Shown here in pieces: positions 1 through 64,000 of a DNA stretch of 64,000 nucleotides. The notes beneath the pieces were generated by a model. That model saw only the letters and a program-made list of their open reading frames with translations. It was not told the origin of the DNA and ran no database searches. How positions within the stretch are numbered: position 1 is the stretch's first letter; each line of letters opens with the position of its first letter. The DNA is from Nitrosopumilus sp. (GTDB lineage: Archaea; Thermoproteota; Nitrososphaeria; Nitrososphaerales; Nitrosopumilaceae): contig OZ241981.1 in the NCBI GenBank assembly GCA_965204345.1, positions 256,001 through 320,000 on the forward strand, written 5' to 3'. The translations under genes were made by a program, and so were the position numbers.

Positions 1-109
1 CCGCTGGCAGCAGTGATTACGTGATGCTTGTCCCTGAACAGAATAAGATGCAACGTATCAAGAAAGGAGCGGTCATCATCGACTATCAGTATCCTCTTGC
101 GTAGAGCCA

Positions 110-1375
110 TTACATATCATGGGGGGGAAGGTATATTGTAAAGGTTACCGGATCGTTTGATGCCTTGATGGTGCCCCCATGCAGACGCACTATGTTGGCA
201 CAGCCGGTAAGGCCCAGCCCCGTCCCCTCCATCTTGGTGGTGTATAGGGGCTCAAACACCCTGTCTGTATCCCCCTTTATTGGAGGTCCAGAATTCTCAA
301 AGGAGATCATGGCATGATCTGTGTCCTTGTGCAGCCACACGGTAATGGTACCTGGTGCATCACCGATAGCCTGTGTGGCATTGAGCAACAGGTTTGCAAA
401 TACAAACCCCATCTTCTCTGCATCGCAGTTTATGACAAGGTCATCGCTGGGAAGGCACAGTTGGATGTTTTCTGGTATGAATACTGTATCAAGGCACTCC
501 CGCATCACACCCATCACGGTGGCAGGCCTGAGAACCAGCGGTACAGAGCGCGCATGTGCCATCACACCGTCAACCTGGTGCGACATGCGCCACACGGAGC
601 GCTTTATCCTTTCTGTCTCCTGCAAGACAGTCTTCGGATCTTCGCTCTCCTGTATCAGGGCAACTGAATTGCGTATGGCGCCAAGCGGGTTTCTCATGTC
701 GTGGGCCACAGCAGCTGCCAGCTCGCCAATGACTGCAAGCTTGCTTGCTTTGAGTATCTCATCTGTATGCCTGGAGAAGATTCTCCATATGAGCATTATC
801 ATGAGTACGTGTATTGTGACATTTACAACACCCATGGCAATTTGCAGATGTATCAACCGCGTAGAGGATTTCTCGATATCTGCTGCAAGATCCCCAGTCA
901 GTACATCAGAGAGATCTACCAGTCTGGTGCCTGCAACCACTACTGTCCCAAGATGGCCGTCTCCCTCCTCCAGTGTTAGGGACACGGCATTCCTATATGC
1001 AACAAACGCATCAGAGACGTTTTCCCATTTGCCTGCAAACTCTGCAGACAACGGAGGTATTTTGACACCGTTTGCGGGTCCCCCGTCCTTCAAAAGCACG
1101 ATGTTATTTTCCAAATCTACGAGTGCGGCATGGATGTCCCCGTGTTTCTGTACGCCGCGGTACAAGACGTTGTTTAGCTCTATCTGGACTGCGCCTGCAA
1201 GAAACCTGTTCTTTCCTGCTATGTTTACGGTGTTTCCTGCAAGGTTTGTCTGTGATTCGTAGTGTATGATTACCAGAAAGCTTGCCAGTATAAGGAGAAC
1301 CTCTGCTGATACTATGAGGGCTATCTTGTGGGAGGGCTTCATGCAATATGGTGGATACGTATCAGATAAATCCAT
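110..1375 (-). CDS. Membrane sensor histidine kinase with NarX/PilJ-like extracellular domain
   Basis: Two TM segments, VNIAGKNRFL (NarX P-box-like), H-box AHDMRNPL, N-box NLLLNATQA, G boxes FENSGP and GTGLGL. Confidence 0.9.
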   Translation of the reverse strand: MDLSDTYPPYCMKPSHKIALIVSAEVLLILASFLVIIHYESQTNLAGNTVNIAGKNRFLAGAVQIELNNVLYRGVQKHGDIHAALVDLENNIVLLKDGGPANGVKIPPLSAEFAGKWENVSDAFVAYRNAVSLTLEEGDGHLGTVVVAGTRLVDLSDVLTGDLAADIEKSSTRLIHLQIAMGVVNVTIHVLMIMLIWRIFSRHTDEILKASKLAVIGELAAAVAHDMRNPLGAIRNSVALIQESEDPKTVLQETERIKRSVWRMSHQVDGVMAHARSVPLVLRPATVMGVMRECLDTVFIPENIQLCLPSDDLVINCDAEKMGFVFANLLLNATQAIGDAPGTITVWLHKDTDHAMISFENSGPPIKGDTDRVFEPLYTTKMEGTGLGLTGCANIVRLHGGTIKASNDPVTFTIYLPPHDM

Positions 1376-1489
1376 TACGGTAAAAAAAAGACATACCGCA
1401 AAAAAATTAAAAATTTATATAATGAAAAGGCATACCGCAAACCAATATCAATATTTAAATGATGAAGGCACATAGGGGTTAGTAATAAC

Positions 1490-2542
1490 ATGAAAAACAA
1501 AACAAAAACAATATTGTTTGCATCACTGATTGTAGCGATGATTTTGCCATTTTCAATAATGAATTTTGCAGAGGCAAATCCAACAGATGACCAAAACAGA
1601 ATAAACAAAAAGATTTCAGATATAGAAAACAACAAAAAAGCATATCAAGAACTAGTTGAAAAAGCAACTGAACTCGAAGACCAAATCGGCAGACCTGACC
1701 ATGAGGATACATCTAGGTTACAAGACAAGTTAGATACAATATATGCCAAAATAGATATCTTACAAGAAATCAACTATGAATTGTTTTCAATACCAGCAGA
1801 TAAAAGTACAATTTTACTTGCTACAAAAGAAAATATAAAACAATCATTAGCTGATGATGTACTGCTAGATTCATTTATTGACTATAGAAATGAAGAACTG
1901 GTTTTTGTTCAAAATCCTGATTTTGTAAAATCTCTCTCGGATTCAGAGAAGACAACAGTCAAAGAAAAGCTCGATAAGAAAATCAAGGTAAATTCTAACG
2001 GCCAAAAATACAGAATAGAATCAGTAGAAGAAAAAAGGCAACAAAACTGTCTAGCTAGATCTAATAACTGTAATCCTCAAATGGGTGGTCTCAAAGTTCA
2101 AGTAAGTACTGGTGATGGATATGGAACTTTGGGATTTGCATCTGATCGATTAGGTGTAGATGGATTTGTTATCACAGCACATCAAACAGGTGGTACAGTT
2201 TACCAATATACTGCTACAGCAGGAACTGTAACTGATGTTCAATATGGTTTATGTGATTGTGCCTTTGTAGAGAATACCAGTAGTGATTCAACCCAAAACA
2301 AAATTTGGACTACTAGTTATGGAAGATTTTCAATAACAAGTGAAGCAAGTAATGCTGATCATGAAATTGGCACATTACTAAGAAAATCCGGTGCTGCCTC
2401 TGGCGTAACATCAGGTTCTATCTATTCTAACACGGGAAATTTTGTCTACGCTGATATCTACAGTATTCCAGGTGACAGCGGCTCTCCTGTATATGCAGGT
2501 TCAGGCTCTAGTGGCAAGCTATATGGCTTGTTGTGGGGTTGA
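1490..2542 (+). CDS. Secreted chymotrypsin-like (S1, alpha-lytic-type) serine protease, C-terminus possibly truncated
   Basis: Signal peptide, coiled-coil pro-region, triad motifs FVITAH, DCAFV, GDSGSP; ends abruptly at GLLWG-TGA. Confidence 0.8.
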   Translation: MKNKTKTILFASLIVAMILPFSIMNFAEANPTDDQNRINKKISDIENNKKAYQELVEKATELEDQIGRPDHEDTSRLQDKLDTIYAKIDILQEINYELFSIPADKSTILLATKENIKQSLADDVLLDSFIDYRNEELVFVQNPDFVKSLSDSEKTTVKEKLDKKIKVNSNGQKYRIESVEEKRQQNCLARSNNCNPQMGGLKVQVSTGDGYGTLGFASDRLGVDGFVITAHQTGGTVYQYTATAGTVTDVQYGLCDCAFVENTSSDSTQNKIWTTSYGRFSITSEASNADHEIGTLLRKSGAASGVTSGSIYSNTGNFVYADIYSIPGDSGSPVYAGSGSSGKLYGLLWG

Positions 2543-2620
2543 CCATTTTCAGAACCCACTGATACCATCTATACAAAATATCATATAATCGATTACATCT
2601 GAATTTAGATTAGAATAGAC

Positions 2621-3187
2621 ATGCAAAAACTGCTACTTTTTTTCCTTTTTTTATTATTTGGAGTCAATTATGTAAATGCAGAATTTGATTCATTAAAACA
2701 GCAACTAGAAAACAACATACCGCTTGATGAAATTGAATGTAAAAATAAAATGCATATTCTAACTGAAAGACCTAATGGAAAATTAGCTTGTGTATTTGAA
2801 AATACTGCTGAAAAATTAAATTGGAATAAAATTAACCCTATCACGACTGATATTTTTGAGCTAAAATTTAACGATAATGCATACGATATAGAATATGTCA
2901 TAGAGGGTGGTGTAGTTAAAAACATGATGATAAATCCTGAAAATGAACTTTTTACCATATATGTAGACTCATTTCAAGAGGGTAATCTCAAAATGCAATT
3001 ATCTTATGAATTTCTTGATGAATTAAAATCTACTCGTGATCAAATCTTTCTTCTTAGATCCAATGGAGAATCAACTTCATGGACCGCGCTGCCCGGAAAA
3101 GATCCAAACAAAATAGAATTTATGATTTATTTTAAACAAGGAAATACAGTAATCGAATTTCAAAAAGACGAGATAATACTAAAGTGA
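2621..3187 (+). CDS. Secreted hypothetical protein with thaumarchaeal 'SPLKQ...C...CV' small domain
   Basis: Signal peptide; DSLKQQLENNIPLDEIEC...RPNGKLACV resembles the SPYEQ...C...CV domain of the paralogs at 28-41 kb. Confidence 0.7.
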   Translation: MQKLLLFFLFLLFGVNYVNAEFDSLKQQLENNIPLDEIECKNKMHILTERPNGKLACVFENTAEKLNWNKINPITTDIFELKFNDNAYDIEYVIEGGVVKNMMINPENELFTIYVDSFQEGNLKMQLSYEFLDELKSTRDQIFLLRSNGESTSWTALPGKDPNKIEFMIYFKQGNTVIEFQKDEIILK

Positions 3188-3278
3188 CCATAGTTGTTTT
3201 TATTTTAGCAATTCAATTTCTGCATTTTCAATCTTAGAGGCTTTCCAAGACACTGTTAAGAATACGTGACATGGAGTT

Positions 3279-3298
3279 TACACTGTTCAATCTTAGGG
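3279..3298 (+). repeat. Orphan copy of the IS6-like terminal repeat TACACTGTTCAATCTTAGGG
   Basis: Identical to the first 20 nt of the TIR at 16155; no partner end with a TSD found. Confidence 0.7.
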
Positions 3299-3780
3299 AT
3301 CTCAAATGAAAGATTCTGAAATATTCCGAGTTTGGATCGGTGTGTAAACTAGGAAAGAATCGAAGTGACTGAATTTAGGCGTAAAATCAATGGTTTTAAA
3401 AAATAGAATAAAATAAAAAAAACATACAATCAAATGGCTTTTTTGTCTACTTCTTTCTCTGCAACAGCATAACTTACGCCACCTAATATTATGATGGTTG
3501 CCGTTACGATGCTTAACAATTGTATGTTATTCATGTTATTACCAGCCCCTATGTGCCTTCGTTATTTAAGCAGCTATATTGAGTTACGGCATGCTTCTTT
3601 TTCAGCCAATTTATGATACGAGTCAAATTTTTTTATTGTCAATAAACATTATTTCTGCTGTTTCAAGCCCTTCAAGAAATTGCTGATGTTGGCAATCAGT
3701 AACATAAGTGCAAAGAATGTAATGATGAATTTGTCTATAGCAAGAGGACATTGTCTAAGCAGGCCAAAAAAATATTGAAG

Positions 3781-3907
3781 ATGAATTAGATAATTTAAGA
3801 AAATCATCTCTGGGAATTTACCGTTAAATTCCAGTAATTAGTTCATCAGAATTTGCCAAACCTGGATTGAACGATCCTATGAAATGTCCCGAGTTTGAAA
3901 CCGTGTA
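3781..3907 (+). repeat. Relic transposon right end / subterminal repeat
   Basis: Aligns with 49380-49497 (TAAGAAAATCATCTC...AAATTCC...CATCA.AATTT...AAATGTCC.GAGTTT); ends in GTGTA like the intact ends. Confidence 0.65.
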
Positions 3908-4683
3908 GTAAAAATCCTGGTAAATCATGCAAGCCCAAAAACATAATGAAAAAAATAAAAAAGAGCTAGTGGATATCATCCATGTCCAATCAACACAAAG
4001 GACATTAACATCATTAGTGCTATGTTTTTTGTTTAGAGTTTTAGCATCAGCGACATTAGAACGAAACAGGCAAGACACATGATGACTTGCATCCGAACGA
4101 ACAACCTCTGCATCATAATCGGCATGATAAGAGTATTCACAGATTAAAGCTGATGTACCTTGTATCATCCAAAATGCCCTTAACCAATCATAAGAACCAT
4201 CAACAACTATGGTGCCATATTCCCTTTGAGATTCTGAAACATACGTATGACCTTCAGTAGCAGAATAACATTCAAAGAGCCAATAACAAGGATGAGTATA
4301 TCCAGGTTGAAATTTAATTTGTTTTGTTCCCCTGATAACTGAATAGGACTTAGTTAGTACAGGGCATTGGTAAGAGAATTCTGTCTTGCTTTTTCTGCTT
4401 CTTTTGCATAGTGAGAACGAAGTATCCAGTATTCTGGATTTTCATCAGCCTGTTGCTGAGTAGGTATGCCAAGTTCATTCATCTGAAATACAAGATCGTG
4501 AAATTTTTTCTCTAATTCCATTCTCTTTTCGGGATTTGTTTCTGCTTCTTTTTGGTCATAAACCCTTTTGGCCTCATTGCCAATTCTTTCTATTTTTTCA
4601 TCTCTTGATAGCTCATCTGCGTATACTGTTATGATGGGTATTGCCAGCAGGATGGCTAGTGCTAATAGCAGCTTGCATGTCAT
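3824..4683 (-). pseudogene. Frameshifted secreted hypothetical protein (ORFs 4354-4683 and 3824-4168)
   Basis: The signal-peptide ORF stops at 4354; the frame of the 3824-4168 ORF stays open upstream (SVIRGTKQIKFQPGYTHPCYW...) to ~4350. Confidence 0.5.
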
Positions 4684-5041
4684 CGCACTCTTAGAATTTG
4701 AGGGTATTTAGGTTGAGCTAACTCCTTGCAATCATGCTTCATATTTGTAGAATGAGAATATTCCAATAACAGAGTCTTGCATAACCCAAAACCGGCAAAT
4801 ATATGGTGAAGAAGACGATGATCATGCGCAGAGACCAGATACACATATCTGCCATATTCTGTTATCGCCTGATCATCTGAGAACATCTTTGGTCATCATT
4901 GTTTCAGATTCTTCTACCTTTCGCTTAATTTCTTTGAGTTTGTCTGCATCTGTCATGTTAGTTGACTCGTCATTCCCGTCTTGGTTGGCATAAGATCGGA
5001 TACTGTCGTTGTGGACCGCGGAATTTTACCAGTTCTACGCA

Positions 5042-5287
5042 TCATCTATTACCGTTTGGTATGATTTGAAAGATATGTCCATGTTCGGTGATGAACCTGC
5101 TTTTGCCCATATAGAAAAAACATCTCCCATACCTTCTAGTTTGTATCTGTGCTTTTAGCTGTGGATTGTTTTGATTCCATAAAAATAATTCATGACCACG
5201 CACTGACTGATGCTGTATTAGTGGTTTTGTTTGTGAGTTGTTTTGAGTGTTTTCACCTGCACTAATTTGTTGGACCAAATGGTTCAA
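5042..5287 (-). CDS. Small hypothetical protein, paralog of the N-terminus of 51825-52271
   Basis: TTG start after AGGAGG SD; MNHLVQQISAGENTQ vs MNRLAQQQKQISEDTQ. Confidence 0.45.
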   Translation of the reverse strand: MNHLVQQISAGENTQNNSQTKPLIQHQSVRGHELFLWNQNNPQLKAQIQTRRYGRCFFYMGKSRFITEHGHIFQIIPNGNR

Positions 5288-5525
5288 CCTCCTATAACTG
5301 GCGTAACGTCGCCAGTGGTACGATTCCTATATGAGAATCACTTTGGGAATCTTCCTTTGGAAAATTCTTAGGTGTGGTTCCCAGGAATATTTTTTTGAAA
5401 ACCAATCATGATTTTCTTTAGTCATCACACACCCATCCGCTGAGTCGGCTGATACTATGGTTGCAGGATCAGGTATAATGGGTTTGGATGATTTGACTCA
5501 GTCAAATAAAAAATGTGCCGTATGA

Positions 5526-5921
5526 TTACGACTTTTCTTCGATTCTCTTGAGAGCATCTGTGATGTTGTTACTGAGCTTCTCTTGGGATGATGTCATATT
5601 CTTTAGTGATGTTGCAATATCTTTTTGGGATGTTGCAATATCCTCTAGAATCTCGTCTTGCTTGTCTAATCGCTTGTACAGTGTCTTTGCCACATTTTTA
5701 GTCGTTATCATCATATACACTGCTATACAGCTGGCAATAATAAGTGATATCCCCGATGCAATGGAGATCTCACGCCACAGATGCATAAGATCAAATACGA
5801 CTCCTGTGAATACAATTGAAAACCCGCATACCATGAGCATAAATAAAATCATGTTCTTGCATACGAATTTGCGTATCCTGCTGGGTAGTGACAGCACAAA
5901 CTTTAGCCTATAGCCGCACAT
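5526..5921 (-). CDS. Two-TM plus coiled-coil hypothetical protein (family with 52264-52791)
   Basis: Two hydrophobic helices followed by heptad-like EDIATSQKDIATSLKNM, similar to EIATTLKNIA at 52 kb. Confidence 0.6.
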   Translation of the reverse strand: MCGYRLKFVLSLPSRIRKFVCKNMILFMLMVCGFSIVFTGVVFDLMHLWREISIASGISLIIASCIAVYMMITTKNVAKTLYKRLDKQDEILEDIATSQKDIATSLKNMTSSQEKLSNNITDALKRIEEKS

Positions 5922-6114
5922 TCTCTAGTTTCCCAAGCGTTCTCAGTGTTTCATCACGCATGATATAGTCAACTGAGGTTCCTACACCGAGGGTCTTGCT
6001 ATGAACTTTCATGGCATAGGAATACCGTGTGGCCTTTTTTGCAATGTGTCTGACTAGTGCCTCAAAATATGGCTGGCCCTCAAGATTTCTGATTGCAAAT
6101 TCCTCGGCAGTCAT
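5908..6114 (-). CDS. Small hypothetical protein
   Basis: Overlaps both neighbouring ORFs, operon-like. Confidence 0.5.
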   Translation of the reverse strand: MTAEEFAIRNLEGQPYFEALVRHIAKKATRYSYAMKVHSKTLGVGTSVDYIMRDETLRTLGKLENVRL

Positions 6115-6527
6115 GATGCATGTCCTGCCTTTTGTGCGCTCATTGGAGCCACAGGTGATCTTGCAAGTCGGGTCTTCTCACAGCACTTCTTCTTTTGTTT
6201 TTGTACTGTCTGCATTGTTGCATATCCCTTTTTGCTGCGATTCTGCGCAGCTCTTTTCTGTCCCAGTTCTTCTGCAGGGACTTGTTTTCTGTTTGCAACC
6301 TTTGCCGTTCTCTGTGACAAAGATGGCATTGCAGAGTCGACCCAAGGGTCGACTAGCTGCTGTGCCTTTTTTGGTGCCATAAAATTGGCATACATTTTTG
6401 ATTCCTTTTGGAACTCTGTATTGTCTGCTGTATCGGCTGGTTCAAGATTGTATTTTTTGAGAATGTCTGATTTCTCATCCTCTCCAATACCTTTACCATT
6501 TTGTGATATTGCTGCCATGAATACCAA
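6111..6527 (-). CDS. Basic hypothetical protein
   Basis: ORF with ATGA overlap into the next gene. Confidence 0.45.
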   Translation of the reverse strand: MVFMAAISQNGKGIGEDEKSDILKKYNLEPADTADNTEFQKESKMYANFMAPKKAQQLVDPWVDSAMPSLSQRTAKVANRKQVPAEELGQKRAAQNRSKKGYATMQTVQKQKKKCCEKTRLARSPVAPMSAQKAGHAS

Positions 6528-6823
6528 GCTGTTGTTCCTTGGGTTTTCCCCTCAGGTATCTGCATTAGATCATCATCGTCCCCTACTGGAACGAGAATTA
6601 TGCCTGGAACATCATGATTCCTGGAATGTCTGCTGCAAGCAATGGTGGGATCACGTATGCGTATGTCAGTGATCCTACTATGACAAAAATCATCGTCAGT
6701 GCCGCAGTCATTGCCGCCCTTTTGACAAATTGTTTTTTTGACATGGACTCGTACGAGTTTCGGAAAATCATTCCTCATCAGCATGCCTTCTGGTTGGGTT
6801 ATATTGGTAAAATCATGTCAAAG

Positions 6824-6897
6824 TGGTGAGGGCTCAGATTGTGGCTGTCATCATATTGATGTTCAGATCAACGCCGGTCTCATCATCGCCCTCACTA
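6824..6897 (-). ncRNA. Archaeal C/D-box sRNA, copy 1
   Basis: Minus strand: terminal stem GTGAGGGC/GCCCTCAC; box C ATGATGA, guide GACCGGCGTTGAT, D' CTGA, C' ATGATGA, guide CAGCCACAAT, D CTGA. Confidence 0.85.
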
Positions 6898-7015
6898 TCC
6901 TGTATCAGCCTGTCTTGGCTGTCTTGAAAAATTGTGTATAGTCTGAGTTTCAGGAATTAATCCCGCATTCTTAGATGGCATCTAGTTGAGTTATATTGAT
7001 AAAATAATGTCAAAG

Positions 7016-7089
7016 TGGTGAGGGCTCAGACTGACTCTTGTCATCATACTGATGTCACTATGAATGGTGTCTCATCATCGCCCTCACCA
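7016..7089 (-). ncRNA. Archaeal C/D-box sRNA, copy 2
   Basis: Same terminal stem; box C ATGATGA, guide GACACCATTCATA, D' GTGA, C' ATGATGA, guide CAAGAGTCAGT, D CTGA; 192-bp period relative to copy 1. Confidence 0.85.
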
Positions 7090-7352
7090 TCCTATCTTAT
7101 AATTCCGAATCTTTCAGAAACGTGTATAGTCTTGGATTTTGGAAAAGGCTGTTACAAAAAATGGTTTTAGGTTTTGTAGATTTGGTTTAGGGTTTTGTTT
7201 TTCAGTTTTGATGATTTGGTTTTTGGAAATTGCACAATTTTGGTGTCGTGTGATTACGCGATATCTGGCAGGTTTTGATTATCTGATAACTGGAATTTGA
7301 CAATTTATTGCCAGGATGCACTATTGGCAGTTTTTAGGATGGGTTGCCAGTC

Positions 7353-7594
7353 ATTTCATTGTTAAGGCGGCTTGTATGTCATCCCAACCACTTGAGCATA
7401 CCTCAGTAGGATTTCTTTGCTGTGTGCATAGTAGCGGTTCTACAAGTGAATGAGGATCCTGATTCGGATCGTCTCCGCATATCCGTGGACCCGGATCATA
7501 ATGAGTATAACATGTGGGTATCAAAAGTATGCCAACTATAGTAAAGATTATGGTTGCACTACCAATTAAAGAGAGTGTATGTGAACTTCATCAT
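7353..7594 (-). pseudogene. Frameshifted small membrane-anchored Cys-containing protein, paralog of 53459-53687
   Basis: IFTIVGILLIPTC...EVCSSGWDDIQAAL vs VFTIVGILFTPTC...EVCSSAWYDIQAAL; both copies frameshifted. Confidence 0.55.
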
Positions 7595-8123
7595 CGCAAC
7601 CTAAGAAAGACTTGTAATAAAGTTGGTCTTTACTGCAAAAAACCGGGTGATCCTCCAAAATAATAAGAGGTTGACCTTCAGATGATGACTCAAAACACAA
7701 GCGCCACTACGACAAACTCTTACAATTTTAGAGCTGCCATCCATATGATGTATAATTACGCTACTGCTATTGTATTGAGCACTGCCAATTTGTACGACCG
7801 TCATTATCGAATGCATGAAAACCACAAGTATCTTCTTGTATACCGTATTTGTATCAGGAGAAATCACAATGTTTTACCACTGTCCTAGAAAAGAATTTCT
7901 TGTTGCTTATTTGTTCATCATATTGCGGTAAATCATCTACACTTGCAAAACCATCAATTTGCCGAGTTCCACTTTGTGTTGCATGTGCTCTGATGAATGG
8001 CATTATTGAATCATGTTCATGAGGGATGTTGCCATTTTCAAAATCATATGCCATGTTTGGATAAAGTATCTGTCCTTTTGCAGGTTGCAAATATGCATCA
8101 TATGAGCACCATGCAAAAGGATA

Positions 8124-8480
8124 ATGCCGCCTCTTCTTTTTTTATTTTTAAATGGAACGAATGTAATAATAAAATATGAAAAAAAAGTCCTCTTGTCTTT
8201 GAGTATAATTTTGGTGATGGGCTTAATCCCTCAAGGATTCTCTCATGCAGACCCTGAATCAATGACATTGATTACCAATGGTACAATTCAGCAAGTCAAA
8301 GTAGTTGGATTAGGTCCTACTGAAGAGTCAGACAAAGAAGAGGTGATTTCAATATTTGGATTACATCCTGTAATTTTCACATTATCTGCAGGAATTGCAG
8401 CAATCATGGGAATCTTTACATGCATCAGTTATAGAGAAGACATTACTGCATTAAAAAACATCAGACGTGAAAAATCATAA
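8124..8480 (+). CDS. Secreted/membrane hypothetical protein; true start probably frameshifted in an A-run near 8176
   Basis: Signal-like KKVLLSLSIILVMGLIPQGFSHA and C-terminal TM; ATG at 8176 is out of frame across A8. Confidence 0.45.
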   Translation: MPPLLFLFLNGTNVIIKYEKKVLLSLSIILVMGLIPQGFSHADPESMTLITNGTIQQVKVVGLGPTEESDKEEVISIFGLHPVIFTLSAGIAAIMGIFTCISYREDITALKNIRREKS

Positions 8481-8521
8481 AAATAATTCTGTTCCTAATT
8501 TTATCCATAGGCCTAATTCCT

Positions 8522-8884
8522 ATGGCACATGCAGAGTATTTTGATTGGAAATTCTGCAGTGATACCGTAAAATTCCCATATGCAATAACAAATGGAACAC
8601 TAAAAGAAACAATACATCTCAAGCTGGCAGATACTATTCTGTGTGCCGGGCAATATTCGACTGATTATCAACTGCAGTTAATCCACACATCAAACAACCA
8701 AACTGGTTTTCAAATAGGATTGCCTGAGGAACTAGATTTTGAGAAGATCAAGGTACGAATAATTGACAGATATAATGTTGAGACCTTTTGGCTAAATCAG
8801 ACGGCTGATTTTGTATCATTAGATAATTACACTCATGATAAATTTGGGTTCATTGCAGTTATCTTGGATTTTGCAGGAATATGA
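8522..8884 (+). CDS. Hypothetical protein (signal peptide appears to lie upstream in frame without a start codon)
   Basis: Upstream IIKIILFLILSIGLIP precedes MAHAEY. Confidence 0.4.
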   Translation: MAHAEYFDWKFCSDTVKFPYAITNGTLKETIHLKLADTILCAGQYSTDYQLQLIHTSNNQTGFQIGLPEELDFEKIKVRIIDRYNVETFWLNQTADFVSLDNYTHDKFGFIAVILDFAGI

Positions 8885-9394
8885 TCTGAAATACTTTATA
8901 AAGAAATTAAAAATAATAAAAGAAGCAAGTAAACCAATTATGAGATTTGCACAAAATAGTAATTGATCACTAAGATGCACGGCATCTGACGGTATTCTGG
9001 CAAATTTTGATAATTTAGAATGCCGTAAATCACAGATTGTATAGTCTCAAAACTGCACCGTGAGATTTTTTGACGGCTAGGTAACTTTTTTTAAGAAAAA
9101 TTATCTCTTGCAACTTGCCGTCAAATTGCAGTGATCAGCTTAGCAAAATTTGCCAAATCCATCCAGAGACCAGAAACAAGAATACAACACTGTCATTTGG
9201 CCAAACTTGCAAAATATCATAAACCCGTATCAACTGATTCCTTTTGAATCCTTAAAATGCCAAACCAGGAAAGAATTAAGGAGACGGAATTTAGGCATAA
9301 TGTTACTGATTTTAACAAGCAAAATAAAGAAAAAACACGCAACTAAACGCACATTAAAAGAATTCTTAATTACTCTCTAGTTTTTTCTATAATT

Positions 9395-9970
9395 ATGATA
9401 TATTCAAAAAAACCCCTCATAGGAATAATCATGGGATCTAGTTCGGATAGTAGAATTATGCATGGTGCATCTGAAATTCTAGATGAATACAAAATTAGAC
9501 ATGAGGATCAAATAGTATCTGCGCACAGAACTCCTGCCAGATTGGCAGAATATGCAAAACATGCTGAAAAAATGGGATTCAAGATTATTATTGCCGGTGC
9601 CGGTGGTGCCGCACATTTGCCTGGAATGATTGCATCTCATACCACCATACCTGTTATCGGAGTACCTATCCTGGTGTATAATGACAAACATCCAAAAAAA
9701 TCAGATGCCACAAAGTTTTCTGCATTTGGAGGCCTAGATTCGCTCTTATCTATTACTGAAATGCCTTCAGGCTCTCCCGTAGTGTCTGTTGGGGTAAACA
9801 AGGCAGGAAATGCAGGGATTTATGCCATGAAGATACTTGCAAATGAGTTTCCGGATTTAAAAAAGAAATTAAAACAATACAAGTCAACACAGCACAATTC
9901 AGTAATGGAAGAGTCAGATCATCTAAAAAAGGTCGGCCTTTCAAAGTTTGTGAAAAAGAAATTCAAATAA
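9395..9970 (+). CDS. purE: N5-carboxyaminoimidazole ribonucleotide mutase
   Basis: IIMGSSSD, SAHRTP, AGAGGAAHLPGM, VIGVP, GLDSLLSI motifs. Confidence 0.97.
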   Translation: MIYSKKPLIGIIMGSSSDSRIMHGASEILDEYKIRHEDQIVSAHRTPARLAEYAKHAEKMGFKIIIAGAGGAAHLPGMIASHTTIPVIGVPILVYNDKHPKKSDATKFSAFGGLDSLLSITEMPSGSPVVSVGVNKAGNAGIYAMKILANEFPDLKKKLKQYKSTQHNSVMEESDHLKKVGLSKFVKKKFK

Positions 9971-9971
9971 T

Positions 9972-11180
9972 TCATGTCAGCAAAGTAAATTGGATATTTT
10001 TTTCTTTTAATGACCTTATGAGCGTCTCTGCCTGTTCCTTGCCCTGAGTTTCCAGGCTCAATGTGACTCCTGCTGAACCTGCATCGATTTCTGAGCTTAG
10101 TCTGTCATGAACCACTTCAACAATATTTGCATTGGCAAGCGTTATCTCATCTACAATCTCCTTAAAAGCTCCCGGCCTGTCAGGAAGCAAAATTGATATC
10201 TTTAACAATCTGCCCATTGCTGCAAGACCCTTGTCAACTATCTGGCCTAGCAGATACATGTCCACATTTCCTCCTGCCAAAACTACTGCTATCTTTTTTC
10301 CCATGGCGGGTTTTTTTGATATGAGATAAGCCAGACTGGCAGATCCCGCGGGCTCTACCACAAACTTCATTCTCTCCATTAGCAGAAACATTGCCTTTGT
10401 AATCTCTACATCATCCACAAGAACAATCTCGTCTATCAATTCCTTTATTATGTTGTACGTTAACTGTCCCGGTGTTTTTACAGAGATACCATCAGCTATG
10501 GTCCTATTGCCTCCACTTGTAGTAATTGATCCCTTTTTAACTGAATCATACATTGCTGGAAATGATCTTGACTGAACACCTATGACTCTTATTTGGGGGT
10601 TTTTTTCTTTAATGGCAATTAGTGTTCCGGCAGCTAGTCCGCCACCCCCTATGGGAAGATAAATTTCATCGACATCTGGCAGGTCTTCTAATATTTCAAG
10701 TCCAATCACTCCCTGAGCTGCAATTATCTGGGGATCATCAAAGGCATGTATCAGGACAGCTCCCGTATCTGCGGATATCTCTTTGGCCTTGGCTGATGAT
10801 TCGTCATAGTTTACTCCCTCCAAGATAACCTTGGCACCGTATCCCCTAGTGGATGCAACTTTTGCAGGTGACGCATTTTTTGGCATTACAATAGTGCAGG
10901 GTATTTTTTCTAGTGATGATGCAAAGGCCACTCCCTGTGCGTGATTCCCGGCTGATGCTGCAACAACTCCCTGTTTTTTTTCTGCATCAGATAGGGATTT
11001 GATCTTAAAATATGCGCCACGAATTTTAAATGAACCTGTCTTCTGCCTAAACTCTGTCTTTAGATAAATATCTGATCCTGTCAACCTGCTAAACGTGGGA
11101 GAACGTATCAGAGGAGTCTTTTTAATTTCGTTTCCCCTTGACGCATTTGCTTTTAGTATTTCCCCATATGTTGGCTTCAT
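9972..11180 (-). CDS. ilvA: Threonine ammonia-lyase with C-terminal ACT domain
   Basis: QKTGSFKIRGA (PLP Lys), ASAGNHAQG, PIGGGGL, EPAG, GGNVD, LPDRPG. Confidence 0.93.
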   Translation of the reverse strand: MKPTYGEILKANASRGNEIKKTPLIRSPTFSRLTGSDIYLKTEFRQKTGSFKIRGAYFKIKSLSDAEKKQGVVAASAGNHAQGVAFASSLEKIPCTIVMPKNASPAKVASTRGYGAKVILEGVNYDESSAKAKEISADTGAVLIHAFDDPQIIAAQGVIGLEILEDLPDVDEIYLPIGGGGLAAGTLIAIKEKNPQIRVIGVQSRSFPAMYDSVKKGSITTSGGNRTIADGISVKTPGQLTYNIIKELIDEIVLVDDVEITKAMFLLMERMKFVVEPAGSASLAYLISKKPAMGKKIAVVLAGGNVDMYLLGQIVDKGLAAMGRLLKISILLPDRPGAFKEIVDEITLANANIVEVVHDRLSSEIDAGSAGVTLSLETQGKEQAETLIRSLKEKNIQFTLLT

Positions 11181-11359
11181 TGGAGATGTTGCTAATAATT
11201 TGGCGTATTTGACTTCTTCTATACAAAAACTACATTTTTGGTCAAATTTTGTGCTTGATTGGCAGGAATGCCTAAATAGTTCAAAAATCCCGTTGAAATT
11301 ATATCAAGGGATCCGGAAACTCCCCTTTGAGAAGTTCTCTCATCTTCCGGTTCCTTGGT

Positions 11360-12202
11360 TTATTGCTTAACAATGATATCCTCAATCTCATCCAAACGCT
11401 TTAGAATATCCTCTTTTACTGATGCAGACATCTTTCTTGGATCAAACATGCCTTCTCTATTTCCGTCTTTGATAAATTCTAAATCTAAAGTCAGCAGACA
11501 CCCTTCCTCTCCTGCTACCAATCGCGGATCGTCAATTAATACGGGGGATGTTTGGTATGTCTCAACCAAAAGAGAATCCAACTCTGAAAGTAATTTTGTC
11601 TTTTTTTCAGACAGTTTGCTAAAATCCACCCCCATGTCTTTTTCAATCTCTGCAAATACCTTTTCTCTAAATTCATCGTTTTCATAAAATATTTCAAATA
11701 GTTTTTGATGATCAAAATCTCTGTATCCCATCTCTTTTAGTTTGTTTAATACCCGCTGATCACTGCTATCGGATATCTGTTCCTGCTCGTTTTTTGTCAG
11801 ATCTATAATTTCAGATAATTCCTTCTGGCAGTCAATCACCCGCTGAACTGGCTTATAGTATAACAAAACATGAAATTGTAAAGACAGGTGTCCTGACATC
11901 AGATAGTTTCCTTCTTTTGTCTCAAATTTGGTAAAAACCCTTCGAATGTCTTCGTTATTTGTAGCTGAAACGTCTTGGACAGACCAGTTTTTTAGTGAAC
12001 CGCTGATTTTTTCAAAATATTCTACAACAGACTTTGGATCAAATGTTTTTTGCACCGTAATTGTGGAATCTCCCAGCATTACCTTGATTTCAACCATTTT
12101 TGTCAAATCGATCATTTTGCAAAGATATGCCTTTTGAATGGATTCATTTTTTTCATTTAATACCTGAATGAATTCGTTTGGAGATCTAGAGCCTAATCGC
12201 AC
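11360..12202 (-). CDS. Conserved-looking hypothetical protein
   Basis: Intact 280-aa ORF in the core-like block. Confidence 0.8.
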   Translation of the reverse strand: MRLGSRSPNEFIQVLNEKNESIQKAYLCKMIDLTKMVEIKVMLGDSTITVQKTFDPKSVVEYFEKISGSLKNWSVQDVSATNNEDIRRVFTKFETKEGNYLMSGHLSLQFHVLLYYKPVQRVIDCQKELSEIIDLTKNEQEQISDSSDQRVLNKLKEMGYRDFDHQKLFEIFYENDEFREKVFAEIEKDMGVDFSKLSEKKTKLLSELDSLLVETYQTSPVLIDDPRLVAGEEGCLLTLDLEFIKDGNREGMFDPRKMSASVKEDILKRLDEIEDIIVKQ

Positions 12203-12267
12203 AAGACATAGCAGATAATCGCTCTCCTTAAACCTTCATCAATATCTAAATAGAGAAAATCTAAAAA

Positions 12268-12330
12268 GGAACTGGTAAGTTAGCGGGGCATGACTACAAA
12301 TCTTATTCCTGGAAAGCCTCGGGGCTTTTA
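12268..12330 (+). repeat. Element 1 left TIR (63 bp)
   Basis: Reverse complement equals 16121-16154 joined to 49604-49632. Confidence 0.93.
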
Positions 12331-12431
12331 TTTATCTGACTTTATGTGATGGTTCTGTTAACTTATTGAGTATTTGATATCCGATCTTCTTCGTGTTAAC
12401 TGTCGGTACCTAGAAATAAAAAAACTGGTTT

Positions 12432-13376
12432 TTAAAGACTTTTCAGCTTTCTAAGCAAATCCAAATCTGGTGATTTTTCTTGTGCATCATTGATTATTTT
12501 GTATATTTTTTCAAAACGGATTTTTGATTCGGGTTTTTTTACTGGTATATTGTTATGTTTGCAGAACTCATACATTTCTTCAAATACTTTGTTTCTTTTA
12601 AACAATATAACATCAATGCCTTTTTTCTTGAATTGGTTGACCATCATACCTGTAAGATCATCAACTAAAAATAATTGAATGTCTCGTGCAAGTCCTTCAT
12701 CTGCTACTTCTGGATTGCCTATTCCCAATAATTTTAATTCTATTTTATAGAGTCTTTTATCACGATCAATCAATATTCCATCTGTTTCTCTTACGGAGTC
12801 TATTTTTTTCTGGATATCCTTAGTTATTAGTATGAAATTATCCTCTGGTATTTCTAAATGTTTGAATAACGTAAGTAAAATTGAATTTTCTGTTTTCTTT
12901 CCAACCTCACTCCAAGCTCCACCCCTAATGGATGATTTCATTGATGAGACTGCATTTATGAAAATCATGCTTTCAGTTTCGTCTAATCGTATTGATTCGT
13001 TTTTGCATCTTATGTCAATTGAAATTAAATATTTTGTCTCTATTGTTTGTAAAAGTGTTTCAAATGCATTAACATTGTCTTTTCCAACTTCGAAGCAAAT
13101 TCGCTTTGATGTTGAACCACTCATGTTAAGTATTGTCTTTTGATTCAGTCCAGCTAGCCATGCTATTTTTTTCTTATCTTCTGATTTCTCATAATGAGCA
13201 TTTATGATTTGTACCCAGTTTTTGCCCTGTTTTTTATATTCGAAAATATTCTCTATCAATTCATCTACCTGTTTTACGAATCTTTCATTTATTATGGCAA
13301 GAATGTATTTTCTATGGTCTTGAGCTGTAAAAACAGAATGAATTATTTTACTTAGCAGATTGGTGCTATATGTCAT
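12432..13376 (-). CDS. Type II restriction endonuclease, CfrBI-like
   Basis: IRGGAWSEVGKKTE, RETDG, IELKLLGIGNPEVAD motifs resemble the CfrBI family; next to an N4C MTase. Confidence 0.75.
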   Translation of the reverse strand: MTYSTNLLSKIIHSVFTAQDHRKYILAIINERFVKQVDELIENIFEYKKQGKNWVQIINAHYEKSEDKKKIAWLAGLNQKTILNMSGSTSKRICFEVGKDNVNAFETLLQTIETKYLISIDIRCKNESIRLDETESMIFINAVSSMKSSIRGGAWSEVGKKTENSILLTLFKHLEIPEDNFILITKDIQKKIDSVRETDGILIDRDKRLYKIELKLLGIGNPEVADEGLARDIQLFLVDDLTGMMVNQFKKKGIDVILFKRNKVFEEMYEFCKHNNIPVKKPESKIRFEKIYKIINDAQEKSPDLDLLRKLKSL

Positions 13377-13450
13377 TTTTTATTTGTTCGATTGCATCCA
13401 ATATTCGACTTTGATTATCTTTCAGTCTTTTCTTTGTTGGAATCTTATTG

Positions 13451-14755
13451 TTAATGGATGAACCTGGGTTTTTTTTTGACATGATCCAGAAAATCAAACA
13501 TATATGATGTGACACTGTCATGTATGTTTTTCAAAGAATATGCACAATTGCTATCTTTTTGCAAGATCACTATTTGCTCATCATTGATATTTCCAATCTT
13601 GGAATTTGTGTATTTGGTTGTAGGATCTATATTTCTGAAAAATGTTTTTTTGTGTACAAATCCCCCTACATTAGCATATTTTTCAAATAATTTGTACGGT
13701 TCTATTTTTTCAAACTCTATGGTAGATGTGCCTAAAATAACAGCACAGTAACGATTTTTATCAAGAGCATGATTCATTTTAAATAAAAATTTGAGCATAT
13801 CGCCTAGATACTCACTTAATAATCTAAATCTATTATGGACAAATTTTGAATGACTACCTATTTCATGTTTCCTCAGGTCTTTAAAGTTGTATTCCAAGAA
13901 GTGCATGTTGTACATATGGGTTCTGTGATAATCCAATGCGTTAACATATGGAGGTGAAGTTATCACCAAATCCACACTTCCTTTTTTGAGATATAATTCG
14001 TTGATGTCTTTGTTAAACAATGTTACAGAAGGCCTGTTGTCAATACTATAATTCATGTTAAGAATTTCTTCGTGGATAAATGCTATTTTTTTCTTAAAAA
14101 CTTCCAATATGTTGACTGATTTTTTTGAATTAAACATATACCATAATGTAGAACTGAGTGTCAATCTACACAAATTGGATATTTTAGAATCATTTTGACA
14201 ATTAATGAAATTTTTTATTAATAGAATATGTTTGATATTTTGATTAGAAAGTAAACTGGTGATCTTTCTTTTTGGCAAAATACTAATTTCCTCATTTATC
14301 ATTTTCTTTGTAATTTTAATCTCAAAATCGTCAAATCTTTGCAAGGCTCTTGAAAACTTGATTGGTGATATTGAAGTTGTTTTCATTTTTGATATCAATA
14401 TTGACAGAGGATTCAAATCAGAGCCAATAGAATCACGATTATTCATAAAGGATTCTAGAATTGTAGTACCGCTACCGCAAAATGGGTCTAGCACAATATC
14501 ATTTTTTTTACTTAGATTTTTAATAAGACTACTGGCTATTTGTGGGATGAATCTGGCAGGGTATGGATGTATCTTATGCGTAAGATAAGTCTTTGAATTT
14601 GTAAAATTCCAGTCGATTTTATTCATATCAAAAAATGGTTTTTCAGAAATTAAATCATCCTGTCTTTGTATTGATATATTTTTTTGTACCAAGTTTGGTT
14701 TTGTCTTATTGTCTCTACATTTAACGTTTAATTTGGTCAAATTGATCTCACTCAT
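13451..14755 (-). CDS. DNA cytosine-N4 methyltransferase (C-terminus shifted at an A9 run)
   Basis: HPYPARF, VLDPFCGSGT, VITSPPY. Confidence 0.9.
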   Translation of the reverse strand: MSEINLTKLNVKCRDNKTKPNLVQKNISIQRQDDLISEKPFFDMNKIDWNFTNSKTYLTHKIHPYPARFIPQIASSLIKNLSKKNDIVLDPFCGSGTTILESFMNNRDSIGSDLNPLSILISKMKTTSISPIKFSRALQRFDDFEIKITKKMINEEISILPKRKITSLLSNQNIKHILLIKNFINCQNDSKISNLCRLTLSSTLWYMFNSKKSVNILEVFKKKIAFIHEEILNMNYSIDNRPSVTLFNKDINELYLKKGSVDLVITSPPYVNALDYHRTHMYNMHFLEYNFKDLRKHEIGSHSKFVHNRFRLLSEYLGDMLKFLFKMNHALDKNRYCAVILGTSTIEFEKIEPYKLFEKYANVGGFVHKKTFFRNIDPTTKYTNSKIGNINDEQIVILQKDSNCAYSLKNIHDSVTSYMFDFLDHVKKKPRFIH

Positions 14756-14922
14756 CTCAATGGTTTGACATGGATCACCATTTCACCATCTTTTACGGTG
14801 ATCTCCCAATCCAGTTTATCCTTTTCCTTCAGTTTAAAGTGAGTGGTAATACTTTGTGGAATCGTGGTTCTCAAACTAATGGATGTTGTAGTGGCTTTAT
14901 TGATCGACGTTATATCCCCCAT
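14752..14922 (-). CDS. AbrB/SpoVT-like small regulator (56 aa, not in ORF track)
   Basis: MGDITSINKATTTSISLRTTIPQSITTHFKLKEKDKLDWEI...; ATGA overlap with the MTase start. Confidence 0.8.
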   Translation of the reverse strand: MGDITSINKATTTSISLRTTIPQSITTHFKLKEKDKLDWEITVKDGEMVIHVKPLR

Positions 14923-15014
14923 AGGTAACTAGATAAGACATTGCCATTTATAGTTACCTACCAATAAGTTACCTATAGTGTTACCTTTATTAATAGGTAA
15001 AGATATAGGTAACT
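14923..15014. promoter_or_regulatory. Divergent promoter with about 6 GTTACCT/AGGTAAC boxes
   Basis: Repeated 7-mer on both strands between the AbrB gene and the transposase. Confidence 0.65.
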
Positions 15015-16148
15015 ATGAATGAAAGAGAAATTAGAGGAAAACAAATTGCAGAAAAACAGGATCAGATTAGACGACTAAATGAAACTCATTATGAGGTTAA
15101 CAGTCAGTCAAGAAGAATAACACATGACGTTGTTGGCACTGAATTAGGCTGGTCTTGCAGCTGCGAGGATCATAATTTTAGAAAAATCTGCTGTAAGCAC
15201 ATTCATGCAGTAGAGATCTCACTTAATCTTCATCAAAAGGTAAAAGATGATGTTGTAATTTCAGAAGTGGTAATTGACTGCTGCAAGTATTGCAAATCAC
15301 AAAATATTGTAAAACGAGGCATACGAAAAAACAAGAGTGGTAATATCCAAATATTCTGCTGTAAGGACTGCACACGCAAATTCTCAATTAATCTAGGTTT
15401 TGAGGGAATGAGGGCAACGCCTGACCAGATAACAATGGCTATGAATTTGCGTTTTAATGGTGAATCCTCACGCAAAGTGGCACATTCATTAACCCTTACA
15501 GGTGTTAAAATATCTCATATCACTGTCCAAAACTGGAACAAGAAATATGTCAATCTCATGGAAAAGTATCTTGATAAGATAACCCCACAAGTAGGTGAAC
15601 AGTGGAGAACAGATGAGTTATACCTGAAAATCAAGGGCGATAAAAAATACCTCTTTGCAATGCTTGATTCAGAAACCAGATTTTGGTTATCTCAAATGGT
15701 GTCAGAACACAAGGGACATGATGATGTATCTCCAATGTTTGTACAAGCTAAAAAGAAAGCAAAGAAAGTTCCTAAAACTCTAATTTCAGACGGAGCTGCA
15801 AACTTTCATCATGCTTGGAAAAAACAGTACAAAGCTAAAAACTATCTTCACAAAAAAACAGAACACCGCAGGCATATACACTTGTCAGGGGATATGAACA
15901 ACAACCAGATGGAATCCTTCAACTCAAACACATTACGAATGAGAGAGAAAGTAACAAGAGGAATCAAAAAAGATGATTCTGCAATACTCAAAGGTATGCA
16001 GATTCACCACAACTACATAAGACCACATCAAGGACTAGATGGAGATACACCAGCAGATAGATCAGGGATTAAAATTATGGGTGATAACAAGTGGAAAACT
16101 ATCATTCAAAATGCATCTTCTAAAAGCCCCGAGGCTTTCCAGGAATAA
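15015..16148 (+). CDS. IS6-like DDE transposase with SWIM-like and Zn-ribbon N-terminal domains
   Basis: CSCEDH...CKHIH, CKYC...CKDC, WRTDE, ISDG, NNQMES, RPHQGL...TPA; stop codon lies inside the right TIR. Confidence 0.9.
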   Translation: MNEREIRGKQIAEKQDQIRRLNETHYEVNSQSRRITHDVVGTELGWSCSCEDHNFRKICCKHIHAVEISLNLHQKVKDDVVISEVVIDCCKYCKSQNIVKRGIRKNKSGNIQIFCCKDCTRKFSINLGFEGMRATPDQITMAMNLRFNGESSRKVAHSLTLTGVKISHITVQNWNKKYVNLMEKYLDKITPQVGEQWRTDELYLKIKGDKKYLFAMLDSETRFWLSQMVSEHKGHDDVSPMFVQAKKKAKKVPKTLISDGAANFHHAWKKQYKAKNYLHKKTEHRRHIHLSGDMNNNQMESFNSNTLRMREKVTRGIKKDDSAILKGMQIHHNYIRPHQGLDGDTPADRSGIKIMGDNKWKTIIQNASSKSPEAFQE

Positions 16149-16358
16149 GATTTGTACACTGTTCAATCTTAGGGGCTTTTCAACTGGGTGTTAAATTAGG
16201 GTCTTTTTGTGTTAAGTTAGGTGCTTTTCGTATTGAAAAAATAAGTAACTGTTCAAAACTCGGGACATGGAATCAATCTTCTAATCCAAAAGATGACCTA
16301 ATGCATTCTGCGTCATCATTGTAATCTTGGAGAGGGCATGTACTAAATTTACAAAAAA

Positions 16359-17447
16359 TCAGATTCGATCTAAGATTTCTTGTGTATATTTACCATCAAA
16401 TTTTTCGACATTGTCATGCATGCCACAATCAAACACATAGTCACAATATTTCAGGCATTTTCGTGGGTTGCCATTACTTTTTTCATATATTACCTTGAAA
16501 AATTCAGGACTGATAAAAGGCCAAGATTTGTGAGGCAATGTTTCTGCATGATTAGTTCTATTTTCTTTAATTCTGTCCACAAGCAGTATTTCAGTATTTT
16601 TCTCTGAGAGAGGAAGTAACTCAATTTTATTGATTTTTGGATTCACTCTATCCATCCAAGGAATTATTCCACCTCCACCTTTTCTTGCCTCCATGTTTGT
16701 GAGAAATTCCCAACATCCCGGAGTCATGGCAATAATAAAAATTGTTTTTGCAAGAGAGTCAGGATTGTTTCCATATTCATCATAAATCTCCTTAAAGAAA
16801 TACAGTATTGCGTCAATCTGTTTTTGATTGTAAACAGTAACGACATACTCAAACTCATCAATTAGTAAATAGATATTTTCTATTTCTGCATGTTTTAGGA
16901 ATTTGAGAAAGTTATGAAATACAAGCAAGGCATCCCTACTTGTAAGTAGATTTGTTGAGATTCCAAGATCTCTTTTGTCTTTATCAGGCAAAGACTGTCC
17001 ACAAAGCCAATCATATGCAATACGCTTCTGATCCCGTATGCCATTGATGATTTTTTGGAAATTTGCATCAGCTAATCTTTGATCCAAGTTGGAGGATTTG
17101 CTGACAATCTCACACATTTTTGGGTATCCAATGTTTCTAAATGCACGTGTTACGATTGAGTGACCAATCTTTGTTTCGGCTTCACCCTCCACCAAACGCA
17201 TAGTAATAACAAGATTTTTTTGGTTATCTTTGATTTTTTTATCGCCAAGTCTTTCTCTGATTTTTTTAAGAAGTAAAGTTTTGCCAATGCCATAATCTCC
17301 AATAATCAAAAAGGTTCTACTGCCAACAAATTTCTTATCGATGAAATCATCAAGACGCCTCATCTCATCTTTTCTCCCTACAACAGGATAGTCCTGACGT
17401 AAATCATCAAAAAGACCATGTTTTAGATGAAAATCTTCAGCGGTCAT
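16359..17447 (-). CDS. AAA+/P-loop ATPase
   Basis: VGRKDE, Walker A GDYGIGKT, Walker B LLIDEFE, SNGNPR lid. Confidence 0.85.
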   Translation of the reverse strand: MTAEDFHLKHGLFDDLRQDYPVVGRKDEMRRLDDFIDKKFVGSRTFLIIGDYGIGKTLLLKKIRERLGDKKIKDNQKNLVITMRLVEGEAETKIGHSIVTRAFRNIGYPKMCEIVSKSSNLDQRLADANFQKIINGIRDQKRIAYDWLCGQSLPDKDKRDLGISTNLLTSRDALLVFHNFLKFLKHAEIENIYLLIDEFEYVVTVYNQKQIDAILYFFKEIYDEYGNNPDSLAKTIFIIAMTPGCWEFLTNMEARKGGGGIIPWMDRVNPKINKIELLPLSEKNTEILLVDRIKENRTNHAETLPHKSWPFISPEFFKVIYEKSNGNPRKCLKYCDYVFDCGMHDNVEKFDGKYTQEILDRI

Positions 17448-18286
17448 TTTTCAGAAATTGTCAAAAAATGGTAATAAGTCTTGTTATGAAATATCCCGCC
17501 AACTTGTCGCACACCAGTCTCAGACAGGATAATTTTTTTGTCAGGCTTGTCAGTCATTGTTTTGATCAAATATTCTTTAAAATCCAGCGGTGTAAACCCC
17601 TTGTTCTTTAGTTTGGATGAAACCAGAGATTTGATCGAAGGAATTGATACATAGGTTCCCTTTTCTTTTTTGATTTTTTCGTATTCAGCATACAGTATTT
17701 TTTTAAATTCTTTTGAAGAAACTAGTTGAGGCTTGCTTTCTAATGCTTCTACCATGTTTGAATTAAAATGGTAGATTGGAGGTGAATAGGTCAGCAACTC
17801 ACAGTATGCAAGAAATTGCAACCATCTACGCAATTTGTCATCAGTTTTTTTGACTAGTGTGTCTTGTCTACCTAATTCTTCGACGAGGTCGTTATACTTC
17901 AAGTCTTTTTTTGTTTTTTTAAAAATGTCAAGAATGTGACATTTTTCATTATCTAATTGCAAAAGTATTCTAGATAATTCTTTTTTGTACATTTCAAGAC
18001 TATCGGAGATAGAATAAAGATACTTACCTTCTGGCGTCAATGTCACGTTTTGATTTTCACCTTGCAGTAACCGTAGTTTTCTGAGCGAATGCGTAACTCT
18101 TACTCTGAACGGATCAAGATGAGGGGATGCAATTTGTTTGCTGGTTTTTTTATAATGTTTAAGTGCCAATTGTTCTATCTCTTTGCGATTTCCTACATTT
18201 TCTTCAATTATTTTTAGCATTGGAAGTACATCAGTAGGAGAAATTTTTAGTGCTAGAAGAATGATTTTCATGAAGATGGCCAACAA
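17444..18286 (-). CDS. Hypothetical protein, probable tandem winged-helix domains
   Basis: LRKLRLL...VTLTPEGK and LRRWLQFLAYCELL wHTH-like segments. Confidence 0.6.
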   Translation of the reverse strand: MLAIFMKIILLALKISPTDVLPMLKIIEENVGNRKEIEQLALKHYKKTSKQIASPHLDPFRVRVTHSLRKLRLLQGENQNVTLTPEGKYLYSISDSLEMYKKELSRILLQLDNEKCHILDIFKKTKKDLKYNDLVEELGRQDTLVKKTDDKLRRWLQFLAYCELLTYSPPIYHFNSNMVEALESKPQLVSSKEFKKILYAEYEKIKKEKGTYVSIPSIKSLVSSKLKNKGFTPLDFKEYLIKTMTDKPDKKIILSETGVRQVGGIFHNKTYYHFLTISEK

Positions 18287-19239
18287 TGATTAAAGTACGA
18301 ACATGATCTGCATTTTTCATCAGAATCGGGCTTTCCTGGATCCTTCTTGGTTTTCATCTGTTCCAGTAAATTTTGACGTCTTAAAAGAAATGCTTTCCTA
18401 TATCTGTCTTCAATCAAGATGACTTCAGAATTAAAGAAATGTGGAACATTACGTTTGTTTGCAAATTCAGGTGTTACAATCATTCCCAAGTTCATTGATT
18501 TGCCATATATTTTTTCATAAATTAATGCGTACCCACCCAATGTGTTTAGATATTCGTCTTTCCATGGAGGGGACTTGACATCAATGATAATTTTGTTATC
18601 AAACAGGAAATCAGGTTGCGCACTCTTAGTTATTCCAAAAGAGGATACAGTAAAGGAAGGTTTTGAAGCAAATGGAAATAAGTTCATAGACATTAAACTG
18701 ATATTGATATCTTTAGTTATTGATATTTTATAATCCAGCAATGCACTTGCTATTTGTGTCTCATAACGTAATGTTTGCTTTAACAGTAAAATGAAATCAT
18801 CAATTACAGGTTGGCTTGGAGAGTTTATTATTTTTGCCTTCTTGTCTTTGATTAACTTCTCTGCATAATCCATAAAATTACTACTATGAGAATCAAAATC
18901 AGTCATAATGTCGGCATTTTTTAAATTAACCGTATTGAGATAATTATGTAATTTTTTTATAAACTTGTCATACACCTTATCCAATATTTGTCCAGACAGC
19001 ATTTCCCATGTTTGTTCATGTTTTGCCTTAGGGACATACTTGTGCAGATATGCATAACGATCAGTAGGACAATATTTAATTGGAATCTGATTAAAAGGCA
19101 CAGACAAAGCAGATTCTCTAAAATCAGCTGGAACATCATTTTTTGGTCTATATCCACGAATGTGGATTTTATCCTCTGCTATTTTTTCTAATTCCTGGAT
19201 TTTGTTGGAATTAAGATTGTCTAAAACAAGCTTCATCAT
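18268..19239 (-). CDS. Cas4a/Csa1-like Fe-S PD-(D/E)xK nuclease
   Basis: YCPTDRYAYL, PDFLF...IDVKS, LGGYALIYE, C-terminal CxxCxxxxxC; no CRISPR array or cas1 in the window. Confidence 0.75.
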   Translation of the reverse strand: MMKLVLDNLNSNKIQELEKIAEDKIHIRGYRPKNDVPADFRESALSVPFNQIPIKYCPTDRYAYLHKYVPKAKHEQTWEMLSGQILDKVYDKFIKKLHNYLNTVNLKNADIMTDFDSHSSNFMDYAEKLIKDKKAKIINSPSQPVIDDFILLLKQTLRYETQIASALLDYKISITKDINISLMSMNLFPFASKPSFTVSSFGITKSAQPDFLFDNKIIIDVKSPPWKDEYLNTLGGYALIYEKIYGKSMNLGMIVTPEFANKRNVPHFFNSEVILIEDRYRKAFLLRRQNLLEQMKTKKDPGKPDSDEKCRSCSYFNHCWPSS

Positions 19240-20447
19240 GGTTTTTTCAATATCACAATGTGTTCATTATAAATCCTGTTCGTAATATTTGCTCTTTTTA
19301 TGCCTAACCTATGAAATTTGATTTCGTCTAACATTTCTAATTTAAAATCAAATCCAGATTCTTCTCCCATACGGCGTAAAAATACATTTAATGGCACTCG
19401 TTGCTCCAATACTTTACTATTACCCACAATAATAGCACAATGTCCTCCGGATTTTAGCACTTTGTAAAATTTGTTCATTATTTCATGTAAATCATTAAAG
19501 TACTGACTAGTTTTAAGCCCATAAGAAGTAGATTTGGAATAAATTTTATCTATGAAATTATCAACCTCTTTGATTTGTGTATACATCAATTCCTTATCCA
19601 TACCAGAACTCAGTTCACCATGAATAGATTTTCGTGCTAATTTTCGATACTCCTCTACTGAACCATTATTTAACCAAAAATTTTCCAGTTTGGTACTACG
19701 AAAATATTCCATTGCAGAAAGATAGGGGGGTGATGTGACAATCATATCTACCCTTCGTCGTAAATTAATTTTTTTGACATCATCGCCAATGATCTGAGCT
19801 TTTGACTTTATATCAGAAATTTCATTTATACGATCAATATTGAAATCCAGTTGTAGTAGAAATTCGTTTAGTACATTAGGTGGGTGTGGTTGTTTTGCTA
19901 ATCTTGGCAGGATATCTCGCGGCTCTGCATTTGATACTTTTTTCACAATTGCAGAAAAACAAATCAAAAGAAAATCACGAATGTCATTATCAGTGTCAAC
20001 ATTATCTATCACATGTTTTATTTTTGCTAAATCATTTTGTGTCTTTTTAGTGAACCAAAAGTCTCGATTTTGAAATTGTGGAACAGTTACTTTTTTAGAT
20101 TTTTTTATATCCAAATAACACTGATGAGATTTTTTTTTAAGTTCGTCAACATCCAGTGGAGTTATTTTTACTTTGGAAATCAATCTAGCAATAGGATTCA
20201 ATTCTATACCAAGTGCATCACGCTGTAATAATATAGATTCCAACAACGTAGTTCCAGAACCACAGAATCCGTCCAAGATTGTATCATGTTCCTTGGAAAA
20301 TTTACTGATAAGATAATTTGGAATATGCGGAATTAATTTTGCAGGATATTTGTGAATGTGATGAGTTGCTCTGGTTCTTTTTGAAAGTTCAGGCATAAGT
20401 TCTTTAAAGTTTATTGGAATCGATTGTTTTTGTAAAAGTATAGACAT
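19236..20447 (-). CDS. DNA cytosine-N4 methyltransferase
   Basis: HKYPAKL, ILDGFCGSGT, IVTSPPY. Confidence 0.9.
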   Translation of the reverse strand: MSILLQKQSIPINFKELMPELSKRTRATHHIHKYPAKLIPHIPNYLISKFSKEHDTILDGFCGSGTTLLESILLQRDALGIELNPIARLISKVKITPLDVDELKKKSHQCYLDIKKSKKVTVPQFQNRDFWFTKKTQNDLAKIKHVIDNVDTDNDIRDFLLICFSAIVKKVSNAEPRDILPRLAKQPHPPNVLNEFLLQLDFNIDRINEISDIKSKAQIIGDDVKKINLRRRVDMIVTSPPYLSAMEYFRSTKLENFWLNNGSVEEYRKLARKSIHGELSSGMDKELMYTQIKEVDNFIDKIYSKSTSYGLKTSQYFNDLHEIMNKFYKVLKSGGHCAIIVGNSKVLEQRVPLNVFLRRMGEESGFDFKLEMLDEIKFHRLGIKRANITNRIYNEHIVILKKP

Positions 20448-20999
20448 AATTTATCTCTCAAATTATTTTAAACTCTGAGTTGTGATCAATAATTGACTTT
20501 ATGATCGAATTTCTGGTCGTATTCTGTTTCTTTTGAATTTCTTTTTTGGGAATCTCTACAATAATTTTTTGACCAATAAAAATAGCAGGCATGCCGACTA
20601 TGCTACTTGTATCATTATTTTTTGTGACATGTTTTTGATAGTTAAAATGTGGATTCATTTTGTAATTCAAGTTTGTAAACCATATTTGTATTTAAGATGA
20701 CTTTGACACAAGATTATCATCAAATCACGGTTTTGCATCAGAACCAAGTTTGATGATACAGATACTTTGCACATCCCAATAATATCCAAAAACAACTTTC
20801 TGGTTCGTTTCTAATTGAAGATAAAGAGATAGTATCTGTTTTGTGTAGTTTATGTAAACAGTTCTCCCCTTGGACATACAACAAGTTTGATGAGGAGGAT
20901 CCAATTGCAGTTACAATATGGAATTTTATTTATTGACCGTGACACTTTAAACATGATATTGTGATTATTATAAATTCAGCCTAGCGATTAAAATAAAAT

Positions 21000-23096
21000 C
21001 TAGTTTGCCTGTGAGTCAAGCCATATGGTGTGTCGTATCTCGACAGGTTCTGTAGGAGCAGCAGATCCCATCTGAACCGTTATTCTAAATGGTATGGTTA
21101 TGGTCTGCTCGACTGCAGGCATGTCATATACTATGGAGTTTTGCTTGGTCTTCTCTATCTTGCTCCAGGAGTTATCTGCTGCACTGTACGTCTCTACCAG
21201 ATAATTTCTAAATAATGGCACATGATCCCATCCCAAATGTATGCGAGTTATGTCATTATCAGACGTGGAAGATGCGGCAGTATCAATTGCCCTGACACCA
21301 AAATTATCAGGTGACTCTAATGCAGATGGCATGGATATTGTAACTATGTCAGAGTATATCTTGTGCTGGCCTACCCGCTCAAATATTCTATATGAAATAT
21401 CCTGACCCAGCCATTCTGGTCGTATGGTATCCGATACAGTTCCGTTTCCGGCACTAAACTGCTCTACTATATTCTCACCATCCAGTCTCTGCATACGGTA
21501 TGTGTCATCACCAACTTCGTTACTGTCAGACCACTCTATGCTTATGGTATCAGAGCCTGCAATGTGGGATGCCTTTAACGCAAGATTGCTATCAAATGGC
21601 TCATCCCCGGTATTTACAAGGATGGTACTTTGTGTATTGTCATCTCCTCTTACTCCTACGGATACAAAGTATGCAGTGTCATCTTTGAGATTCTCAAAGG
21701 TGTAGTTGTGTATGCCTGCATCTACGATGTCAGTTGTTTTATCAGCAGGATTAGATACGGGGGCGATAACTATTTTGTATGGTTCCAGTTGTGTGGCATC
21801 ACCTGCCTCCCATGATACAGTTATGGTGCCATCCAATGAAGAATATTGCTTTGATGTAAACAGGACCGTATTTGGATTGCCATCATGCAACATGTCAAGA
21901 ATCTCAACCGTACTCAAATCATTAGTGTACGTATCAATGGCACCTGATGCACTACTGCCACCACCAGACACAGGTATCGTAACTACCTTGACATTATCAA
22001 TATGGAATGTAGAGTTGTCTGGGGATTGGGCCCACCCGAATATTAACAATCTACAGTGGCATTCACTAAAATCAATCAGTGGTACCCTGGCTGTAAACGT
22101 GTTAAACTCTGTTCCCACTGTTGGTTCCTGCGTGGTCTCCCATACGTATGTCTGATAAGAGGGAGTAAACGGACTTCCATCCCCAATCAGATACACCCTA
22201 AAATCGGCAGTGTCTGCTGTGTGCAGATAGTCAAATGAGAACTCCAGGTCGTGATTATCTGTAGGGGCATCAAGCTGGAAATATCTCTGCATGCCAATAT
22301 ATCCGACTCCGCATGCACCGTTAAAGTCAAAGTATGCAGAGCCATTGTTAACTGAGCTGTGTACCAGGCTGTGTCTGTTGGTGTCTGTTCTAACGCAGTC
22401 ATGTGAGGAGAACGTGTGTAGTGGAGCTCCCCAATTTCTCCAGGGATCAGTGTTATTATCAAATGTGTCATGCAGTACGGTGGTACTTTGTTTGATGGGC
22501 TCTTCATTTTTTATGATTATCTTTTGGATGGCAGTAGCCGTGTTTCCGGCAGTGTCAGTAACAGTCCAGGATACAGTAGAGTTTCCAATGCTGCGGCGCT
22601 CGTCTACATCACTGGTTATGAGGGGGGTATCATCAATGTTATCAGACGCAATGGCAAAACCCGTCTGGTCTTGATGCAGTATGACAGTTTCAGTATCTGC
22701 ATTAAGGGCATAACTAGGCGGGGCAGTTATGGTGGGTGCCACTCTGTCCTCGACTATGACTCGCTGGGCAGCAGAAGCAGTGTTTCCGGCAGTATCAGTA
22801 GCAGTCCAGACAATGGTGGTTACGCCTATTGGAAATATGTCAGGTGCGTTGTTAGTTATGACTGGTGCTGGTGTAGGATTGCCAATCAGCGTGGGCGTGC
22901 CAAGATTGACACTACTTTGAGATATGCCGTTACTTGATGTAGCTGTTAGGACTAGTCCGGGCGGAGCTGTAATGCGAGCAGTGGTCATGTTTGTGTCAGT
23001 TGAGCTTTGAGCAAAGGATTCAGCAGAATGCAACAGGATGCCTGCAGAGGCTATTACTGCCACTAAAGCTAGAACCCGTATCAATTTGATGTTCAA
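21000..23096 (-). CDS. Secreted HYR/Ig-like + beta-sandwich + FN3 surface protein
   Basis: Signal peptide, WTATDTAGN HYR-like repeats, FENLKDDTAY FN3 motif. Confidence 0.8.
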   Translation of the reverse strand: MNIKLIRVLALVAVIASAGILLHSAESFAQSSTDTNMTTARITAPPGLVLTATSSNGISQSSVNLGTPTLIGNPTPAPVITNNAPDIFPIGVTTIVWTATDTAGNTASAAQRVIVEDRVAPTITAPPSYALNADTETVILHQDQTGFAIASDNIDDTPLITSDVDERRSIGNSTVSWTVTDTAGNTATAIQKIIIKNEEPIKQSTTVLHDTFDNNTDPWRNWGAPLHTFSSHDCVRTDTNRHSLVHSSVNNGSAYFDFNGACGVGYIGMQRYFQLDAPTDNHDLEFSFDYLHTADTADFRVYLIGDGSPFTPSYQTYVWETTQEPTVGTEFNTFTARVPLIDFSECHCRLLIFGWAQSPDNSTFHIDNVKVVTIPVSGGGSSASGAIDTYTNDLSTVEILDMLHDGNPNTVLFTSKQYSSLDGTITVSWEAGDATQLEPYKIVIAPVSNPADKTTDIVDAGIHNYTFENLKDDTAYFVSVGVRGDDNTQSTILVNTGDEPFDSNLALKASHIAGSDTISIEWSDSNEVGDDTYRMQRLDGENIVEQFSAGNGTVSDTIRPEWLGQDISYRIFERVGQHKIYSDIVTISMPSALESPDNFGVRAIDTAASSTSDNDITRIHLGWDHVPLFRNYLVETYSAADNSWSKIEKTKQNSIVYDMPAVEQTITIPFRITVQMGSAAPTEPVEIRHTIWLDSQAN

Positions 23097-26000
23097 CTTG
23101 TAGTGGCACCTCCATCTTCTGCATTTGCCTGACTAGTTGATATTGTAATGCCTGTCCTTGTGGAATCATCCCCTGTTACCTGTACTGTTACCATGTATTG
23201 GGTGTCCGGTTCTAGTCCTGCAAACATGTGTTGGAGATTGTTATTATTATCAGATGCCAAGACACTGTGTGTTGTTATATCATCGGGATTGGATACTGGC
23301 CATGCAGATACGGTATAGTCATGCGTATAACTGTCATCTATGTCGTCCCATCCTATGCCGATGCTGTTGTTGTTACTATCATCATCCTGAACATATTTTG
23401 CAGATATGATTATCCTGTCATAGTATAATGATTCGGCAATGAATTTTTCCAATTCTGCAACTGTAAGCATGTTTGTTGGTCTGTCTGCCGGTATTTCACT
23501 GTCACCAGATGCCCCAGAGGATGCAGGTTTAGTCATTGCAAGGTGTACGTTATCAATATGCGTGTACAACGGCAACACTTGATCACCCCTGTCAAATCTG
23601 TACAGCTGTATGACACACGGACAACGATCCACATCAAATCCGTTACTCTGTACAATTGTGGTCTGCCAGTGATTGCCCCTTATGTCTATTGAATCATGGG
23701 TTACTAGTTTGGCAGTGCCAAGTACCTGTCCTGTATTGCTGACAATGGCAACATACAGTATGTGTGATTGGGGATCATCTAAGATGTGAATGTGCTCTGT
23801 GACCATTCTAAAGTTATGGTTATCAAATTTATCTGCAATGTCCACTGTCTTGTACATTATGGATGCAGACACCCCGCAGTCATGCTCTCGGTATATCTGG
23901 GCCGAGCCGCCATACTGCTCACTGTACCTTGCACCGTACAGGCTAGTGGGAGCAGGATCACACTGCTCGTCTTGAATTTCATGTGGAACATAGTGACGCT
24001 GTATCCACGAATCAAGCGAGTCATCAAAGGTGTCATGGAATATCTGATTTGCAGTAACTGCCGTACTGTTTTGGACTGTGACATTTTGGTTTAGTTGTGC
24101 AATGTTTCCGCTGGGATCTATTGTGGTCCATTCTACGATGTTGGCCCCTAGCTCAAGCAGGTAATTGTCAAGAAAGATTGGCGGTGATGAGCGATTTACT
24201 AGTAGCTGGTTGTCATGGTATTGGGCAATCCGGGTATCTCCTGTGTTAAAGGGTGTTATCTGCTGGGTGGTATCTATTGTAACTGCAGCAGATAATGTCA
24301 GGCCCGGTGATACGTTATCATGTATTACTATCCACTGGTTTGCAGTTGCGTTGTTTCCATAGCTGTCAGTGGCAACCCATACAACCTTGGTGATGCCAGG
24401 AGAGAATGCCGCAGGTGCGTTGTTTGTTATGACGGGATTAGAATCCATATCATCCTGTACTATGGGTGTGCCAAGCTCTTGAGGTGGCAAAACCACACTC
24501 TGATCTGTCGTGATGATTATCTTTGATGCAGGAGCCGTAATGCTTGGAGGGCTGTCAGCAGCTCTTGATATGATTACACTAAAGGATATAGTTGCCGTAT
24601 TGCCGGAGCTGTCACGCGCAATACACGATACAGTGGTAGAGCCGACAGGGAATATGCGTGATGATGATGGTGATGGTATGCATGTCACAGTAACGTTGGG
24701 ATCTTCGGCATCTGTGGCTGTTGGCAGATCAAACATGACTGTTCTTCCTTGCATGTCAGGGGATACCAGCAGGATATCAGACGGTGTGTGCGTAAATGTC
24801 GGAGGATTCCTATCTCGGACAGTCACCGTCTGTGTGAGAGTTGCGGTATTTCCAGAATCATCAGTGGCAGTCCATACAATGTTGTGTGTTCCAACGGCAA
24901 ATGATGCAGTATCACTGGCAGTTACAGCAACAACGTCTGAATCCACTATGTCAGTTGCAGCTGGCGCGCTTATTGATACGGGTGTAAGTACAGCAGTAGC
25001 ATCCACAGTTATTGGTGCAGGCTGTGCTATTGTGGGAGGAGTGGTATCCTCGATGGTTATTGTGCTAGTTATTGTAGATGTATTGCCTGATGTATCAGTT
25101 GCAGTCCATGTGATTATGGTATTGCCCAGTGGGAATGATGCAGGTGCGTTGTTTGTTATGGTAACATCAGACAAATCCGTTGCAGATGGGATGCCATAGT
25201 CTGCACTATTTAGCGGAGTCAATACGCCTGTTGCCTCAAATGTCATATCACGTATGGTGCCAAGCTGTGGCGGCATGGTATCCCGTATTGTGACATCTTG
25301 GGTCATACTAACAGAGTTGCCTGACGTATCAGTGGCAATCCATGTAACTGTTGTAGTGCCAATGGGAAACCTGTCAGGTGCGTTGTTTGTTATGGTAACA
25401 GGAAAGATATCTGATATTGTGGGGTTTGTCAGCCGTATTGCAGTAAATGATGAGGTAGCCTCTACTAGGATATTGGCAGGTTTTTGTATTACCGGCGGAG
25501 TCGTATCCCGTATGGTTATAACCTGAGTGTCTGTTGCAAAGTTTCGGGAGGCATCAGTTACAGTCCATCTTACTGTCGTATCACCCAGTGGGAAATCCCT
25601 TGGCGCATTGTTTGTTACAGGCAAGAGTCTGTTACCAGTTACCTCTGGCGTTCCAAGCTGTTCTGCGGTAAGACGTGTAAGTATGCCTGTTGCCTCTATT
25701 GTCTTATCTGATGGTGCAGTTATTTCGGGCATAGTAGCAGGCGTTGATATTATGTTTGTCACTCCGCTGGTACCCGAATTCAGATATGCTCTATTTATCA
25801 GAATGCTTGGTCCCGTATATGTCACAGTAATTTGCGTATCATATGGAATGTCTGCAACACGCATCGTTACTGCAGCAGAGTTTGCGCGATGAGACAATGA
25901 AGTAATTGTTCCATGGCTGATCTCAAAGTCAGAGGCATCCAGCCTAACTGGAATTCTCTCCATCAGGCTAAATGATATGCTTGTTCTCTCCGCGCCAAGA

Positions 26001-28138
26001 TGGGGTCTGAGAATGATGTCCGGCTCGGCAGGCGTAGGCTTGTATACCTTAAAGTTGTCTACTTCTACAAAGCCTTTATTTTCAGAGAGGTCCATTAGCA
26101 GACGCAGTTTTGCACTGCTTTGAGGTATTACCAGAGACAGGTATTCGCGCTCCCATTCGTCTGTGTCCTCGTCGTTGTTGCGGGTGTATTCTGCAAGCGT
26201 AGTCCATGTTGTTCCATCATTTATAGAATATTGGACATAAAGACCATTGTCATGCCTAACGAGTCTGTCTACAAATCTGTCAAAGGATATTGTAAGTGGT
26301 TGACGTGTATCAAACTGGGTAGGTATAGTTAAGATGCATAACCCGTTGCAATGATCAGATGACAATACTTTGTTCCTAGTATTGGTTGCAGGGAATATGA
26401 CTTCATCAGGAGTAATTGTTGATGCTCTACCATCACCTGTAATCCTCCACTTTGACAGTCCTCCTTGAAAATTCTCCTCAAAATTGGTAGTGATTGGTCC
26501 TGATATTGGCCTATAAGGTATGCTATTTGCATCAAGTGTTACCATGCCTCCTGAAGTAGGGGTCCTGATAACAGGATTTCCAAATATATCGCGTGCATTT
26601 GAGAATAATATTGAAAATGTGCCATCTTCCCCATCAAGCAGATGCGAGTATTCAAAGGTCGTATCTGATGTACGGGTCATCGTTCCGGTAGTTGACGTAT
26701 AGCCGTTTGTGATTGTAACATCAAGCGGAAAATTGGGGTTTATAATCTCATTAAACGTTGCAGAAATATCCAGACTTCCACTCTGCGGTATGTTTTGGGG
26801 CAGTGTCACATTGCCTGTCGGTCTTATGTCATCGTATGTCTGTGCCGGTCCGCGCAGTGATGCAATGTGTGGTGCTGTTGCAAATATTACTCTGGCATTC
26901 CAGCTGACATCATCACCTGCCCTATTGAGCGTACCAAAGAAATTTCTGAATGGATCCGACCATACTCTTTTTCTTGCACATATTTCTTCTACCTGAGTAA
27001 TTGGACTATCACAGTTGCCACCACTTGATGCCATTATTGTTCTTTGGAAAATGCCTGCATCATAATATCCATGACCCTTACTGAAATTTGGGTTTCTTTC
27101 CATGTCAATGTCGTATCCTGCCCCGTGCATAAGCCCTATTGCATTAGTTGCAGAGTATACAGCAAGACACTTTACGTCCACTACTGCAAATGCTGTACGT
27201 GTACTTCTAACAAGCTGCTGTGCAGTTTTAGAACATTCGTTATTCAAATCTTTACCAATATCATTACCATCAACATCATCATCATTAACATTAATGATAC
27301 TATCAACAAACATTATTGCAATATCTGCCTCTTCTCGTTCTATTAACGCACGAGCTGTTTTGAATTCACGCTCATCAGAGAATCGAAATTTATCAAGATC
27401 ATCTTTCAAGTCATCAGTCTCGACATATCCATCTATCCTAGTACGATCTACGAGATTGAGTTCAACTGGAATACCGTTTTGTCTATACGTACGATTTGTG
27501 TCATCTATTGCATTGGATGCGATGAGACGTATTGAGTTATGAAATTCGCTAACTGCATCCTCAGTTGCGGCTATGAATACATCTATGACCAGTTTTTCGG
27601 TAAATACATCATCGTAATCAAATCCTCCAATGTATGATTCCTTCAAGTGATTTATTTTATCCATGTCAAAGGATTGCTCACCACTTGCACCGGGCGGTAC
27701 AACAGTGTCAGGTGGAAACTGGGATTGATCAATGAGATACACTTCATGTGTTGTGGCCTCTACAGGAAACACCTGGAATGTTTTGTTTAATGTGTCTATT
27801 ATTCCCACTGCCTTTGTACCGCTTATTTCAAACATTGCAGTCTCTTCATCATTATTGGAACCTTTCCACAGATAGTTGCCATCTTCATAATGCTCCACAG
27901 AGTCTTTTGTGAAGGTTGTCGATTCTCCAAATATTGTAATGCTTAGATGTTCTGATGAGAAAATTTGCGTATCTATTGCTACCATCCTTGATTCAAAATT
28001 ATAGCCCTCAAAAACATCAAGTGATTCTAGCTCACTATCTGGCAAGGGTACAAACAGTTCAGATGTCTGTGCATATGCGTGTCCGATACTCATAACTGCA
28101 AATATTGTTAGTAGGAGGGCAAGCAAATTAGTCAACAC
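23093..28138 (-). CDS. Giant secreted protein: inactive M12B-like domain, beta-sandwich, multiple HYR repeats, FN3
   Basis: IDVFIA...ADIA...NAIGLMHGAGYD...RTIMA reprolysin-like layout without the His ligands; repeated DTTPP...WTATDxSGN. Confidence 0.8.
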   Translation of the reverse strand: MLTNLLALLLTIFAVMSIGHAYAQTSELFVPLPDSELESLDVFEGYNFESRMVAIDTQIFSSEHLSITIFGESTTFTKDSVEHYEDGNYLWKGSNNDEETAMFEISGTKAVGIIDTLNKTFQVFPVEATTHEVYLIDQSQFPPDTVVPPGASGEQSFDMDKINHLKESYIGGFDYDDVFTEKLVIDVFIAATEDAVSEFHNSIRLIASNAIDDTNRTYRQNGIPVELNLVDRTRIDGYVETDDLKDDLDKFRFSDEREFKTARALIEREEADIAIMFVDSIINVNDDDVDGNDIGKDLNNECSKTAQQLVRSTRTAFAVVDVKCLAVYSATNAIGLMHGAGYDIDMERNPNFSKGHGYYDAGIFQRTIMASSGGNCDSPITQVEEICARKRVWSDPFRNFFGTLNRAGDDVSWNARVIFATAPHIASLRGPAQTYDDIRPTGNVTLPQNIPQSGSLDISATFNEIINPNFPLDVTITNGYTSTTGTMTRTSDTTFEYSHLLDGEDGTFSILFSNARDIFGNPVIRTPTSGGMVTLDANSIPYRPISGPITTNFEENFQGGLSKWRITGDGRASTITPDEVIFPATNTRNKVLSSDHCNGLCILTIPTQFDTRQPLTISFDRFVDRLVRHDNGLYVQYSINDGTTWTTLAEYTRNNDEDTDEWEREYLSLVIPQSSAKLRLLMDLSENKGFVEVDNFKVYKPTPAEPDIILRPHLGAERTSISFSLMERIPVRLDASDFEISHGTITSLSHRANSAAVTMRVADIPYDTQITVTYTGPSILINRAYLNSGTSGVTNIISTPATMPEITAPSDKTIEATGILTRLTAEQLGTPEVTGNRLLPVTNNAPRDFPLGDTTVRWTVTDASRNFATDTQVITIRDTTPPVIQKPANILVEATSSFTAIRLTNPTISDIFPVTITNNAPDRFPIGTTTVTWIATDTSGNSVSMTQDVTIRDTMPPQLGTIRDMTFEATGVLTPLNSADYGIPSATDLSDVTITNNAPASFPLGNTIITWTATDTSGNTSTITSTITIEDTTPPTIAQPAPITVDATAVLTPVSISAPAATDIVDSDVVAVTASDTASFAVGTHNIVWTATDDSGNTATLTQTVTVRDRNPPTFTHTPSDILLVSPDMQGRTVMFDLPTATDAEDPNVTVTCIPSPSSSRIFPVGSTTVSCIARDSSGNTATISFSVIISRAADSPPSITAPASKIIITTDQSVVLPPQELGTPIVQDDMDSNPVITNNAPAAFSPGITKVVWVATDSYGNNATANQWIVIHDNVSPGLTLSAAVTIDTTQQITPFNTGDTRIAQYHDNQLLVNRSSPPIFLDNYLLELGANIVEWTTIDPSGNIAQLNQNVTVQNSTAVTANQIFHDTFDDSLDSWIQRHYVPHEIQDEQCDPAPTSLYGARYSEQYGGSAQIYREHDCGVSASIMYKTVDIADKFDNHNFRMVTEHIHILDDPQSHILYVAIVSNTGQVLGTAKLVTHDSIDIRGNHWQTTIVQSNGFDVDRCPCVIQLYRFDRGDQVLPLYTHIDNVHLAMTKPASSGASGDSEIPADRPTNMLTVAELEKFIAESLYYDRIIISAKYVQDDDSNNNSIGIGWDDIDDSYTHDYTVSAWPVSNPDDITTHSVLASDNNNNLQHMFAGLEPDTQYMVTVQVTGDDSTRTGITISTSQANAEDGGATTS

Positions 28139-28253
28139 ATTTCGTCCAAAGAGGGCTGTATATCAAAATTTGCATCCTGAGAATCTGTTTTTGGTCATAT
28201 ATGAATGATCAAGCTTTATTTTTTGAGATGTAATAACAATATTCATATCTGTT

Positions 28254-29609
28254 TTATCTTATCTTGGCATGTTCTGGAATGTTTATCTTGTCAATCCAGT
28301 CATCTATTACCGGAGTGCGAGTAAACCAGCCAATCTCTCCTGTAATACCCTCCATGCGAAGATATAATGTCTCTGCAGGATAAGTAATATTTGCAGGATA
28401 ATTACTATTTGAAGAATAATCCTTAATCATATCACAAGTTCCCACATCTGCTTCCCATATGGGAATCCCTGCTCGGAAGGATACAACTGAAATTTTTTTG
28501 ATATCATCCTTGCTATCGTATAGGACAATGTTATCACACTTAGGTTGGTGGAAACAATCATGATATCGTTTCTTATCATCCTTGCTATCGTATAGGGTAA
28601 GGTCGCACCATTCTCGTTCTATTACGTGTGCATTGTCAATAGCAAACTGATGCATTAATTGACGCATCATATCTTTTGACAACGGAGTAAAGTGAGGTTC
28701 TTCCTTATATAGAAAATACATGTACACGTTATTCCATTGCATTCGCATGTCTATTTTACCATTTTCAAGATATATCCATGAACGGTCAAAATCATGTTGC
28801 GTCTTTACTATCCTTGGCAGTCCTGATTTTTCTACAAAGTTTTGTATGAATTTTTCTGGACCTGCCGTTAGACTTTTGGCAAATGCAAGCTCATCCTTTT
28901 GGTCAAGGGAGTCATATTCGTCCCATTTTTTATCCAAATAATCTGACCTGAATATTTCATCAGGTTCTAATATTATCAGCTCTATTTGATTACTGTAGAA
29001 TGGACTGATAATGTTTCCTTTTTCTGTATAGTATGTATAGTTCATCTTATGTCCTCGAGATCCTCCAGGCGCAGGTTCAAGAGTATAGTCATATCTTGGA
29101 CCTTCAGAATTTGGAAGTATCAGTTTGTCATCTATACCATCAAGTATTTTCTGCATGATGCGCTCATAGTTTTCTATGGTTGTGGGAAGGTAGACACCTT
29201 TAGGAAGTGGTTCAATTACAGATAGGTCTATACCGCCAGAACTACGTGCAATAATGTACGGGTCTCCCAAATGAGGATAGTATGTCTCTGTCTGTACAGG
29301 ATCAGAGACAGCATCTGAGCTGCCCTCTGTCTGGTTGCTAGTAGTTGCCATAGGCAGCTCAGCAGTTGGCAGCTCATCAAATATTTTTATCATATGCCAG
29401 CCGCGCTCTACCAGTATGTCGGCCGTATCACTTTTCACACATACAGGCTTGTTGTTCCTAGGAGATTCCAGCAGAATCTTTTGATACTCACACTGGATTT
29501 CATAGAGCGGTACGCCTGATTTTAGCTGCTCATAGGGGGAGGCAATCTCAGCATATGCACTGGCAACTCCAAAAATGGATACAATGGATATGGCAAGCAG
29601 AATCCGCAT
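28254..29609 (-). CDS. Secreted hypothetical protein, SPYEQ family copy A
   Basis: Start set at MRILL by comparison with copy C; signal peptide plus SPYEQ...C...CV domain. Confidence 0.8.
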   Translation of the reverse strand: MRILLAISIVSIFGVASAYAEIASPYEQLKSGVPLYEIQCEYQKILLESPRNNKPVCVKSDTADILVERGWHMIKIFDELPTAELPMATTSNQTEGSSDAVSDPVQTETYYPHLGDPYIIARSSGGIDLSVIEPLPKGVYLPTTIENYERIMQKILDGIDDKLILPNSEGPRYDYTLEPAPGGSRGHKMNYTYYTEKGNIISPFYSNQIELIILEPDEIFRSDYLDKKWDEYDSLDQKDELAFAKSLTAGPEKFIQNFVEKSGLPRIVKTQHDFDRSWIYLENGKIDMRMQWNNVYMYFLYKEEPHFTPLSKDMMRQLMHQFAIDNAHVIEREWCDLTLYDSKDDKKRYHDCFHQPKCDNIVLYDSKDDIKKISVVSFRAGIPIWEADVGTCDMIKDYSSNSNYPANITYPAETLYLRMEGITGEIGWFTRTPVIDDWIDKINIPEHAKIR

Positions 29610-29899
29610 CGGTTTGTTGGTTTTTTGGCATACTATATTAGAAGTGCTATCAAATGCTTTGTTGTTTTCCAAAGCCAAAGGAAACGCAAAATCAATTTTG
29701 AGAATAAATATGAAAAATGCGCCAAAAAATGCACAATTGGTTCATCTGATGGTACGATTGGTCAAGCAGATTAGAAGCATATTTGAGACTTGGCTATGAA
29801 GATTAACAATCCAGAGTCTGATTATAAAATTAACATTTGCACATGAACCCCTAGTTGGAAATACAGAGAGAGTCTTTATTTTTTTCAACACACAACAGA

Positions 29900-30027
29900 A
29901 AAAACCTCTCTAGTTTTCCCCACATCCAAAATCAAGCCATATTTTTCTCTCTTGTTTAATTTTTTAATTTCCCTAAGAGTTCTGGTTTCCATCGTCTCTC
30001 ATAATCGATTTTTTCACTGACTGCCAT
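29900..30027 (-). pseudogene. Fragment of a class I SAM-dependent methyltransferase
   Basis: MAVSEKIDYERRWK...* followed by KIWLDFGCGEN* (motif I). Confidence 0.45.
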
Positions 30028-30033
30028 GAATCA

Positions 30034-30171
30034 TCACTTTGATTTTTTTGGAGTGCGATCCCAGTAGACATTTTTGCACTTGGCACATCTTAGCGGCTTT
30101 TCACCGTCGCGTGAGAGCCACTCATGACCGCATCTGCAACATTTCCATACGCTGCGTGTAACTGTTGGCAT
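30034..30171 (-). CDS. 45-aa Zn-ribbon protein (not in ORF track)
   Basis: MPTVTRSVWKCCRCGHEWLSRDGEKPLRCAKCKNVYWDRTPKKSK. Confidence 0.8.
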   Translation of the reverse strand: MPTVTRSVWKCCRCGHEWLSRDGEKPLRCAKCKNVYWDRTPKKSK

Positions 30172-30217
30172 CACCGAAGGTGATTACTACTCATATAAAA
30201 ACATTCACTGAAGGTGA
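30171..30217. promoter_or_regulatory. Two palindromic boxes TCAC(C/T)GAAGGTGA flanking a TATA-like element
   Basis: Copies at 30171-30183 and 30205-30217. Confidence 0.6.
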
Positions 30218-30267
30218 TCACCATTAATATCAAAATTTAAATACACTGTTAGGGTTCACTAATAGTT

Positions 30268-31620
30268 ATGTACACAAACAGTAAAAGAAAACAAAAGGCA
30301 GCACAGATCTTCTCAAAGGCAAACTCGATTAGAAAGATTACAAGCAATCACTATGTTGTAAAATCACAAAACTCTGATAAAAAATATAACGTCAAAAAAT
30401 TACAGGATGCAGATGTATGGACTTGTGAGTGCAAAGACTTTCATTACAGGTTAAGAAAATTAGATGAGAAGCACTGCAAGCATATAGAATCATGCATCAT
30501 ATTACAGGATGCCATTCAGACCCAAAGCAGGGTAGAGAGAACAGAACAGCCTCAGGTCTGTCCAAAATGCAGCTCCACTACAATAGTCAAACGCGGATTT
30601 AGGAAACTAAAGAACGGTACAAAGAGGCAAAAATATGGCTGCAAGCAGTGCAATCGTAAATTCATCCTGGGCGAGAACGGATTCTCCAAAGTTTCATCTG
30701 ATCCAAAAATAATTTCCGAGTGTCTTAATCTGGTCATGTCTGGTGTCTCATACAGAAATATTGCACGACATGTCTACTCTGCACACGAGGTTGGGATTAG
30801 TCATGTGTCTGTGAGGAACTGGATGAAGAAATACACCCGAATAATCAAAGAGTATGTGGAATCATTTTATCCCGAATTATCTGATGTGTGGAGCTTGGAT
30901 GAGATGTATCTGAATGTCAAAAATACAAAGAAGACAGGCAAGGGATTTCATGACTGGCTTTGGAGCATAATTGATCCAAAGACTCGATTTCTGATAGCTA
31001 CTGAGGTCTCAAAGAAAAGAGAGATTGCAGATGCAAGAAAGATTATTGCAAGCGGCAAGAAGGTAGTTGCCAAGAACCCAAACTATGTTCTGACTGATTC
31101 GCTAAACTCGTATCAGGAAGCAATCAGAAAAGAATTTGAAAACAGAGCTGCACACATCAGGACAAAGTCACTCAAGGACGGCTTTGTTAACAGGCCAATA
31201 GAGAGATACCACAATGAGATTAGAGAGAGGCTAAAAGCCAGACGTGGGCTGGGCAATGATGAATCTGCACAAAACTTTGCAGAGTTACTCAAAATCAATC
31301 ATAACTTTGTAAAGCCCCATCAGGGGCTAGGTGGCAAGACGCCTGCTCAAGCTGCAAATATTGACTTGAATCTAGGTCAAGACAAGTATCTGGATCTGAT
31401 AAAACAGGCGGGAACCAAAGTGAACTTTGTAAACAATCTGGGAAAGAGAATCAAGAAGGTATCCATAGTAAATGAGGGTGATTCGATAAAAATAACGCCA
31501 AAACGCTGGATCGATAAACACATCTGGCGTGAGATTAATGATATTCTAAGGCTGCATGAGTTTAGCTGGCTGTCCAATGGCAAGGATAGCTGTTGGCTCA
31601 AACTAGTTTCCTCAAGATAG
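30268..31620 (+). CDS. IS6-like DDE transposase (SWIM + Zn ribbon + DDE + extra C-terminal domain)
   Basis: WTCECKDF...CKHI, CPKC...CKQC, WSLDE, LTDS, NRPIER, KPHQGL. Confidence 0.92.
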   Translation: MYTNSKRKQKAAQIFSKANSIRKITSNHYVVKSQNSDKKYNVKKLQDADVWTCECKDFHYRLRKLDEKHCKHIESCIILQDAIQTQSRVERTEQPQVCPKCSSTTIVKRGFRKLKNGTKRQKYGCKQCNRKFILGENGFSKVSSDPKIISECLNLVMSGVSYRNIARHVYSAHEVGISHVSVRNWMKKYTRIIKEYVESFYPELSDVWSLDEMYLNVKNTKKTGKGFHDWLWSIIDPKTRFLIATEVSKKREIADARKIIASGKKVVAKNPNYVLTDSLNSYQEAIRKEFENRAAHIRTKSLKDGFVNRPIERYHNEIRERLKARRGLGNDESAQNFAELLKINHNFVKPHQGLGGKTPAQAANIDLNLGQDKYLDLIKQAGTKVNFVNNLGKRIKKVSIVNEGDSIKITPKRWIDKHIWREINDILRLHEFSWLSNGKDSCWLKLVSSR

Positions 31621-32127
31621 TTTCCTAAAACTAGACATCAAAGTATTCAATCAAGAAATAGTCAAAATACTAAAACCATAGAATTTCTTAAAGTAGAATC
31701 ATGTCGTTATGGGGAATCCGCCTTAACTTATTGGTCTGTTATGGGATTTACTTGAAGTAGATTCCAAGATTTGCAAAAACAGTGATTAAAAATCCCGTTT
31801 ATTTCTTCAATATGAAAAGCGCCTAACTTAACACAAAAAGACCCTAATTTAACACCCAGTTGAAAAGCCCCTAAGATTGAACAGTGTAAAGATTTGTACA
31901 CTGTTCAATCTTAGTGTCATTTGCCTGTTTTAAACAGACTGTTCAATTCGAGTGATGGGTGTTAAGTTAGGGTGATGACAGATTCAAAAAAATTCACACT
32001 GTTCAAAACTCTGGACATTTGCCCCTAGTATCCAATTCGGGACATGGAATCAACCTTCTAATCCAAAATATGGCCTAATGCTTGTCTACGTTATCATTAT
32101 AATCTGGGTTAATCTTGAATCATTATT

Positions 32128-32622
32128 TTAAAAAATATCGGATATCTCTTCCACTTTGGTTGCGTTCTTGTCAAGATTTTCTCTGTGATTCACCTCCCAA
32201 TTGGAAATTTGTTTGGGCAGCGGATTGTCTGAGAAGGTATAGTTCTCAACAAACCAGTCCACCATGAGCAAAAACGCATCTATGTTTTTAGATTCATCCT
32301 CACTCAAATTAATCAGAGAGGAGTTGTGGGTTATTATGAATGAATAATTGTGAATCTTTATTGCAGATGTGCGCATGAAACCAGTTATCCGTCTGGTTGC
32401 CATTTCAGAGTCATAGTCATAATCATTTGAAAACATGTGGATCTGCTGAAAAATCACGTTGACTTCCTGCATTGTCTTTTTGATGGATCTCTTGATTGTT
32501 TTCTCATAATCTGATTTATTCTTTCTATTAATTATAAATAATAATAACGCCAAACCAATCCCTACGACAGATATGGTGATGCTGGGGTCAATCATCAACA
32601 GATATGGTAAGTGACCAGTCAT
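32128..32622 (-). CDS. Membrane-anchored hypothetical protein
   Basis: N-terminal TM helix followed by a helical domain. Confidence 0.65.
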   Translation of the reverse strand: MTGHLPYLLMIDPSITISVVGIGLALLLFIINRKNKSDYEKTIKRSIKKTMQEVNVIFQQIHMFSNDYDYDSEMATRRITGFMRTSAIKIHNYSFIITHNSSLINLSEDESKNIDAFLLMVDWFVENYTFSDNPLPKQISNWEVNHRENLDKNATKVEEISDIF

Positions 32623-32624
32623 AT

Positions 32625-33332
32625 TTAAAAATTGATCGATTTGCAGACTGTGTTATAAAACATAAACCACTCTATGTCTGTACGGTCAGCATACATGCTA
32701 AAGCAAACGGTCTTGTTAACTTTTAGGATTTTGGGATCCTCGGATTGTGATTCGACAAGTCCCGCACACTTGTACATCTTGAATATGGGCTCAATGCGTA
32801 ATGCCTTATCCAATCTGTCTTTGTATTGTTTTCTTTCAGTTGCACATATGTTGTTTGCAAGATGAAAGGCCTCCCCTCCCAATCTGTCAGAACCATATCC
32901 TTTTGCACTATAATTGAATCTCGGATTAAAAATAAAATTTCTCTCGTGTTCTTGTTTTAGTCTCTCAAACAACAAACCTGCGTTTTCTTTGGTAAGATCC
33001 AGCTCGTCAAAATACTTGTCAATAGTATCCGAATCAATTATTATTTCAATCAGTCCCTTAAGCATGTATTCCCTGTAGTTTGTAGGACCAATCACAGCGG
33101 CATATACGCCGTTTGGAAAATATGCATAACAGGTCATGGTTTCCACGTCATGGCCATCTTGTGTTTTTGTAATATTTGCATGAACCATGTACTTACTTGG
33201 TTCTAGATTGTGGTAGGTTATTTTATAATCAAACGTATTTCCAGATACCGTAACACTTTTTCTTGTTTTGTATGTCTTTACAATTTTTTCCCATTTGATG
33301 TAAAACTTAAAAATTTGCATGGAACGAGGCAT
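32625..33332 (-). CDS. Hypothetical protein
   Basis: 235-aa ORF in an operon with 32128-32622. Confidence 0.65.
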   Translation of the reverse strand: MPRSMQIFKFYIKWEKIVKTYKTRKSVTVSGNTFDYKITYHNLEPSKYMVHANITKTQDGHDVETMTCYAYFPNGVYAAVIGPTNYREYMLKGLIEIIIDSDTIDKYFDELDLTKENAGLLFERLKQEHERNFIFNPRFNYSAKGYGSDRLGGEAFHLANNICATERKQYKDRLDKALRIEPIFKMYKCAGLVESQSEDPKILKVNKTVCFSMYADRTDIEWFMFYNTVCKSINF

Positions 33333-33657
33333 GGATTTTTTGTTTTTAGATTATAGATAAATGGATCCTTGATCCGCTGTGATCGCAATTTCCATTTGGG
33401 ACTGGGTTCTGGTAAATTCTGATGATCTGACACCAGAATTTAACGGTAAATTGACAAGATATGATTTTCTTAGATATCTAATCATCAAAAAAACTCAAAG
33501 TGCAACTCAGAGATTATTAAACTCTGTGAATTATTACATAGATCACCAAAATTTATCAGAATCTGACTAATTACAATCTGAAAACTGATCTTATTTTAAA
33601 GGGCAGATAATTCAGTGATTTTTTCTGTGTAATCTTCTTCTTTACAACCATGTCTCA

Positions 33658-33831
33658 TTACTGCCTCTTTTTCTTGGTTATTTTTGCATACCACATGTTG
33701 CCCTCTTTGTCCAAATCCCAGTCTATTTGATCGCCCTGTTCTAGGTTCATTTTTGTGATTATGTGTATGGGTACTATGGTCCTTAATGATCTTGCAGTAT
33801 TCGCAGATGATAGTTTTGTAGTTTCAACCAT
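33658..33831 (-). CDS. AbrB/SpoVT-like small regulator (57 aa, not in ORF track)
   Basis: MVETTKLSSANTARSLRTIVPIHIITKMNLEQGDQIDWDL...; homologous to 14752-14922. Confidence 0.8.
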   Translation of the reverse strand: MVETTKLSSANTARSLRTIVPIHIITKMNLEQGDQIDWDLDKEGNMWYAKITKKKRQ

Positions 33832-33920
33832 AAGGTAACATAAAAGGAAAGGTATTAATAGTTACCTTATTACCTTATTTATTACCTTATGTTTATATTA
33901 CCGTAAATGTTACCTTATAG
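33832..33920. promoter_or_regulatory. Divergent promoter with repeated TTACCTTA/AGGTAAC boxes
   Basis: About 6 copies; same core as 14923-15014. Confidence 0.6.
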
Positions 33921-35259
33921 TATGAATAGAAAACAAAAAGCAACTCAAATACTATCAGAAATAAAATCAATTAGAAAAATCACAAGGAATCAATTTAGTG
34001 TAGATTCACAGGCTGACAAAACAAAATCCTATCTTGTAAGAAAGCTACCAAAAACTGATATTTGGACTTGTGAATGTGCAGATTTTCATTACAGATTAAG
34101 GAAATTAGATAATAAACATTGCAAACACATCAGAGCTTGTATCTTGTTACAAAACAAAACAAATATTGAAAATAAAGTTGAAAAGGTGAAATTACCTCAA
34201 ATTTGCCCAAAATGCCAATCATCATGTATCGTAAAAAATGGGTTTAGAAAGCTAAAGAACGGTGGACGTAGACAGATGCACAGATGCAATCAATGCAAGT
34301 ACAGATTCATCCTGGGCGAGAATGGATTCTCCAAAGTATCCTCTGATCCTAAAATAATTTCAGAATCCTTGAATCTGGTAACGTGTGGAATGTCATACAG
34401 AAACATTGCACGGCACATTGAGACAGTACATCAAATCGGGATTAGTCATGTATCTGTGAGGAACTGGATAAAGAAATACACTCAGATAATCAAGGAATAT
34501 GTTGATACTCTGTTCCCTGAATTATCTGACGTGTGGAGCTTGGATGAGATGTATCTGAATGTAAAAAATACAAAGAAGACAGGCAGGGGATTCCATGACT
34601 GGCTTTGGAGCATAATTGATCCGAAAACCCGATTCCTTATTGCCACAGAAGTTTCAAAGAAAAGAGAGATTGCAGATGCAAGAAAGATTATTGCAAGTGG
34701 CAAGAAGGTAGTCACCAAGAATCCAAATTATGTGTTAACTGACTCTTTAAACTCATATCAAGAGGCAATAAGAAAAGAATTTCAAAACAGAGTGGCTCAT
34801 ATCAAAACTAGATCAATTAAGGATGGTTTTGTGAATCGACCCATTGAGCGTTATCATAATGAGATAAGAGAAAAACTCAAGGCTAGACGTGGGCTGGGCA
34901 ATGACGAATCAGCACAAAACTTTGCAGATCTGCTCAAAATCAATCATAACTTTGTAAAGCCCCATCAGGGACTAGATGGCAAGACACCTGCTCAAGCTGC
35001 AAATATTGACTTGAATCTAGGTCAAGACAAGTATCTGGATTTGATAAAACTGTCGGGAACCAAAGTGAACTTTGTAAACAATCTTGGAAAGCGAATCAAG
35101 AAGGTATCCATAGTCAATGAGGGTGATTCGATAAAAATAACACCAAAACACTGGATCGATAAACACATCTGGCGTGAGATTAATGATATTCTAAGACTGC
35201 ATGAGTTTAGCTGGCTGTCCAATGGCAAGGATAGTTGTTGGTTGAAATTGATCTCGTGA
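33907..35259 (+). CDS. IS6-like DDE transposase, paralog of 30268-31620
   Basis: Near-identical from FILGENGFSKVSSDPK to the C-terminus; N-terminus diverged. Confidence 0.92.
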   Translation: MLPYSMNRKQKATQILSEIKSIRKITRNQFSVDSQADKTKSYLVRKLPKTDIWTCECADFHYRLRKLDNKHCKHIRACILLQNKTNIENKVEKVKLPQICPKCQSSCIVKNGFRKLKNGGRRQMHRCNQCKYRFILGENGFSKVSSDPKIISESLNLVTCGMSYRNIARHIETVHQIGISHVSVRNWIKKYTQIIKEYVDTLFPELSDVWSLDEMYLNVKNTKKTGRGFHDWLWSIIDPKTRFLIATEVSKKREIADARKIIASGKKVVTKNPNYVLTDSLNSYQEAIRKEFQNRVAHIKTRSIKDGFVNRPIERYHNEIREKLKARRGLGNDESAQNFADLLKINHNFVKPHQGLDGKTPAQAANIDLNLGQDKYLDLIKLSGTKVNFVNNLGKRIKKVSIVNEGDSIKITPKHWIDKHIWREINDILRLHEFSWLSNGKDSCWLKLIS

Positions 35260-35470
35260 TTTTATTTTAAGTGATCATCGAAAGGTTCTGTCGTGATTTG
35301 GTGCAATAATATCTTGTACTGAACCGTCTTCTCGTTTGTGGCCTCTTACTAACTTCAGCCCTCTTTGGGTTGCATTATTCATACAATTAGAGAGAACATA
35401 CTGGAATTTATGTAGTTCACTAACTAACACACCCGCCTTCGAATGTAAGTCAACGCTCTAAATTATGCTA

Positions 35471-35527
35471 GATTCCATGTCCCGAATTGGATACTAGAGG
35501 CAAATGTCCAGAGTTTTGAACAGTGTA
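35471..35527 (-). repeat. Internal transposon end, inverted repeat of 31995-32051
   Basis: Reverse complement TACACTGTTCAAAACTCTGGACATTTGCCTCTAGTATCCAATTCGGGACATGGAATC matches 31995-32051 with 2 mismatches. Confidence 0.8.
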
Positions 35528-35529
35528 AA

Positions 35530-37848
35530 CTAGTTTGCAGATGCCTGCCAGTCAAATATTGTATTCCATGTGCTACCATCATACAGCTCGACTTTGAGAT
35601 ATTCACCGGCATCCAGTTCAGAGCTAACAAACCTGTCAAATGTGAGATGGCCTGACTGTCTGGAGGACAGATCCACAGGAGATAGCGTGATTGTGCATGT
35701 TCTATCACAGTTTGAGGAATAAGCTACCGTGTTGCCTGACTGGCTGTCAGGTACAGCAGTAGATGGGGTGCGAATTATCCAGTCAGAGTCACCGCTCTGA
35801 GTCCAGTTCTCCAGACTTTCAAAATCCTCAGATATTGTAGTTGGGTTGGGTGGGGGCGGTGGCGTCAACATGAGGGGATTGGTACTTGCCAGTGCAAAGT
35901 CTTGTACGGGCTTGTTTATGTTATCAATGTTAGAGCCGCTAACTGTTATGGTGTATGTTCCGGTACGAGTTGGGTTAAACACTGCAAACTCGTTTGTCTG
36001 GTGGTCTGATGTTGCCCGTATTGTTGTATTATCTGGTGAAGTTATTGTAAAATCCAAATTTGCAATAGGCACTGCTATATGTGTACGTGACAACTGTCCG
36101 TCTATGCTGCCATGCGGATGAACCAGCCATGACAGTATCACTTTGACTGGCTTTGATGTGTCCTGTACTGTAAACCAATACTGCTTTGTGTCGGTATTTG
36201 ACACAAGACGGTCTGATATTATGTGGGATGGTGCATTGTTGACATACCTGAGTGATTCAGCAGCATCTAGTATGCCAAATCCCACGTTATTGAGTATTTG
36301 AAGGGATGATGCCTCATTGTTTGCAATATTTCTGTCTGCTGGCTGCCTTGCATGAGAACAGTTGTCATTTGAGTTAACTTGCTCGTATTGGGCTGACGTG
36401 CATGGTATCGGACCAGTCCAGTTGGCACCCAAGAAAAGGGCAGCCTTTAGCTCAACAGGAGTCATCTCAGGCTTTAACTGCATCATAAGGGCAGTGACTG
36501 CACTTACCTCAGATGCCGCAAAGCTGCTTCCACCTCGAATAAATGTGTCAGTTGCTGCAACAGAACTTAGTACTTGAATAGCTCCTGTTGGTGCAACCAG
36601 CTCAGGCTTTAGTAATACAGTTCCTGGTGCAGGACCCCTGCCAGAATAGCCTGCTATTGCCGGCGTACCATCAGCATTGCTCTTTATTACACCTACGGTA
36701 ATTTCATTGTGTCCGCATCCGGGATGAGTTATTGATTGAAAAGCTGCCTCTCTTGCTATTCCGTTCTCATAAAGTATACCCCTGTTTCCAGCGGCTGATA
36801 CTGCAACCATTCCCTTGTCAACTGCCTCATTTGTGATCAGACTAATCGTGTTTGCATGGCTTGCACGACAGATTCCAAAACCAAAGCTCATGTTTGCTAT
36901 GTCTGCTCCGTTTTTAAAAGACCAATCAAGGGCATGTACCACGTCTCTTGCATGTGTCTTGACAAAGACGTGTTTGTTCTGACTATCCAAGCCGTGTCTT
37001 CCAATTGAGGCATCCAAAAGATTTACACCCGGTGCAATGCCGTTGTGGGCTGGCAGTCCTGATGCGGCAATGACTTGGGCTATCTGCGTACCGTGGGATG
37101 GAAAGGCAGAAGAGACCGCTCCGTTATTGAATCCTACCACGCTGGCAGCAGTTGCAGGACTACACATACCATTACTGCACTCTACACGGTCCGTGATTCT
37201 GTTGTTAAATGCGGTGTTGTGATTTATACCACTGTCAATTACTGCCACAGCAACCCCGCGACCATCAAGATTGGTGCCTGCTGCTGTACGAATATTGTTT
37301 GGAGTTGCATGTATGGTTTCCCTAGATTTATCAACTTCTAAAGTTACTGGAATTTCGCCATCTCCCATGGCATACACCTCGTCATAAAGTGAGAGTCCTG
37401 GAACTTTTGCAATTGGGATGGATGCAGTTACAAATGAGAGTGACTCGGCAGCCTCTATGTTGCGTGCACCAAGAAGATCAAGTTTCTCTACTATTGTATC
37501 CTTGTTCTCGCGTGCTGTCTCATCTGCATCTATACCATCACTTCTGGCCACTACGATTATGACGTCATAGTATCGCGTATCGTCATGCACCCCATAGTCG
37601 CCATCCTGGGGTACCTCAGATATGAGACCCTGGATTTTATCATAAAAACCGCCATCAAACTTGTATGGTATATCCACGTTTGCAGCAGAACTCAACGTAT
37701 TCTCATCTGGAATAAGATTGCCTGGCACTTCAAACTGTGCATTCTCATCGTCAGTCTGGGATGCAGACTCTAGTGGATATAAAAATAAAAGAAATAGTGA
37801 GAAAATTGTGATTGGTAACGTAACTTTTACACTCAATATAGACGACAA
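35530..37848 (-). CDS. Secreted subtilase (S8) with PPC-like domain and C-terminal half beta-sandwich
   Basis: AVIDSG, SHGT, SAAGN, KPELVAP, GGSSFA. Confidence 0.88.
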   Translation of the reverse strand: MSSILSVKVTLPITIFSLFLLFLYPLESASQTDDENAQFEVPGNLIPDENTLSSAANVDIPYKFDGGFYDKIQGLISEVPQDGDYGVHDDTRYYDVIIVVARSDGIDADETARENKDTIVEKLDLLGARNIEAAESLSFVTASIPIAKVPGLSLYDEVYAMGDGEIPVTLEVDKSRETIHATPNNIRTAAGTNLDGRGVAVAVIDSGINHNTAFNNRITDRVECSNGMCSPATAASVVGFNNGAVSSAFPSHGTQIAQVIAASGLPAHNGIAPGVNLLDASIGRHGLDSQNKHVFVKTHARDVVHALDWSFKNGADIANMSFGFGICRASHANTISLITNEAVDKGMVAVSAAGNRGILYENGIAREAAFQSITHPGCGHNEITVGVIKSNADGTPAIAGYSGRGPAPGTVLLKPELVAPTGAIQVLSSVAATDTFIRGGSSFAASEVSAVTALMMQLKPEMTPVELKAALFLGANWTGPIPCTSAQYEQVNSNDNCSHARQPADRNIANNEASSLQILNNVGFGILDAAESLRYVNNAPSHIISDRLVSNTDTKQYWFTVQDTSKPVKVILSWLVHPHGSIDGQLSRTHIAVPIANLDFTITSPDNTTIRATSDHQTNEFAVFNPTRTGTYTITVSGSNIDNINKPVQDFALASTNPLMLTPPPPPNPTTISEDFESLENWTQSGDSDWIIRTPSTAVPDSQSGNTVAYSSNCDRTCTITLSPVDLSSRQSGHLTFDRFVSSELDAGEYLKVELYDGSTWNTIFDWQASAN

Positions 37849-38092
37849 TCATAATCGTAGTTATTTATCCTTATTGCGGGGGGGGGTTATGCTACTTGAT
37901 GAGTGTGATATTTACACTTTAATTTTAGAGACTTTTCAACAGGGGGTTAAATAGGGACTTTATGTGTGAATTTTTTGTGCGTATTTTTCATATTTATTCT
38001 CAAAAATTAATTTGGCATCTCCTTTGGCTTTGAAAAACAACAAAGCGTTTGATAGCACTTCTAATATAGTATGCCAAAAAACCAACAAACCG

Positions 38093-39352
38093 ATGCGGAT
38101 TCTGCTTGCCATATCCATTGTATCACTTTTTGGAGTTGCCAATGCATATGCTGAGATTGCCTCCCCCTATGAGCAGCTAAAATCCGGTGTTCCACTATAT
38201 GAAATCCAGTGTGAGTATCAAAAAATTCTGCTGGAATCTCCTAGGAACAACAAGCCTGTATGTGTGAAAAGTGATACGGCAGACATACTGGTAGAGCGCG
38301 GCTGGCATATGATAAAAATATTTGATGAGCTGCCAACTGCTGAGCTGTCAGTCGATGAACTGTCTATGGCAACTACTAGTAATCAGACAGAGGGCAGCTC
38401 ATATGCTGTCTCTGATCCTGTACAGACAGAAACATACTATCCTCATCTAGGAGACCCGTATGTTATTGGTAGTATAGATCTATCTGGAATCAAACCGCTT
38501 CCTGAAGGTGTCTACCTTCCCACAACCATAGAAAACTATGAGCGCATCATGCAGAAAATACTTGATGGCATAGACGACAAACTGATACTTCCAAATCCTG
38601 AAGGTCCAAGATATGACTATACTCTTGATCTCCATCCGGGATATCCAGAAATAGGAAAGAGGGTGAATTATACATACTATACAGAACAAGGAAACATGAT
38701 CAGACCATTGGGCATTGATAGAATAGAGCTGATAATATTAGAACCTGATGAAATATTCAGGTCAGATTATTTGGATAAAAAATGGGCTGAATTTGACTCC
38801 CTTGACCAAAAGGATGAGATTGCATTTGCCAAAAATCTAACGGCAGGTCCAGAAAAATTCATACAAACCTTTGTAGAAAAATCAGGACTGCCAAGAATAG
38901 TAAATATGAACCATGATTTTGACCGTTCATGGATAACTCTTGAAAATGGTAAAATAGAAATGCGAATGGAATGGGATAATGTGTACATGTATTTTGTGTA
39001 TGAAGAAGAACCTCCATTTCATTCGTTGTCAAAAAATACGATGCGTCAATTAATGCATCAGTTTGCTATTGATAATGCACACGTAATAGATCGAGAATGG
39101 TGTGTTGGTCTTGTCCTATACGATAAGGATGATATCCGCAAAATTAGAAGTGCAGGCGATCAAGCAGGGATTCCCATATGGGATGCAATTGTGGGAACTT
39201 GTGGTGATCCAATTTATAAACATCATATAGAGTATGTACATGTTAGCATGGAGGGCATTACAGGAGAGATTGGATGGTTTTCTGGTCGTACTCCGGTAAT
39301 AGATTACTGGATTGACAAGATAAACATTCCAGAACATGCCAAGGTAAGATAA
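38093..39352 (+). CDS. SPYEQ family copy B
   Basis: Paralog of 28254-29609 and 40005-41258. Confidence 0.8.
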   Translation: MRILLAISIVSLFGVANAYAEIASPYEQLKSGVPLYEIQCEYQKILLESPRNNKPVCVKSDTADILVERGWHMIKIFDELPTAELSVDELSMATTSNQTEGSSYAVSDPVQTETYYPHLGDPYVIGSIDLSGIKPLPEGVYLPTTIENYERIMQKILDGIDDKLILPNPEGPRYDYTLDLHPGYPEIGKRVNYTYYTEQGNMIRPLGIDRIELIILEPDEIFRSDYLDKKWAEFDSLDQKDEIAFAKNLTAGPEKFIQTFVEKSGLPRIVNMNHDFDRSWITLENGKIEMRMEWDNVYMYFVYEEEPPFHSLSKNTMRQLMHQFAIDNAHVIDREWCVGLVLYDKDDIRKIRSAGDQAGIPIWDAIVGTCGDPIYKHHIEYVHVSMEGITGEIGWFSGRTPVIDYWIDKINIPEHAKVR

Positions 39353-39471
39353 AACAGATGTGAATATTGTACATTACGCCTGAAAAATCAAAACTTGACC
39401 ATTCACATATGACTAAAAACAGATTCTCAGGATGCAAATTTTGATATACTGTCCCTTTTGGACGAGGTGTA

Positions 39472-39981
39472 ATGGCTAACTTACTTGCCCTGCTGCTGGC
39501 AATCTTTGCAGTTATGAGTATCGGACACGCATATGCACAGACATCTGAACTGCTTGTACCTTTGCCAGATAGCGAGCTAGAATCACTTGATGTTTTTGAG
39601 GGGTATAACTTTGAATCAAAGATGGTAACAATAAATACACAAGTTTTCTCATCAGAAAATCTAAGCATTACGATATTTGATGAATCAACAACTTTCACAA
39701 AAGACTTTGTGGAGCATTATGAAGATGGTAATTACCTATGGATAGGTTCCAATGATAATGAAGAAACTGCAATGTTTGAAATAAGCGGTACAAACGCTGT
39801 GGGAATAATAGACACATTAAACAAAACATTCCAGGTGTTTCCTGTAGAGGCCACAACACATGAAGTGTATCTCATTGATCAGTCCCAGTTTCCACCAGAC
39901 ACTGTTGTACCACCTGGTGCAAGCGGCGAGCAATCCTTTGACAGAGATGAGACATATCACTTAATAGCACTTCTAATATAG
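39472..39981 (+). pseudogene. Truncated N-terminal copy of the giant M12B-like gene
   Basis: Matches the first ~158 aa of 41374 and 23093, then joins the upstream sequence of the SPYEQ gene. Confidence 0.75.
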
Positions 39982-40004
39982 TATGCCAAAAAACCAACAA
40001 ACCA

Positions 40005-41258
40005 ATGCGGATTCTGCTTGCCATATCCATTGTATCACTTTTTGGAGTTGCCAGTGCATATGCTGAGATTGCCTCCCCCTATGAGCAGCTAAAATCGGGG
40101 GTACCACTCTATGAAATCCAGTGTGAGTATCAAAAGATTCTGTTGGAATCTCCTAGGAACAACAAGCCGGTATGTGTGAAAAGTGATACGGCCGACATAC
40201 TGGTAGAGCGGGGCTGGTTCATGATAAAAATATTTGATGAGCTGCCAACTGCTGAGCTGCCTATGGCAACTACCATCAACCAGACAGAGGGCAGCTCATA
40301 TGCTGTCTCTGATCCTGTACAGACAGAGACATACTATCCTCATCTAAGAGATCCGTATATTATTGCACGTAGTTATGGCGGTATAGACCTATCTGTAATT
40401 GAACCACTTCCTGAAGGTGTCTACCTTCCCACAACCATAGAAAACTATGAGCGCATAATGCAGAAAATACTTGATGGCATAGATGACAAACTGATACTTC
40501 CAAATCCTGAAGGTCCAAGATATGACTATACTCTTGAACCTGCGCCTGGAGGATCTCGAGGACATAAGATGAACTATACATACTATACAGAAAAAGGAAA
40601 CATCATCAGTCCATTTGGCAGTGATAGAATAGAGCTAATAATATTAGAACCTGATGAAATATTCAGGTCAGATTATTTGGATAAAAAATGGGACGAATAT
40701 GACTCCCTTGACCAAAAGGATGAGCTTGCATTTGCCAAAAGTCTAACGGCAGGTCCAGAAGAATTCATACAAAACTTTGTGGAAAAATCAGGACTGCCAA
40801 AGATAGTAAAGATGAACTCTGATTTTGACCGTTCACACATATATCTTGAAAATGGTGAAATAGACATGCGAATGCAATGGAATAACGTGTACATGTATTT
40901 TCTATATAAGGAAGAACCTCACTTTACTCCGTTGTCAAAAGATGTGATGCGTCAATTAATGTATCAGTTTGCTATTGACAATGCACATGTAATAGATCGA
41001 GAAAGGTGTGACAACGTTGATATCCTATATGATAGCAAGGATGATATCAGAAAAGTTTCAATTGCATACTTTCGAGCAGGGATTCCTATATGGAAAGCAG
41101 ATGTAGGAACTTGTGATTCAATTTATGGTACAAATAATACAAGTTATGTACATATTCGCATGGAGGGCATTACAGGAGAGATTGGCTGGTTTGACAAGAG
41201 GATGATAGATGGCTGGATTGACAAGATAAACATTCCAGAACATGCCAAAGTAAGTTAA
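40005..41258 (+). CDS. SPYEQ family copy C
   Basis: Paralog, mosaic of copies A and B. Confidence 0.8.
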   Translation: MRILLAISIVSLFGVASAYAEIASPYEQLKSGVPLYEIQCEYQKILLESPRNNKPVCVKSDTADILVERGWFMIKIFDELPTAELPMATTINQTEGSSYAVSDPVQTETYYPHLRDPYIIARSYGGIDLSVIEPLPEGVYLPTTIENYERIMQKILDGIDDKLILPNPEGPRYDYTLEPAPGGSRGHKMNYTYYTEKGNIISPFGSDRIELIILEPDEIFRSDYLDKKWDEYDSLDQKDELAFAKSLTAGPEEFIQNFVEKSGLPKIVKMNSDFDRSHIYLENGEIDMRMQWNNVYMYFLYKEEPHFTPLSKDVMRQLMYQFAIDNAHVIDRERCDNVDILYDSKDDIRKVSIAYFRAGIPIWKADVGTCDSIYGTNNTSYVHIRMEGITGEIGWFDKRMIDGWIDKINIPEHAKVS

Positions 41259-41373
41259 CCCAGATATGAATATTATCATTACGCCTCAAAAAATAAAGCT
41301 TGATCATCCATGTATGACCAAAAACAGATTCTCAGGATGCAAATTTTGATATACTATTCCTTTTGGACAAGGT

Positions 41374-44300
41374 ATGATGGCTAATTTGTTTGCTCTACTG
41401 CTAACAATATTTGTAGTTATGAGTATCGGACACGCATATGCACAGACATCTGAACTGTTTGTACCCTTGCCAGATAGTGAGCTAGAATCACTTGATGTTT
41501 TTGAGGGCTATAATTTTGAATCAAAGATGGTAGCAATAGATACGCAAATTTTCTCATCAGAACGTATAAGCATTACAATATTTGATGAATCGACAACCTT
41601 CACAAAAGACTCTGTGGAGCATTATGAAGATGGCAACTATCTGTGGAAGGGTTCCAATAATGATGAAGAGACTGCAATGTTTGAAATAAGTGGTACAAAG
41701 GCAGTGGGAATAATAGACACATTAAACAAAACATTCCAAGTGTTTCCTGTAGAGGCCACAACACATGAAGTGTATCTCATTGATCAGTCCCAGTTTCCAC
41801 CAGATACTGTTGTACCGCCAGGTGCAAGTGGTGAGCAATCCTTTGACATGGATAAAATAAATCACTTGAAGGAATCATACATTGGAGGATTTGATTACGA
41901 TGATGTATTTACCGAAAAACTGGTCATAGATGTATTCATAGCCGCAACTGAGGATGCAGTTAGCGAATTTCATAACTCAATACGTCTCATCGCATCCAAT
42001 GCAATAGATGACACAAATCGTACGTATAGACAAAACAATATTCCAGTTGAACTCAACCTCGTAGATCGTACTAGGATAGATGGATATGTCGAGACTGATG
42101 ACTTGGAAGATGATCTTGATAATTTTCAAACCTCTGATGAGCGTGAATTCAAAACAGCTCGTGCGTTAATAGAACGAGAAGAGGCAGATATTGCAATAAT
42201 GTTTGTTGATAGTATCATTAATGTTGATGATGATGATGTTGATGGTAATGATATTGGTAAAGATTTGAATAACGAATGTTCTAAAACTGCACAACAGCTT
42301 GTTAGAAGTACACGTACAGCATTTGCAGTAGTGGACGTAAAGTGTCTTGCTGTATACTCTGCAACTAATGCAATAGGGCGTATGCACGGGGCAGGATATG
42401 ACATCGACATGGAAAGAAACCCAAATTTCAGTAAGGGTCATGGATATTATGATGCAGGCATTTTCCAAAGAACAATAATGGCATCAAGTGGTGGCAACTG
42501 TGATAGTCCAATTACTCAGGCAAAAGAATCATGTGATAGAAAAAGAGTATGGTCGGATCCATTCAGAAATTTCTTTGGTACGCTCAATAGGGCAGGTGAT
42601 GATGTCAGCTGGAATGCCAGAGTAATATTTGCAACAGCACCACACATTGCATCACTGCGCGGACCGGCACAGACATACGATGACACAAGACCCACAGGCA
42701 ATGTGACACTGCCTCAAAACATACCGCAGAGTGGAAGTCTGGATATTTCTGCAACGTTTAATGAGATTATAAATCCAAATTTTCCGCTTGATGTTACAAT
42801 CACAAACGGCTATACGTCAACTACCGGAACGATGACCCGTACATCAGATACGACCTTTGAATACTCGCATCTGCTTGATGGGGAAGATGGTACATTTGCA
42901 ATATTATTTTCAAATGCACGCGATATATTTGGAAATCCTGTTATCAGGACCCCTACTTCAGGAGGCATGGTAACACTTGATGCAAATAGCATACCTTATA
43001 GGCCAATATCAGGACCAACCACTACCAATTTTGAGGAGAATTTTCAAGGAGGACTGTCAAAGTGGAGGATTACAGGTGATGGCAGAGCATCAACAATTAC
43101 TCCTGATGAAGTCATATTCCCTGCAACCAATACTAGGAACAAAGTATTGGCATCTGATCATTGCAACGGATTATGCATCTTAACGATACCTACCCAGTTT
43201 GATACACGTCAACCACTTACAATATCCTTTGACAGATTTGTAGACAGACTCGTTAGACATGACAATGGTCTTTATGTCCAATATTCTATAAATGATGGAA
43301 CAACATGGACTACGCTTGCCGAATACACCCGCAACAACGACGAGGACACAGACGAATGGGAGCGCGAATACCTGTCTCTGGTAATACCTCAAAGCAGTGC
43401 AAAACTGCGTCTGCTAATGGACCTCTCTGAAAATAAAGGCTTTGTAGAAGTAGACAACTTTAAGGTATACAAGCCTACGCCTGCCGAGCCGGACATCATT
43501 CTCAGACCCCATCTTGGCGCGGAGAGAACAAGCATATCATTTAGTTTGATGGAGAGAATTCCAGTTAGGCTGGGTGCCTCTGACTTTGAGATCAGCCATG
43601 GAACAATTACTTCATTGTCTCATCGCGCAAACTCTGCTGCAGTAACGATGCGTGTAGCAGACATTCCATATGATACACAAATTACTGTGACATATACGGG
43701 ACCAAGCATTCTGATAAATAGAGCATATCTGAATTCGGGTACCAGCGGAGTTACAAACATCGTACCAACGCCTGCTACTATGCCCGAAATAACTGCACCA
43801 TCAGATAAGACAATAGAGGCAACAGGTGCACTTACACGTCTTGCCGCAGAACAGCTTGGAACACCGGCGGTAACAGGTAACAGACTCTTGCCAGTAACAA
43901 ACAATGCACCAAGAGATTTCCCACTGGGTGATACGACAGTAAGGTGGACTGTAACTGATGCCTCACGAAATTCTGCAACAGATACACAGATTATAACCAT
44001 ACGTGATACCACTCCGCCTGCAATACGGGATGTTACAGACCTGACATTAGAGACTAACACCGGTTCCATTGCAGCAAACTATGCTGTACCTGTTGCAACA
44101 GATACCGTAGACACATCAGTTGACGTATCATGTAATGTTGCAGTTGGAGCAGACCTACCGATTGGAGAGCACATTATAACGTGTACGGCAACAGACGACT
44201 CTAAAAATACGTCTCAGACCATCTTTAGGATAACTGTAATATTTTCTGAACCCATCCCTGACATTCCACCACCTGCAAAGAACGATGACAACATGTGGCA

Positions 44301-45792
44301 TACTGAATCATACGACTTGTCATCTGAATATCTCATAGAGGGTCTACAGATACGCATAACGACACGCAGTAGCGCATCTGATGAAGTTGCAATGATAGAT
44401 AACATGTCGATTCAGAACTTGCCAGCTCGACCGCCTACAAAGAATGATGACAGCACATGGCATACTGAATCATACGACTTGCCATCTGAATATCTCATAG
44501 ATGGTCTACAGGTGCGCATAACAGCACGCAGTAGCACGTCTGATGAAATTACAATGATAGACAACATGTCGATTCAGAATTCGGCACCTCAGCCGCCCCC
44601 CGTCACACCATCGGCATACTCCATATACGTAGCTGACACTGATGATCGTGAGGTACTTGCATATTCTGAGGACGGCACTTTTCTTGACGAGATAGTTACA
44701 CGTAGGTCCGGAGGCCTAGACAAGGTGTGGAGTGTCGCATTTGGGCCTGACGGAGACCTGTATGCATCTGACAACACCCACAGCAAGATACGCAAGTATG
44801 ACGGTGCCACAGGTTCCCCACTGTCATCAAGTTCCGGATGGGCATCAACTATCGGAAAGCCCTACGGAATTACATGGAATGGCAACACACTGTATGTTGC
44901 AACATCTACCGGGATCGAAAGATTCTCCGCATCAGGCACATCACTTGGATACTTTGGTGATGCATTTCGCACATCATCTAGCGAACTGTTAACCCCGTAT
45001 GACTTGGCTTTTTGTTCTGATGGACGCATGTATGCTGCAGACAGAAGTGCAGGCAAGATATTTTACTATAGGGCAACAGACGGCGCCTATCTTGGCGAGA
45101 TATCCAATACGGGTCCTCTAATCACATCCCGCGCAGCAGGAATAACATGCGGACCTGCCATTTATGGCTCTGGAGACAGCCTGTATCAGAGCGGTGATGA
45201 TGGAGGACGCATCAACGAGATAAGCTTATCTAGACACTCACTGGTTAGAGAAATCACGACATCAGTAGATGAGCCATATGGCATGGATATGGACAATGCC
45301 GGCAACCTGTATGTAGCAAACCACGATGACGATAACATACTAAAGATTTCCTCAAACAGAGTAATCTCTGTATTTGCATCAGGATTTGATGATCCTCACG
45401 ATGTCACTGTCGGACCAGAGTATAGTGCCGGTGCGGGAGGAGGCTCTGCAGGCGGCTTGGCAGAAGGGGAAGACACCGGAAAGGAATCAAATGACTCGCC
45501 TGAGATTCAACTGATTTACAACGGTACAACAGTATACGAGCCCGTATCCATATCATCACAAGTCACATTTGAGGTGCAGGCAACTGACACTGAGGGAGAT
45601 GCAATAACCATTGGCATCATACCTGATGGAATTCCAGAAGACGCAATATCGATAACTGACAACGGAGACGGCACTGCTGCAATATCAATCAGCCCTGAAA
45701 ACATACCTGTTGCAGGAACGCACGTCTTTTGGGTTACAGTATCTGATGCGGATAATTATGACAGGGAACCATACGCGGTAATCATACCCTGA
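41374..45792 (+). CDS. Giant secreted protein: inactive M12B-like domain, HYR, NHL-like beta-propeller, cadherin-like tail
   Basis: N-terminal ~880 aa near-identical to 23093-28138; VAFGPDGDLYASD and PYGMDMDNAGNLYVAN repeats. Confidence 0.82.
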   Translation: MMANLFALLLTIFVVMSIGHAYAQTSELFVPLPDSELESLDVFEGYNFESKMVAIDTQIFSSERISITIFDESTTFTKDSVEHYEDGNYLWKGSNNDEETAMFEISGTKAVGIIDTLNKTFQVFPVEATTHEVYLIDQSQFPPDTVVPPGASGEQSFDMDKINHLKESYIGGFDYDDVFTEKLVIDVFIAATEDAVSEFHNSIRLIASNAIDDTNRTYRQNNIPVELNLVDRTRIDGYVETDDLEDDLDNFQTSDEREFKTARALIEREEADIAIMFVDSIINVDDDDVDGNDIGKDLNNECSKTAQQLVRSTRTAFAVVDVKCLAVYSATNAIGRMHGAGYDIDMERNPNFSKGHGYYDAGIFQRTIMASSGGNCDSPITQAKESCDRKRVWSDPFRNFFGTLNRAGDDVSWNARVIFATAPHIASLRGPAQTYDDTRPTGNVTLPQNIPQSGSLDISATFNEIINPNFPLDVTITNGYTSTTGTMTRTSDTTFEYSHLLDGEDGTFAILFSNARDIFGNPVIRTPTSGGMVTLDANSIPYRPISGPTTTNFEENFQGGLSKWRITGDGRASTITPDEVIFPATNTRNKVLASDHCNGLCILTIPTQFDTRQPLTISFDRFVDRLVRHDNGLYVQYSINDGTTWTTLAEYTRNNDEDTDEWEREYLSLVIPQSSAKLRLLMDLSENKGFVEVDNFKVYKPTPAEPDIILRPHLGAERTSISFSLMERIPVRLGASDFEISHGTITSLSHRANSAAVTMRVADIPYDTQITVTYTGPSILINRAYLNSGTSGVTNIVPTPATMPEITAPSDKTIEATGALTRLAAEQLGTPAVTGNRLLPVTNNAPRDFPLGDTTVRWTVTDASRNSATDTQIITIRDTTPPAIRDVTDLTLETNTGSIAANYAVPVATDTVDTSVDVSCNVAVGADLPIGEHIITCTATDDSKNTSQTIFRITVIFSEPIPDIPPPAKNDDNMWHTESYDLSSEYLIEGLQIRITTRSSASDEVAMIDNMSIQNLPARPPTKNDDSTWHTESYDLPSEYLIDGLQVRITARSSTSDEITMIDNMSIQNSAPQPPPVTPSAYSIYVADTDDREVLAYSEDGTFLDEIVTRRSGGLDKVWSVAFGPDGDLYASDNTHSKIRKYDGATGSPLSSSSGWASTIGKPYGITWNGNTLYVATSTGIERFSASGTSLGYFGDAFRTSSSELLTPYDLAFCSDGRMYAADRSAGKIFYYRATDGAYLGEISNTGPLITSRAAGITCGPAIYGSGDSLYQSGDDGGRINEISLSRHSLVREITTSVDEPYGMDMDNAGNLYVANHDDDNILKISSNRVISVFASGFDDPHDVTVGPEYSAGAGGGSAGGLAEGEDTGKESNDSPEIQLIYNGTTVYEPVSISSQVTFEVQATDTEGDAITIGIIPDGIPEDAISITDNGDGTAAISISPENIPVAGTHVFWVTVSDADNYDREPYAVIIP

Positions 45793-46205
45793 GAAAGAAG
45801 ATTCTGATAGCTGCTGTTGCTACAATAATCATTATTTCTGCAGATAAGATTAACCCAGCTAAATGACCAGATAAGAGCTGATAGCTGCTGTTGCTACAAT
45901 ATCATTATTTCTGCAGGTACTGTCCTTGTCTTCCAATATTATCCTACACTGCCACAAGCTATGATTTTGACTTTGTATTCAAATTAAACTCCGCAATGGC
46001 AGAGAACTCTTTTGTTCGTCTAAGCCTAGATAAAGCCATATATTCTCATGGAGAGCCAATCACGATAACTGTACTCGACAAGTCACCATACACGTTAACA
46101 CAAAACGGTTCCAATAAGGGGATCTATGTATTTGATGTATCTGGACATTACTCTGGTAATTGTGGTTACTATCATGGTTTGAGTCGTGAGATGATAAGTT
46201 CCTAG
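45790..46205 (+). pseudogene. Disrupted secreted-protein gene with duplicated signal-peptide segment
   Basis: About 40-bp direct repeat at 45804-45843 and 45878-45916 (LIAAVATIIIISA); downstream LSLDKAIYSHGEPITITV. Confidence 0.5.
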
Positions 46206-46407
46206 ATCCCCACACATCTATTTCCCCTATGCACCAACCACCTCCTGAATGTGGAATTATCAGAATAAGTCATAACATGATGTAAATATAGGGGAATCAA
46301 TGCGACAGGGATTACCTCTTGAACATACTAGTCTATCTGTCTATGCAACCATAAATCCTCCCCCAATCAATAATGATAAATAACCTCAATTATGACTGTC
46401 GTCTATA

Positions 46408-48690
46408 TTGAATTTAAAAACAACATTGCCGATCATAATTTTCTCACTAGTATTTTTACTTGTATATCCCCCAGAGTCCGCATCCCAGACTGACGATGAC
46501 AAACAGTTTGCAGTGCCAGGCAACCTTATCCCAGATGACAATACACTAGGCCCTGTTGCAGATGTGGATATACCAGCCAAGTTTGATGGCGGTTTTTATG
46601 ATAAAATTCAGAGTATCATATCTGATGTACCCCAAGATGGCGACTATGGCGTACATGACGGTACACGATACTATGATGTCCTAATTATAGTGGCCAGAAG
46701 TGATGACAAAAATGCAGAAGAGACAGCACGCGAGAACAAGGATATAATATTACAGAAGCTTGATCTTCTTGGCGCACGCAACATAGCGGCAGCAGAGTCA
46801 CTCTCATTTGTAACTGCATCCATCCCGGTTGCAGACGTTCCGGGACTCTCACTTTATGACGAGGTTTATGCCATGGGGGATGGTGAAACCCCAGTAACTC
46901 TAGAGATTGATACGACTAGGGGAACCGTACATGCAACTCCAAACGAAATTCGTACCGCAGCAGCTGGCACCAATCTCGATGGCAGTGGAGTTGTTGTGGC
47001 AATAATTGACAGAGGCATCAACCACAACATTGCATTTAACAACAGAATCATTGACCGTGTAGAGTGCGATGATACGTGTGAGCCTGCAACTGCTGCTAGT
47101 GTGATCGGCGTTAATAGCACTAATGATCTTTCTCCAGATTTTGCATCCCATGGTACACATATAGCCCAAGTTCTTGCCGCATCAGGACTTCCACATCATA
47201 ACGGCATTGCCCCAGGTGTAAAACTTTTGGATGCCTCAATTACCAGGCACACTGTAGATCAGGATAACAATCGTGCCTTCATTAGTGCAAATAGAAATGA
47301 TGTGGTACATGCCCTTGATTGGTCTCTCAAAAAAGGAGCCGACATAGCAACCACGAGTTTTGGTTTTGGAATCTGCAATGAAAATTCTGCAAACACAACC
47401 AACCTCATCACAAATGAGGCAGTTGACAAGGGAATGATTGTGGTATCATCTGCAGGAAACAGAGGCATAATTTATGGAGCACCAAACCAGCCAGTTTATC
47501 AATCTATAACTCATCCCGGATGCGGACACAATGAAATTACCGTAGGCGGAATAAATGATCGTGGTGAAACAATAGAAAGGGCAAGCTTTGCAAGCAGGGG
47601 TCCAGCACCCGGAACAGTCCTGCTAAAGCCCGAGATAGTTGCACCTGCGATACGTCTTCAGACACTGGACAATGTTGCAGATGCTGACACTTTTAGTCCT
47701 CGGTCCGGAACCAGCCTTGCCAATCCCCAGGTAAGTGCAACTGCTGCCCTGTTGCTACAGGCAGAACCTGATCTGACCCCAGTTGAGATAAAGGCCGCAC
47801 TTCTTCTTGGGGCTGACTGGCAGGGTCCAATCCCTTGCACGTCTGCACAGTATGAGAAAAACAATCCCAACGACAATTGTTCTTATGCCAGACAGCCATC
47901 TAACACTGCTGAGAGAAACAATTCTGGATCCCTTCAAATACTAAACAATGTGGGCTTTGGCATACTAAACACTGCAGAGTCACTCAGGTATGCTCAAAGT
48001 TCATCATCATCCCATATAATATCAGACAAACTTGTGTCAAATACTGACACAAAGCAGTACCGGTTTACCGTACAGGACACATCAAAACCGGTAAAAGTGA
48101 TACTGTCATGGCTGGTTCATCCGCATGGCAGCATCGCCGGACAGTTGACTCGTACTCACATAGCAGTTCCTATTACAAATTTGGATTTTACAATAACGTC
48201 TCCGGATAATACCACAATACGGGCAACATCAGACCACCAGACAAACGAGTTTGCAGTGTTTACTCCTACCAGCACCGGAACGTACACCGTAACAGTTAGC
48301 GGCTCAAACATTGATGACATAGACGAGCCGGTACAAGACTTTGCACTGGCAAGCACCAACCCTCTTACACTCACATCAACTACAATATCTGAGGATTTTG
48401 GAGATCTCGACAACTGGACTCAGAGCGGAGATTCCAACTGGACAATTCGCACACCATCTACTATAGTACCTGACAGCCAGTCAGGCAACACAGTAGCTTA
48501 TGCCTCAGACTGTGATAGAACATGTACAATCACGCTATCTCCTGTGGATTTGTCCTCCAGACAGTCAGGCCATCTCACATTTGACAGGTTTGTTGGCTCC
48601 GGACTGGATGCCGGTGAATATCTCAAAGTCGAGCTGTATGATGGCCGCACATGGAATACAATATTTGACTGGCAGGCATCAGCAGACTAG
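46408..48690 (+). CDS. Secreted subtilase (S8), inverted paralog of 35530-37848
   Basis: AIIDRG, SHGT, SSAGN, KPEIVAP, SGTSLANP. Confidence 0.88.
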   Translation: MNLKTTLPIIIFSLVFLLVYPPESASQTDDDKQFAVPGNLIPDDNTLGPVADVDIPAKFDGGFYDKIQSIISDVPQDGDYGVHDGTRYYDVLIIVARSDDKNAEETARENKDIILQKLDLLGARNIAAAESLSFVTASIPVADVPGLSLYDEVYAMGDGETPVTLEIDTTRGTVHATPNEIRTAAAGTNLDGSGVVVAIIDRGINHNIAFNNRIIDRVECDDTCEPATAASVIGVNSTNDLSPDFASHGTHIAQVLAASGLPHHNGIAPGVKLLDASITRHTVDQDNNRAFISANRNDVVHALDWSLKKGADIATTSFGFGICNENSANTTNLITNEAVDKGMIVVSSAGNRGIIYGAPNQPVYQSITHPGCGHNEITVGGINDRGETIERASFASRGPAPGTVLLKPEIVAPAIRLQTLDNVADADTFSPRSGTSLANPQVSATAALLLQAEPDLTPVEIKAALLLGADWQGPIPCTSAQYEKNNPNDNCSYARQPSNTAERNNSGSLQILNNVGFGILNTAESLRYAQSSSSSHIISDKLVSNTDTKQYRFTVQDTSKPVKVILSWLVHPHGSIAGQLTRTHIAVPITNLDFTITSPDNTTIRATSDHQTNEFAVFTPTSTGTYTVTVSGSNIDDIDEPVQDFALASTNPLTLTSTTISEDFGDLDNWTQSGDSNWTIRTPSTIVPDSQSGNTVAYASDCDRTCTITLSPVDLSSRQSGHLTFDRFVGSGLDAGEYLKVELYDGRTWNTIFDWQASAD

Positions 48691-49066
48691 TTGCTGTCAT
48701 CGTCCCTTACCGAACAGTTTTTGCACTCACTCTTGAAAAAGAGGGGTCAAAAACCTATCTTCAAAGAGGTAGAATCATAATTTTCAGGATTTTGTGATCT
48801 TGATTTTTACTAAATCACTTTTGGATCTTAACTAATTTTTTCAAAATAAACTAATTCTAATTGACAACTATCCCACAAAGGATGATCGTCAATCATATTG
48901 TTTCATATGTTTCCTGACCGCCAAATTCAATACTATCAATATGTAAAAAACCAAATGTTACAGTATTGCCTTCAACATCCACTCCTAAAACATCATAATC
49001 CAAACTATATGAACCTGAATTCATACTTGATACACAATAAACAATAATATTTCTGCAAGAAAATAA

Positions 49067-49231
49067 TTACTGCTCAATGGATAGCGTTCCATCACATTGA
49101 CATAACTTGCATTTCCCATTAACAATTTGTGATTTTCTGTCTGCTGTGATTATGTGGTTTCCCAGTGAATGTCCACATTCAGAACAGACACCTTTCTGTT
49201 CCACGCCAATTCCAACTCGTATAGTTTCCAT
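49067..49231 (-). CDS. 54-aa Cys/His Zn-finger microprotein (not in ORF track)
   Basis: METIRVGIGVEQKGVCSECGHSLGNH...GKCKLCQCDG...; purine-rich SD-like sequence upstream. Confidence 0.65.
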   Translation of the reverse strand: METIRVGIGVEQKGVCSECGHSLGNHIITADRKSQIVNGKCKLCQCDGTLSIEQ

Positions 49232-50453
49232 ATCATCCCCTTGCTGTTAAATTTCTGATGCCATGTCTTGGATTATTGCTTGGATAGTTGTTTGTTGGTG
49301 CATATGATAATGTCATACCAGGGGCCAAAAAGCGGATTTGACAATCGCTGAACTACACTTTGGGATTTTTTGCTTACTGGACATCTAAGAAAATCATCTC
49401 TTGCAGTTTGCTGCTAAATTCCGGTGATCAGATCATCAAAATTTACCAACCCTGAATTAAACATTAGGGGCAAATGTCCAGAGTTTTGAACAGTGTGAAT
49501 TTTTTTGAATCTGTCATCACCCTAACTTAACACCCATCACTCGAATTGAACAGTCTGTTTAAAACAGGCAAATGACACTAAGATTGAACAGTGTAAAGAT
49601 TTGTAGTCATGCCCCGCTAACTTACCAGTTCCTCTAAAAAATAATCTTTAAATCATACTGCAATAATGAGATTTTTTTTTTGAATTTGAAATTTCTCTTT
49701 GGTCTCTCTCTCTGTCTTTAGCATTTTGTTTGCAATACCCGTTGGATCTAGATGAATAAGAAACAACTGGCAGGTCCCACTTTCCCTGATTCTAGTTGTT
49801 CTGCTAGTCACACTTGCTGTGTATTATTTGCCTGTTGCTGATTGGATGAGAAGGAGCAGGTATCAGGCACCATGATACCAAGGGTTTAGTCTGGTTTGGA
49901 CTGTCAACTGCGTTTTTAAGCCAGGAAAACAAAGAGATTGTCTGGAACAGAGAGACGTCCATCTATACAGCTGGAACAGACTCTGAAACTCGTAGAGCTG
50001 TTACAAAGGATATGCACCAGATACACAGATGGGAAGACATTACCAACTGCTACTGCTACTGCTACTACTGTTGCTTCCAAGACCGGAACGTTTGCAGATA
50101 TTTTAGATGAATGGTTCTATATCGACTGTACCTGCCAAAACGCTAGCTGGGATTCTTGATGTCCTAGCAGAGTGCATCTTTAGTTATGAGGTGTGCAAGC
50201 ACTTTGAGAGTACAACCCACTTCAAAGACGCACGCAAGTCACACAGTCCGAAGACGGCTCGTATCCTAAAAAAAAGTCCTCATCTCAAAACACCCTGCAA
50301 GGATAACATCTGATGCAAGAGATGAACTTGGGGTTGCACAGGATTCTACAAAGTCAAGAAGGCACAAAAAGACCCTCAAAAAATCAGAAAGGATCTGAAC
50401 CGAATTCTTGACCACCGCTCCTAATCTTTTATGGTGTAAAAGTTACAAAGGAC

Positions 50454-50865
50454 ATGCCTGAGACAATAAAATCAGATGAGTATCTCTGGCCAAATGAAGA
50501 ATATGCAATTGAGCAGTTCGAATCAGGAAAAGACAAACCCAAGTTCTTCAAGACAGTAGAAGAGCCAGTTTAGGACCTTCAAGAACCGGAATAATCTTGT
50601 GGTTTGCAGTACGAACCAAGCAGTTCAAAAAGAGCTACAAGAAGCTATCTGCTGATCTACAAAAAAAGACCAATGATGCAATCCAGAATCTTATGGAATC
50701 AGAATCTCCCGCAAAGATGGGAATTCCAAAGAAAGGAAGATACAAAGGATATAATGCATATGATCTTGGACGCTCATAAGACTAATCTACAAAGTAGCCA
50801 ACCCGCAAAAAATTATTTTTTTGGTCGTTGTAGGTGATCACAAGGCAGTCTATGGCTGGGACTGA
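50454..50865 (+). pseudogene. Decayed antitoxin-RelE/ParE toxin pair
   Basis: Antitoxin-like MPETIK...FKTVEEPV*DLQEPE*; toxin TKQFKKSYKKL...YDLGRS frameshifts to RLIYKV...VGDHKAVY. Confidence 0.7.
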
Positions 50866-50947
50866 CTTGACTTCTTCCTGGCTGAGTCAAATCATCCAAA
50901 CCCATTATATCTGATTCTGCAAAGAGACAGCAAAGCAGACTCGGCAG

Positions 50948-51616
50948 ATGGGTGTGAGATTGCACAGAGAAAATCGTGATTGGTTTTCAAAGAGAAAAAT
51001 ATTCTGGGAACCACATCCAGAAATTTCCCAAAGAGGTGGATTGTCATCTTATAACAAGGCATCTAAACAGGAATATTCTCAAAAGAACTTCTTTCTGCAC
51101 AAGCCATTAAAACACATCAGAGTCATTCACATTAGCAACCAAGCCGGAATTGAGATTAAAGGTGACAACAAATGGAAAATTATAATTGAAAATATCTCAA
51201 AGATCAATCCCTCAATACACAACATCAAGAATTACCACTCATGGACGCAACAGAGCCGTGAGGGCATAGCCTTTATTATTGTCGGGTGTGTAGGTATATT
51301 GATGTCTTGGCCCACGATGGATGTTGGCACTCGTATCAAGGATTACGCTTGTTACGCATACCGGAAGCTAGATTCTTGGACTTACATGGATGTTGGTGCC
51401 AGTATTCAGGAAGCCGTATACGATATGGGCAAACAGAATGAGAAGAGATTGGAATTCCTCAAAGAATCTCAGAAGGACATGCAAACAACTCAGAGGAAAA
51501 TGCAAGCAACTCTAAAGGAGATTGCAGCAACCCTAAAGAATATTGCAGAATCAAAGCAAGAGACCGGATCATCTCAGCAAGAGACAAAGGACAAACTGCA
51601 AAAAAAGGATCAGTGA
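50948..51616 (+). pseudogene. Chimeric ORF: repeat + IS6-like transposase scraps + TM/coiled-coil gene
   Basis: KNFFLHKPLKHIRVIHI and AGIEIKGDNKWKIIIEN match transposase 15015; C-terminus duplicates 52264-52791. Confidence 0.6.
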
Positions 51617-51824
51617 GTTCTTCAAGCACCCAAATTTATAACCCATCCATGATTCATCAAATCCCATCTATACAGAATCCAGATGGCATGATGATGCACA
51701 TGGAAAACCGCAAAAGGTTTCAAAATATTGTTTCTGATAACTGCAAGCAGATATACTCAAAGAATGCATCATAATTCTCATACAGAAACCGCACTACTGG
51801 CAGCGTTATGCCAGTAATAGGAGG

Positions 51825-52271
51825 TTGAACCGTTTGGCTCAACAACAAAAACAGATTAGTGAAGACACTCAAAAAACCTCACAATCAGAAATACAGACCC
51901 AATCTAGCAGGGAGGTACACGTTACCAAGGAAGTCGGGTTTTCTATAAAAGCCTCTGATGATAGCGTAAAAATTCCATCACAGGAGTTTGTAGATGATGC
52001 ATTTGATGCACTCGTATATGAAATCAGATGCCAGAGAGGTCCAAAACGGGCACAGGCCAGCCAGTACACGGTCATACTGTATGACAATATCGAAAGAACA
52101 GGAGACCATAATGACTGCATTGTAACGCAAATCGATACAGACATGGAAAAACCAGATGGATTTATGCAAGTACATGGATGGACTACCGTATCAGAGGCAA
52201 AGAGACGACGACAGGATGCAAGAAACATGACACAAGCACGTAAAATACTGGAGACACAGAACCGTGATTAA
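51825..52271 (+). CDS. Hypothetical protein
   Basis: TTG start after hairpin and AGGAGG; overlaps the next gene. Confidence 0.6.
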   Translation: MNRLAQQQKQISEDTQKTSQSEIQTQSSREVHVTKEVGFSIKASDDSVKIPSQEFVDDAFDALVYEIRCQRGPKRAQASQYTVILYDNIERTGDHNDCIVTQIDTDMEKPDGFMQVHGWTTVSEAKRRRQDARNMTQARKILETQNRD

Positions 52272-52791
52272 ATGGGGAAAAATCAAGCAGAAGTTCGGGG
52301 ATATCGTACGAGCTCTGCTATGCATACCTGAAAAAATAATTCAAGTGTGGATGGGCGATAGCAGTAGTGATGGAACAGACGCAGAAATCCAAAAAAGCCT
52401 AAAGTACAAAATAAAGATCGGCTTTGTAAAGCGTCAGAACTGGATCTTTATTGTCATGATATCTGCTGGGTCCGCCATGCTAGTCCTAAGCCAGATTACG
52501 TATCCTCAGCTACTAAGTGAGGGCATAGCCTTTATTATTGTAGGATGCGTAGGCTTACTGATGTCTATAATCACGTCAGATATTGGCTCCAGTATAAAGA
52601 AAGCAGTATACGATATGGGCAAACAGAATGAGAAGGGATTGGAATTTCTCAAAGAATCTCAGAAGAACATGCAAACAACTCAGGAGAACATACAAACAAC
52701 TCTAACTGAGATTGCAACAACCCTAAAGAATATTGCAAAATCAAAGCAAGAGACTGGATCATCTCAGCAAGAGACAAAGGACATACTGTAA
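52264..52791 (+). CDS. Two-TM plus coiled-coil hypothetical protein
   Basis: Hydrophobic helices plus heptad tail. Confidence 0.65.
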   Translation: MIKWGKIKQKFGDIVRALLCIPEKIIQVWMGDSSSDGTDAEIQKSLKYKIKIGFVKRQNWIFIVMISAGSAMLVLSQITYPQLLSEGIAFIIVGCVGLLMSIITSDIGSSIKKAVYDMGKQNEKGLEFLKESQKNMQTTQENIQTTLTEIATTLKNIAKSKQETGSSQQETKDIL

Positions 52792-53057
52792 AAAATGATC
52801 AGTGGGTCCTTCAAGCATCCAAACTTATAACCAATCCATGATTCATCAAAATTCATCTGTCATAGAATCCAGATGGCATGATATTCATGGGAAACCGCAA
52901 AAGGTTTCAAAATATTGTTTCTGAGAACTGCAAGCAGATGTATTCAGAGAATGCATCATGGTTCTCATACAGAAACCGCACTATTGGCAGCGTTACGCCA
53001 GTAATAGGAGGTTGAACCGTATGGCTCAACAACAGATTAATGCAAGTGAAGGCTCCA

Positions 53058-53425
53058 AGGTAAGATAAAACAGATATGAATATTGTCATTACGCCTCAAA
53101 AATCAAAGCTTGGCCATCCACATATAACCAAAAACAGATTCTCAGAATGCAAATTTTGATATGCTGTCATTTGAGCAAGGTGTAAGCTGTGAGCAATCCT
53201 CTGACAGAGATGAAATATATCATTTAGAGGAACTGCGTTGAAGAGTTTGATTACGATGGATTTGCCGAAAAACTGATCATAGACGTATTCATAGCCGTAA
53301 CTGCTGATGTAATTAGCGAATATCCGGACTTGACACGGTTCATCTCATCTAAGGTAATACAGGACACAAGTTATACGTATGAAGAAAGTCATATTCCAGT
53401 TAAACTCAAACTCGTAGATCATGAT
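53058..53425 (+). pseudogene. Degenerate remnant of the SPYEQ 3' end, spacer and M12B-like gene
   Basis: Spacer AAAACAGATTCTCAG.ATGCAAATTTTGATA; EKLIIDVFIAVT...IPVKLKLVD. Confidence 0.7.
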
Positions 53426-53458
53426 GTCATATACAGATATGATGAGCTGCTAGTTATT

Positions 53459-53687
53459 TCACGGTTCTAAGGCGGCTTGTATGTCATACCAAGCACTTGA
53501 GCATACCTCAATAGGAACTGTTTGCTGCACACATATTATTGGCTCCAGAGGTGCAAGTGACTCAAGACCCGCATCTTAATGCATCATCAAAATAAGAATG
53601 ACACGTGGGTGTAAAAAGTATGCCAACTATCGTAAAGACTATGACTGCAATGCCAAATAAAAAAAGAGGAGACGGAAGCTTGATCAT
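53459..53687 (-). pseudogene. Frameshifted paralog of 7353-7594
   Basis: MIKLPSPLFLFGIAVIVFTIVGILFTPTC...* then EVCSSAWYDIQAALEP*. Confidence 0.55.
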
Positions 53688-54124
53688 TGCAGCCTAAGAG
53701 CAGACTTGGGAGCTGATAAACTTTGATGATCGAATTACGGGAATTTATCAAATCCGAATTGGACAGTCCTATGAAATGTCCCAAGTTTGCAAGTGTACGT
53801 GGAATAGTCTATCGGGTTATCGAGAACTAAAACACGGTTCTTCTCCAAAATTTTGACATTCTCCAATCTCAGATGCGTGTCATGCTAGGTGTTCTTCCCA
53901 ATCCAATCAAATAACATGTCAGGAGATTTTGCCTCGGATCAAGTATTGCGATAATTCTTCTTTGGAGGGTTTACCTGAACTTTAATTACCGCGGTCTGAT
54001 ACTTTTCTGCATCTGAAAATTCTAAAACAGATACATTGCTTGGATATCCAAGACAGGCCTGCCATTACACATATCTTGCAAGATTAGCATTAGATATTTT
54101 TAATCCAAAAATATCATGCTTTTA

Positions 54125-55267
54125 ATGGCAAAAATTCTTGGAATTATAGGCGGGGGCCAATTAGGAATGATGATCGTAGAGGCTGCAAAAAAAATGCCAA
54201 ACAGAGTATCTGAAATCATTGTATTAGATCCTACAGAAAATTGTCCTGCTGCACAGGCAGGAGCAACACAGATTGTGGCAGATTTTAAGGATAAAACAGC
54301 CATAGAGGAATTGGCAATGAAATCAGATATCATAACATATGAAATCGAATCAGGAGATAGCAATGTCTTAAAGTCAGTTGAAAAAAACACACAGGTTAAT
54401 CCGTCCCCTGAAACCCTAAGGGTGATTCAGGATAAATTCTTGCAAAAAACCTTCTTAAAAGAAAACAGCATACCAGTTCCAGATTTTGTAAAAATCAAAT
54501 CAATAGATGATGTAAAAAAAGAGGCAGAGAATTTTGGATATCCCGTATTGTTAAAAACCAGAAGAGACGCATATGATGGCAGGGGGAATCATAAAATTAG
54601 CTCCAGAGAAGAGATACAAAAGGCATTTGATCGTTTCAAGGGTCAGAAATTGTTGTTAGAAAAATTCGTCCCGTTTAAAATGGAAGTGTCAGTAATTGCA
54701 GCAAGAAACACGCAAGGCCAGATCAAGACATATCCATTGGTTGAAAATATTCATGAAGACAACATACTACGTCAGACAATTGCGCCTGCAAGGGTATCAG
54801 AAAAAGTAACAAAAAATGCAGAAGAGATTGCAGAGAGGACAATGAATGTCTTAAAGGGTGCGGGAATTTTTGGAATAGAGATGTTTGTAACGCAAGATGA
54901 CGAAATACTAATTAATGAAATAGCGCCCAGAGTGCATAATTCAGGACACCATACACTACAATCAAGTCAGACATCCCAATTTGAGCAGCACCTAAGGGCA
55001 ATTTTGGGATTGGATCTTGGAAGTACAAAGCTGCTTTACAATACCATCATGTACAACATTTTAGGAAGCAGGGAATTTGAGGGAGAATACAAGCCTCCAA
55101 GGATTACAAAGGAGAACGTATTTTTGAAAATGTATGGAAAGAAAATTTCAAAGCCGTTGAGGAAGTTAGGGCATTTTAATCTCGTTGGGACAAGCAATGA
55201 TACAGTTGATCAGCTTTTAGAGAAATTAGAGAGCCTTAAAGACAGTTCAGCTGTTCAACCAATCTGA
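54125..55267 (+). CDS. purK: N5-CAIR synthetase
   Basis: GIIGGGQLGMM, TYEIE, YDGRG, INEIAPRVHNSGH, RKLGH. Confidence 0.96.
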   Translation: MAKILGIIGGGQLGMMIVEAAKKMPNRVSEIIVLDPTENCPAAQAGATQIVADFKDKTAIEELAMKSDIITYEIESGDSNVLKSVEKNTQVNPSPETLRVIQDKFLQKTFLKENSIPVPDFVKIKSIDDVKKEAENFGYPVLLKTRRDAYDGRGNHKISSREEIQKAFDRFKGQKLLLEKFVPFKMEVSVIAARNTQGQIKTYPLVENIHEDNILRQTIAPARVSEKVTKNAEEIAERTMNVLKGAGIFGIEMFVTQDDEILINEIAPRVHNSGHHTLQSSQTSQFEQHLRAILGLDLGSTKLLYNTIMYNILGSREFEGEYKPPRITKENVFLKMYGKKISKPLRKLGHFNLVGTSNDTVDQLLEKLESLKDSSAVQPI

Positions 55268-55280
55268 TTAGGTTTATTAA

Positions 55281-55694
55281 TTGTCAATAAGGCATTTGAT
55301 CATGGCATTATCTGCAGCAATGGTTCTAACAGCAGTAGCAATAGCACTGCTACTAGTCTATGCGGCAGATGTTGCAGTAATAGAGACCACAGGCAACGAA
55401 GACGGATTTCTTCCATTTGATCATAAAATTAGGGGAATGGGACTAGGCCTGCCTGCACTGATTTTGCCATTTATTGCATATTTTATCTCAAGAAAAGATC
55501 CCTCAAAAGGATTAGGGGCAATGATCATAGTTGCGGGATTTTTGATTCTGTTTGGAGGCGTCTTTGTAATTGGAAATGCAGATCCGGCAGAGGCAGAGGC
55601 ATCAGGAAGAGATGCCATGTCCGAAGCAGGTCCACTAATAATTGCAGGAGCAGTTCAGATCGGACTAGGCATACTTAAAATAAAAAAATCCTAA
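55281..55694 (+). CDS. Membrane protein
   Basis: About 4 TM helices. Confidence 0.7.
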   Translation: MSIRHLIMALSAAMVLTAVAIALLLVYAADVAVIETTGNEDGFLPFDHKIRGMGLGLPALILPFIAYFISRKDPSKGLGAMIIVAGFLILFGGVFVIGNADPAEAEASGRDAMSEAGPLIIAGAVQIGLGILKIKKS

Positions 55695-55704
55695 AAGAAG
55701 AGCC

Positions 55705-55830
55705 ATGCCAACTTGTACAAAGTGTGAAAATAACGTAAGCAAAGTATATGATTGTGACCACACGGATTTTGAGGAATACTGCACAGAGTGCTATACTGAA
55801 TTGCACTACTATATCACAGAGAGTAAATAA
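55705..55830 (+). CDS. 41-aa Zn-finger microprotein (not in ORF track)
   Basis: MPTCTKCENNVSKVYDCDHTDFEEYCTECYTELHYYITESK; fills the operon gap. Confidence 0.7.
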   Translation: MPTCTKCENNVSKVYDCDHTDFEEYCTECYTELHYYITESK

Positions 55831-55834
55831 CAAA

Positions 55835-56083
55835 ATGCTAACAGAGAGGGATATTGTAATTTATGCACTAGGTAAGACAGAAGGAGTTCATTCAATTGCA
55901 GAGACACTAGGCAGGGGATTTGATGATGAAAAATACATAGAGTCATGGAATAAAACTATGAACATATTGGGAATCAAGATGTCCTTAAAGGAGATGGAGA
56001 AAATTTACAATGAATTTGCAAAAAAAATGGAGGATTTGGCAGATTCTGAAGGCATAAAGCCAGAAGAATCCCCAACAAAATAG
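55835..56083 (+). CDS. Hypothetical protein
   Basis: Start at MLTERDIVIY avoids overlap with the microprotein. Confidence 0.7.
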   Translation: MLTERDIVIYALGKTEGVHSIAETLGRGFDDEKYIESWNKTMNILGIKMSLKEMEKIYNEFAKKMEDLADSEGIKPEESPTK

Positions 56084-56752
56084 ATGAAAGCCATCATTTT
56101 AGCCGGAGGAAGGGGCAGGCGGTTAAGGCCGATTACAGACTATGTGCCAAAACCCCTGATTCCGATAAAAAACGTTCCCATAATAGAATGGCAGTTACGC
56201 TATCTTAAAAAATCTGGAATAAAGGAAGTCATTATTTGTACAGGATACAAACAAGGAATGATTGAATCTTATCTGGATTCAAAAAAATTGGGAATCAAAA
56301 TAGGATACTCTGTTGAAAAGACAGCACTAGGTACAGGCGGTGCAATAAAAAAAGCTGGAAGAAGAATCAAAGAAAAGTCTTTTTATGTAATTAATGGGGA
56401 TACGATCACAGACATTGATCTAAAAAAACTGCCTGCTGCAAAGAACTCCATTGCAGCAGTAGAGCTAAGGACAAAGTTTGGGGTTTTAGAAACAGACAAT
56501 GACAAAATTATAAAATTCAAAGAGAAGAAAGAAATTTCAAACTTGTGGATGAATGCAGGGATTTATCTCCTGCAAAGGGACACGCTAAAAGATCTGCCAA
56601 GCAGGGGAGACATTGAAAAGACAGTCTTCCCAGATTATGCAAAAAAAGGGACGCTATACATTACAAAATTTAAAAATGTAAAATGGTATTCAGTGGATTC
56701 CTTCAAAGACATGGAAGAATGCTCCTTGGAAATAGAGAAAATAATAAGATAA
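56084..56752 (+). CDS. Sugar-phosphate nucleotidyltransferase (NTP_transferase family)
   Basis: MKAIILAGGRGRRLRPITDYVPKPL, LGTGGA, NGD. Confidence 0.93.
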   Translation: MKAIILAGGRGRRLRPITDYVPKPLIPIKNVPIIEWQLRYLKKSGIKEVIICTGYKQGMIESYLDSKKLGIKIGYSVEKTALGTGGAIKKAGRRIKEKSFYVINGDTITDIDLKKLPAAKNSIAAVELRTKFGVLETDNDKIIKFKEKKEISNLWMNAGIYLLQRDTLKDLPSRGDIEKTVFPDYAKKGTLYITKFKNVKWYSVDSFKDMEECSLEIEKIIR

Positions 56753-56761
56753 AGGTAAGAT

Positions 56762-56953
56762 TTATGCGCCTGTTCGGTGCAGTGTAACCATGCAGTAAGC
56801 AACTTCCTCTAAAAAGCGCTCATCCTTGCTGGCTGAGGCATACTTTGTAGCATCAGTCCAAAACGCCGGTTTTTTTACAGTTTTATCTGAAGAGACTTGT
56901 CCATTCAACATTTTTGATTCTATTCTAATAGGATAATGCTCATCCTCAACCAA
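56762..56953 (-). CDS. Small hypothetical protein
   Basis: Fills the gap between genes. Confidence 0.45.
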   Translation of the reverse strand: MVEDEHYPIRIESKMLNGQVSSDKTVKKPAFWTDATKYASASKDERFLEEVAYCMVTLHRTGA

Positions 56954-57009
56954 AATTAACCTATTGCTAAAACAGATACACTAGAATATCCAAAAAACAT
57001 ACAACTTTC

Positions 57010-57981
57010 ATGCGTGTTGCATGTAGCTTGGGCTCTTTGCTATCCATAGATGAGGTATTGCAATGCTCAGAAAGTATTGCAAAGACCAATACAGAGACAG
57101 TATGGGTGCCTGAGACATGGGGTATGGAGAATTTTTCCATTTTAGGCGCAGTCTCATCAAAGACGGCAACTCAAAAAATAGGTTCGTCAATAATCAACAT
57201 CTTTTCTAGGAGTCCCTCATCCATAGCAATGGGTGCAGCTACGCTTGATTCATTGTCAAATGGGAGATTGGTCTTGGGACTGGGAACTAGCAGCATGCCC
57301 ATTGTGGAATCATTTCACGGATACAAATTTGAAAGACCACTGCAAAGAATGAAAGAATATGTGGAAATAATTCGCCTTGTATTGTCAGGCAGACAGATAA
57401 ACTATGACGGAGAGATTTTCAAGTTAAATGACTTTACGCTTTTAATAAAGCCGCAACGAAGCGAGATACCGATTTATCTTGCCGCAATAAATAAAAAAAT
57501 GGTAAACTTGGCGTGGGAGATTGGCAATGGCGTAATTTTTTATCTCAGGCCGTTAAGCGAAATGAGACAGACGATTTCAAAAATGCAGTCAAAGAAAGAA
57601 ATTGATGTGGCATGCCAACTAATCACATGTGTCTCAGAAAATTCAGAAGAGGCTGCTATTCGGGCAAAAAAAACGGTGGCATTTTACATTTCTGTTGGCC
57701 GGATATACAGAAAATTCTTAGCTAGCAATGGGTTTGGCAGTGAGACATCAAACATTTATGAGGAATTTAAGAGATCAGGGTTTAAGATGAACCACGAGCT
57801 GGTGACAGACTCTATGCTAAAAGATCTTGCAATTTTTGGAACCCCTGATGAATGCAAAAGACAGTTAACAAGTTTTGTTGATGCGGGAATTACTCAGCCC
57901 ATTTTGCAATTTAATCCAACAGGGGACAGCACGTCGGACTCTTTTAAACTATTCAAAAAAACATTTCTGGAGGAAACATGA
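57010..57981 (+). CDS. LLM-class (luciferase-like, probably F420-dependent) oxidoreductase
   Basis: WVPE, LDSLSNGRLVLGLG, IPIYLAA, FGTPDEC. Confidence 0.9.
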   Translation: MRVACSLGSLLSIDEVLQCSESIAKTNTETVWVPETWGMENFSILGAVSSKTATQKIGSSIINIFSRSPSSIAMGAATLDSLSNGRLVLGLGTSSMPIVESFHGYKFERPLQRMKEYVEIIRLVLSGRQINYDGEIFKLNDFTLLIKPQRSEIPIYLAAINKKMVNLAWEIGNGVIFYLRPLSEMRQTISKMQSKKEIDVACQLITCVSENSEEAAIRAKKTVAFYISVGRIYRKFLASNGFGSETSNIYEEFKRSGFKMNHELVTDSMLKDLAIFGTPDECKRQLTSFVDAGITQPILQFNPTGDSTSDSFKLFKKTFLEET

Positions 57982-59087
57982 GCAAGATAGGAATCATAGG
58001 ATATGGCAGCGTGCCCTTTACCCAGGAGGATCAAAAAATCGAGGAAATTCTGCTTGACTCAGCAAGAGCACTCTTCAAAAAAAATCCCGCAATACAAAAA
58101 AATAGTGTGGATGGTGTCCTAGTATCTACAAACAATAACTCAAAGTATTTGGCCCCAATTTTATCAGAGATGGCAGGAATTGAGCCAAAAATATCCAACA
58201 CCATAGAAAATCTGTGCAGTTCAGGCACAAATTCCATAGTTTCTGCATATTCGCACATTGCCTCAGGCCTGGCCGACATGGTTCTTGTTGCAGGCGCAGA
58301 AAGATACGACAGTCCAGGGCAGGTACTAGAATGGGACAATTCAAGGGGAGAGTACAAGCACCCAATTTTTTGGGCATCAATATTTGCCAAGTCATACAAA
58401 GAGGAATACGGAATAACAGACGAGCAAGTAGCCATAGTTTCAGTAAAGAACCACAAGCAGGCAAGGGAGAATCCAAATGCACTGCCCAATAAGACGTATA
58501 CAGTTGAGGATGTGATTAATTCTAAAAGAATCACAAAAGATCTCAGGCTGTTGGATTGCTCAAGACCGTGTACGGGTGGCGCATCAATCATTTTAGCATC
58601 AGAGCAGAAAGCAAGACAGATTTCAGATTCGCCTGTCTGGATAACTGGGATAGGACAAAAAACGACCTCAGCGAGTTTTACAAAAAATATCTCATTTAAT
58701 TCCATGAAATCAACAAAGATAGCAGGACAAAACGCACTAAAAATGGCAAATAAAAATATCAAAAATGTAGACGTGGCAGAAATACATGACGCATTTTCAG
58801 TCTGCGAGCCAATGGCATTAGAAGCCCTAGGATTTACAAAAGAGGGGTGCGGCATAAACATGGTAAAGGAACTGCATGAAACAGACAGCTTTAAGATAAA
58901 TCCAAGGGGAGGCCTAATTGGTTCCGGACATCCGTTAGGGGCAACAGGCGTTGCTCAAACCATAGAAATTGTACAGCAGCTTCAAAATAACGCATCAAAA
59001 AGGCAGATAGAAAGGGCAGAAGTGGGACTAGTTCACAACATGTCAGCTGCATCTACATCCTCAACAGTATTGGTTTTAGAGACATGA
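57978..59087 (+). CDS. Thiolase family protein
   Basis: ENLCSSG, AEIHDAF, INPRGGLIGSGHPLGATG. Confidence 0.92.
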   Translation: MSKIGIIGYGSVPFTQEDQKIEEILLDSARALFKKNPAIQKNSVDGVLVSTNNNSKYLAPILSEMAGIEPKISNTIENLCSSGTNSIVSAYSHIASGLADMVLVAGAERYDSPGQVLEWDNSRGEYKHPIFWASIFAKSYKEEYGITDEQVAIVSVKNHKQARENPNALPNKTYTVEDVINSKRITKDLRLLDCSRPCTGGASIILASEQKARQISDSPVWITGIGQKTTSASFTKNISFNSMKSTKIAGQNALKMANKNIKNVDVAEIHDAFSVCEPMALEALGFTKEGCGINMVKELHETDSFKINPRGGLIGSGHPLGATGVAQTIEIVQQLQNNASKRQIERAEVGLVHNMSAASTSSTVLVLET

Positions 59088-59392
59088 GTTTTGAAACAAA
59101 ACTGGCAAAGGGGGAATTTTGCATTCCAGAATGCCGGGAATGTAACAAAACCGTATGGCCTCCAGCAAAATTTTGCAGCCATTGTTTTGGGGATGTTTTC
59201 CTAAGAGAGGGCAATTTTGAGGGCAAGATAATAGAATTTTCACAAAAAGATGACAGGTATTTTTGCATAGTGGAATTTGAAGAGACCATGCGCATAATTG
59301 CAAGTATTTCACAAGAACCTACAAGGGGACAAATCGTAAAAATATCAGGGTGTGGAATCAAAGATGGCAGTTATTTCTTCAGTGTGATCTGA
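59084..59392 (+). CDS. Zn-ribbon/OB-fold (DUF35-like) thiolase partner
   Basis: CRECNKTVWPPAKFCSHC; ATGA overlap with the thiolase. Confidence 0.85.
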   Translation: MSFETKLAKGEFCIPECRECNKTVWPPAKFCSHCFGDVFLREGNFEGKIIEFSQKDDRYFCIVEFEETMRIIASISQEPTRGQIVKISGCGIKDGSYFFSVI

Positions 59393-60212
59393 ATTTGGTG
59401 TATATGTACGGCGTTTCCACATCCTGATCAAAGGTCCAAACCGTAGGCAGCAAGACAGTCTCAAGGACTCTTAGCATATGCTTTTCAATTAATGAGCTCC
59501 ATCCGCCATTTTTTAGACTGCCTGAGAGTTGTCGTTTGGTATGGGTTCCCGCAAATACAACGCCTGCACTATTTTTTAGGTTTGAAACCGAATTGATCTT
59601 CTCAATAATGCTAGTGGCCAAGACATCACCGCCCATTTGGGCAAGACCACCTATAAAAAAAACGGGTTTTTTCAGATTCAGTGACGAGTACCCAAACTCT
59701 AGTGCATCTGCACAGATTGGATTAAAGTTTTGACCAGTTGATGCGCATATGGTATTTTGTAACCCCACCAAGACATCATCAATTTCAATACTGTGCGGGG
59801 TCAGCCCCAGCAGGTTGCCACAAAAGGCAATGCGGCCGTCCCCGGAACCAATGTCTACTAGCTCAGTGTAGCCAAGACTCTTGGCAATAAATGCCATGAT
59901 AAATGCAGACATTATCCATGTGGGATAAAACGGCTGGCAGCTAGAGCCGTGTTTTATGCTGTTTAGCCAGTATTCGTTGATATCGCCCTCATAGACAGTG
60001 CAAGAAAGTCCATTGATTTTCTCGTCATAGTGATTCAGATAAATCGGATTTTTTAGCGCAAAATCATGCAAGTGTTTTAGCATTTTAGAATCTATGGGAA
60101 ATGCCTCAGAGGCAGATGAGGGAATTACCTCCTGAATATGGGCACTGCCAGAATAATTTTTAGCAAAAGCCTGTTTGACTAAGACTAGGTTTTCCACCAG
60201 CGAGTCAATCAT
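59379..60212 (-). CDS. SAM-dependent methyltransferase-like protein
   Basis: LVDIGSGDGR, SIEID, CADAL. Confidence 0.8.
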   Translation of the reverse strand: MIDSLVENLVLVKQAFAKNYSGSAHIQEVIPSSASEAFPIDSKMLKHLHDFALKNPIYLNHYDEKINGLSCTVYEGDINEYWLNSIKHGSSCQPFYPTWIMSAFIMAFIAKSLGYTELVDIGSGDGRIAFCGNLLGLTPHSIEIDDVLVGLQNTICASTGQNFNPICADALEFGYSSLNLKKPVFFIGGLAQMGGDVLATSIIEKINSVSNLKNSAGVVFAGTHTKRQLSGSLKNGGWSSLIEKHMLRVLETVLLPTVWTFDQDVETPYIYTKFRSH

Positions 60213-60255
60213 ATTTTTTGTGGCCTTCCGGGTTTGATAAACTCATTGCATTTTG

Positions 60256-60438
60256 TCATTTAGACACCAAATACGATTTACCGCCAGATTTTTTTATCTG
60301 ATCAATAGCTGCTGTTTGTAATTTTGCAATGCTTTTAACGTCGCGTTTAGCAGGATTATCCATCGGCTGAATATCAAGATGTCCCAACGCATTAGGATTC
60401 AAGTCCCTTTGTTTGGAAAGTTTTTCAGGTGCCATCAC
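60256..60438 (-). CDS. Small hypothetical protein
   Basis: Short ORF in an intergenic gap. Confidence 0.4.
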   Translation of the reverse strand: MMAPEKLSKQRDLNPNALGHLDIQPMDNPAKRDVKSIAKLQTAAIDQIKKSGGKSYLVSK

Positions 60439-60560
60439 CAGAAGAATGGAGAAATTCAGTATTTTGTGATTCTAAAACGTTCAGATGAGATGACTCTTGC
60501 ATGATATTTTGTTGAGTTATTGTCTAATTACCTACTGTACTAATCAGATACAAGAATAAC

Positions 60561-61145
60561 ATGGTATTGAGACGTAAATTTACAGCACCCACAATAACAA
60601 AGCAGAAAAACGCTGAAAAATCATCTGAAAACAACCAAAGGGCAGTAAGAAAAAGGAGGCAGAGGGGATATCAGTGGGAAGACACCATCGTTAAAAGATT
60701 CAACAGTACAAAAAAATGGAAGGCCTTTAGATTGGGTTCGCCAAGTATTGCCCTTCCTGATGTGCTAGCAGTCAATAACGAGAACAGTTCAATGTTTACA
60801 ATTGAAGCAAAGTCAGGAACAAGCACATCATTGCCGGTTCCGGCAGATCAAATTGAGCGGTGCCTGGAATGGATTAAGACATTTGGTATCTATAAAAAAA
60901 GAAATGTTTTGCTGGGATTCAAGTTTTTATCAAAAAAAAGAATAGGCATCGACGAATATGAAAGGAGGGAGCTGCGGGAATATTTCAAGATATGGGATGA
61001 GACGCTGAAAGTTACAGATTGCGTGTGCACCTATGATGGAAAGCTCTTTGCAAGGGCAAACGGGACCAGAAAAGAGATACACCTTCAAGAGTGCAAGATG
61101 CCATTTAAAACAAAGCAAAGAAGAACTGGTGCCCAAATAAACTAG
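60561..61145 (+). CDS. Hjc-like PD-(D/E)xK resolvase/endonuclease
   Basis: RGYQWE, LPDVLA, IEAKS. Confidence 0.8.
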   Translation: MVLRRKFTAPTITKQKNAEKSSENNQRAVRKRRQRGYQWEDTIVKRFNSTKKWKAFRLGSPSIALPDVLAVNNENSSMFTIEAKSGTSTSLPVPADQIERCLEWIKTFGIYKKRNVLLGFKFLSKKRIGIDEYERRELREYFKIWDETLKVTDCVCTYDGKLFARANGTRKEIHLQECKMPFKTKQRRTGAQIN

Positions 61146-61186
61146 TCCTTCAAATCGTTTTTAAGTACAAGATCTCAAGCAAGTAT

Positions 61187-61636
61187 ATGCCTCAAGAAGA
61201 TACCGATGCAGAATCAGCTGACAAAATTACAGAGTCGTTGCTAGAAACAGTCTCAGATGCAGAAGTTGATTCAAGAGTTAGTTTTGAAGAATTTACAGAT
61301 GAAAGAGCTTTGATCAGCCATGATGCATTTGGCAAAAAACAGATGAAGATCAAAGTACTGGAGGTATCAGATGAAAACCCTGTTTTGAAATGGAAGTTTG
61401 GAGATCGTGTAAAAGTTACAAAAATCCTAGTCACCATCAAACATTTAACGACACAGCAGGTAGAAGAGGCTGAATTTGATATTGAGGCAATTGAAAGGGA
61501 ACTGGCAGAAAAAAGACACTATACTTCAACAAACAGGTGGATTCCTACAGAGGATATCAAAAACGGCTATGTCGTCGGTTCAAAGCACACCAGACTGATC
61601 AGCGATGCAGCAGCGCTAGACTATATCGTGTTTTGA
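61187..61636 (+). CDS. Hypothetical protein
   Basis: Intact acidic ORF. Confidence 0.75.
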   Translation: MPQEDTDAESADKITESLLETVSDAEVDSRVSFEEFTDERALISHDAFGKKQMKIKVLEVSDENPVLKWKFGDRVKVTKILVTIKHLTTQQVEEAEFDIEAIERELAEKRHYTSTNRWIPTEDIKNGYVVGSKHTRLISDAAALDYIVF

Positions 61637-61704
61637 TCTGAAACCACACTTAAATGACTAATTGGCCTGAAAACATTATAAACAAAAGAAATTGAAAAAA
61701 CAGC

Positions 61705-62016
61705 ATGAGTTCAAAGGAATTTGATGTAAACGGTACGGATTACAAGATAGTGCTGACCGAACAGGTAATCAGTCATGTAAACAATCTCAAAAACCTCTAT
61801 AATGCCGCGTATGAGGATCCGGAAAGTTTTGAGGATGTAAGCTCAGAAATTTCAAATACGATAAACGAGATAGCAAGTACAGTACAGCCAAAAGCCGAAG
61901 ACAGTGATTTGGATGGAATCATCCAAGAGATAATCAAGGCAGTGGATAACAAAGCTGAAGAAATCAAAAAAGAGCTCGAAGCAAAGCCCGTCAAGAAATC
62001 AAAATCTAAAAAATAG
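61705..62016 (+). CDS. Hypothetical protein
   Basis: Intact ORF with TATA upstream. Confidence 0.75.
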   Translation: MSSKEFDVNGTDYKIVLTEQVISHVNNLKNLYNAAYEDPESFEDVSSEISNTINEIASTVQPKAEDSDLDGIIQEIIKAVDNKAEEIKKELEAKPVKKSKSKK

Positions 62017-62085
62017 TCTCATTTTGACCTTAAACTCATAAAAAATTAGTGGATAAATTATATTCTAAATCAGCTAATTGCCAGT

Positions 62086-62202
62086 ATGGAAAACAGCTGT
62101 GAATGCGGCATATGTGGTCATCATAGCGAATCCGAATGCCTGCTAAAAGAGTGCAAATGCTGTTTGAATTTCCACGAAAGATCAGGCCCCAAACAAAAAT
62201 AA
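62086..62202 (+). CDS. 38-aa Cys-rich microprotein (not in ORF track)
   Basis: MENSCECGICGHHSESECLLKECKCCLNFHERSGPKQK. Confidence 0.6.
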   Translation: MENSCECGICGHHSESECLLKECKCCLNFHERSGPKQK

Positions 62203-62213
62203 TCAAGACAGAG

Positions 62214-62321
62214 TTAGCTCTCAGCATTGTAACAGCTGCATTTTTTTGACACGTGCCTGTTGCATCCAAAAAGCTTATGATCACGGCAGCCGCAAAGAAC
62301 ACATTTTTTCTCAGCAGTCAT
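62214..62321 (-). CDS. 35-aa Cys-rich microprotein (not in ORF track)
   Basis: MTAEKKCVLCGCRDHKLFGCNRHVSKKCSCYNAES; ATGA overlap with 62318-62692. Confidence 0.6.
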   Translation of the reverse strand: MTAEKKCVLCGCRDHKLFGCNRHVSKKCSCYNAES

Positions 62322-62692
62322 AGCTTTTCAATCAAATCTCCCACGCTCTCAATCATTTTTCGGTCTTCTAGCGCCTCAATTATTTTGAATCTCATGTTCT
62401 TTATTCTGTGGGTGTCATTAGAATACAGCGGGGCCATGGTTTCAATCTCTTTTTCAAAGAAATAATTTTCCAAATAATGGCTAAATTTTGATTTTAAGCT
62501 CTTAAAATCAGAGACGCTGATCGTGTACTCGTCAATATTGTTTGTAGACACTTTGAGAAACCCATTAATTTTTAACATCTCTTTTTTAATGTTGTCTAGA
62601 TCTCCGGGCTTGTCATTAATTTCTTTAAGGGTATTATACGAGTCTACAATCTGTAAAAGAATCTTCTTTAAATGATCATTGTAGGATGCCAC
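62318..62692 (-). CDS. Hypothetical protein
   Basis: Intact ORF. Confidence 0.7.
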   Translation of the reverse strand: MASYNDHLKKILLQIVDSYNTLKEINDKPGDLDNIKKEMLKINGFLKVSTNNIDEYTISVSDFKSLKSKFSHYLENYFFEKEIETMAPLYSNDTHRIKNMRFKIIEALEDRKMIESVGDLIEKL

Positions 62693-62801
62693 AATTCCAT
62701 CTAAAAAACATCTAATCTATAGTTTAGCAAAGGCAGACTTGCTTACTTGAAGAATTTTGACAGGATTTCCTTTAAATTATCACAGGTTATCACAGATTAT
62801 A

Positions 62802-64000
62802 ATGCAGGATGATGCCTATCTCAAGTGTGTTGATCCCAAATGCGGACTAGAATACCCCATAGAAAGTACAAACGTGCAGTGTGAAAAGGGCCATTTGCTT
62901 GATGTAAAATACAAAAAAAGACCCTCAGATGCACTAAAGCAAGTATTTTACAAAAGACGAAATTCCGAGGGAAGTATTTTCAATGAAAGCGGGGTCTGGA
63001 GATTCAGAGAATTATTGAATTTTTCTCAGATTGATACTGAAGACATGGAGGAATGTTCAAGATGTCTCGTATCACTAGACGGGGCAGAGGGCAGGCAGTC
63101 AAAACCGTATCAGATGTCAAAGGCAGCAGAATTCATAGGGATTTCAAATGAAACGCTATGGTTGCAGCCAGAAGGATACAATCCAAGCGGTTCATTCAAA
63201 GACAACGGAATGGCAACGGCCGTTACCCATGCAAAAATGGTAGGAGCAAAAAAAATTGTCTGTGCATCTACTGGAAACACATCTGCATCTGCAGGAATGT
63301 TTGCAGCAAATGAGGGAATAAGCTGCGATGTCTACATACCAGCAGGCCAGATAGCGCCGGGAAAACTCAGCCAGGCATACCAGTTTGGAGCTCAAATTGT
63401 AGGAGTTGATGGAAACTTTGATGATGCGCTAAAACAGTCCTTAGATGATGCCCGGAATCACAACGGATATACTGTCAATTCAATCAATCCGTTTAGAATC
63501 GAGGGGCAAAAAACAATCCCGTTTAGGGCACTAGAGTATCTGAATTGGAAGGTTCCAGACTGGATTGTATATCCTGGAGGGGCGCTAGGCAATACGTCAA
63601 GCTGTGGGAAGGCATTGATGGAGTTATACGAGTGGGGATGGATTAAAAAAATTCCAAGAATTGCAGTCATCAACTCAGAGGGGGCAAGCACGCTATCGGA
63701 CCTGTACAATGGCAAGTTTGAAAATGAGGAGCTAAGGTGGAACAACGGAAGCCCAAACACGGAACTGATCACTAGATATTATGATCATTTGGATAGGAAG
63801 GGATTAAGACCCAAAACCAGGGCAACTGCGATTCAAATTGGAAGACCGGCAAACATTCTCAAGGGATTGCGCGCACTAGAGTTTACAAACGGAGTTGTAA
63901 CTACGGTTACGGATTCTGAAATGCTAGATGGCATGTCCGTGGTAGGCCTAAACGGATTTGACTGCGAGATGGCATCAGGTGCGTCAGTGGTAGGGATTAA
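62802..64000 (+). CDS. thrC: Threonine synthase (runs off the window end)
   Basis: N-terminal Zn ribbon, EGYNPSGSFKDNGM, CASTGNTSAS, NSINPFRIEGQKT. Confidence 0.93.
   Translation, partial: MQDDAYLKCVDPKCGLEYPIESTNVQCEKGHLLDVKYKKRPSDALKQVFYKRRNSEGSIFNESGVWRFRELLNFSQIDTEDMEECSRCLVSLDGAEGRQSKPYQMSKAAEFIGISNETLWLQPEGYNPSGSFKDNGMATAVTHAKMVGAKKIVCASTGNTSASAGMFAANEGISCDVYIPAGQIAPGKLSQAYQFGAQIVGVDGNFDDALKQSLDDARNHNGYTVNSINPFRIEGQKTIPFRALEYLNWKVPDWIVYPGGALGNTSSCGKALMELYEWGWIKKIPRIAVINSEGASTLSDLYNGKFENEELRWNNGSPNTELITRYYDHLDRKGLRPKTRATAIQIGRPANILKGLRALEFTNGVVTTVTDSEMLDGMSVVGLNGFDCEMASGASVVGI

What the first reader, a model, noticed from the sequence alone, without database searches (positions are those of the whole stretch)
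6790..7135. Tandem-duplicated C/D-box sRNA scaffold with the guides replaced, in an accessory island
Seen: two 192-bp-period units on the minus strand share the terminal stem, C/D'/C'/D boxes and flanks including an upstream ACTATACAC, but both guide slots differ. From memory of archaeal rRNA: copy 1 D' guide CCGGCGTTGA equals the Arch958R primer core (16S); copy 2 guides fit 23S AUGAAUGGUGU (about E. coli 1970) and CUGACUCU (helix 69), two nearby sites as typical for double-guide sRNAs. Inference: guide reprogramming by cassette duplication, with rRNA modification guides located in mobile DNA.
Basis: partly seen in the sequence, partly recalled or inferred. Interest (0 to 1): 0.72.

Follow-up and report, generated by a model that had tools for sequence, protein, structure and literature searches.

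The report
Paired archaeal C/D-box guide RNA genes
Two neighbouring small-RNA genes of a sponge-associated ammonia-oxidising archaeon look like guides for methylating ribosomal RNA, and they belong to a rare, patchily spread family that forms long tandem arrays beside mobile-element genes in a few related genomes.

Summary
On the minus strand, 192 bases apart, lie two about 70-nt units (window 6826-6895 and 7017-7088). Each has a canonical C box, D' box, C' box, D box and a closing stem. Scaffold and flanks are shared; both guide slots differ.

They are the only two full matches to a strict C/D pattern in the 2.12 Mb genome. The genome encodes fibrillarin, Nop5 and L7Ae.

A covariance model finds strong relatives of this scaffold in only 6 of 150 family genomes, G000 included. 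There they stand in arrays of up to 13 units. The stem shows compensatory changes, and guides recur in D or D' slots. Several relatives' guides pair 10-11 bp with 16S/23S hot spots.

In this genome three of four guides hit those same regions with only 8 Watson-Crick pairs, or an 11-bp run with two G-U. Singly this is not above shuffles, but the hits cluster in 23S 2003-2071. The fourth guide is an orphan.

A decayed paralogous pair lies 1.7 Mb away. The surrounding 9 kb is species-specific. It holds fragments of a gene module that, in relatives, sits beside actin-like partition, TraG-like and nuclease genes.

Expression could not be tested. Verdict: real C/D sRNA genes. Duplication with guide replacement is a known process; the array-forming, island-borne family is new.

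The parts
7017..7088 (-). C/D-box sRNA unit 'copy 2': stem, C box AUGAUGA (7078-7072), D' guide GACACCAUUCAUA (7071-7059), D' box GUGA, C' box UGAUGA, D guide CAAGAGUCAGU (7040-7030), D box CUGA (7029-7026), stem
   Evidence: (66.2 bits with model R1)
6826..6895 (-). C/D-box sRNA unit 'copy 1': stem, C box (6886-6880), D' guide GACCGGCGUUGAU (6879-6867), D' box CUGA, C' box, D guide CAGCCACAAU (6847-6838), D box CUGA (6837-6834), stem
   Evidence: 67.4 bits; best Rfam sub-threshold match sR49, 33.6 bits against a gathering score of 50
7122..7130 (-). ACTATACAC, TATA-like element 33 nt upstream of the copy 2 stem (promoter role inferred)
   Evidence: the motif is mutated in both decayed paralogues
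6934..6942 (-). ACTATACAC, TATA-like element 38 nt upstream of the copy 1 stem (promoter role inferred)
6990..7008 (-). T-rich stretch (AUUAUUUUAU) and conserved CAATATAAC downstream of copy 2: possible terminator, then a TATA-like box for what follows (inferred)
   Evidence: CAATATAAC is kept in all four units of the genome
6798..6816 (-). The same downstream block after copy 1
6652..7263 (-). 612-bp block (upstream spacer, both units, start of a small ORF) that is duplicated at G000:C1:1964359-1964973 with 79% identity
6598..6771 (-). Small ORF (57 aa) just downstream of copy 1: fragment homologous (50% over 40 aa) to the N-terminus of a nuclease-like (SNase) protein that accompanies the units in relatives
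5908..6527 (-). Two ORFs (138 and 68 aa), 44% identical to the C-terminal third of a 353-aa protein and to a 70-aa protein that follow the unit in genome G107: remnant of the same gene module
1..9350 (.). Stretch with essentially no DNA counterpart in 40 sampled genomes of the genus (a few short repeat-like pieces and one sRNA unit in G107); the family-less ORFs lie at 1490-8884 behind a histidine-kinase gene at 110-1375; it ends at the conserved purE block, which starts at about 9355

Best explanation
These are two intact archaeal box C/D small RNA genes. Each RNA of about 70 nt is closed by an 8-10 bp stem. It forms a kink-turn from the C and D boxes and a kink-loop from C' and D'. The host's L7Ae, Nop5 and fibrillarin would bind it. 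Each of the two guide slots then pairs with a target RNA, and the ribose of the nucleotide opposite the fifth guide base upstream of D or D' is methylated. Predicted sites in this genome's numbering: 23S A2071 (CAUGA*AUGG, copy 2 D' guide); 23S A2021 (CUGA*CUCU, copy 2 D guide); and for the copy 1 D' guide either 23S A2003 or 16S A908. The copy 1 D guide is an orphan. The pair belongs to a family with one conserved scaffold (GAGGGC, C box ... D box, GCCCUC). The family multiplies by tandem duplication and swaps or mutates guide modules. It travels with a small set of genes typical of integrated mobile elements. In this genome that element has decayed and the two RNA genes are what stayed intact. 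Shown: anatomy, family, stem covariation, guide conservation across genomes, presence of the protein machinery, species-specific context. Inferred: transcription, promoter and terminator, RNP assembly, and the methylation itself.
For: Anatomy: all four boxes, spacers of 13/11 and 13/10 nt, and closing stems. These are the only 2 strict matches in the genome.

Rfam: 49 of 53 sub-threshold rows (E up to 10) are CD-box snoRNA families, on the minus strand, over the two units.

Machinery: fibrillarin at 295 bits and Nop at 225 bits, adjacent at C1:874689-876249; L7Ae family at 96 bits.

Family: model R1 gives matches above 40 bits in G000 (4), G080 (9 listed above 40 bits, 13 at E<=0.01), G016, G097, G041 and G014, of 150 family genomes. 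Weak generic hits of 27-35 bits occur in 126 of 150.

Stem: 3 of 6 pairs show changes on both sides (GC to AU, AU to UA, CG to GC). 97.1% of cells are paired, and 0 of 500 shuffles reach the covariation score.

Guides are better kept than flanks. The copy 2 D' guide is identical (13 of 13) to a G080 unit. The copy 1 D' guide is 12 of 13 identical to the single G107 unit, and the DNA match to G107 covers only the 66-nt unit.

Relatives' guides pair with their own rRNA over 10-11 bp: GUUCCAUUCAU to 23S 2076, the same adenosine as copy 2's predicted A2071; CAGCCUGUUAU to 23S 2554; AUCUGGCGUUG to 16S 909; AGAGAGUCAG to 23S 2023; GUGAAACGACG to 16S 1364. Shuffle p values are 0.01-0.115.

In G000, 3 of 4 best hits lie within 23S 2003-2071. 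Only 12 of 2000 shuffled guide sets cluster as tightly. Helices 68-71 are reported methylation hot spots (passages of PMC4644070; PMC7994747).

The decayed paralogues at C1:1964474-1964840 have lost the D box (CUUA), one C box and the ACTATACAC motif together. The intact state of the window copies is therefore not the default.

Contigs from three other studies carry the units: 1 difference in 549 nt (X5) and 0 in 252 nt (X6). Elsewhere in the island the X5 contigs differ by 12 in 1045 nt.
Against: No RNA data: no listed run is on record as RNA.

Each G000 guide match on its own is no better than shuffled guides: p 0.41, 0.34, 0.07 and 0.77. Eight base pairs is only the minimum threshold used in the literature (PMC6009581).

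The clustering test used a span chosen after seeing the data.

Spacers of 13 and 10-11 nt depart from the 12/12 spacing that is usual in archaea (recalled). Copy 2's D' box is GUGA.

The copy 1 D' guide has two competing targets. Eleven-base matches elsewhere in the genome occur at the rate expected by chance, so other targets cannot be excluded.

No Rfam family reaches its gathering score.

The element around the genes is degraded, so the RNAs could be relics.
Confidence: 0.7

Rival explanations
1. Relics: genuine C/D sRNA genes that arrived with a mobile element whose guides were tuned elsewhere. In this host they are transcribed little or not at all and no longer direct methylation. The 8-bp matches are leftovers of ancestral 10-11 bp guides.
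For: The guides match the same rRNA sites as relatives' guides but over fewer pairs. One guide is an orphan. The element is degraded: the actin-like and TraG-like genes are absent, and neighbouring ORFs are fragments. A second pair in the same genome has visibly decayed.
Against: All eight boxes, both stems and both upstream motifs are intact here, while the paralogues lost them. The units are near-identical in contigs of three studies. The copy 2 D' guide, with its 8-bp match, is conserved letter for letter in G080, where a perfect 11-bp version also exists. That argues the short form is kept and is not drifting.
Confidence: 0.17
2. Functional C/D RNPs whose real targets are not rRNA: tRNA, mRNA or element-encoded transcripts. 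Alternatively they act as chaperones or L7Ae-binding RNAs without methylation.
For: rRNA matches are short. The constant GAC at the 5' end of D' guides and the conserved full 13-nt guide hint at constraints beyond the 8 paired bases.
Against: The best tRNA matches score 7.5 or less among 40 tRNAs. Genome-wide there is no match beyond 11 nt apart from the genes themselves, which is about the chance rate. Relatives' guides clearly point to rRNA.
Confidence: 0.08
3. A TIGR-like array: tandem dual-guide RNAs that serve a dedicated Nop-domain effector of a mobile element and target DNA.
For: There are tandem units with two variable guide slots, up to 13 units beside mobile-element genes in G080. 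TIGR arrays share ancestry with box C/D RNAs according to PMC12045711 (passages).
Against: The units are about 70 nt with kink-turn boxes in 145-192 bp periods, not 36-nt units of 8-12 nt repeats with 9-nt spacers. No Pfam family at all, Nop included, for 6 of the 8 adjacent ORFs at E up to 10 and none that is Nop for the other two. The 353-aa neighbour folds as a beta-rich domain with no match at E up to 0.001 and no Nop-domain protein among the rows shown (mean pLDDT 59). The guides match rRNA.
Confidence: 0.03
4. DNA-level repeats: centromere-like or operator sites for the neighbouring actin-like partition system. They would not be RNA genes.
For: In G080 and G107 the units lie directly upstream of, and divergent from, an actin-like (ALP_N / partition-like) gene. 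That is where partition sites usually sit.
Against: The box spacing is exact. Variation is confined to the guide slots. The stem shows compensatory changes. Guides are complementary to rRNA. G000 keeps the units without any actin-like gene. Separate palindromes between gene and unit are better centromere candidates.
Confidence: 0.02

Closest known systems
Archaeal box C/D sRNAs (for example Rfam sR49 RF01303 and snoPyro_CD RF00095)
   Same: Size of about 55-70 nt, C/D'/C'/D box order, two guide slots, a closing stem, dependence on L7Ae, Nop5 and fibrillarin, and rRNA domain IV as a target region.
   Different: No Rfam family reaches its gathering score (best 33.6 bits against 50). The host is a mesophilic Nitrosopumilus-like archaeon. 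My two searches found no paper on C/D sRNAs there: 0 papers for 'Nitrosopumilus' with 'box sRNAs', and 4 off-topic papers for 'Thaumarchaeota' with 'box sRNA'. Spacers are 13/10-11 nt and the closing stem is long.
Duplicated C/D sRNA genes with replaced, shifted or permuted guides in Pyrobaculum and Methanopyrus (Lui et al. 2018, PMC6009581; Dennis et al. 2015, PMC4644070; passages read)
   Same: Whole-gene duplication, guide replacement, the same guide moving between D and D' slots, one-nucleotide target shifts through indels at the guide's 3' end, orphan guides, and pseudogene copies some distance away.
   Different: Here the copies are tandem, with conserved flanks of their own, and reach 11-13 units in a relative. 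The word 'tandem' does not occur in either paper. A review reports archaeal clusters of only two or three genes (PMC7994747). Here the family is shared between genomes of 35 to 64% G+C and is linked to mobile-element genes.
MITE-like C/D sRNA element of Pyrobaculum calidifontis (Lui et al. 2018)
   Same: A multi-copy sRNA-like unit sitting in regions that do not align with related genomes. Some copies have degenerate boxes and orphan guides.
   Different: That element is dispersed in about 15 copies. This one has two loci of two tandem units and no sign of transposition on its own. It moves, if at all, as cargo of a larger element.
TIGR arrays of TIGR-Tas systems (Faure et al. 2025, PMC12045711; passages read)
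   Same: Tandem arrays of dual-guide RNAs, often on viruses and other mobile elements. That paper proposes an evolutionary relation to box C/D RNAs.
   Different: There is no adjacent Nop-domain protein. The units are much longer, have kink-turn boxes, and carry guides complementary to rRNA.
Polycistronic snoRNA gene clusters of plants and other eukaryotes (as summarised in PMC7994747)
   Same: Many C/D guide genes lie head to tail.
   Different: Those clusters hold different snoRNAs. Here one scaffold is reused with its flanks. Whether the units here are co-transcribed is unknown.

Membership tests
Archaeal box C/D sRNA | C box RUGAUGA near the 5' end and D box CUGA near the 3' end | tested here: met
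   AUGAUGA and CUGA in both units
Archaeal box C/D sRNA | Internal D' and C' boxes in the order C, D', C', D | tested here: met
   Copy 1 has CUGA and UGAUGA. Copy 2 has GUGA and UGAUGA, with one departure from consensus at the first D' base
Archaeal box C/D sRNA | Terminal helix that closes the C/D kink-turn, supported by covariation | tested here: met
   Stems of 10 and 8 bp. Across 37 distinct family members, 3 of 6 pairs have compensatory changes and 97.1% of cells are paired. That alignment was fitted to the model, which favours pairing.
Archaeal box C/D sRNA | Guide spacers of about 12 nt between C and D' and between C' and D | tested here: met
   13 and 11 nt (copy 2); 13 and 10 nt (copy 1). 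This lies within the 9-14 nt range I scanned but is not the canonical 12/12.
Archaeal box C/D sRNA | Guides complementary to rRNA or tRNA with the fifth position inside the duplex | tested here: inconclusive
   3 of 4 guides reach 8 or more pairs, but singly they are not above shuffles (p 0.07-0.41). The hits cluster in 23S 2003-2071 (12 of 2000 shuffled sets). Homologous guides in relatives reach 10-11 bp.
Archaeal box C/D sRNA | Host encodes L7Ae, Nop5 and fibrillarin | tested here: met
Archaeal box C/D sRNA | Stable transcript of about 50-75 nt and 2'-O-methylation at the predicted site | not testable with these tools
   No RNA run is listed for this DNA.
Any curated Rfam C/D family | Score at or above the family's gathering threshold | tested here: not met
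   0 matches at gathering thresholds in the window. The best sub-threshold match is sR49 at 33.6 bits against 50.
TIGR-Tas | Array of alternating 8-12 nt repeats with spacers of about 9 nt, processed to RNAs of about 36 nt | tested here: not met
   Units of about 70 nt in a 192-bp period (145-160 bp in G080). The definition is taken from PMC12045711.
TIGR-Tas | Adjacent gene for a Nop-domain (Tas) protein | tested here: not met
   No Pfam family at all, Nop included, for 6 of the 8 ORFs adjacent to the units in the window, G107 and G080 at E up to 10 and none that is Nop for the other two. The model of the 353-aa neighbour is beta-rich with no match at E up to 0.001 and no Nop-domain protein among the rows shown. 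The model has low confidence, so this is not exhaustive.
Integrated mobile element of Thaumarchaeota (classes of Krupovic et al. 2019, PMC6563490) | Integrase, defined ends or attachment repeats, and transfer or replication genes within the element | tested here: inconclusive
   The window region is species-specific and holds fragments of a module. In G107 that module sits beside TraG-like ATPase, transposase, actin-like and nuclease genes. No integrase, tRNA gene or repeat ends were found next to the units. The nearest integrase-like ORF is about 22 kb before the window. G000 has no TraG-like homologue.

The most novel reading that the evidence does not exclude
The scaffold family is cargo of integrative mobile elements of Nitrosopumilaceae. 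These elements bring their own arrays of guide RNAs and borrow the host's fibrillarin, Nop5 and L7Ae to add 2'-O-methyl groups at ribosomal functional centres: helices 69 and 71, the 16S region around UCAACGCC, the 23S GAUAACAGGCU region and the 16S 3' end. The benefit to the element could be protection of the ribosome against ribonuclease toxins or drugs, or a bias in translation. The arrays diversify guides by duplication and module exchange. The window would show a domesticated remnant of such an element.
Probability: 0.15. Interest if true: 0.85.

Novelty: new variant of a known kind. Interest (0 to 1): 0.52.

Why it matters
Box C/D guide RNAs are well studied in hyperthermophiles and hardly at all in the abundant mesophilic ammonia oxidisers. 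These two genes, and the family they reveal, give concrete and testable predictions of ribose methylation in a Nitrosopumilus-like ribosome.

The family is also a clean natural example of how new guides arise. One scaffold is copied in tandem, and guides are swapped between slots, shifted by one nucleotide or left as orphans.

A 2021 review states that mobile features of archaeal C/D sRNA genes remain open (PMC7994747). The distribution seen here bears on that question. Strong matches occur in only 6 of 150 family genomes, across 35-64% G+C. The units are repeatedly linked to actin-like partition, nuclease, DNA methylase and TraG-like genes. This suggests that rRNA-modification guides can move horizontally. 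If so, mobile elements could alter the chemical make-up of their host's ribosome.

Tried and rejected
Expression: no RNA holder was listed for window 6600-7300, so expression could not be assessed.

Contigs of four DNA runs were laid on window 1-12000. Joints such as 6789 to 6981 and 7010 to 6845 are best explained by contigs of the paralogous locus and of dispersed repeats. I did not take them as copy-number variants.

Tandem Repeats Finder did not report the pair.

Rfam at gathering thresholds gave nothing in the window.

Other targets: tRNAs score 7.5 or less among 40 tRNAs. Whole-genome complements of the guides reach at most 11 nt, at about chance frequency.

TIGR-Tas reading: rejected.

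Partition-site reading: rejected (see rival explanations).

Virus origin: the strict scaffold pattern gave 0 hits in viral contigs.

Metagenome contigs: the strict pattern gave 0 hits. A looser pattern gave 121 or more stretches. Of the 80 fetched, only 4 match model R1 at E up to 1e-4 and only one exceeds 40 bits, so most are unrelated.

Genome collection: the strict pattern hit 2 Nitrosopumilus MAG records, one of them a tandem array.

A relaxed half-unit scan for other rRNA guides in the genome gave 72 hits, mostly noise, and I did not use it.

PHROGs gave nothing useful for the island ORFs.

Tripp et al. 2017 on clustered archaeal sRNA genes is not held in the library. I know it only through citing passages.

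Full report
OBSERVATION. The minus strand of window 6600-7350 holds two units whose C boxes are exactly 192 bases apart. Each reads: stem, AUGAUGA, 13-nt spacer, D' box, 8-9 nt loop, UGAUGA, 10-11 nt spacer, CUGA, stem. Coordinates are in the parts list. An alignment of the two 193-nt repeats is 83% identical by column. The terminal stems, boxes, the loop, an upstream ACTATACAC and about 50 nt downstream are shared, while the two spacers are unrelated. A strict pattern for such an RNA matches only these two places in the whole 2.12 Mb assembly on either strand. A looser scan adds only three or four further candidates elsewhere. Both units fold with the expected closing helix, z = -4.4 and -2.8.

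THE ORGANISM AND ITS MACHINERY. The window is G000:C1:256001-320000. I did not verify the name itself, but the only named records that carry the same scaffold are two Nitrosopumilus MAGs. DNA runs that hold the stretch are labelled sponge metagenomes. The genome has one 16S and one 23S gene, adjacent Nop5 and fibrillarin genes and L7Ae-family genes. A box C/D RNP can therefore be built.

A FAMILY, NOT A SINGLETON. BLAST within the genome finds a second copy of a 612-bp block (window 6652-7263) at C1:1964359-1964973, 79% identical. It again holds two units. One has lost its C box (AUGUAAGA), both have CUUA in place of the D box, and both have mutated ACTATACAC motifs. These are decayed paralogues. 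They show that intact boxes are not the default state of this sequence.

Among 101 genomes of the family, BLAST found the unit in G080, G016 and G097. In 40 genomes of the genus it found one unit, in G107. G080 carries 11 strict-pattern units in about 1.6 kb (13 by the model), all with the scaffold GAGGGCGAUGAUGA ... CUGAGCCCUC.

A covariance model built from 17 units was run over 150 family genomes. Scores above 40 bits occur only in G000, G080, G016, G097, G041 and G014. Weak generic C/D-like hits of 27-35 bits occur in 126 of 150 (the tally includes the unpublished genomes G077, G092 and G093, which contribute only weak hits). The carriers range from about 35% to 64% G+C in the regions fetched.

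On 37 distinct units the closing helix is 97.1% paired. Three of its six pairs change on both sides: GAGGGC/GCCCUC becomes AUGGGC/GCCCAU in G014 and GAGGGG/CCCCUC in G041. None of 500 shuffles reached the covariation score. This is the signature of an RNA helix. One caveat is that the alignment was fitted to the model.

GUIDES AND TARGETS. I scored every guide against the 16S and 23S of its own genome, or of the nearest genome with rRNA. The fifth position from the box had to be Watson-Crick paired inside a contiguous duplex, and 200 shuffles of each guide served as control.

Relatives carry clear rRNA guides:
- GUUCCAUUCAU(U/C) pairs over 11 bp with 23S CAUGAAUGGAAC (p 0.01-0.025).
- CAGCCUGUUAU pairs over 10 bp with 23S GAUAACAGGCU.
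- AUCUGGCGUUG pairs over 10 bp with 16S UCAACGCCAGA.
- AGAGAGUCAG pairs over 10 bp with 23S CUGACUCUCU.
- GUGAAACGACG pairs over 10 Watson-Crick pairs plus one G-U (score 10.5) with 16S 1364.

The same guide appears in the D' slot in G080 and in the D slot in G014. Guides against one region differ by one-nucleotide register shifts. Both behaviours are described for Pyrobaculum and Methanopyrus (PMC6009581 and PMC4644070, passages).

In G000 the picture is weaker.
- Copy 2 D' guide: pairs 8 bp with 23S 2068-2075 and predicts methylation of A2071, the same adenosine as the 11-bp guide of G080. Its 5' part (GACAC) does not pair.
- Copy 2 D guide: pairs 8 bp with 23S 2018-2025 (A2021).
- Copy 1 D' guide: pairs either with 16S 904-912 (one G-U at 904 and 8 Watson-Crick pairs at 905-912; A908) or with 23S 1999-2009 (11 contiguous pairs, 9 Watson-Crick and 2 G-U; A2003).
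- Copy 1 D guide: has no match above 7.

The shuffle p values are 0.41, 0.34, 0.07 and 0.77, so no single match is significant. Two things raise my confidence. First, three of the four best hits fall within 68 nt of 23S. This happened in 12 of 2000 shuffled guide sets, although the span was chosen after the fact. The region, domain IV helices 68-71, is a reported hot spot. Second, the guides are conserved beyond their flanks. Copy 2's D' guide is identical to that of one G080 unit, and copy 1's D' guide differs at one base from that of G107, where similarity ends at the borders of the 66-nt unit. Neither the tRNAs nor the rest of the genome offers better targets.

CONTEXT. Against 40 other genomes of the genus, only window 9355-12260 (purE and two neighbours) has DNA counterparts. 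The stretch 1-9350 and the restriction-modification and transposase genes at 12432-16148 do not, apart from short repeat-like pieces and the sRNA unit in G107. The ORFs at 1490-8884 have no Pfam family and, except for one with weak PHROG hits (window 5526-5921, best E 5e-4), no PHROG family.

Three of them are recognisable:
- 6598-6771 is a 40-residue match to the N-terminus of an SNase-like protein.
- 6111-6527 matches the C-terminal third of a 353-aa protein (alignment).
- 5908-6114 matches a 70-aa protein.

All three genes follow the unit in G107. There the unit lies divergent from an actin-like gene (Pfam Actin and ALP_N below threshold, PHROG 'partition protein'), next to IS5-type transposase pieces and a TraG-like ATPase.

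In G080 the array is again divergent from an ALP_N protein and is flanked by two DNA methylases and an SNase-like gene. SNase-like homologues also lie within 1.5-14 kb of the units in G014 and G041, and an actin-like homologue lies 11 kb from the G014 array. G000 has neither the actin-like gene near the units nor any TraG-like homologue.

Integrase-like ORFs exist tens of kilobases away in G000, G107 and G080, but I could not define element ends. The paper on integrated elements of Thaumarchaeota does not mention sRNA, snoRNA or actin (0 occurrences each in PMC6563490).

My reading: the units are cargo of an integrative, plasmid-like module, and the window holds a decayed copy in which the two RNA genes stayed intact. 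Contigs from three other studies carry the units almost unchanged. X5 has 1 difference in 549 nt, against 12 in 1045 nt and 16 in 1404 nt elsewhere in the island. X6 has 0 in 252 nt.

ALTERNATIVES. Tandem dual-guide arrays on mobile elements recall TIGR-Tas (PMC12045711). The units here are twice as long and carry kink-turn boxes. There is no Nop-domain gene beside them by Pfam at E up to 10. The 353-aa neighbour folds as a beta-rich domain plus helices with no solved relative at E up to 0.001 (mean pLDDT 59, so this is a weak negative). A partition-site role for the repeats does not explain box spacing, stem covariation or rRNA complementarity. The relic reading remains the main rival.

COMPARISON AND NOVELTY. 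The kind of RNA is known. So is evolution by duplication with guide replacement, target shift, orphan guides and pseudogenes. [quoted passage not shown]

What I did not find in print, within the searches and the passages read, is threefold:
- any description of C/D sRNAs in Nitrosopumilaceae;
- arrays of more than three scaffold-sharing units in archaea;
- a link between such genes and mobile-element modules.

Supplementary tables of these papers were not opened and might list clusters that I missed. I therefore rate it a new variant of a known kind, of moderate interest. The bolder reading, that elements re-methylate their host's ribosome, is unproven.

Noticed in passing
G000:C1:1964359-1964973 (outside the window): Paralogous 612-bp block with two decayed units. 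The D boxes read CUUA, one C box reads AUGUAAGA, and the upstream ACTATACAC motifs are mutated. The downstream CAATATAAC is kept.
   Followed up: yes
L007:889-962, 1209-1282, 1355-1428 (G080, minus strand): Three array units are identical in scaffold and D guide and differ only in three adjacent bases of the D' guide (CCAAC / CACAC / CCCCC). None matches rRNA well. This looks like localised diversification of one guide.
   Followed up: partly
L022:4600-4900 (G107); window 7246-7262: The palindrome CTATCGTGTAATTACACGATAG occurs two to three times between the actin-like gene and the sRNA unit in G107. It is a candidate partition or operator site. A degenerate copy (ATCGCGTAATCACACGA) lies upstream of the window's units and of the paralogous locus.
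   Followed up: no
window 3520-3910, 1393-1578, 7263-7614, 8995-9350: Dispersed intergenic repeats with ten or more copies each around the chromosome at 75-91% identity. They cause many false joints when contigs are laid on the region.
   Followed up: no
window 12432-16148: CfrBI-type restriction endonuclease (12432-13376) with a DNA methylase (13451-14755), followed by a DDE transposase with a SWIM finger (15015-16148). None has a syntenic counterpart in the sampled congeners: only the transposase has dispersed look-alike copies elsewhere in 9 of them (65-83% identity over up to 1 kb), as insertion sequences do.
   Followed up: partly
G000:C1:779570-779620 (-), 754139-754191 (+), 1086972-1087030 (+): Further candidate C/D sRNAs with other scaffolds. 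The genome seems to hold very few such genes, as expected for a mesophile.
   Followed up: no
L022:5349-6408 (G107) and relatives P0002-P0025: A conserved protein of about 345 aa without a Pfam family, carrying a CxxC...CxC zinc-ribbon-like motif. It always lies next to the unit in the genus-level relatives found. The window keeps only its C-terminal third (6111-6527).
   Followed up: partly
L021:1261-2036 (Nitrosopumilus MAG OZ241857.1): A tandem array in which units of this scaffold alternate with a second, different C/D-like unit (GACAGGCGAUGAUGAGA...). This suggests composite repeats of two sRNA genes.
   Followed up: no
G000:C1:234142-234468 and C1:1882979-1883326: Large integrase-like ORFs (450 and 579 aa) lie about 22 kb before the window and about 81 kb before the paralogous locus. 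Similar ORFs occur in G107 and G080. Whether they bound the islands is unknown.
   Followed up: no

Follow-up and report, generated by a model that had tools for sequence, protein, structure and literature searches.

Tandem IS6-like cargo transposons at an insertion hot spot within the terminal inverted repeat of another transposon in Nitrosopumilus

Anatomy of the stacked locus

The stretch analysed here (the window; 64,000 nucleotides of a Nitrosopumilus sp. contig) carries a transposon, E1, that is interrupted by two larger cargo transposons, E2 and E3 (Table 1). The interruption lies in the transposase-proximal terminal inverted repeat (TIR) of E1, a 63-bp repeat that is broken at AAGATTTG by E2 and E3 in tandem. 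The split TIR, the three copies of the 8-mer, the flanking target-site duplication and the co-oriented transposases had been described in an earlier reading of the window made from the sequence alone (the sequence-only reading), and all of them could be read directly, with the three transposase genes T1, T2 and T3 on the + strand. When the left E1 TIR is divided into its outer 29-mer and its inner 34-mer (26 nt and the 8-mer), each part recurs a single time on the other strand, with 0 mismatches and at the expected place; therefore, deleting E2, E3 and two copies of the 8-mer rebuilds a perfect 63-bp TIR. Within the E1 TIR a terminus motif is present in two direct copies, A and B, and the 8-mer that forms the hot spot is flush with, and just outside, the inner copy B. 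The stop codon of T1 (16146-16148) lies inside the TIR, its last two bases being also the first two of the 8-mer, and the reading frame is intact, which corrects the sequence-only reading.

Table 1. Features of the E1-E2-E3 locus, in positions of the window.
Feature	Position	Strand	Basis or remark
E1 target-site duplication, left copy (TCTAAAAA)	12260-12267	.	identical 8-mer at 49633-49640
E1, whole unit	12268-49632		IS6-like restriction-modification transposon; duplication TCTAAAAA
E1 left TIR, transposase-distal, 63 bp	12268-12330	+	direct reading, TIR comparison
Terminus motif copy A in E1 left TIR	about 12268-12291		
Unoccupied 8-mer CAAATCTT in E1 left TIR	12297-12304		
Terminus-like copy B in E1 left TIR	about 12305-12328		
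E1 cargo: CfrBI-like restriction endonuclease	12432-13376	-	PF09516, E 2.3e-58
E1 cargo: N6/N4 DNA methyltransferase	13451-14755	-	PF01555, E 2e-17
E1 transposase T1, 377 aa, IS6-like DDE, SWIM/zinc N-terminus	15015-16148	+	profile matches
Inner part (terminus-like copy B) of E1 split right TIR	16122-16146	-	
AAGATTTG, copy 1	16147-16154	.	ends inner piece of E1 right TIR
E2, IS6-like cargo transposon, 15,734 bp	16155-31888	+	
E2 cargo: four co-oriented genes	16359-20447	-	BrxC/D-like ATPase, AAA-associated C-terminal domain protein, Csa1/Cas4-like nuclease, DNA methyltransferase
E2 cargo: HYR/fn3 surface-type proteins, 698 and 1681 aa	within 21000-29678	-	
E2 transposase T2, 450 aa	30268-31620	+	
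AAGATTTG, copy 2	31889-31896	.	sole bases separating E2 right end and E3 left end
E3, IS6-like cargo transposon, 17,699 bp	31897-49595	+	
E3 transposase T3, 450 aa	33907-35259	+	
Internal partial copy, inner part of E3 right end	35471-35537	-	
E3 cargo	35530-48690	.	two inverted subtilase genes, two paralogous unknown genes, 1472-aa HYR/NHL protein
AAGATTTG, copy 3	49596-49603	.	
Outer 29 nt (terminus motif copy A) of E1 split right TIR	49604-49632	-	
E1 target-site duplication, right copy (TCTAAAAA)	49633-49640	.	direct reading

Without its inserts E1 measures 3.9 kb, as compared with 15.7 kb for E2 and 17.7 kb for E3, and the elements carry from 2 to about 8 cargo genes. The arms of E2 (16155-16244 and 31799-31888) are about 90-95 nt long with 95% identity, those of E3 (31897-32041 and 49451-49595) about 145-155 nt with 94% identity, and the internal partial end copy of E3 marks a 3.6-kb core that is followed by about 14 kb of cargo. 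Five occurrences of the 18-nt terminus TACACTGTTCAATCTTAG were counted in the window, compared to 0.10 expected from shuffles, and four of them are the ends of E2 and E3. A family match was looked for and not found for a 474-aa cargo protein of E2 (within 21000-29678, - strand). The view that the host element bears restriction-modification genes is borne out both by E1 and by its relative, and related elements of 3.2-5.9 kb carry such genes as well. E1 is single-copy in this genome. Its left flank was recovered at 70-77% identity in 6 of 8 relatives of the genus and its right flank at useful length in 0 of 8, and no empty site was found among them; the left end of a third intact element just outside the window (C1:332175-333800) was also sought and not found.

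The transposases match the DDE_Tnp_IS240 and IS6 profiles, and T1 has a relative in the genome G291 that is 83% identical over the full length. With Pfam DDE_Tnp_IS240 the three proteins score 51-56 bits (cut-off 27), and their best NCBIfam match, IS6 (NF033587), covers approximately the whole 202-position profile at 101-106 bits, which is below the cut-off of 125; they have additional N-terminal zinc-type and C-terminal regions. Archaeal members have been argued not to belong in the IS6 family proper (PMC6807381). Like IS6 and IS26, the present elements are flanked by 8-bp duplications, namely TCTAAAAA for E1, AAGATTTG for E2 and E3, and CAAATCTT, AAAAAGTG and GTCGCATG for relatives in the genomes G450, G177 and G291, respectively. 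IS6/IS26 ends are short TIRs of about 14 bp that start with GG and have G at position 7 (PMC6807381). The E1 end has both the GG start and G7, yet its TIR is 63 bp long with two motif copies, while the E2 and E3 ends start with TA, keep G7 and form arms of 95-155 nt. IS6/IS26 elements are simple insertion sequences with one transposase gene and no passengers, a single exception being listed in the IS6 review (PMC7986276), whereas E1, E2 and E3 carry cargo. Many ends are without a matching partner, which is compatible with cointegrate (copy-in) movement but is not evidence of it. As part of the reading favoured below, we regard E1, E2 and E3 as probable DDE transposons of a distant archaeal IS6-like group with 8-bp duplications, long multi-motif ends and cargo.

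E2 and E3 were inserted independently, as the sequence-only reading had proposed, since the elements differ: their transposases are 81% identical and their subterminal sequences are distinct. The tandem could otherwise be an assembly artefact, or one element duplicated between the flanking 8-mers with later divergence or conversion. The three 8-mers are indeed identical, and the read data leave the junctions unbridged: part of the E2/E3 junction stretch is present in 13 of 18 listed runs, and Logan contigs of four runs on 15500-33000 are short pieces that end at repeats, no listed piece spanning 16150 or 31890. However, E2 and E3 differ throughout, cargo included, both end types are present elsewhere in the genome, the window lies within a 2.04-Mb contig and independent assemblies have the same architecture, and we consider such an origin very improbable.

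Recurrence of the insertion position and spacing of termini

The same-base insertion is a true hot spot, as had been suspected. The genus yielded 23 distinct E1-type outer termini, of which 16 are intact, four have an E2/E3-type end directly after the 8-mer and three continue otherwise. The four occupied TIRs are found in the genome of the window, in G450 and, twice, in G291, all at the identical position. The case in G450 (contig C8) is a clean 5.9-kb insertion in a transposase-proximal-type TIR with CAAATCTT on both sides. A fifth occupied site is found in G177, in a TIR of the transposase-distal type that houses the same 5.9-kb element type; the inner junction there is canonical, and about 18 bp are missing from the outer one. 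The hot-spot occupants are different elements in both orientations, and the occupied TIRs differ from one another at many positions of the outer half. One unit in G291, a 12.6-kb 'element', has no transposase and contains ordinary metabolic genes. It could represent a pair of solo ends that enclose host DNA, and therefore only its junction was counted.

The spacing between termini was examined in 51 distinct outward flanks of E2/E3-type ends at offsets from -4 to 44. A terminus-like core facing the incoming end is found at spacer 8 in 8 of the 51 flanks and at spacer 9 in two; otherwise it occurs once each at offsets 13, 27 and 37 and at none of the remaining offsets, a sharp peak for which the comparison between offsets is the only control, as the core was defined after cases had been seen. 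Cores in the opposite orientation are scattered, with 0-2 per offset. The eight spacer-8 flanks come from seven junctions in four related genomes and are therefore not fully independent. Pattern searches in which spacers of 0-30 were allowed gave tandem E2/E3-type ends in 2 of 89 genomes (that of the window and G359, the latter with TAAAATTA) and an E1b-type terminus followed by an E2/E3-type end twice in one of 71 genomes (G291), the spacer being 8 in all of these cases. The 8-bp abutment thus also occurs beside true termini of other IS6-like elements, where the order of arrival of the two elements cannot be told. An E1-type element in G291 (5446-10353) is flanked by the duplication GTCGCATG, the right copy of which abuts another element's terminus. 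In the genome of the window, the 8-mer of a nested end (C1:1086706) directly adjoins an E1-like site within an E3-type end, although this last reading was made post hoc. Counting against end-adjacency, an E1c-type TIR of G450 (contig C5) has its junction about 3 nt further in than the boundary predicted for copy B.

The sequence-only reading held that recognition was strictly site-specific. The sequence of the E1 TIR itself would then be what the E2/E3 transposase recognises, in the manner of IS4321 and IS5075 with their targets, in which case the other copies would be relics of later rearrangement. The use of one base position in the occupied E1-type TIRs, G177 included, agrees with this view, as does the fact that the only E2/E3-type elements with intact duplications in this genome are the two inside the E1 TIR. 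Strict specificity was not supported, however. About 32 of the 51 E2/E3-type flanks are without IS-end context, and a clean 4.4-kb relative in G177 has the duplication AAAAAGTG at an unrelated site that is not end-adjacent. Both orientations are used, the occupied TIRs diverge in their outer halves, and the 8-bp abutment recurs at unrelated termini, both E1b-type and, in G359, E2/E3-type. We therefore find recognition of the E1 TIR sequence unlikely. The related proposal that the determinant is one-sided is plausible, but what the observations implicate is the terminus-like repeat in the inner half, and not the whole TIR.

It might also be asked whether any protein guidance is needed, since a weak local consensus (an A-rich and then T-rich 8-mer in bendable DNA) combined with selection for harmless sites in a compact genome could leave recurrent survivors. 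Of 59 flanks, 26-30 have A at positions -7 to -5, and 29 and 36 have T at positions -3 and -2, respectively (A and T are each about 0.31 in the genome); GAATCTT or GAATTTT also closes unrelated flanks. This weak consensus is matched by the hot 8-mer and could contribute independently. However, such 7-8-mers must be very frequent in a 2-Mb AT-rich genome and cannot by themselves place several independent events at one base, and selection explains neither the single-nucleotide register nor the sharp spacer-8 peak at other termini. As a full explanation, local consensus with selection seems improbable to us.

In metagenome contigs, two facing termini 0-30 nt apart were found at 41 loci (44 matches, 36 distinct junctions), with a spacer of 8 in 35 junctions and of 11 in one. 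The 35 junctions make up a single conserved family of palindromic repeats, in which the spacer is nearly constant and the GC content is 44.7%; tblastn gave no IS6-like transposase in 310 kb. The family is not counted as support. A search for the junction of outer TIR, 8-mer and terminus in a genome contig collection, which apparently lacks the genomes of this family, returned 10 matches at chance level, all in unrelated bacterial contigs. The metagenomic repeats have a 12-8-12 layout, and the E2/E3 junction can likewise be read as inverted arms around 8 bp. The locus could in principle then be a lox-like site with two inverted 12-nt arms, the 8-mer being the crossover region of a site-specific recombinase rather than the footprint of transposition. 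A scan of 20 ORFs in and around the elements yielded no recombinase family, though, and each element has an IS6-like DDE transposase that is intact. The inverted arms extend over 95-155 nt, the 8-mers vary by locus (AAGATTTG, TAAAATTA, AAAAAGTG, GTCGCATG) and the metagenomic family looks unrelated, so that we give this alternative hardly any credence.

A proposed model of insertion beside transposon ends

Because of the unrelated sites, the two orientations and the 8-bp abutments at other termini, insertion beside resident or mimic ends (end-adjacent targeting) is a better reading than recognition of one TIR sequence, and we put its probability at roughly 0.6. On this reading, E2 and E3 reached the same 8 bp by one transposition event each. 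The 8-mer would be hot because it lies immediately outside the terminus-like copy B of the E1 TIR, which may act as a decoy end; the likeness is slight, as 11-52 of 1000 shuffles reach the score of the local alignment between the E1 TIR and the E2/E3 ends, and the co-variation of copies A and B is modest (6.73 vs 5.82 of 10). The incoming complex of transposase and ends would capture target DNA bearing a resident terminus or a look-alike, possibly bound by the incoming element's own transposase or a related one, and this bound protein may guide the insertion. Strand transfer would take place at the terminus boundary and 8 bp further out, and consequently one duplicated 8-mer would separate the new element from the resident terminus. 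After the first insertion every copy of the 8-mer would adjoin a genuine E2/E3 terminus; the site would therefore be regenerated, even improved, and a second element could stack in tandem.

Comparison with known targeted insertion

It is useful to set this behaviour beside that of other elements. Firstly, IS4321 and IS5075 (IS110 family) insert at one position in the TIRs of Tn21-family transposons, using a DEDD-type transposase, in one orientation and with no duplication. The position inside another transposon's TIR is a shared feature, but E2 and E3 have a DDE IS6-like enzyme, produce 8-bp duplications, use both orientations and have many copies outside TIRs. Secondly, IS911 (IS3 family) inserts beside sequences that resemble its own end, giving 3-bp duplications in plasmid assays. 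It differs in family and transposition pathway as well as in duplication length, and to our knowledge its targeted insertion has not been seen as natural cargo stacks. Thirdly, Tn7-like accretion depends on TnsABC with a target selector and gives 5-bp duplications. Here we find one DDE transposase per element and 8-bp duplications, and the sole TniB-like signal is a weak match (E 0.0036) in a cargo ATPase. Casposons, tyrosine-recombinase elements and Tn7 at attTn7 resemble the present case in that different elements stack by reusing a surviving site, and tandem casposons and proviruses have been described in Thaumarchaeota (PMC6563490). They rely, however, on Cas1, tyrosine recombinases or TnsABCD and on a host gene or tRNA as target, whereas here the beacon would be a transposon end.

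The behaviour of E2 and E3 resembles the IR-targeting of IS30 and IS911 and the targeted mode of IS26. IS30, also a DDE element, inserts into loose hot-spot sequences or at the flank of a resident IR, its own, with abutted ends (PMC9333248). Unlike E2 and E3, it belongs to another family, moves by copy-out/paste-in and makes 2-bp duplications, while the IS6-like E2 and E3 leave an 8-bp spacer, the resident end can belong to a relative with a transposase only 31% identical (T1 vs T2) or be a look-alike inside a repeat, and cargo transposons in stable tandem or nested arrangement result. In IR-targeting the spacer at the resident end equals the duplication length and non-IR targets are used as well; both traits appear here, in the spacer-8 peak and the many copies elsewhere, and a transposase-bound end may be their cause. 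With IS26, the reaction is about 100-fold more frequent, and is directed to the IS boundary, when the target already holds a copy; a synapsis of the ends of two copies in one transpososome has been proposed as a model, as yet untested, and IS911 is cited as a parallel (PMC7986276). The transposase families are related and resident copies are targeted in both cases. The conservative cointegration of IS26, however, needs two matching IS26 copies and yields no new duplication and no new IS copy, whereas here a separate 8-bp duplication goes with each arrival, between partners that are different elements.

The synapsis model, put forward in a 2021 review (PMC7986276), addresses how IS6/IS26-type transposases reach resident copies, and these genomes hold a natural record of the same idea with a readable footprint, the duplicated 8-mer flush with a resident or mimic terminus. 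They also add to the IS6-like group cargo transposons of 4-18 kb whose ends are long and multi-site, where the IS6 review lists only one passenger carrier (PMC7986276). The literature on Nitrosopumilus and IS6, in the available text including PMC6563490 and PMC13343696, gives no account of such elements or targeting, and the supplements may list IS copies. We tentatively suggest that resident relatives, through their termini or through terminus look-alikes within long multi-site TIRs, may serve archaeal IS6-like transposases as beacons in ordinary duplicative insertion, with a target that regenerates itself and with cargo stacks that could move together on the outermost element. If true, this would be a natural heterologous counterpart of the IS26 targeted reaction; since the target regenerates itself, each arrival would make the next landing pad, and defence, restriction-modification and cell-surface cargo would build up as stacks, both nested and tandem. 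The finding also illustrates how one expanding locus of a streamlined archaeal genome can collect defence, restriction-modification and surface-protein genes, with the host genes undamaged.

The stacked elements and their transposases

At all four junctions the stack agrees base for base with the description in the sequence-only reading. By junction reading, the unit of the restriction-modification transposon E1 is 37,365 bp long and bounded on both sides by TCTAAAAA; its left end is a 63-bp repeat whose right copy is split, i.e. it stops at 16154 and resumes at 49604, and three copies of AAGATTTG are positioned at 16147, 31889 and 49596. Each of the two parts of the left repeat (outer 29 nt, inner 34 nt) is found once more, with 0 mismatches, at the split right end, so that taking out the inserted DNA and two of the three 8-mers leaves a perfect right repeat. 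The inserts, the cargo transposons E2 and E3, have arms of 95 nt (95%) and 155 nt (94%), respectively, and share their first 18 nt, an 18-mer with 5 occurrences in the window where 0.10 would be expected. The fifth exact copy lies directly after the inner portion of an end of a different type, as does a terminus at C1:673508, which means that some ends have a pair of terminus motifs in the same orientation, spaced about 68 nt.

E1 codes for a transposase of 377 aa (T1) together with a CfrBI-like endonuclease and a DNA methyltransferase, and E2 and E3 code for one 450-aa transposase each (T2 and T3). T2 is 81% identical to T3 and 31% to T1. All three exceed the threshold of Pfam DDE_Tnp_IS240; their best NCBIfam model is IS6, matched over its whole length at 101-106 bits, below the cut-off of 125, and they have zinc-type N-termini in addition. 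On these profile matches and N-termini, E1, E2 and E3 are predicted to be distant IS6-like elements. The family description, in the parts of the sources used here, includes short TIRs and no passenger genes (PMC6807381, PMC7986276); E1-E3 share the 8-bp duplication of the family and depart from it in both these respects.

Coordinates of the features discussed (window positions unless a genome, contig or locus is named)
Feature	Position	Remark
E1	12268-49632	
E2	16155-31888	
E3	31897-49595	
Fifth 18-nt terminus	3279-3296	
E2 four-gene block	16359-20447	just inside E2 left end; BrxC/D-like ATPase, AAA-associated C-terminal domain protein, Csa1/Cas4-like nuclease, DNA methyltransferase
Block shared by E2 and E3	25486-28307 and 41205-44026	2.8 kb, inverted, 96% identical; within HYR-protein cargo
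Partial internal copy in E3	35471-35537	82% to inner part of E3 right end (49451-49507)
Third T2-type transposase gene	G000:C1:332175-333800	own genome; intact, 96% identical to T2; ~12 kb past window's right edge
E1-type element, 3.2 kb	L017:8573-11741	G291; BsaWI-like endonuclease, methyltransferase
E2-type element, 5.9 kb	L043:221-6102	G450; ResIII helicase-nuclease, methyltransferase
E1-type miniature pairs, 60 bp	L021:8938-8997 and 10047-10106	G375
E2/E3-type miniature pair, 78 bp	L129 (C1:1718461-1718538)	G291
Metagenomic repeat (example)	L144:2590-2737	

A recurrent insertion site and its spacing

Of 401 genomes of the family, 5 contain the uninterrupted TIR core; of 151 genomes of the genus, 3 (the window's own, G291 and G450) contain the pattern of outer TIR, any 8-mer and E2/E3 terminus. 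In G450 (contig C8) a clean 5.9-kb relative interrupts an E1-type TIR at this very base, with CAAATCTT on either side; its transposase is 87% identical to T2, its cargo is a type III-like R-M pair, and its sequence, which repeats at the start of another contig, was counted once. The same element type occupies a TIR of the transposase-distal type in G177, with a canonical inner junction and about 18 bp lost at the outer one. Two outer junctions in G291 (CGAATTTT, CGAATTTC) have differing element ends and may descend from one event, and on contig C5 of G450 an E2/E3-type end is at the homologous position in a different TIR subfamily. Searching 106 genomes of at least 90% completeness, with follow-ups, gave 23 distinct E1-type outer termini: 4 are occupied at the hot base, 3 continue otherwise and 16 are intact. 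A search of related genomes for an E1 empty site returned no usable site; contigs built from reads stop at the repeats, and a scan of a genome-contig collection for the junction pattern gave only 10 chance-level hits in unrelated bacteria. The inserted elements occur in both orientations. The hot spot is real, because five or more events at a single base in genomes of 2 Mb cannot be due to chance.

In a table of 57 termini, the TIRs of the E1 superfamily contain two direct copies of a terminus motif, an outer copy A and an inner copy B, whose 3' parts co-vary among subfamilies (modestly in a numerical test). The end of the hot 8-mer in E1-type TIRs coincides exactly with the start of copy B, so that the insert is placed as if copy B were a resident terminus and the 8-mer its flank. 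True termini are found in the same geometry: one 8-mer is common to E2 and E3, two E2/E3-type ends in G359 face each other across 8 bp (TAAAATTA), and E2/E3-type ends in G291 lie 8 bp outside E1b-type termini (a further end class); in G291, too, the right copy of an E1-type element's duplication abuts another terminus. In all the sequence examined, facing termini were separated by spacers of 7 (1), 8 (4), 9 (1), 15 (1), 17 (1) and 36 (1). Of the 51 distinct flanks examined for E2/E3-type termini, 8 (7 junctions from 4 related genomes) have a terminus-like core, defined after the cases had been seen, facing the incoming end at spacer 8, and 2 have it at spacer 9; three other offsets have one flank each and the rest none, and the opposite orientation has no peak. 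Pattern searches permitting spacers of 0-30 returned only 8. Because of the copy B geometry, the true-terminus cases and these three spacing measurements, we favour end-adjacent targeting, in which the E1 TIR would often be hit because its inner repeat mimics an end.

Several observations limit end-adjacent targeting. In one TIR subfamily the case deviates from the register by about 3 nt, E1 ends are only weakly similar to E2/E3 ends, and about 32 of the 51 flanks lack an end context. In G177 the duplication of a clean 4.4-kb relative (AAAAAGTG) lies away from any terminus, yet the relative is about 215 bp inside another element. Flank composition shows a weak preference, A-rich then T-rich, to which the hot 8-mer conforms. 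The independent, targeted and stackable insertion proposed from the sequence alone is borne out, but a strict site-specific TIR hunter is too narrow a description.

Miniature elements consisting of two facing termini only were also seen, some of them 8 bp from another terminus.

Copies elsewhere and a look-alike repeat family

The window sits in a 2.04-Mb contig, and the own-genome searches covered this genome. The 18-mer has 32 matches there with at most 3 mismatches, and their flanks are mostly unrelated to E1. The 14-nt core gave 31 forward and 26 reverse hits, with a matching 8-mer pair within 60 kb only for the ends of E2 and E3; the remaining E2/E3-type ends stand alone or are degraded or rearranged. 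E1 occurs once in the genome, with the same 8-mer unoccupied in its left repeat. The proximal end of the third T2-type element abuts subterminal sequence of an E3-type end; its partner end was looked for and not found.

Metagenome contigs L131-L171 (GC 44.7%) contain a conserved family of repeats in which two inverted arms of 12 nt, matching the E2/E3 terminus core exactly, enclose a nearly constant 8-bp spacer (CACGGAAG and one-base variants), a layout present at 35 of 36 distinct junctions. Some repeats are arrayed at intervals of 116-132 bp, and a hairpin on one side has compensatory stem changes. No IS6-like transposase was found in the 310 kb of this sequence. The family could represent arrays of MITEs or else a site of recombination, and its junctions are not taken as support for the 8-bp spacing of the E2/E3-type ends.

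Cargo and comparison with known systems

E2 carries HYR-domain proteins and the four-gene block, a candidate defence cassette with no CRISPR array nearby; E3 carries an HYR/NHL protein and two inverted subtilase genes. Their 2.8-kb common block and further blocks of 0.3-1 kb at 88-95% identity point to recent exchange between the stacked elements. The partial internal copy of its right end suggests that E3 gained its 14-kb cargo either when a right end farther away was used or through recombination of two E3-type elements.

It is useful to compare these elements with known systems, as far as the passages drawn upon go. IS30 is described as having 'dual target specificity', into hot spots or beside its IRs (PMC9333248). 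A resident IS26 raises targeting by IS26 about 100-fold, no duplication is made, and a synapsis model has been put forward (PMC7986276), whereas here the outcome is duplicative. A survey of thaumarchaeal mobile elements treats IS-like transposons as 1-2-gene elements and gives casposons and proviruses as the only cases of tandem integration (PMC6563490); nesting and passengers go unmentioned in the passages drawn from a 2026 census of archaeal ISs (PMC13343696). What is new is targeting in distant archaeal IS6-like elements, the duplicative result with an 8-bp spacer, a target that is another element's end or an internal look-alike, the natural occurrence of tandem and nested stacks, and the element size and cargo. 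Restriction-modification cargo seems habitual in this group of transposons.
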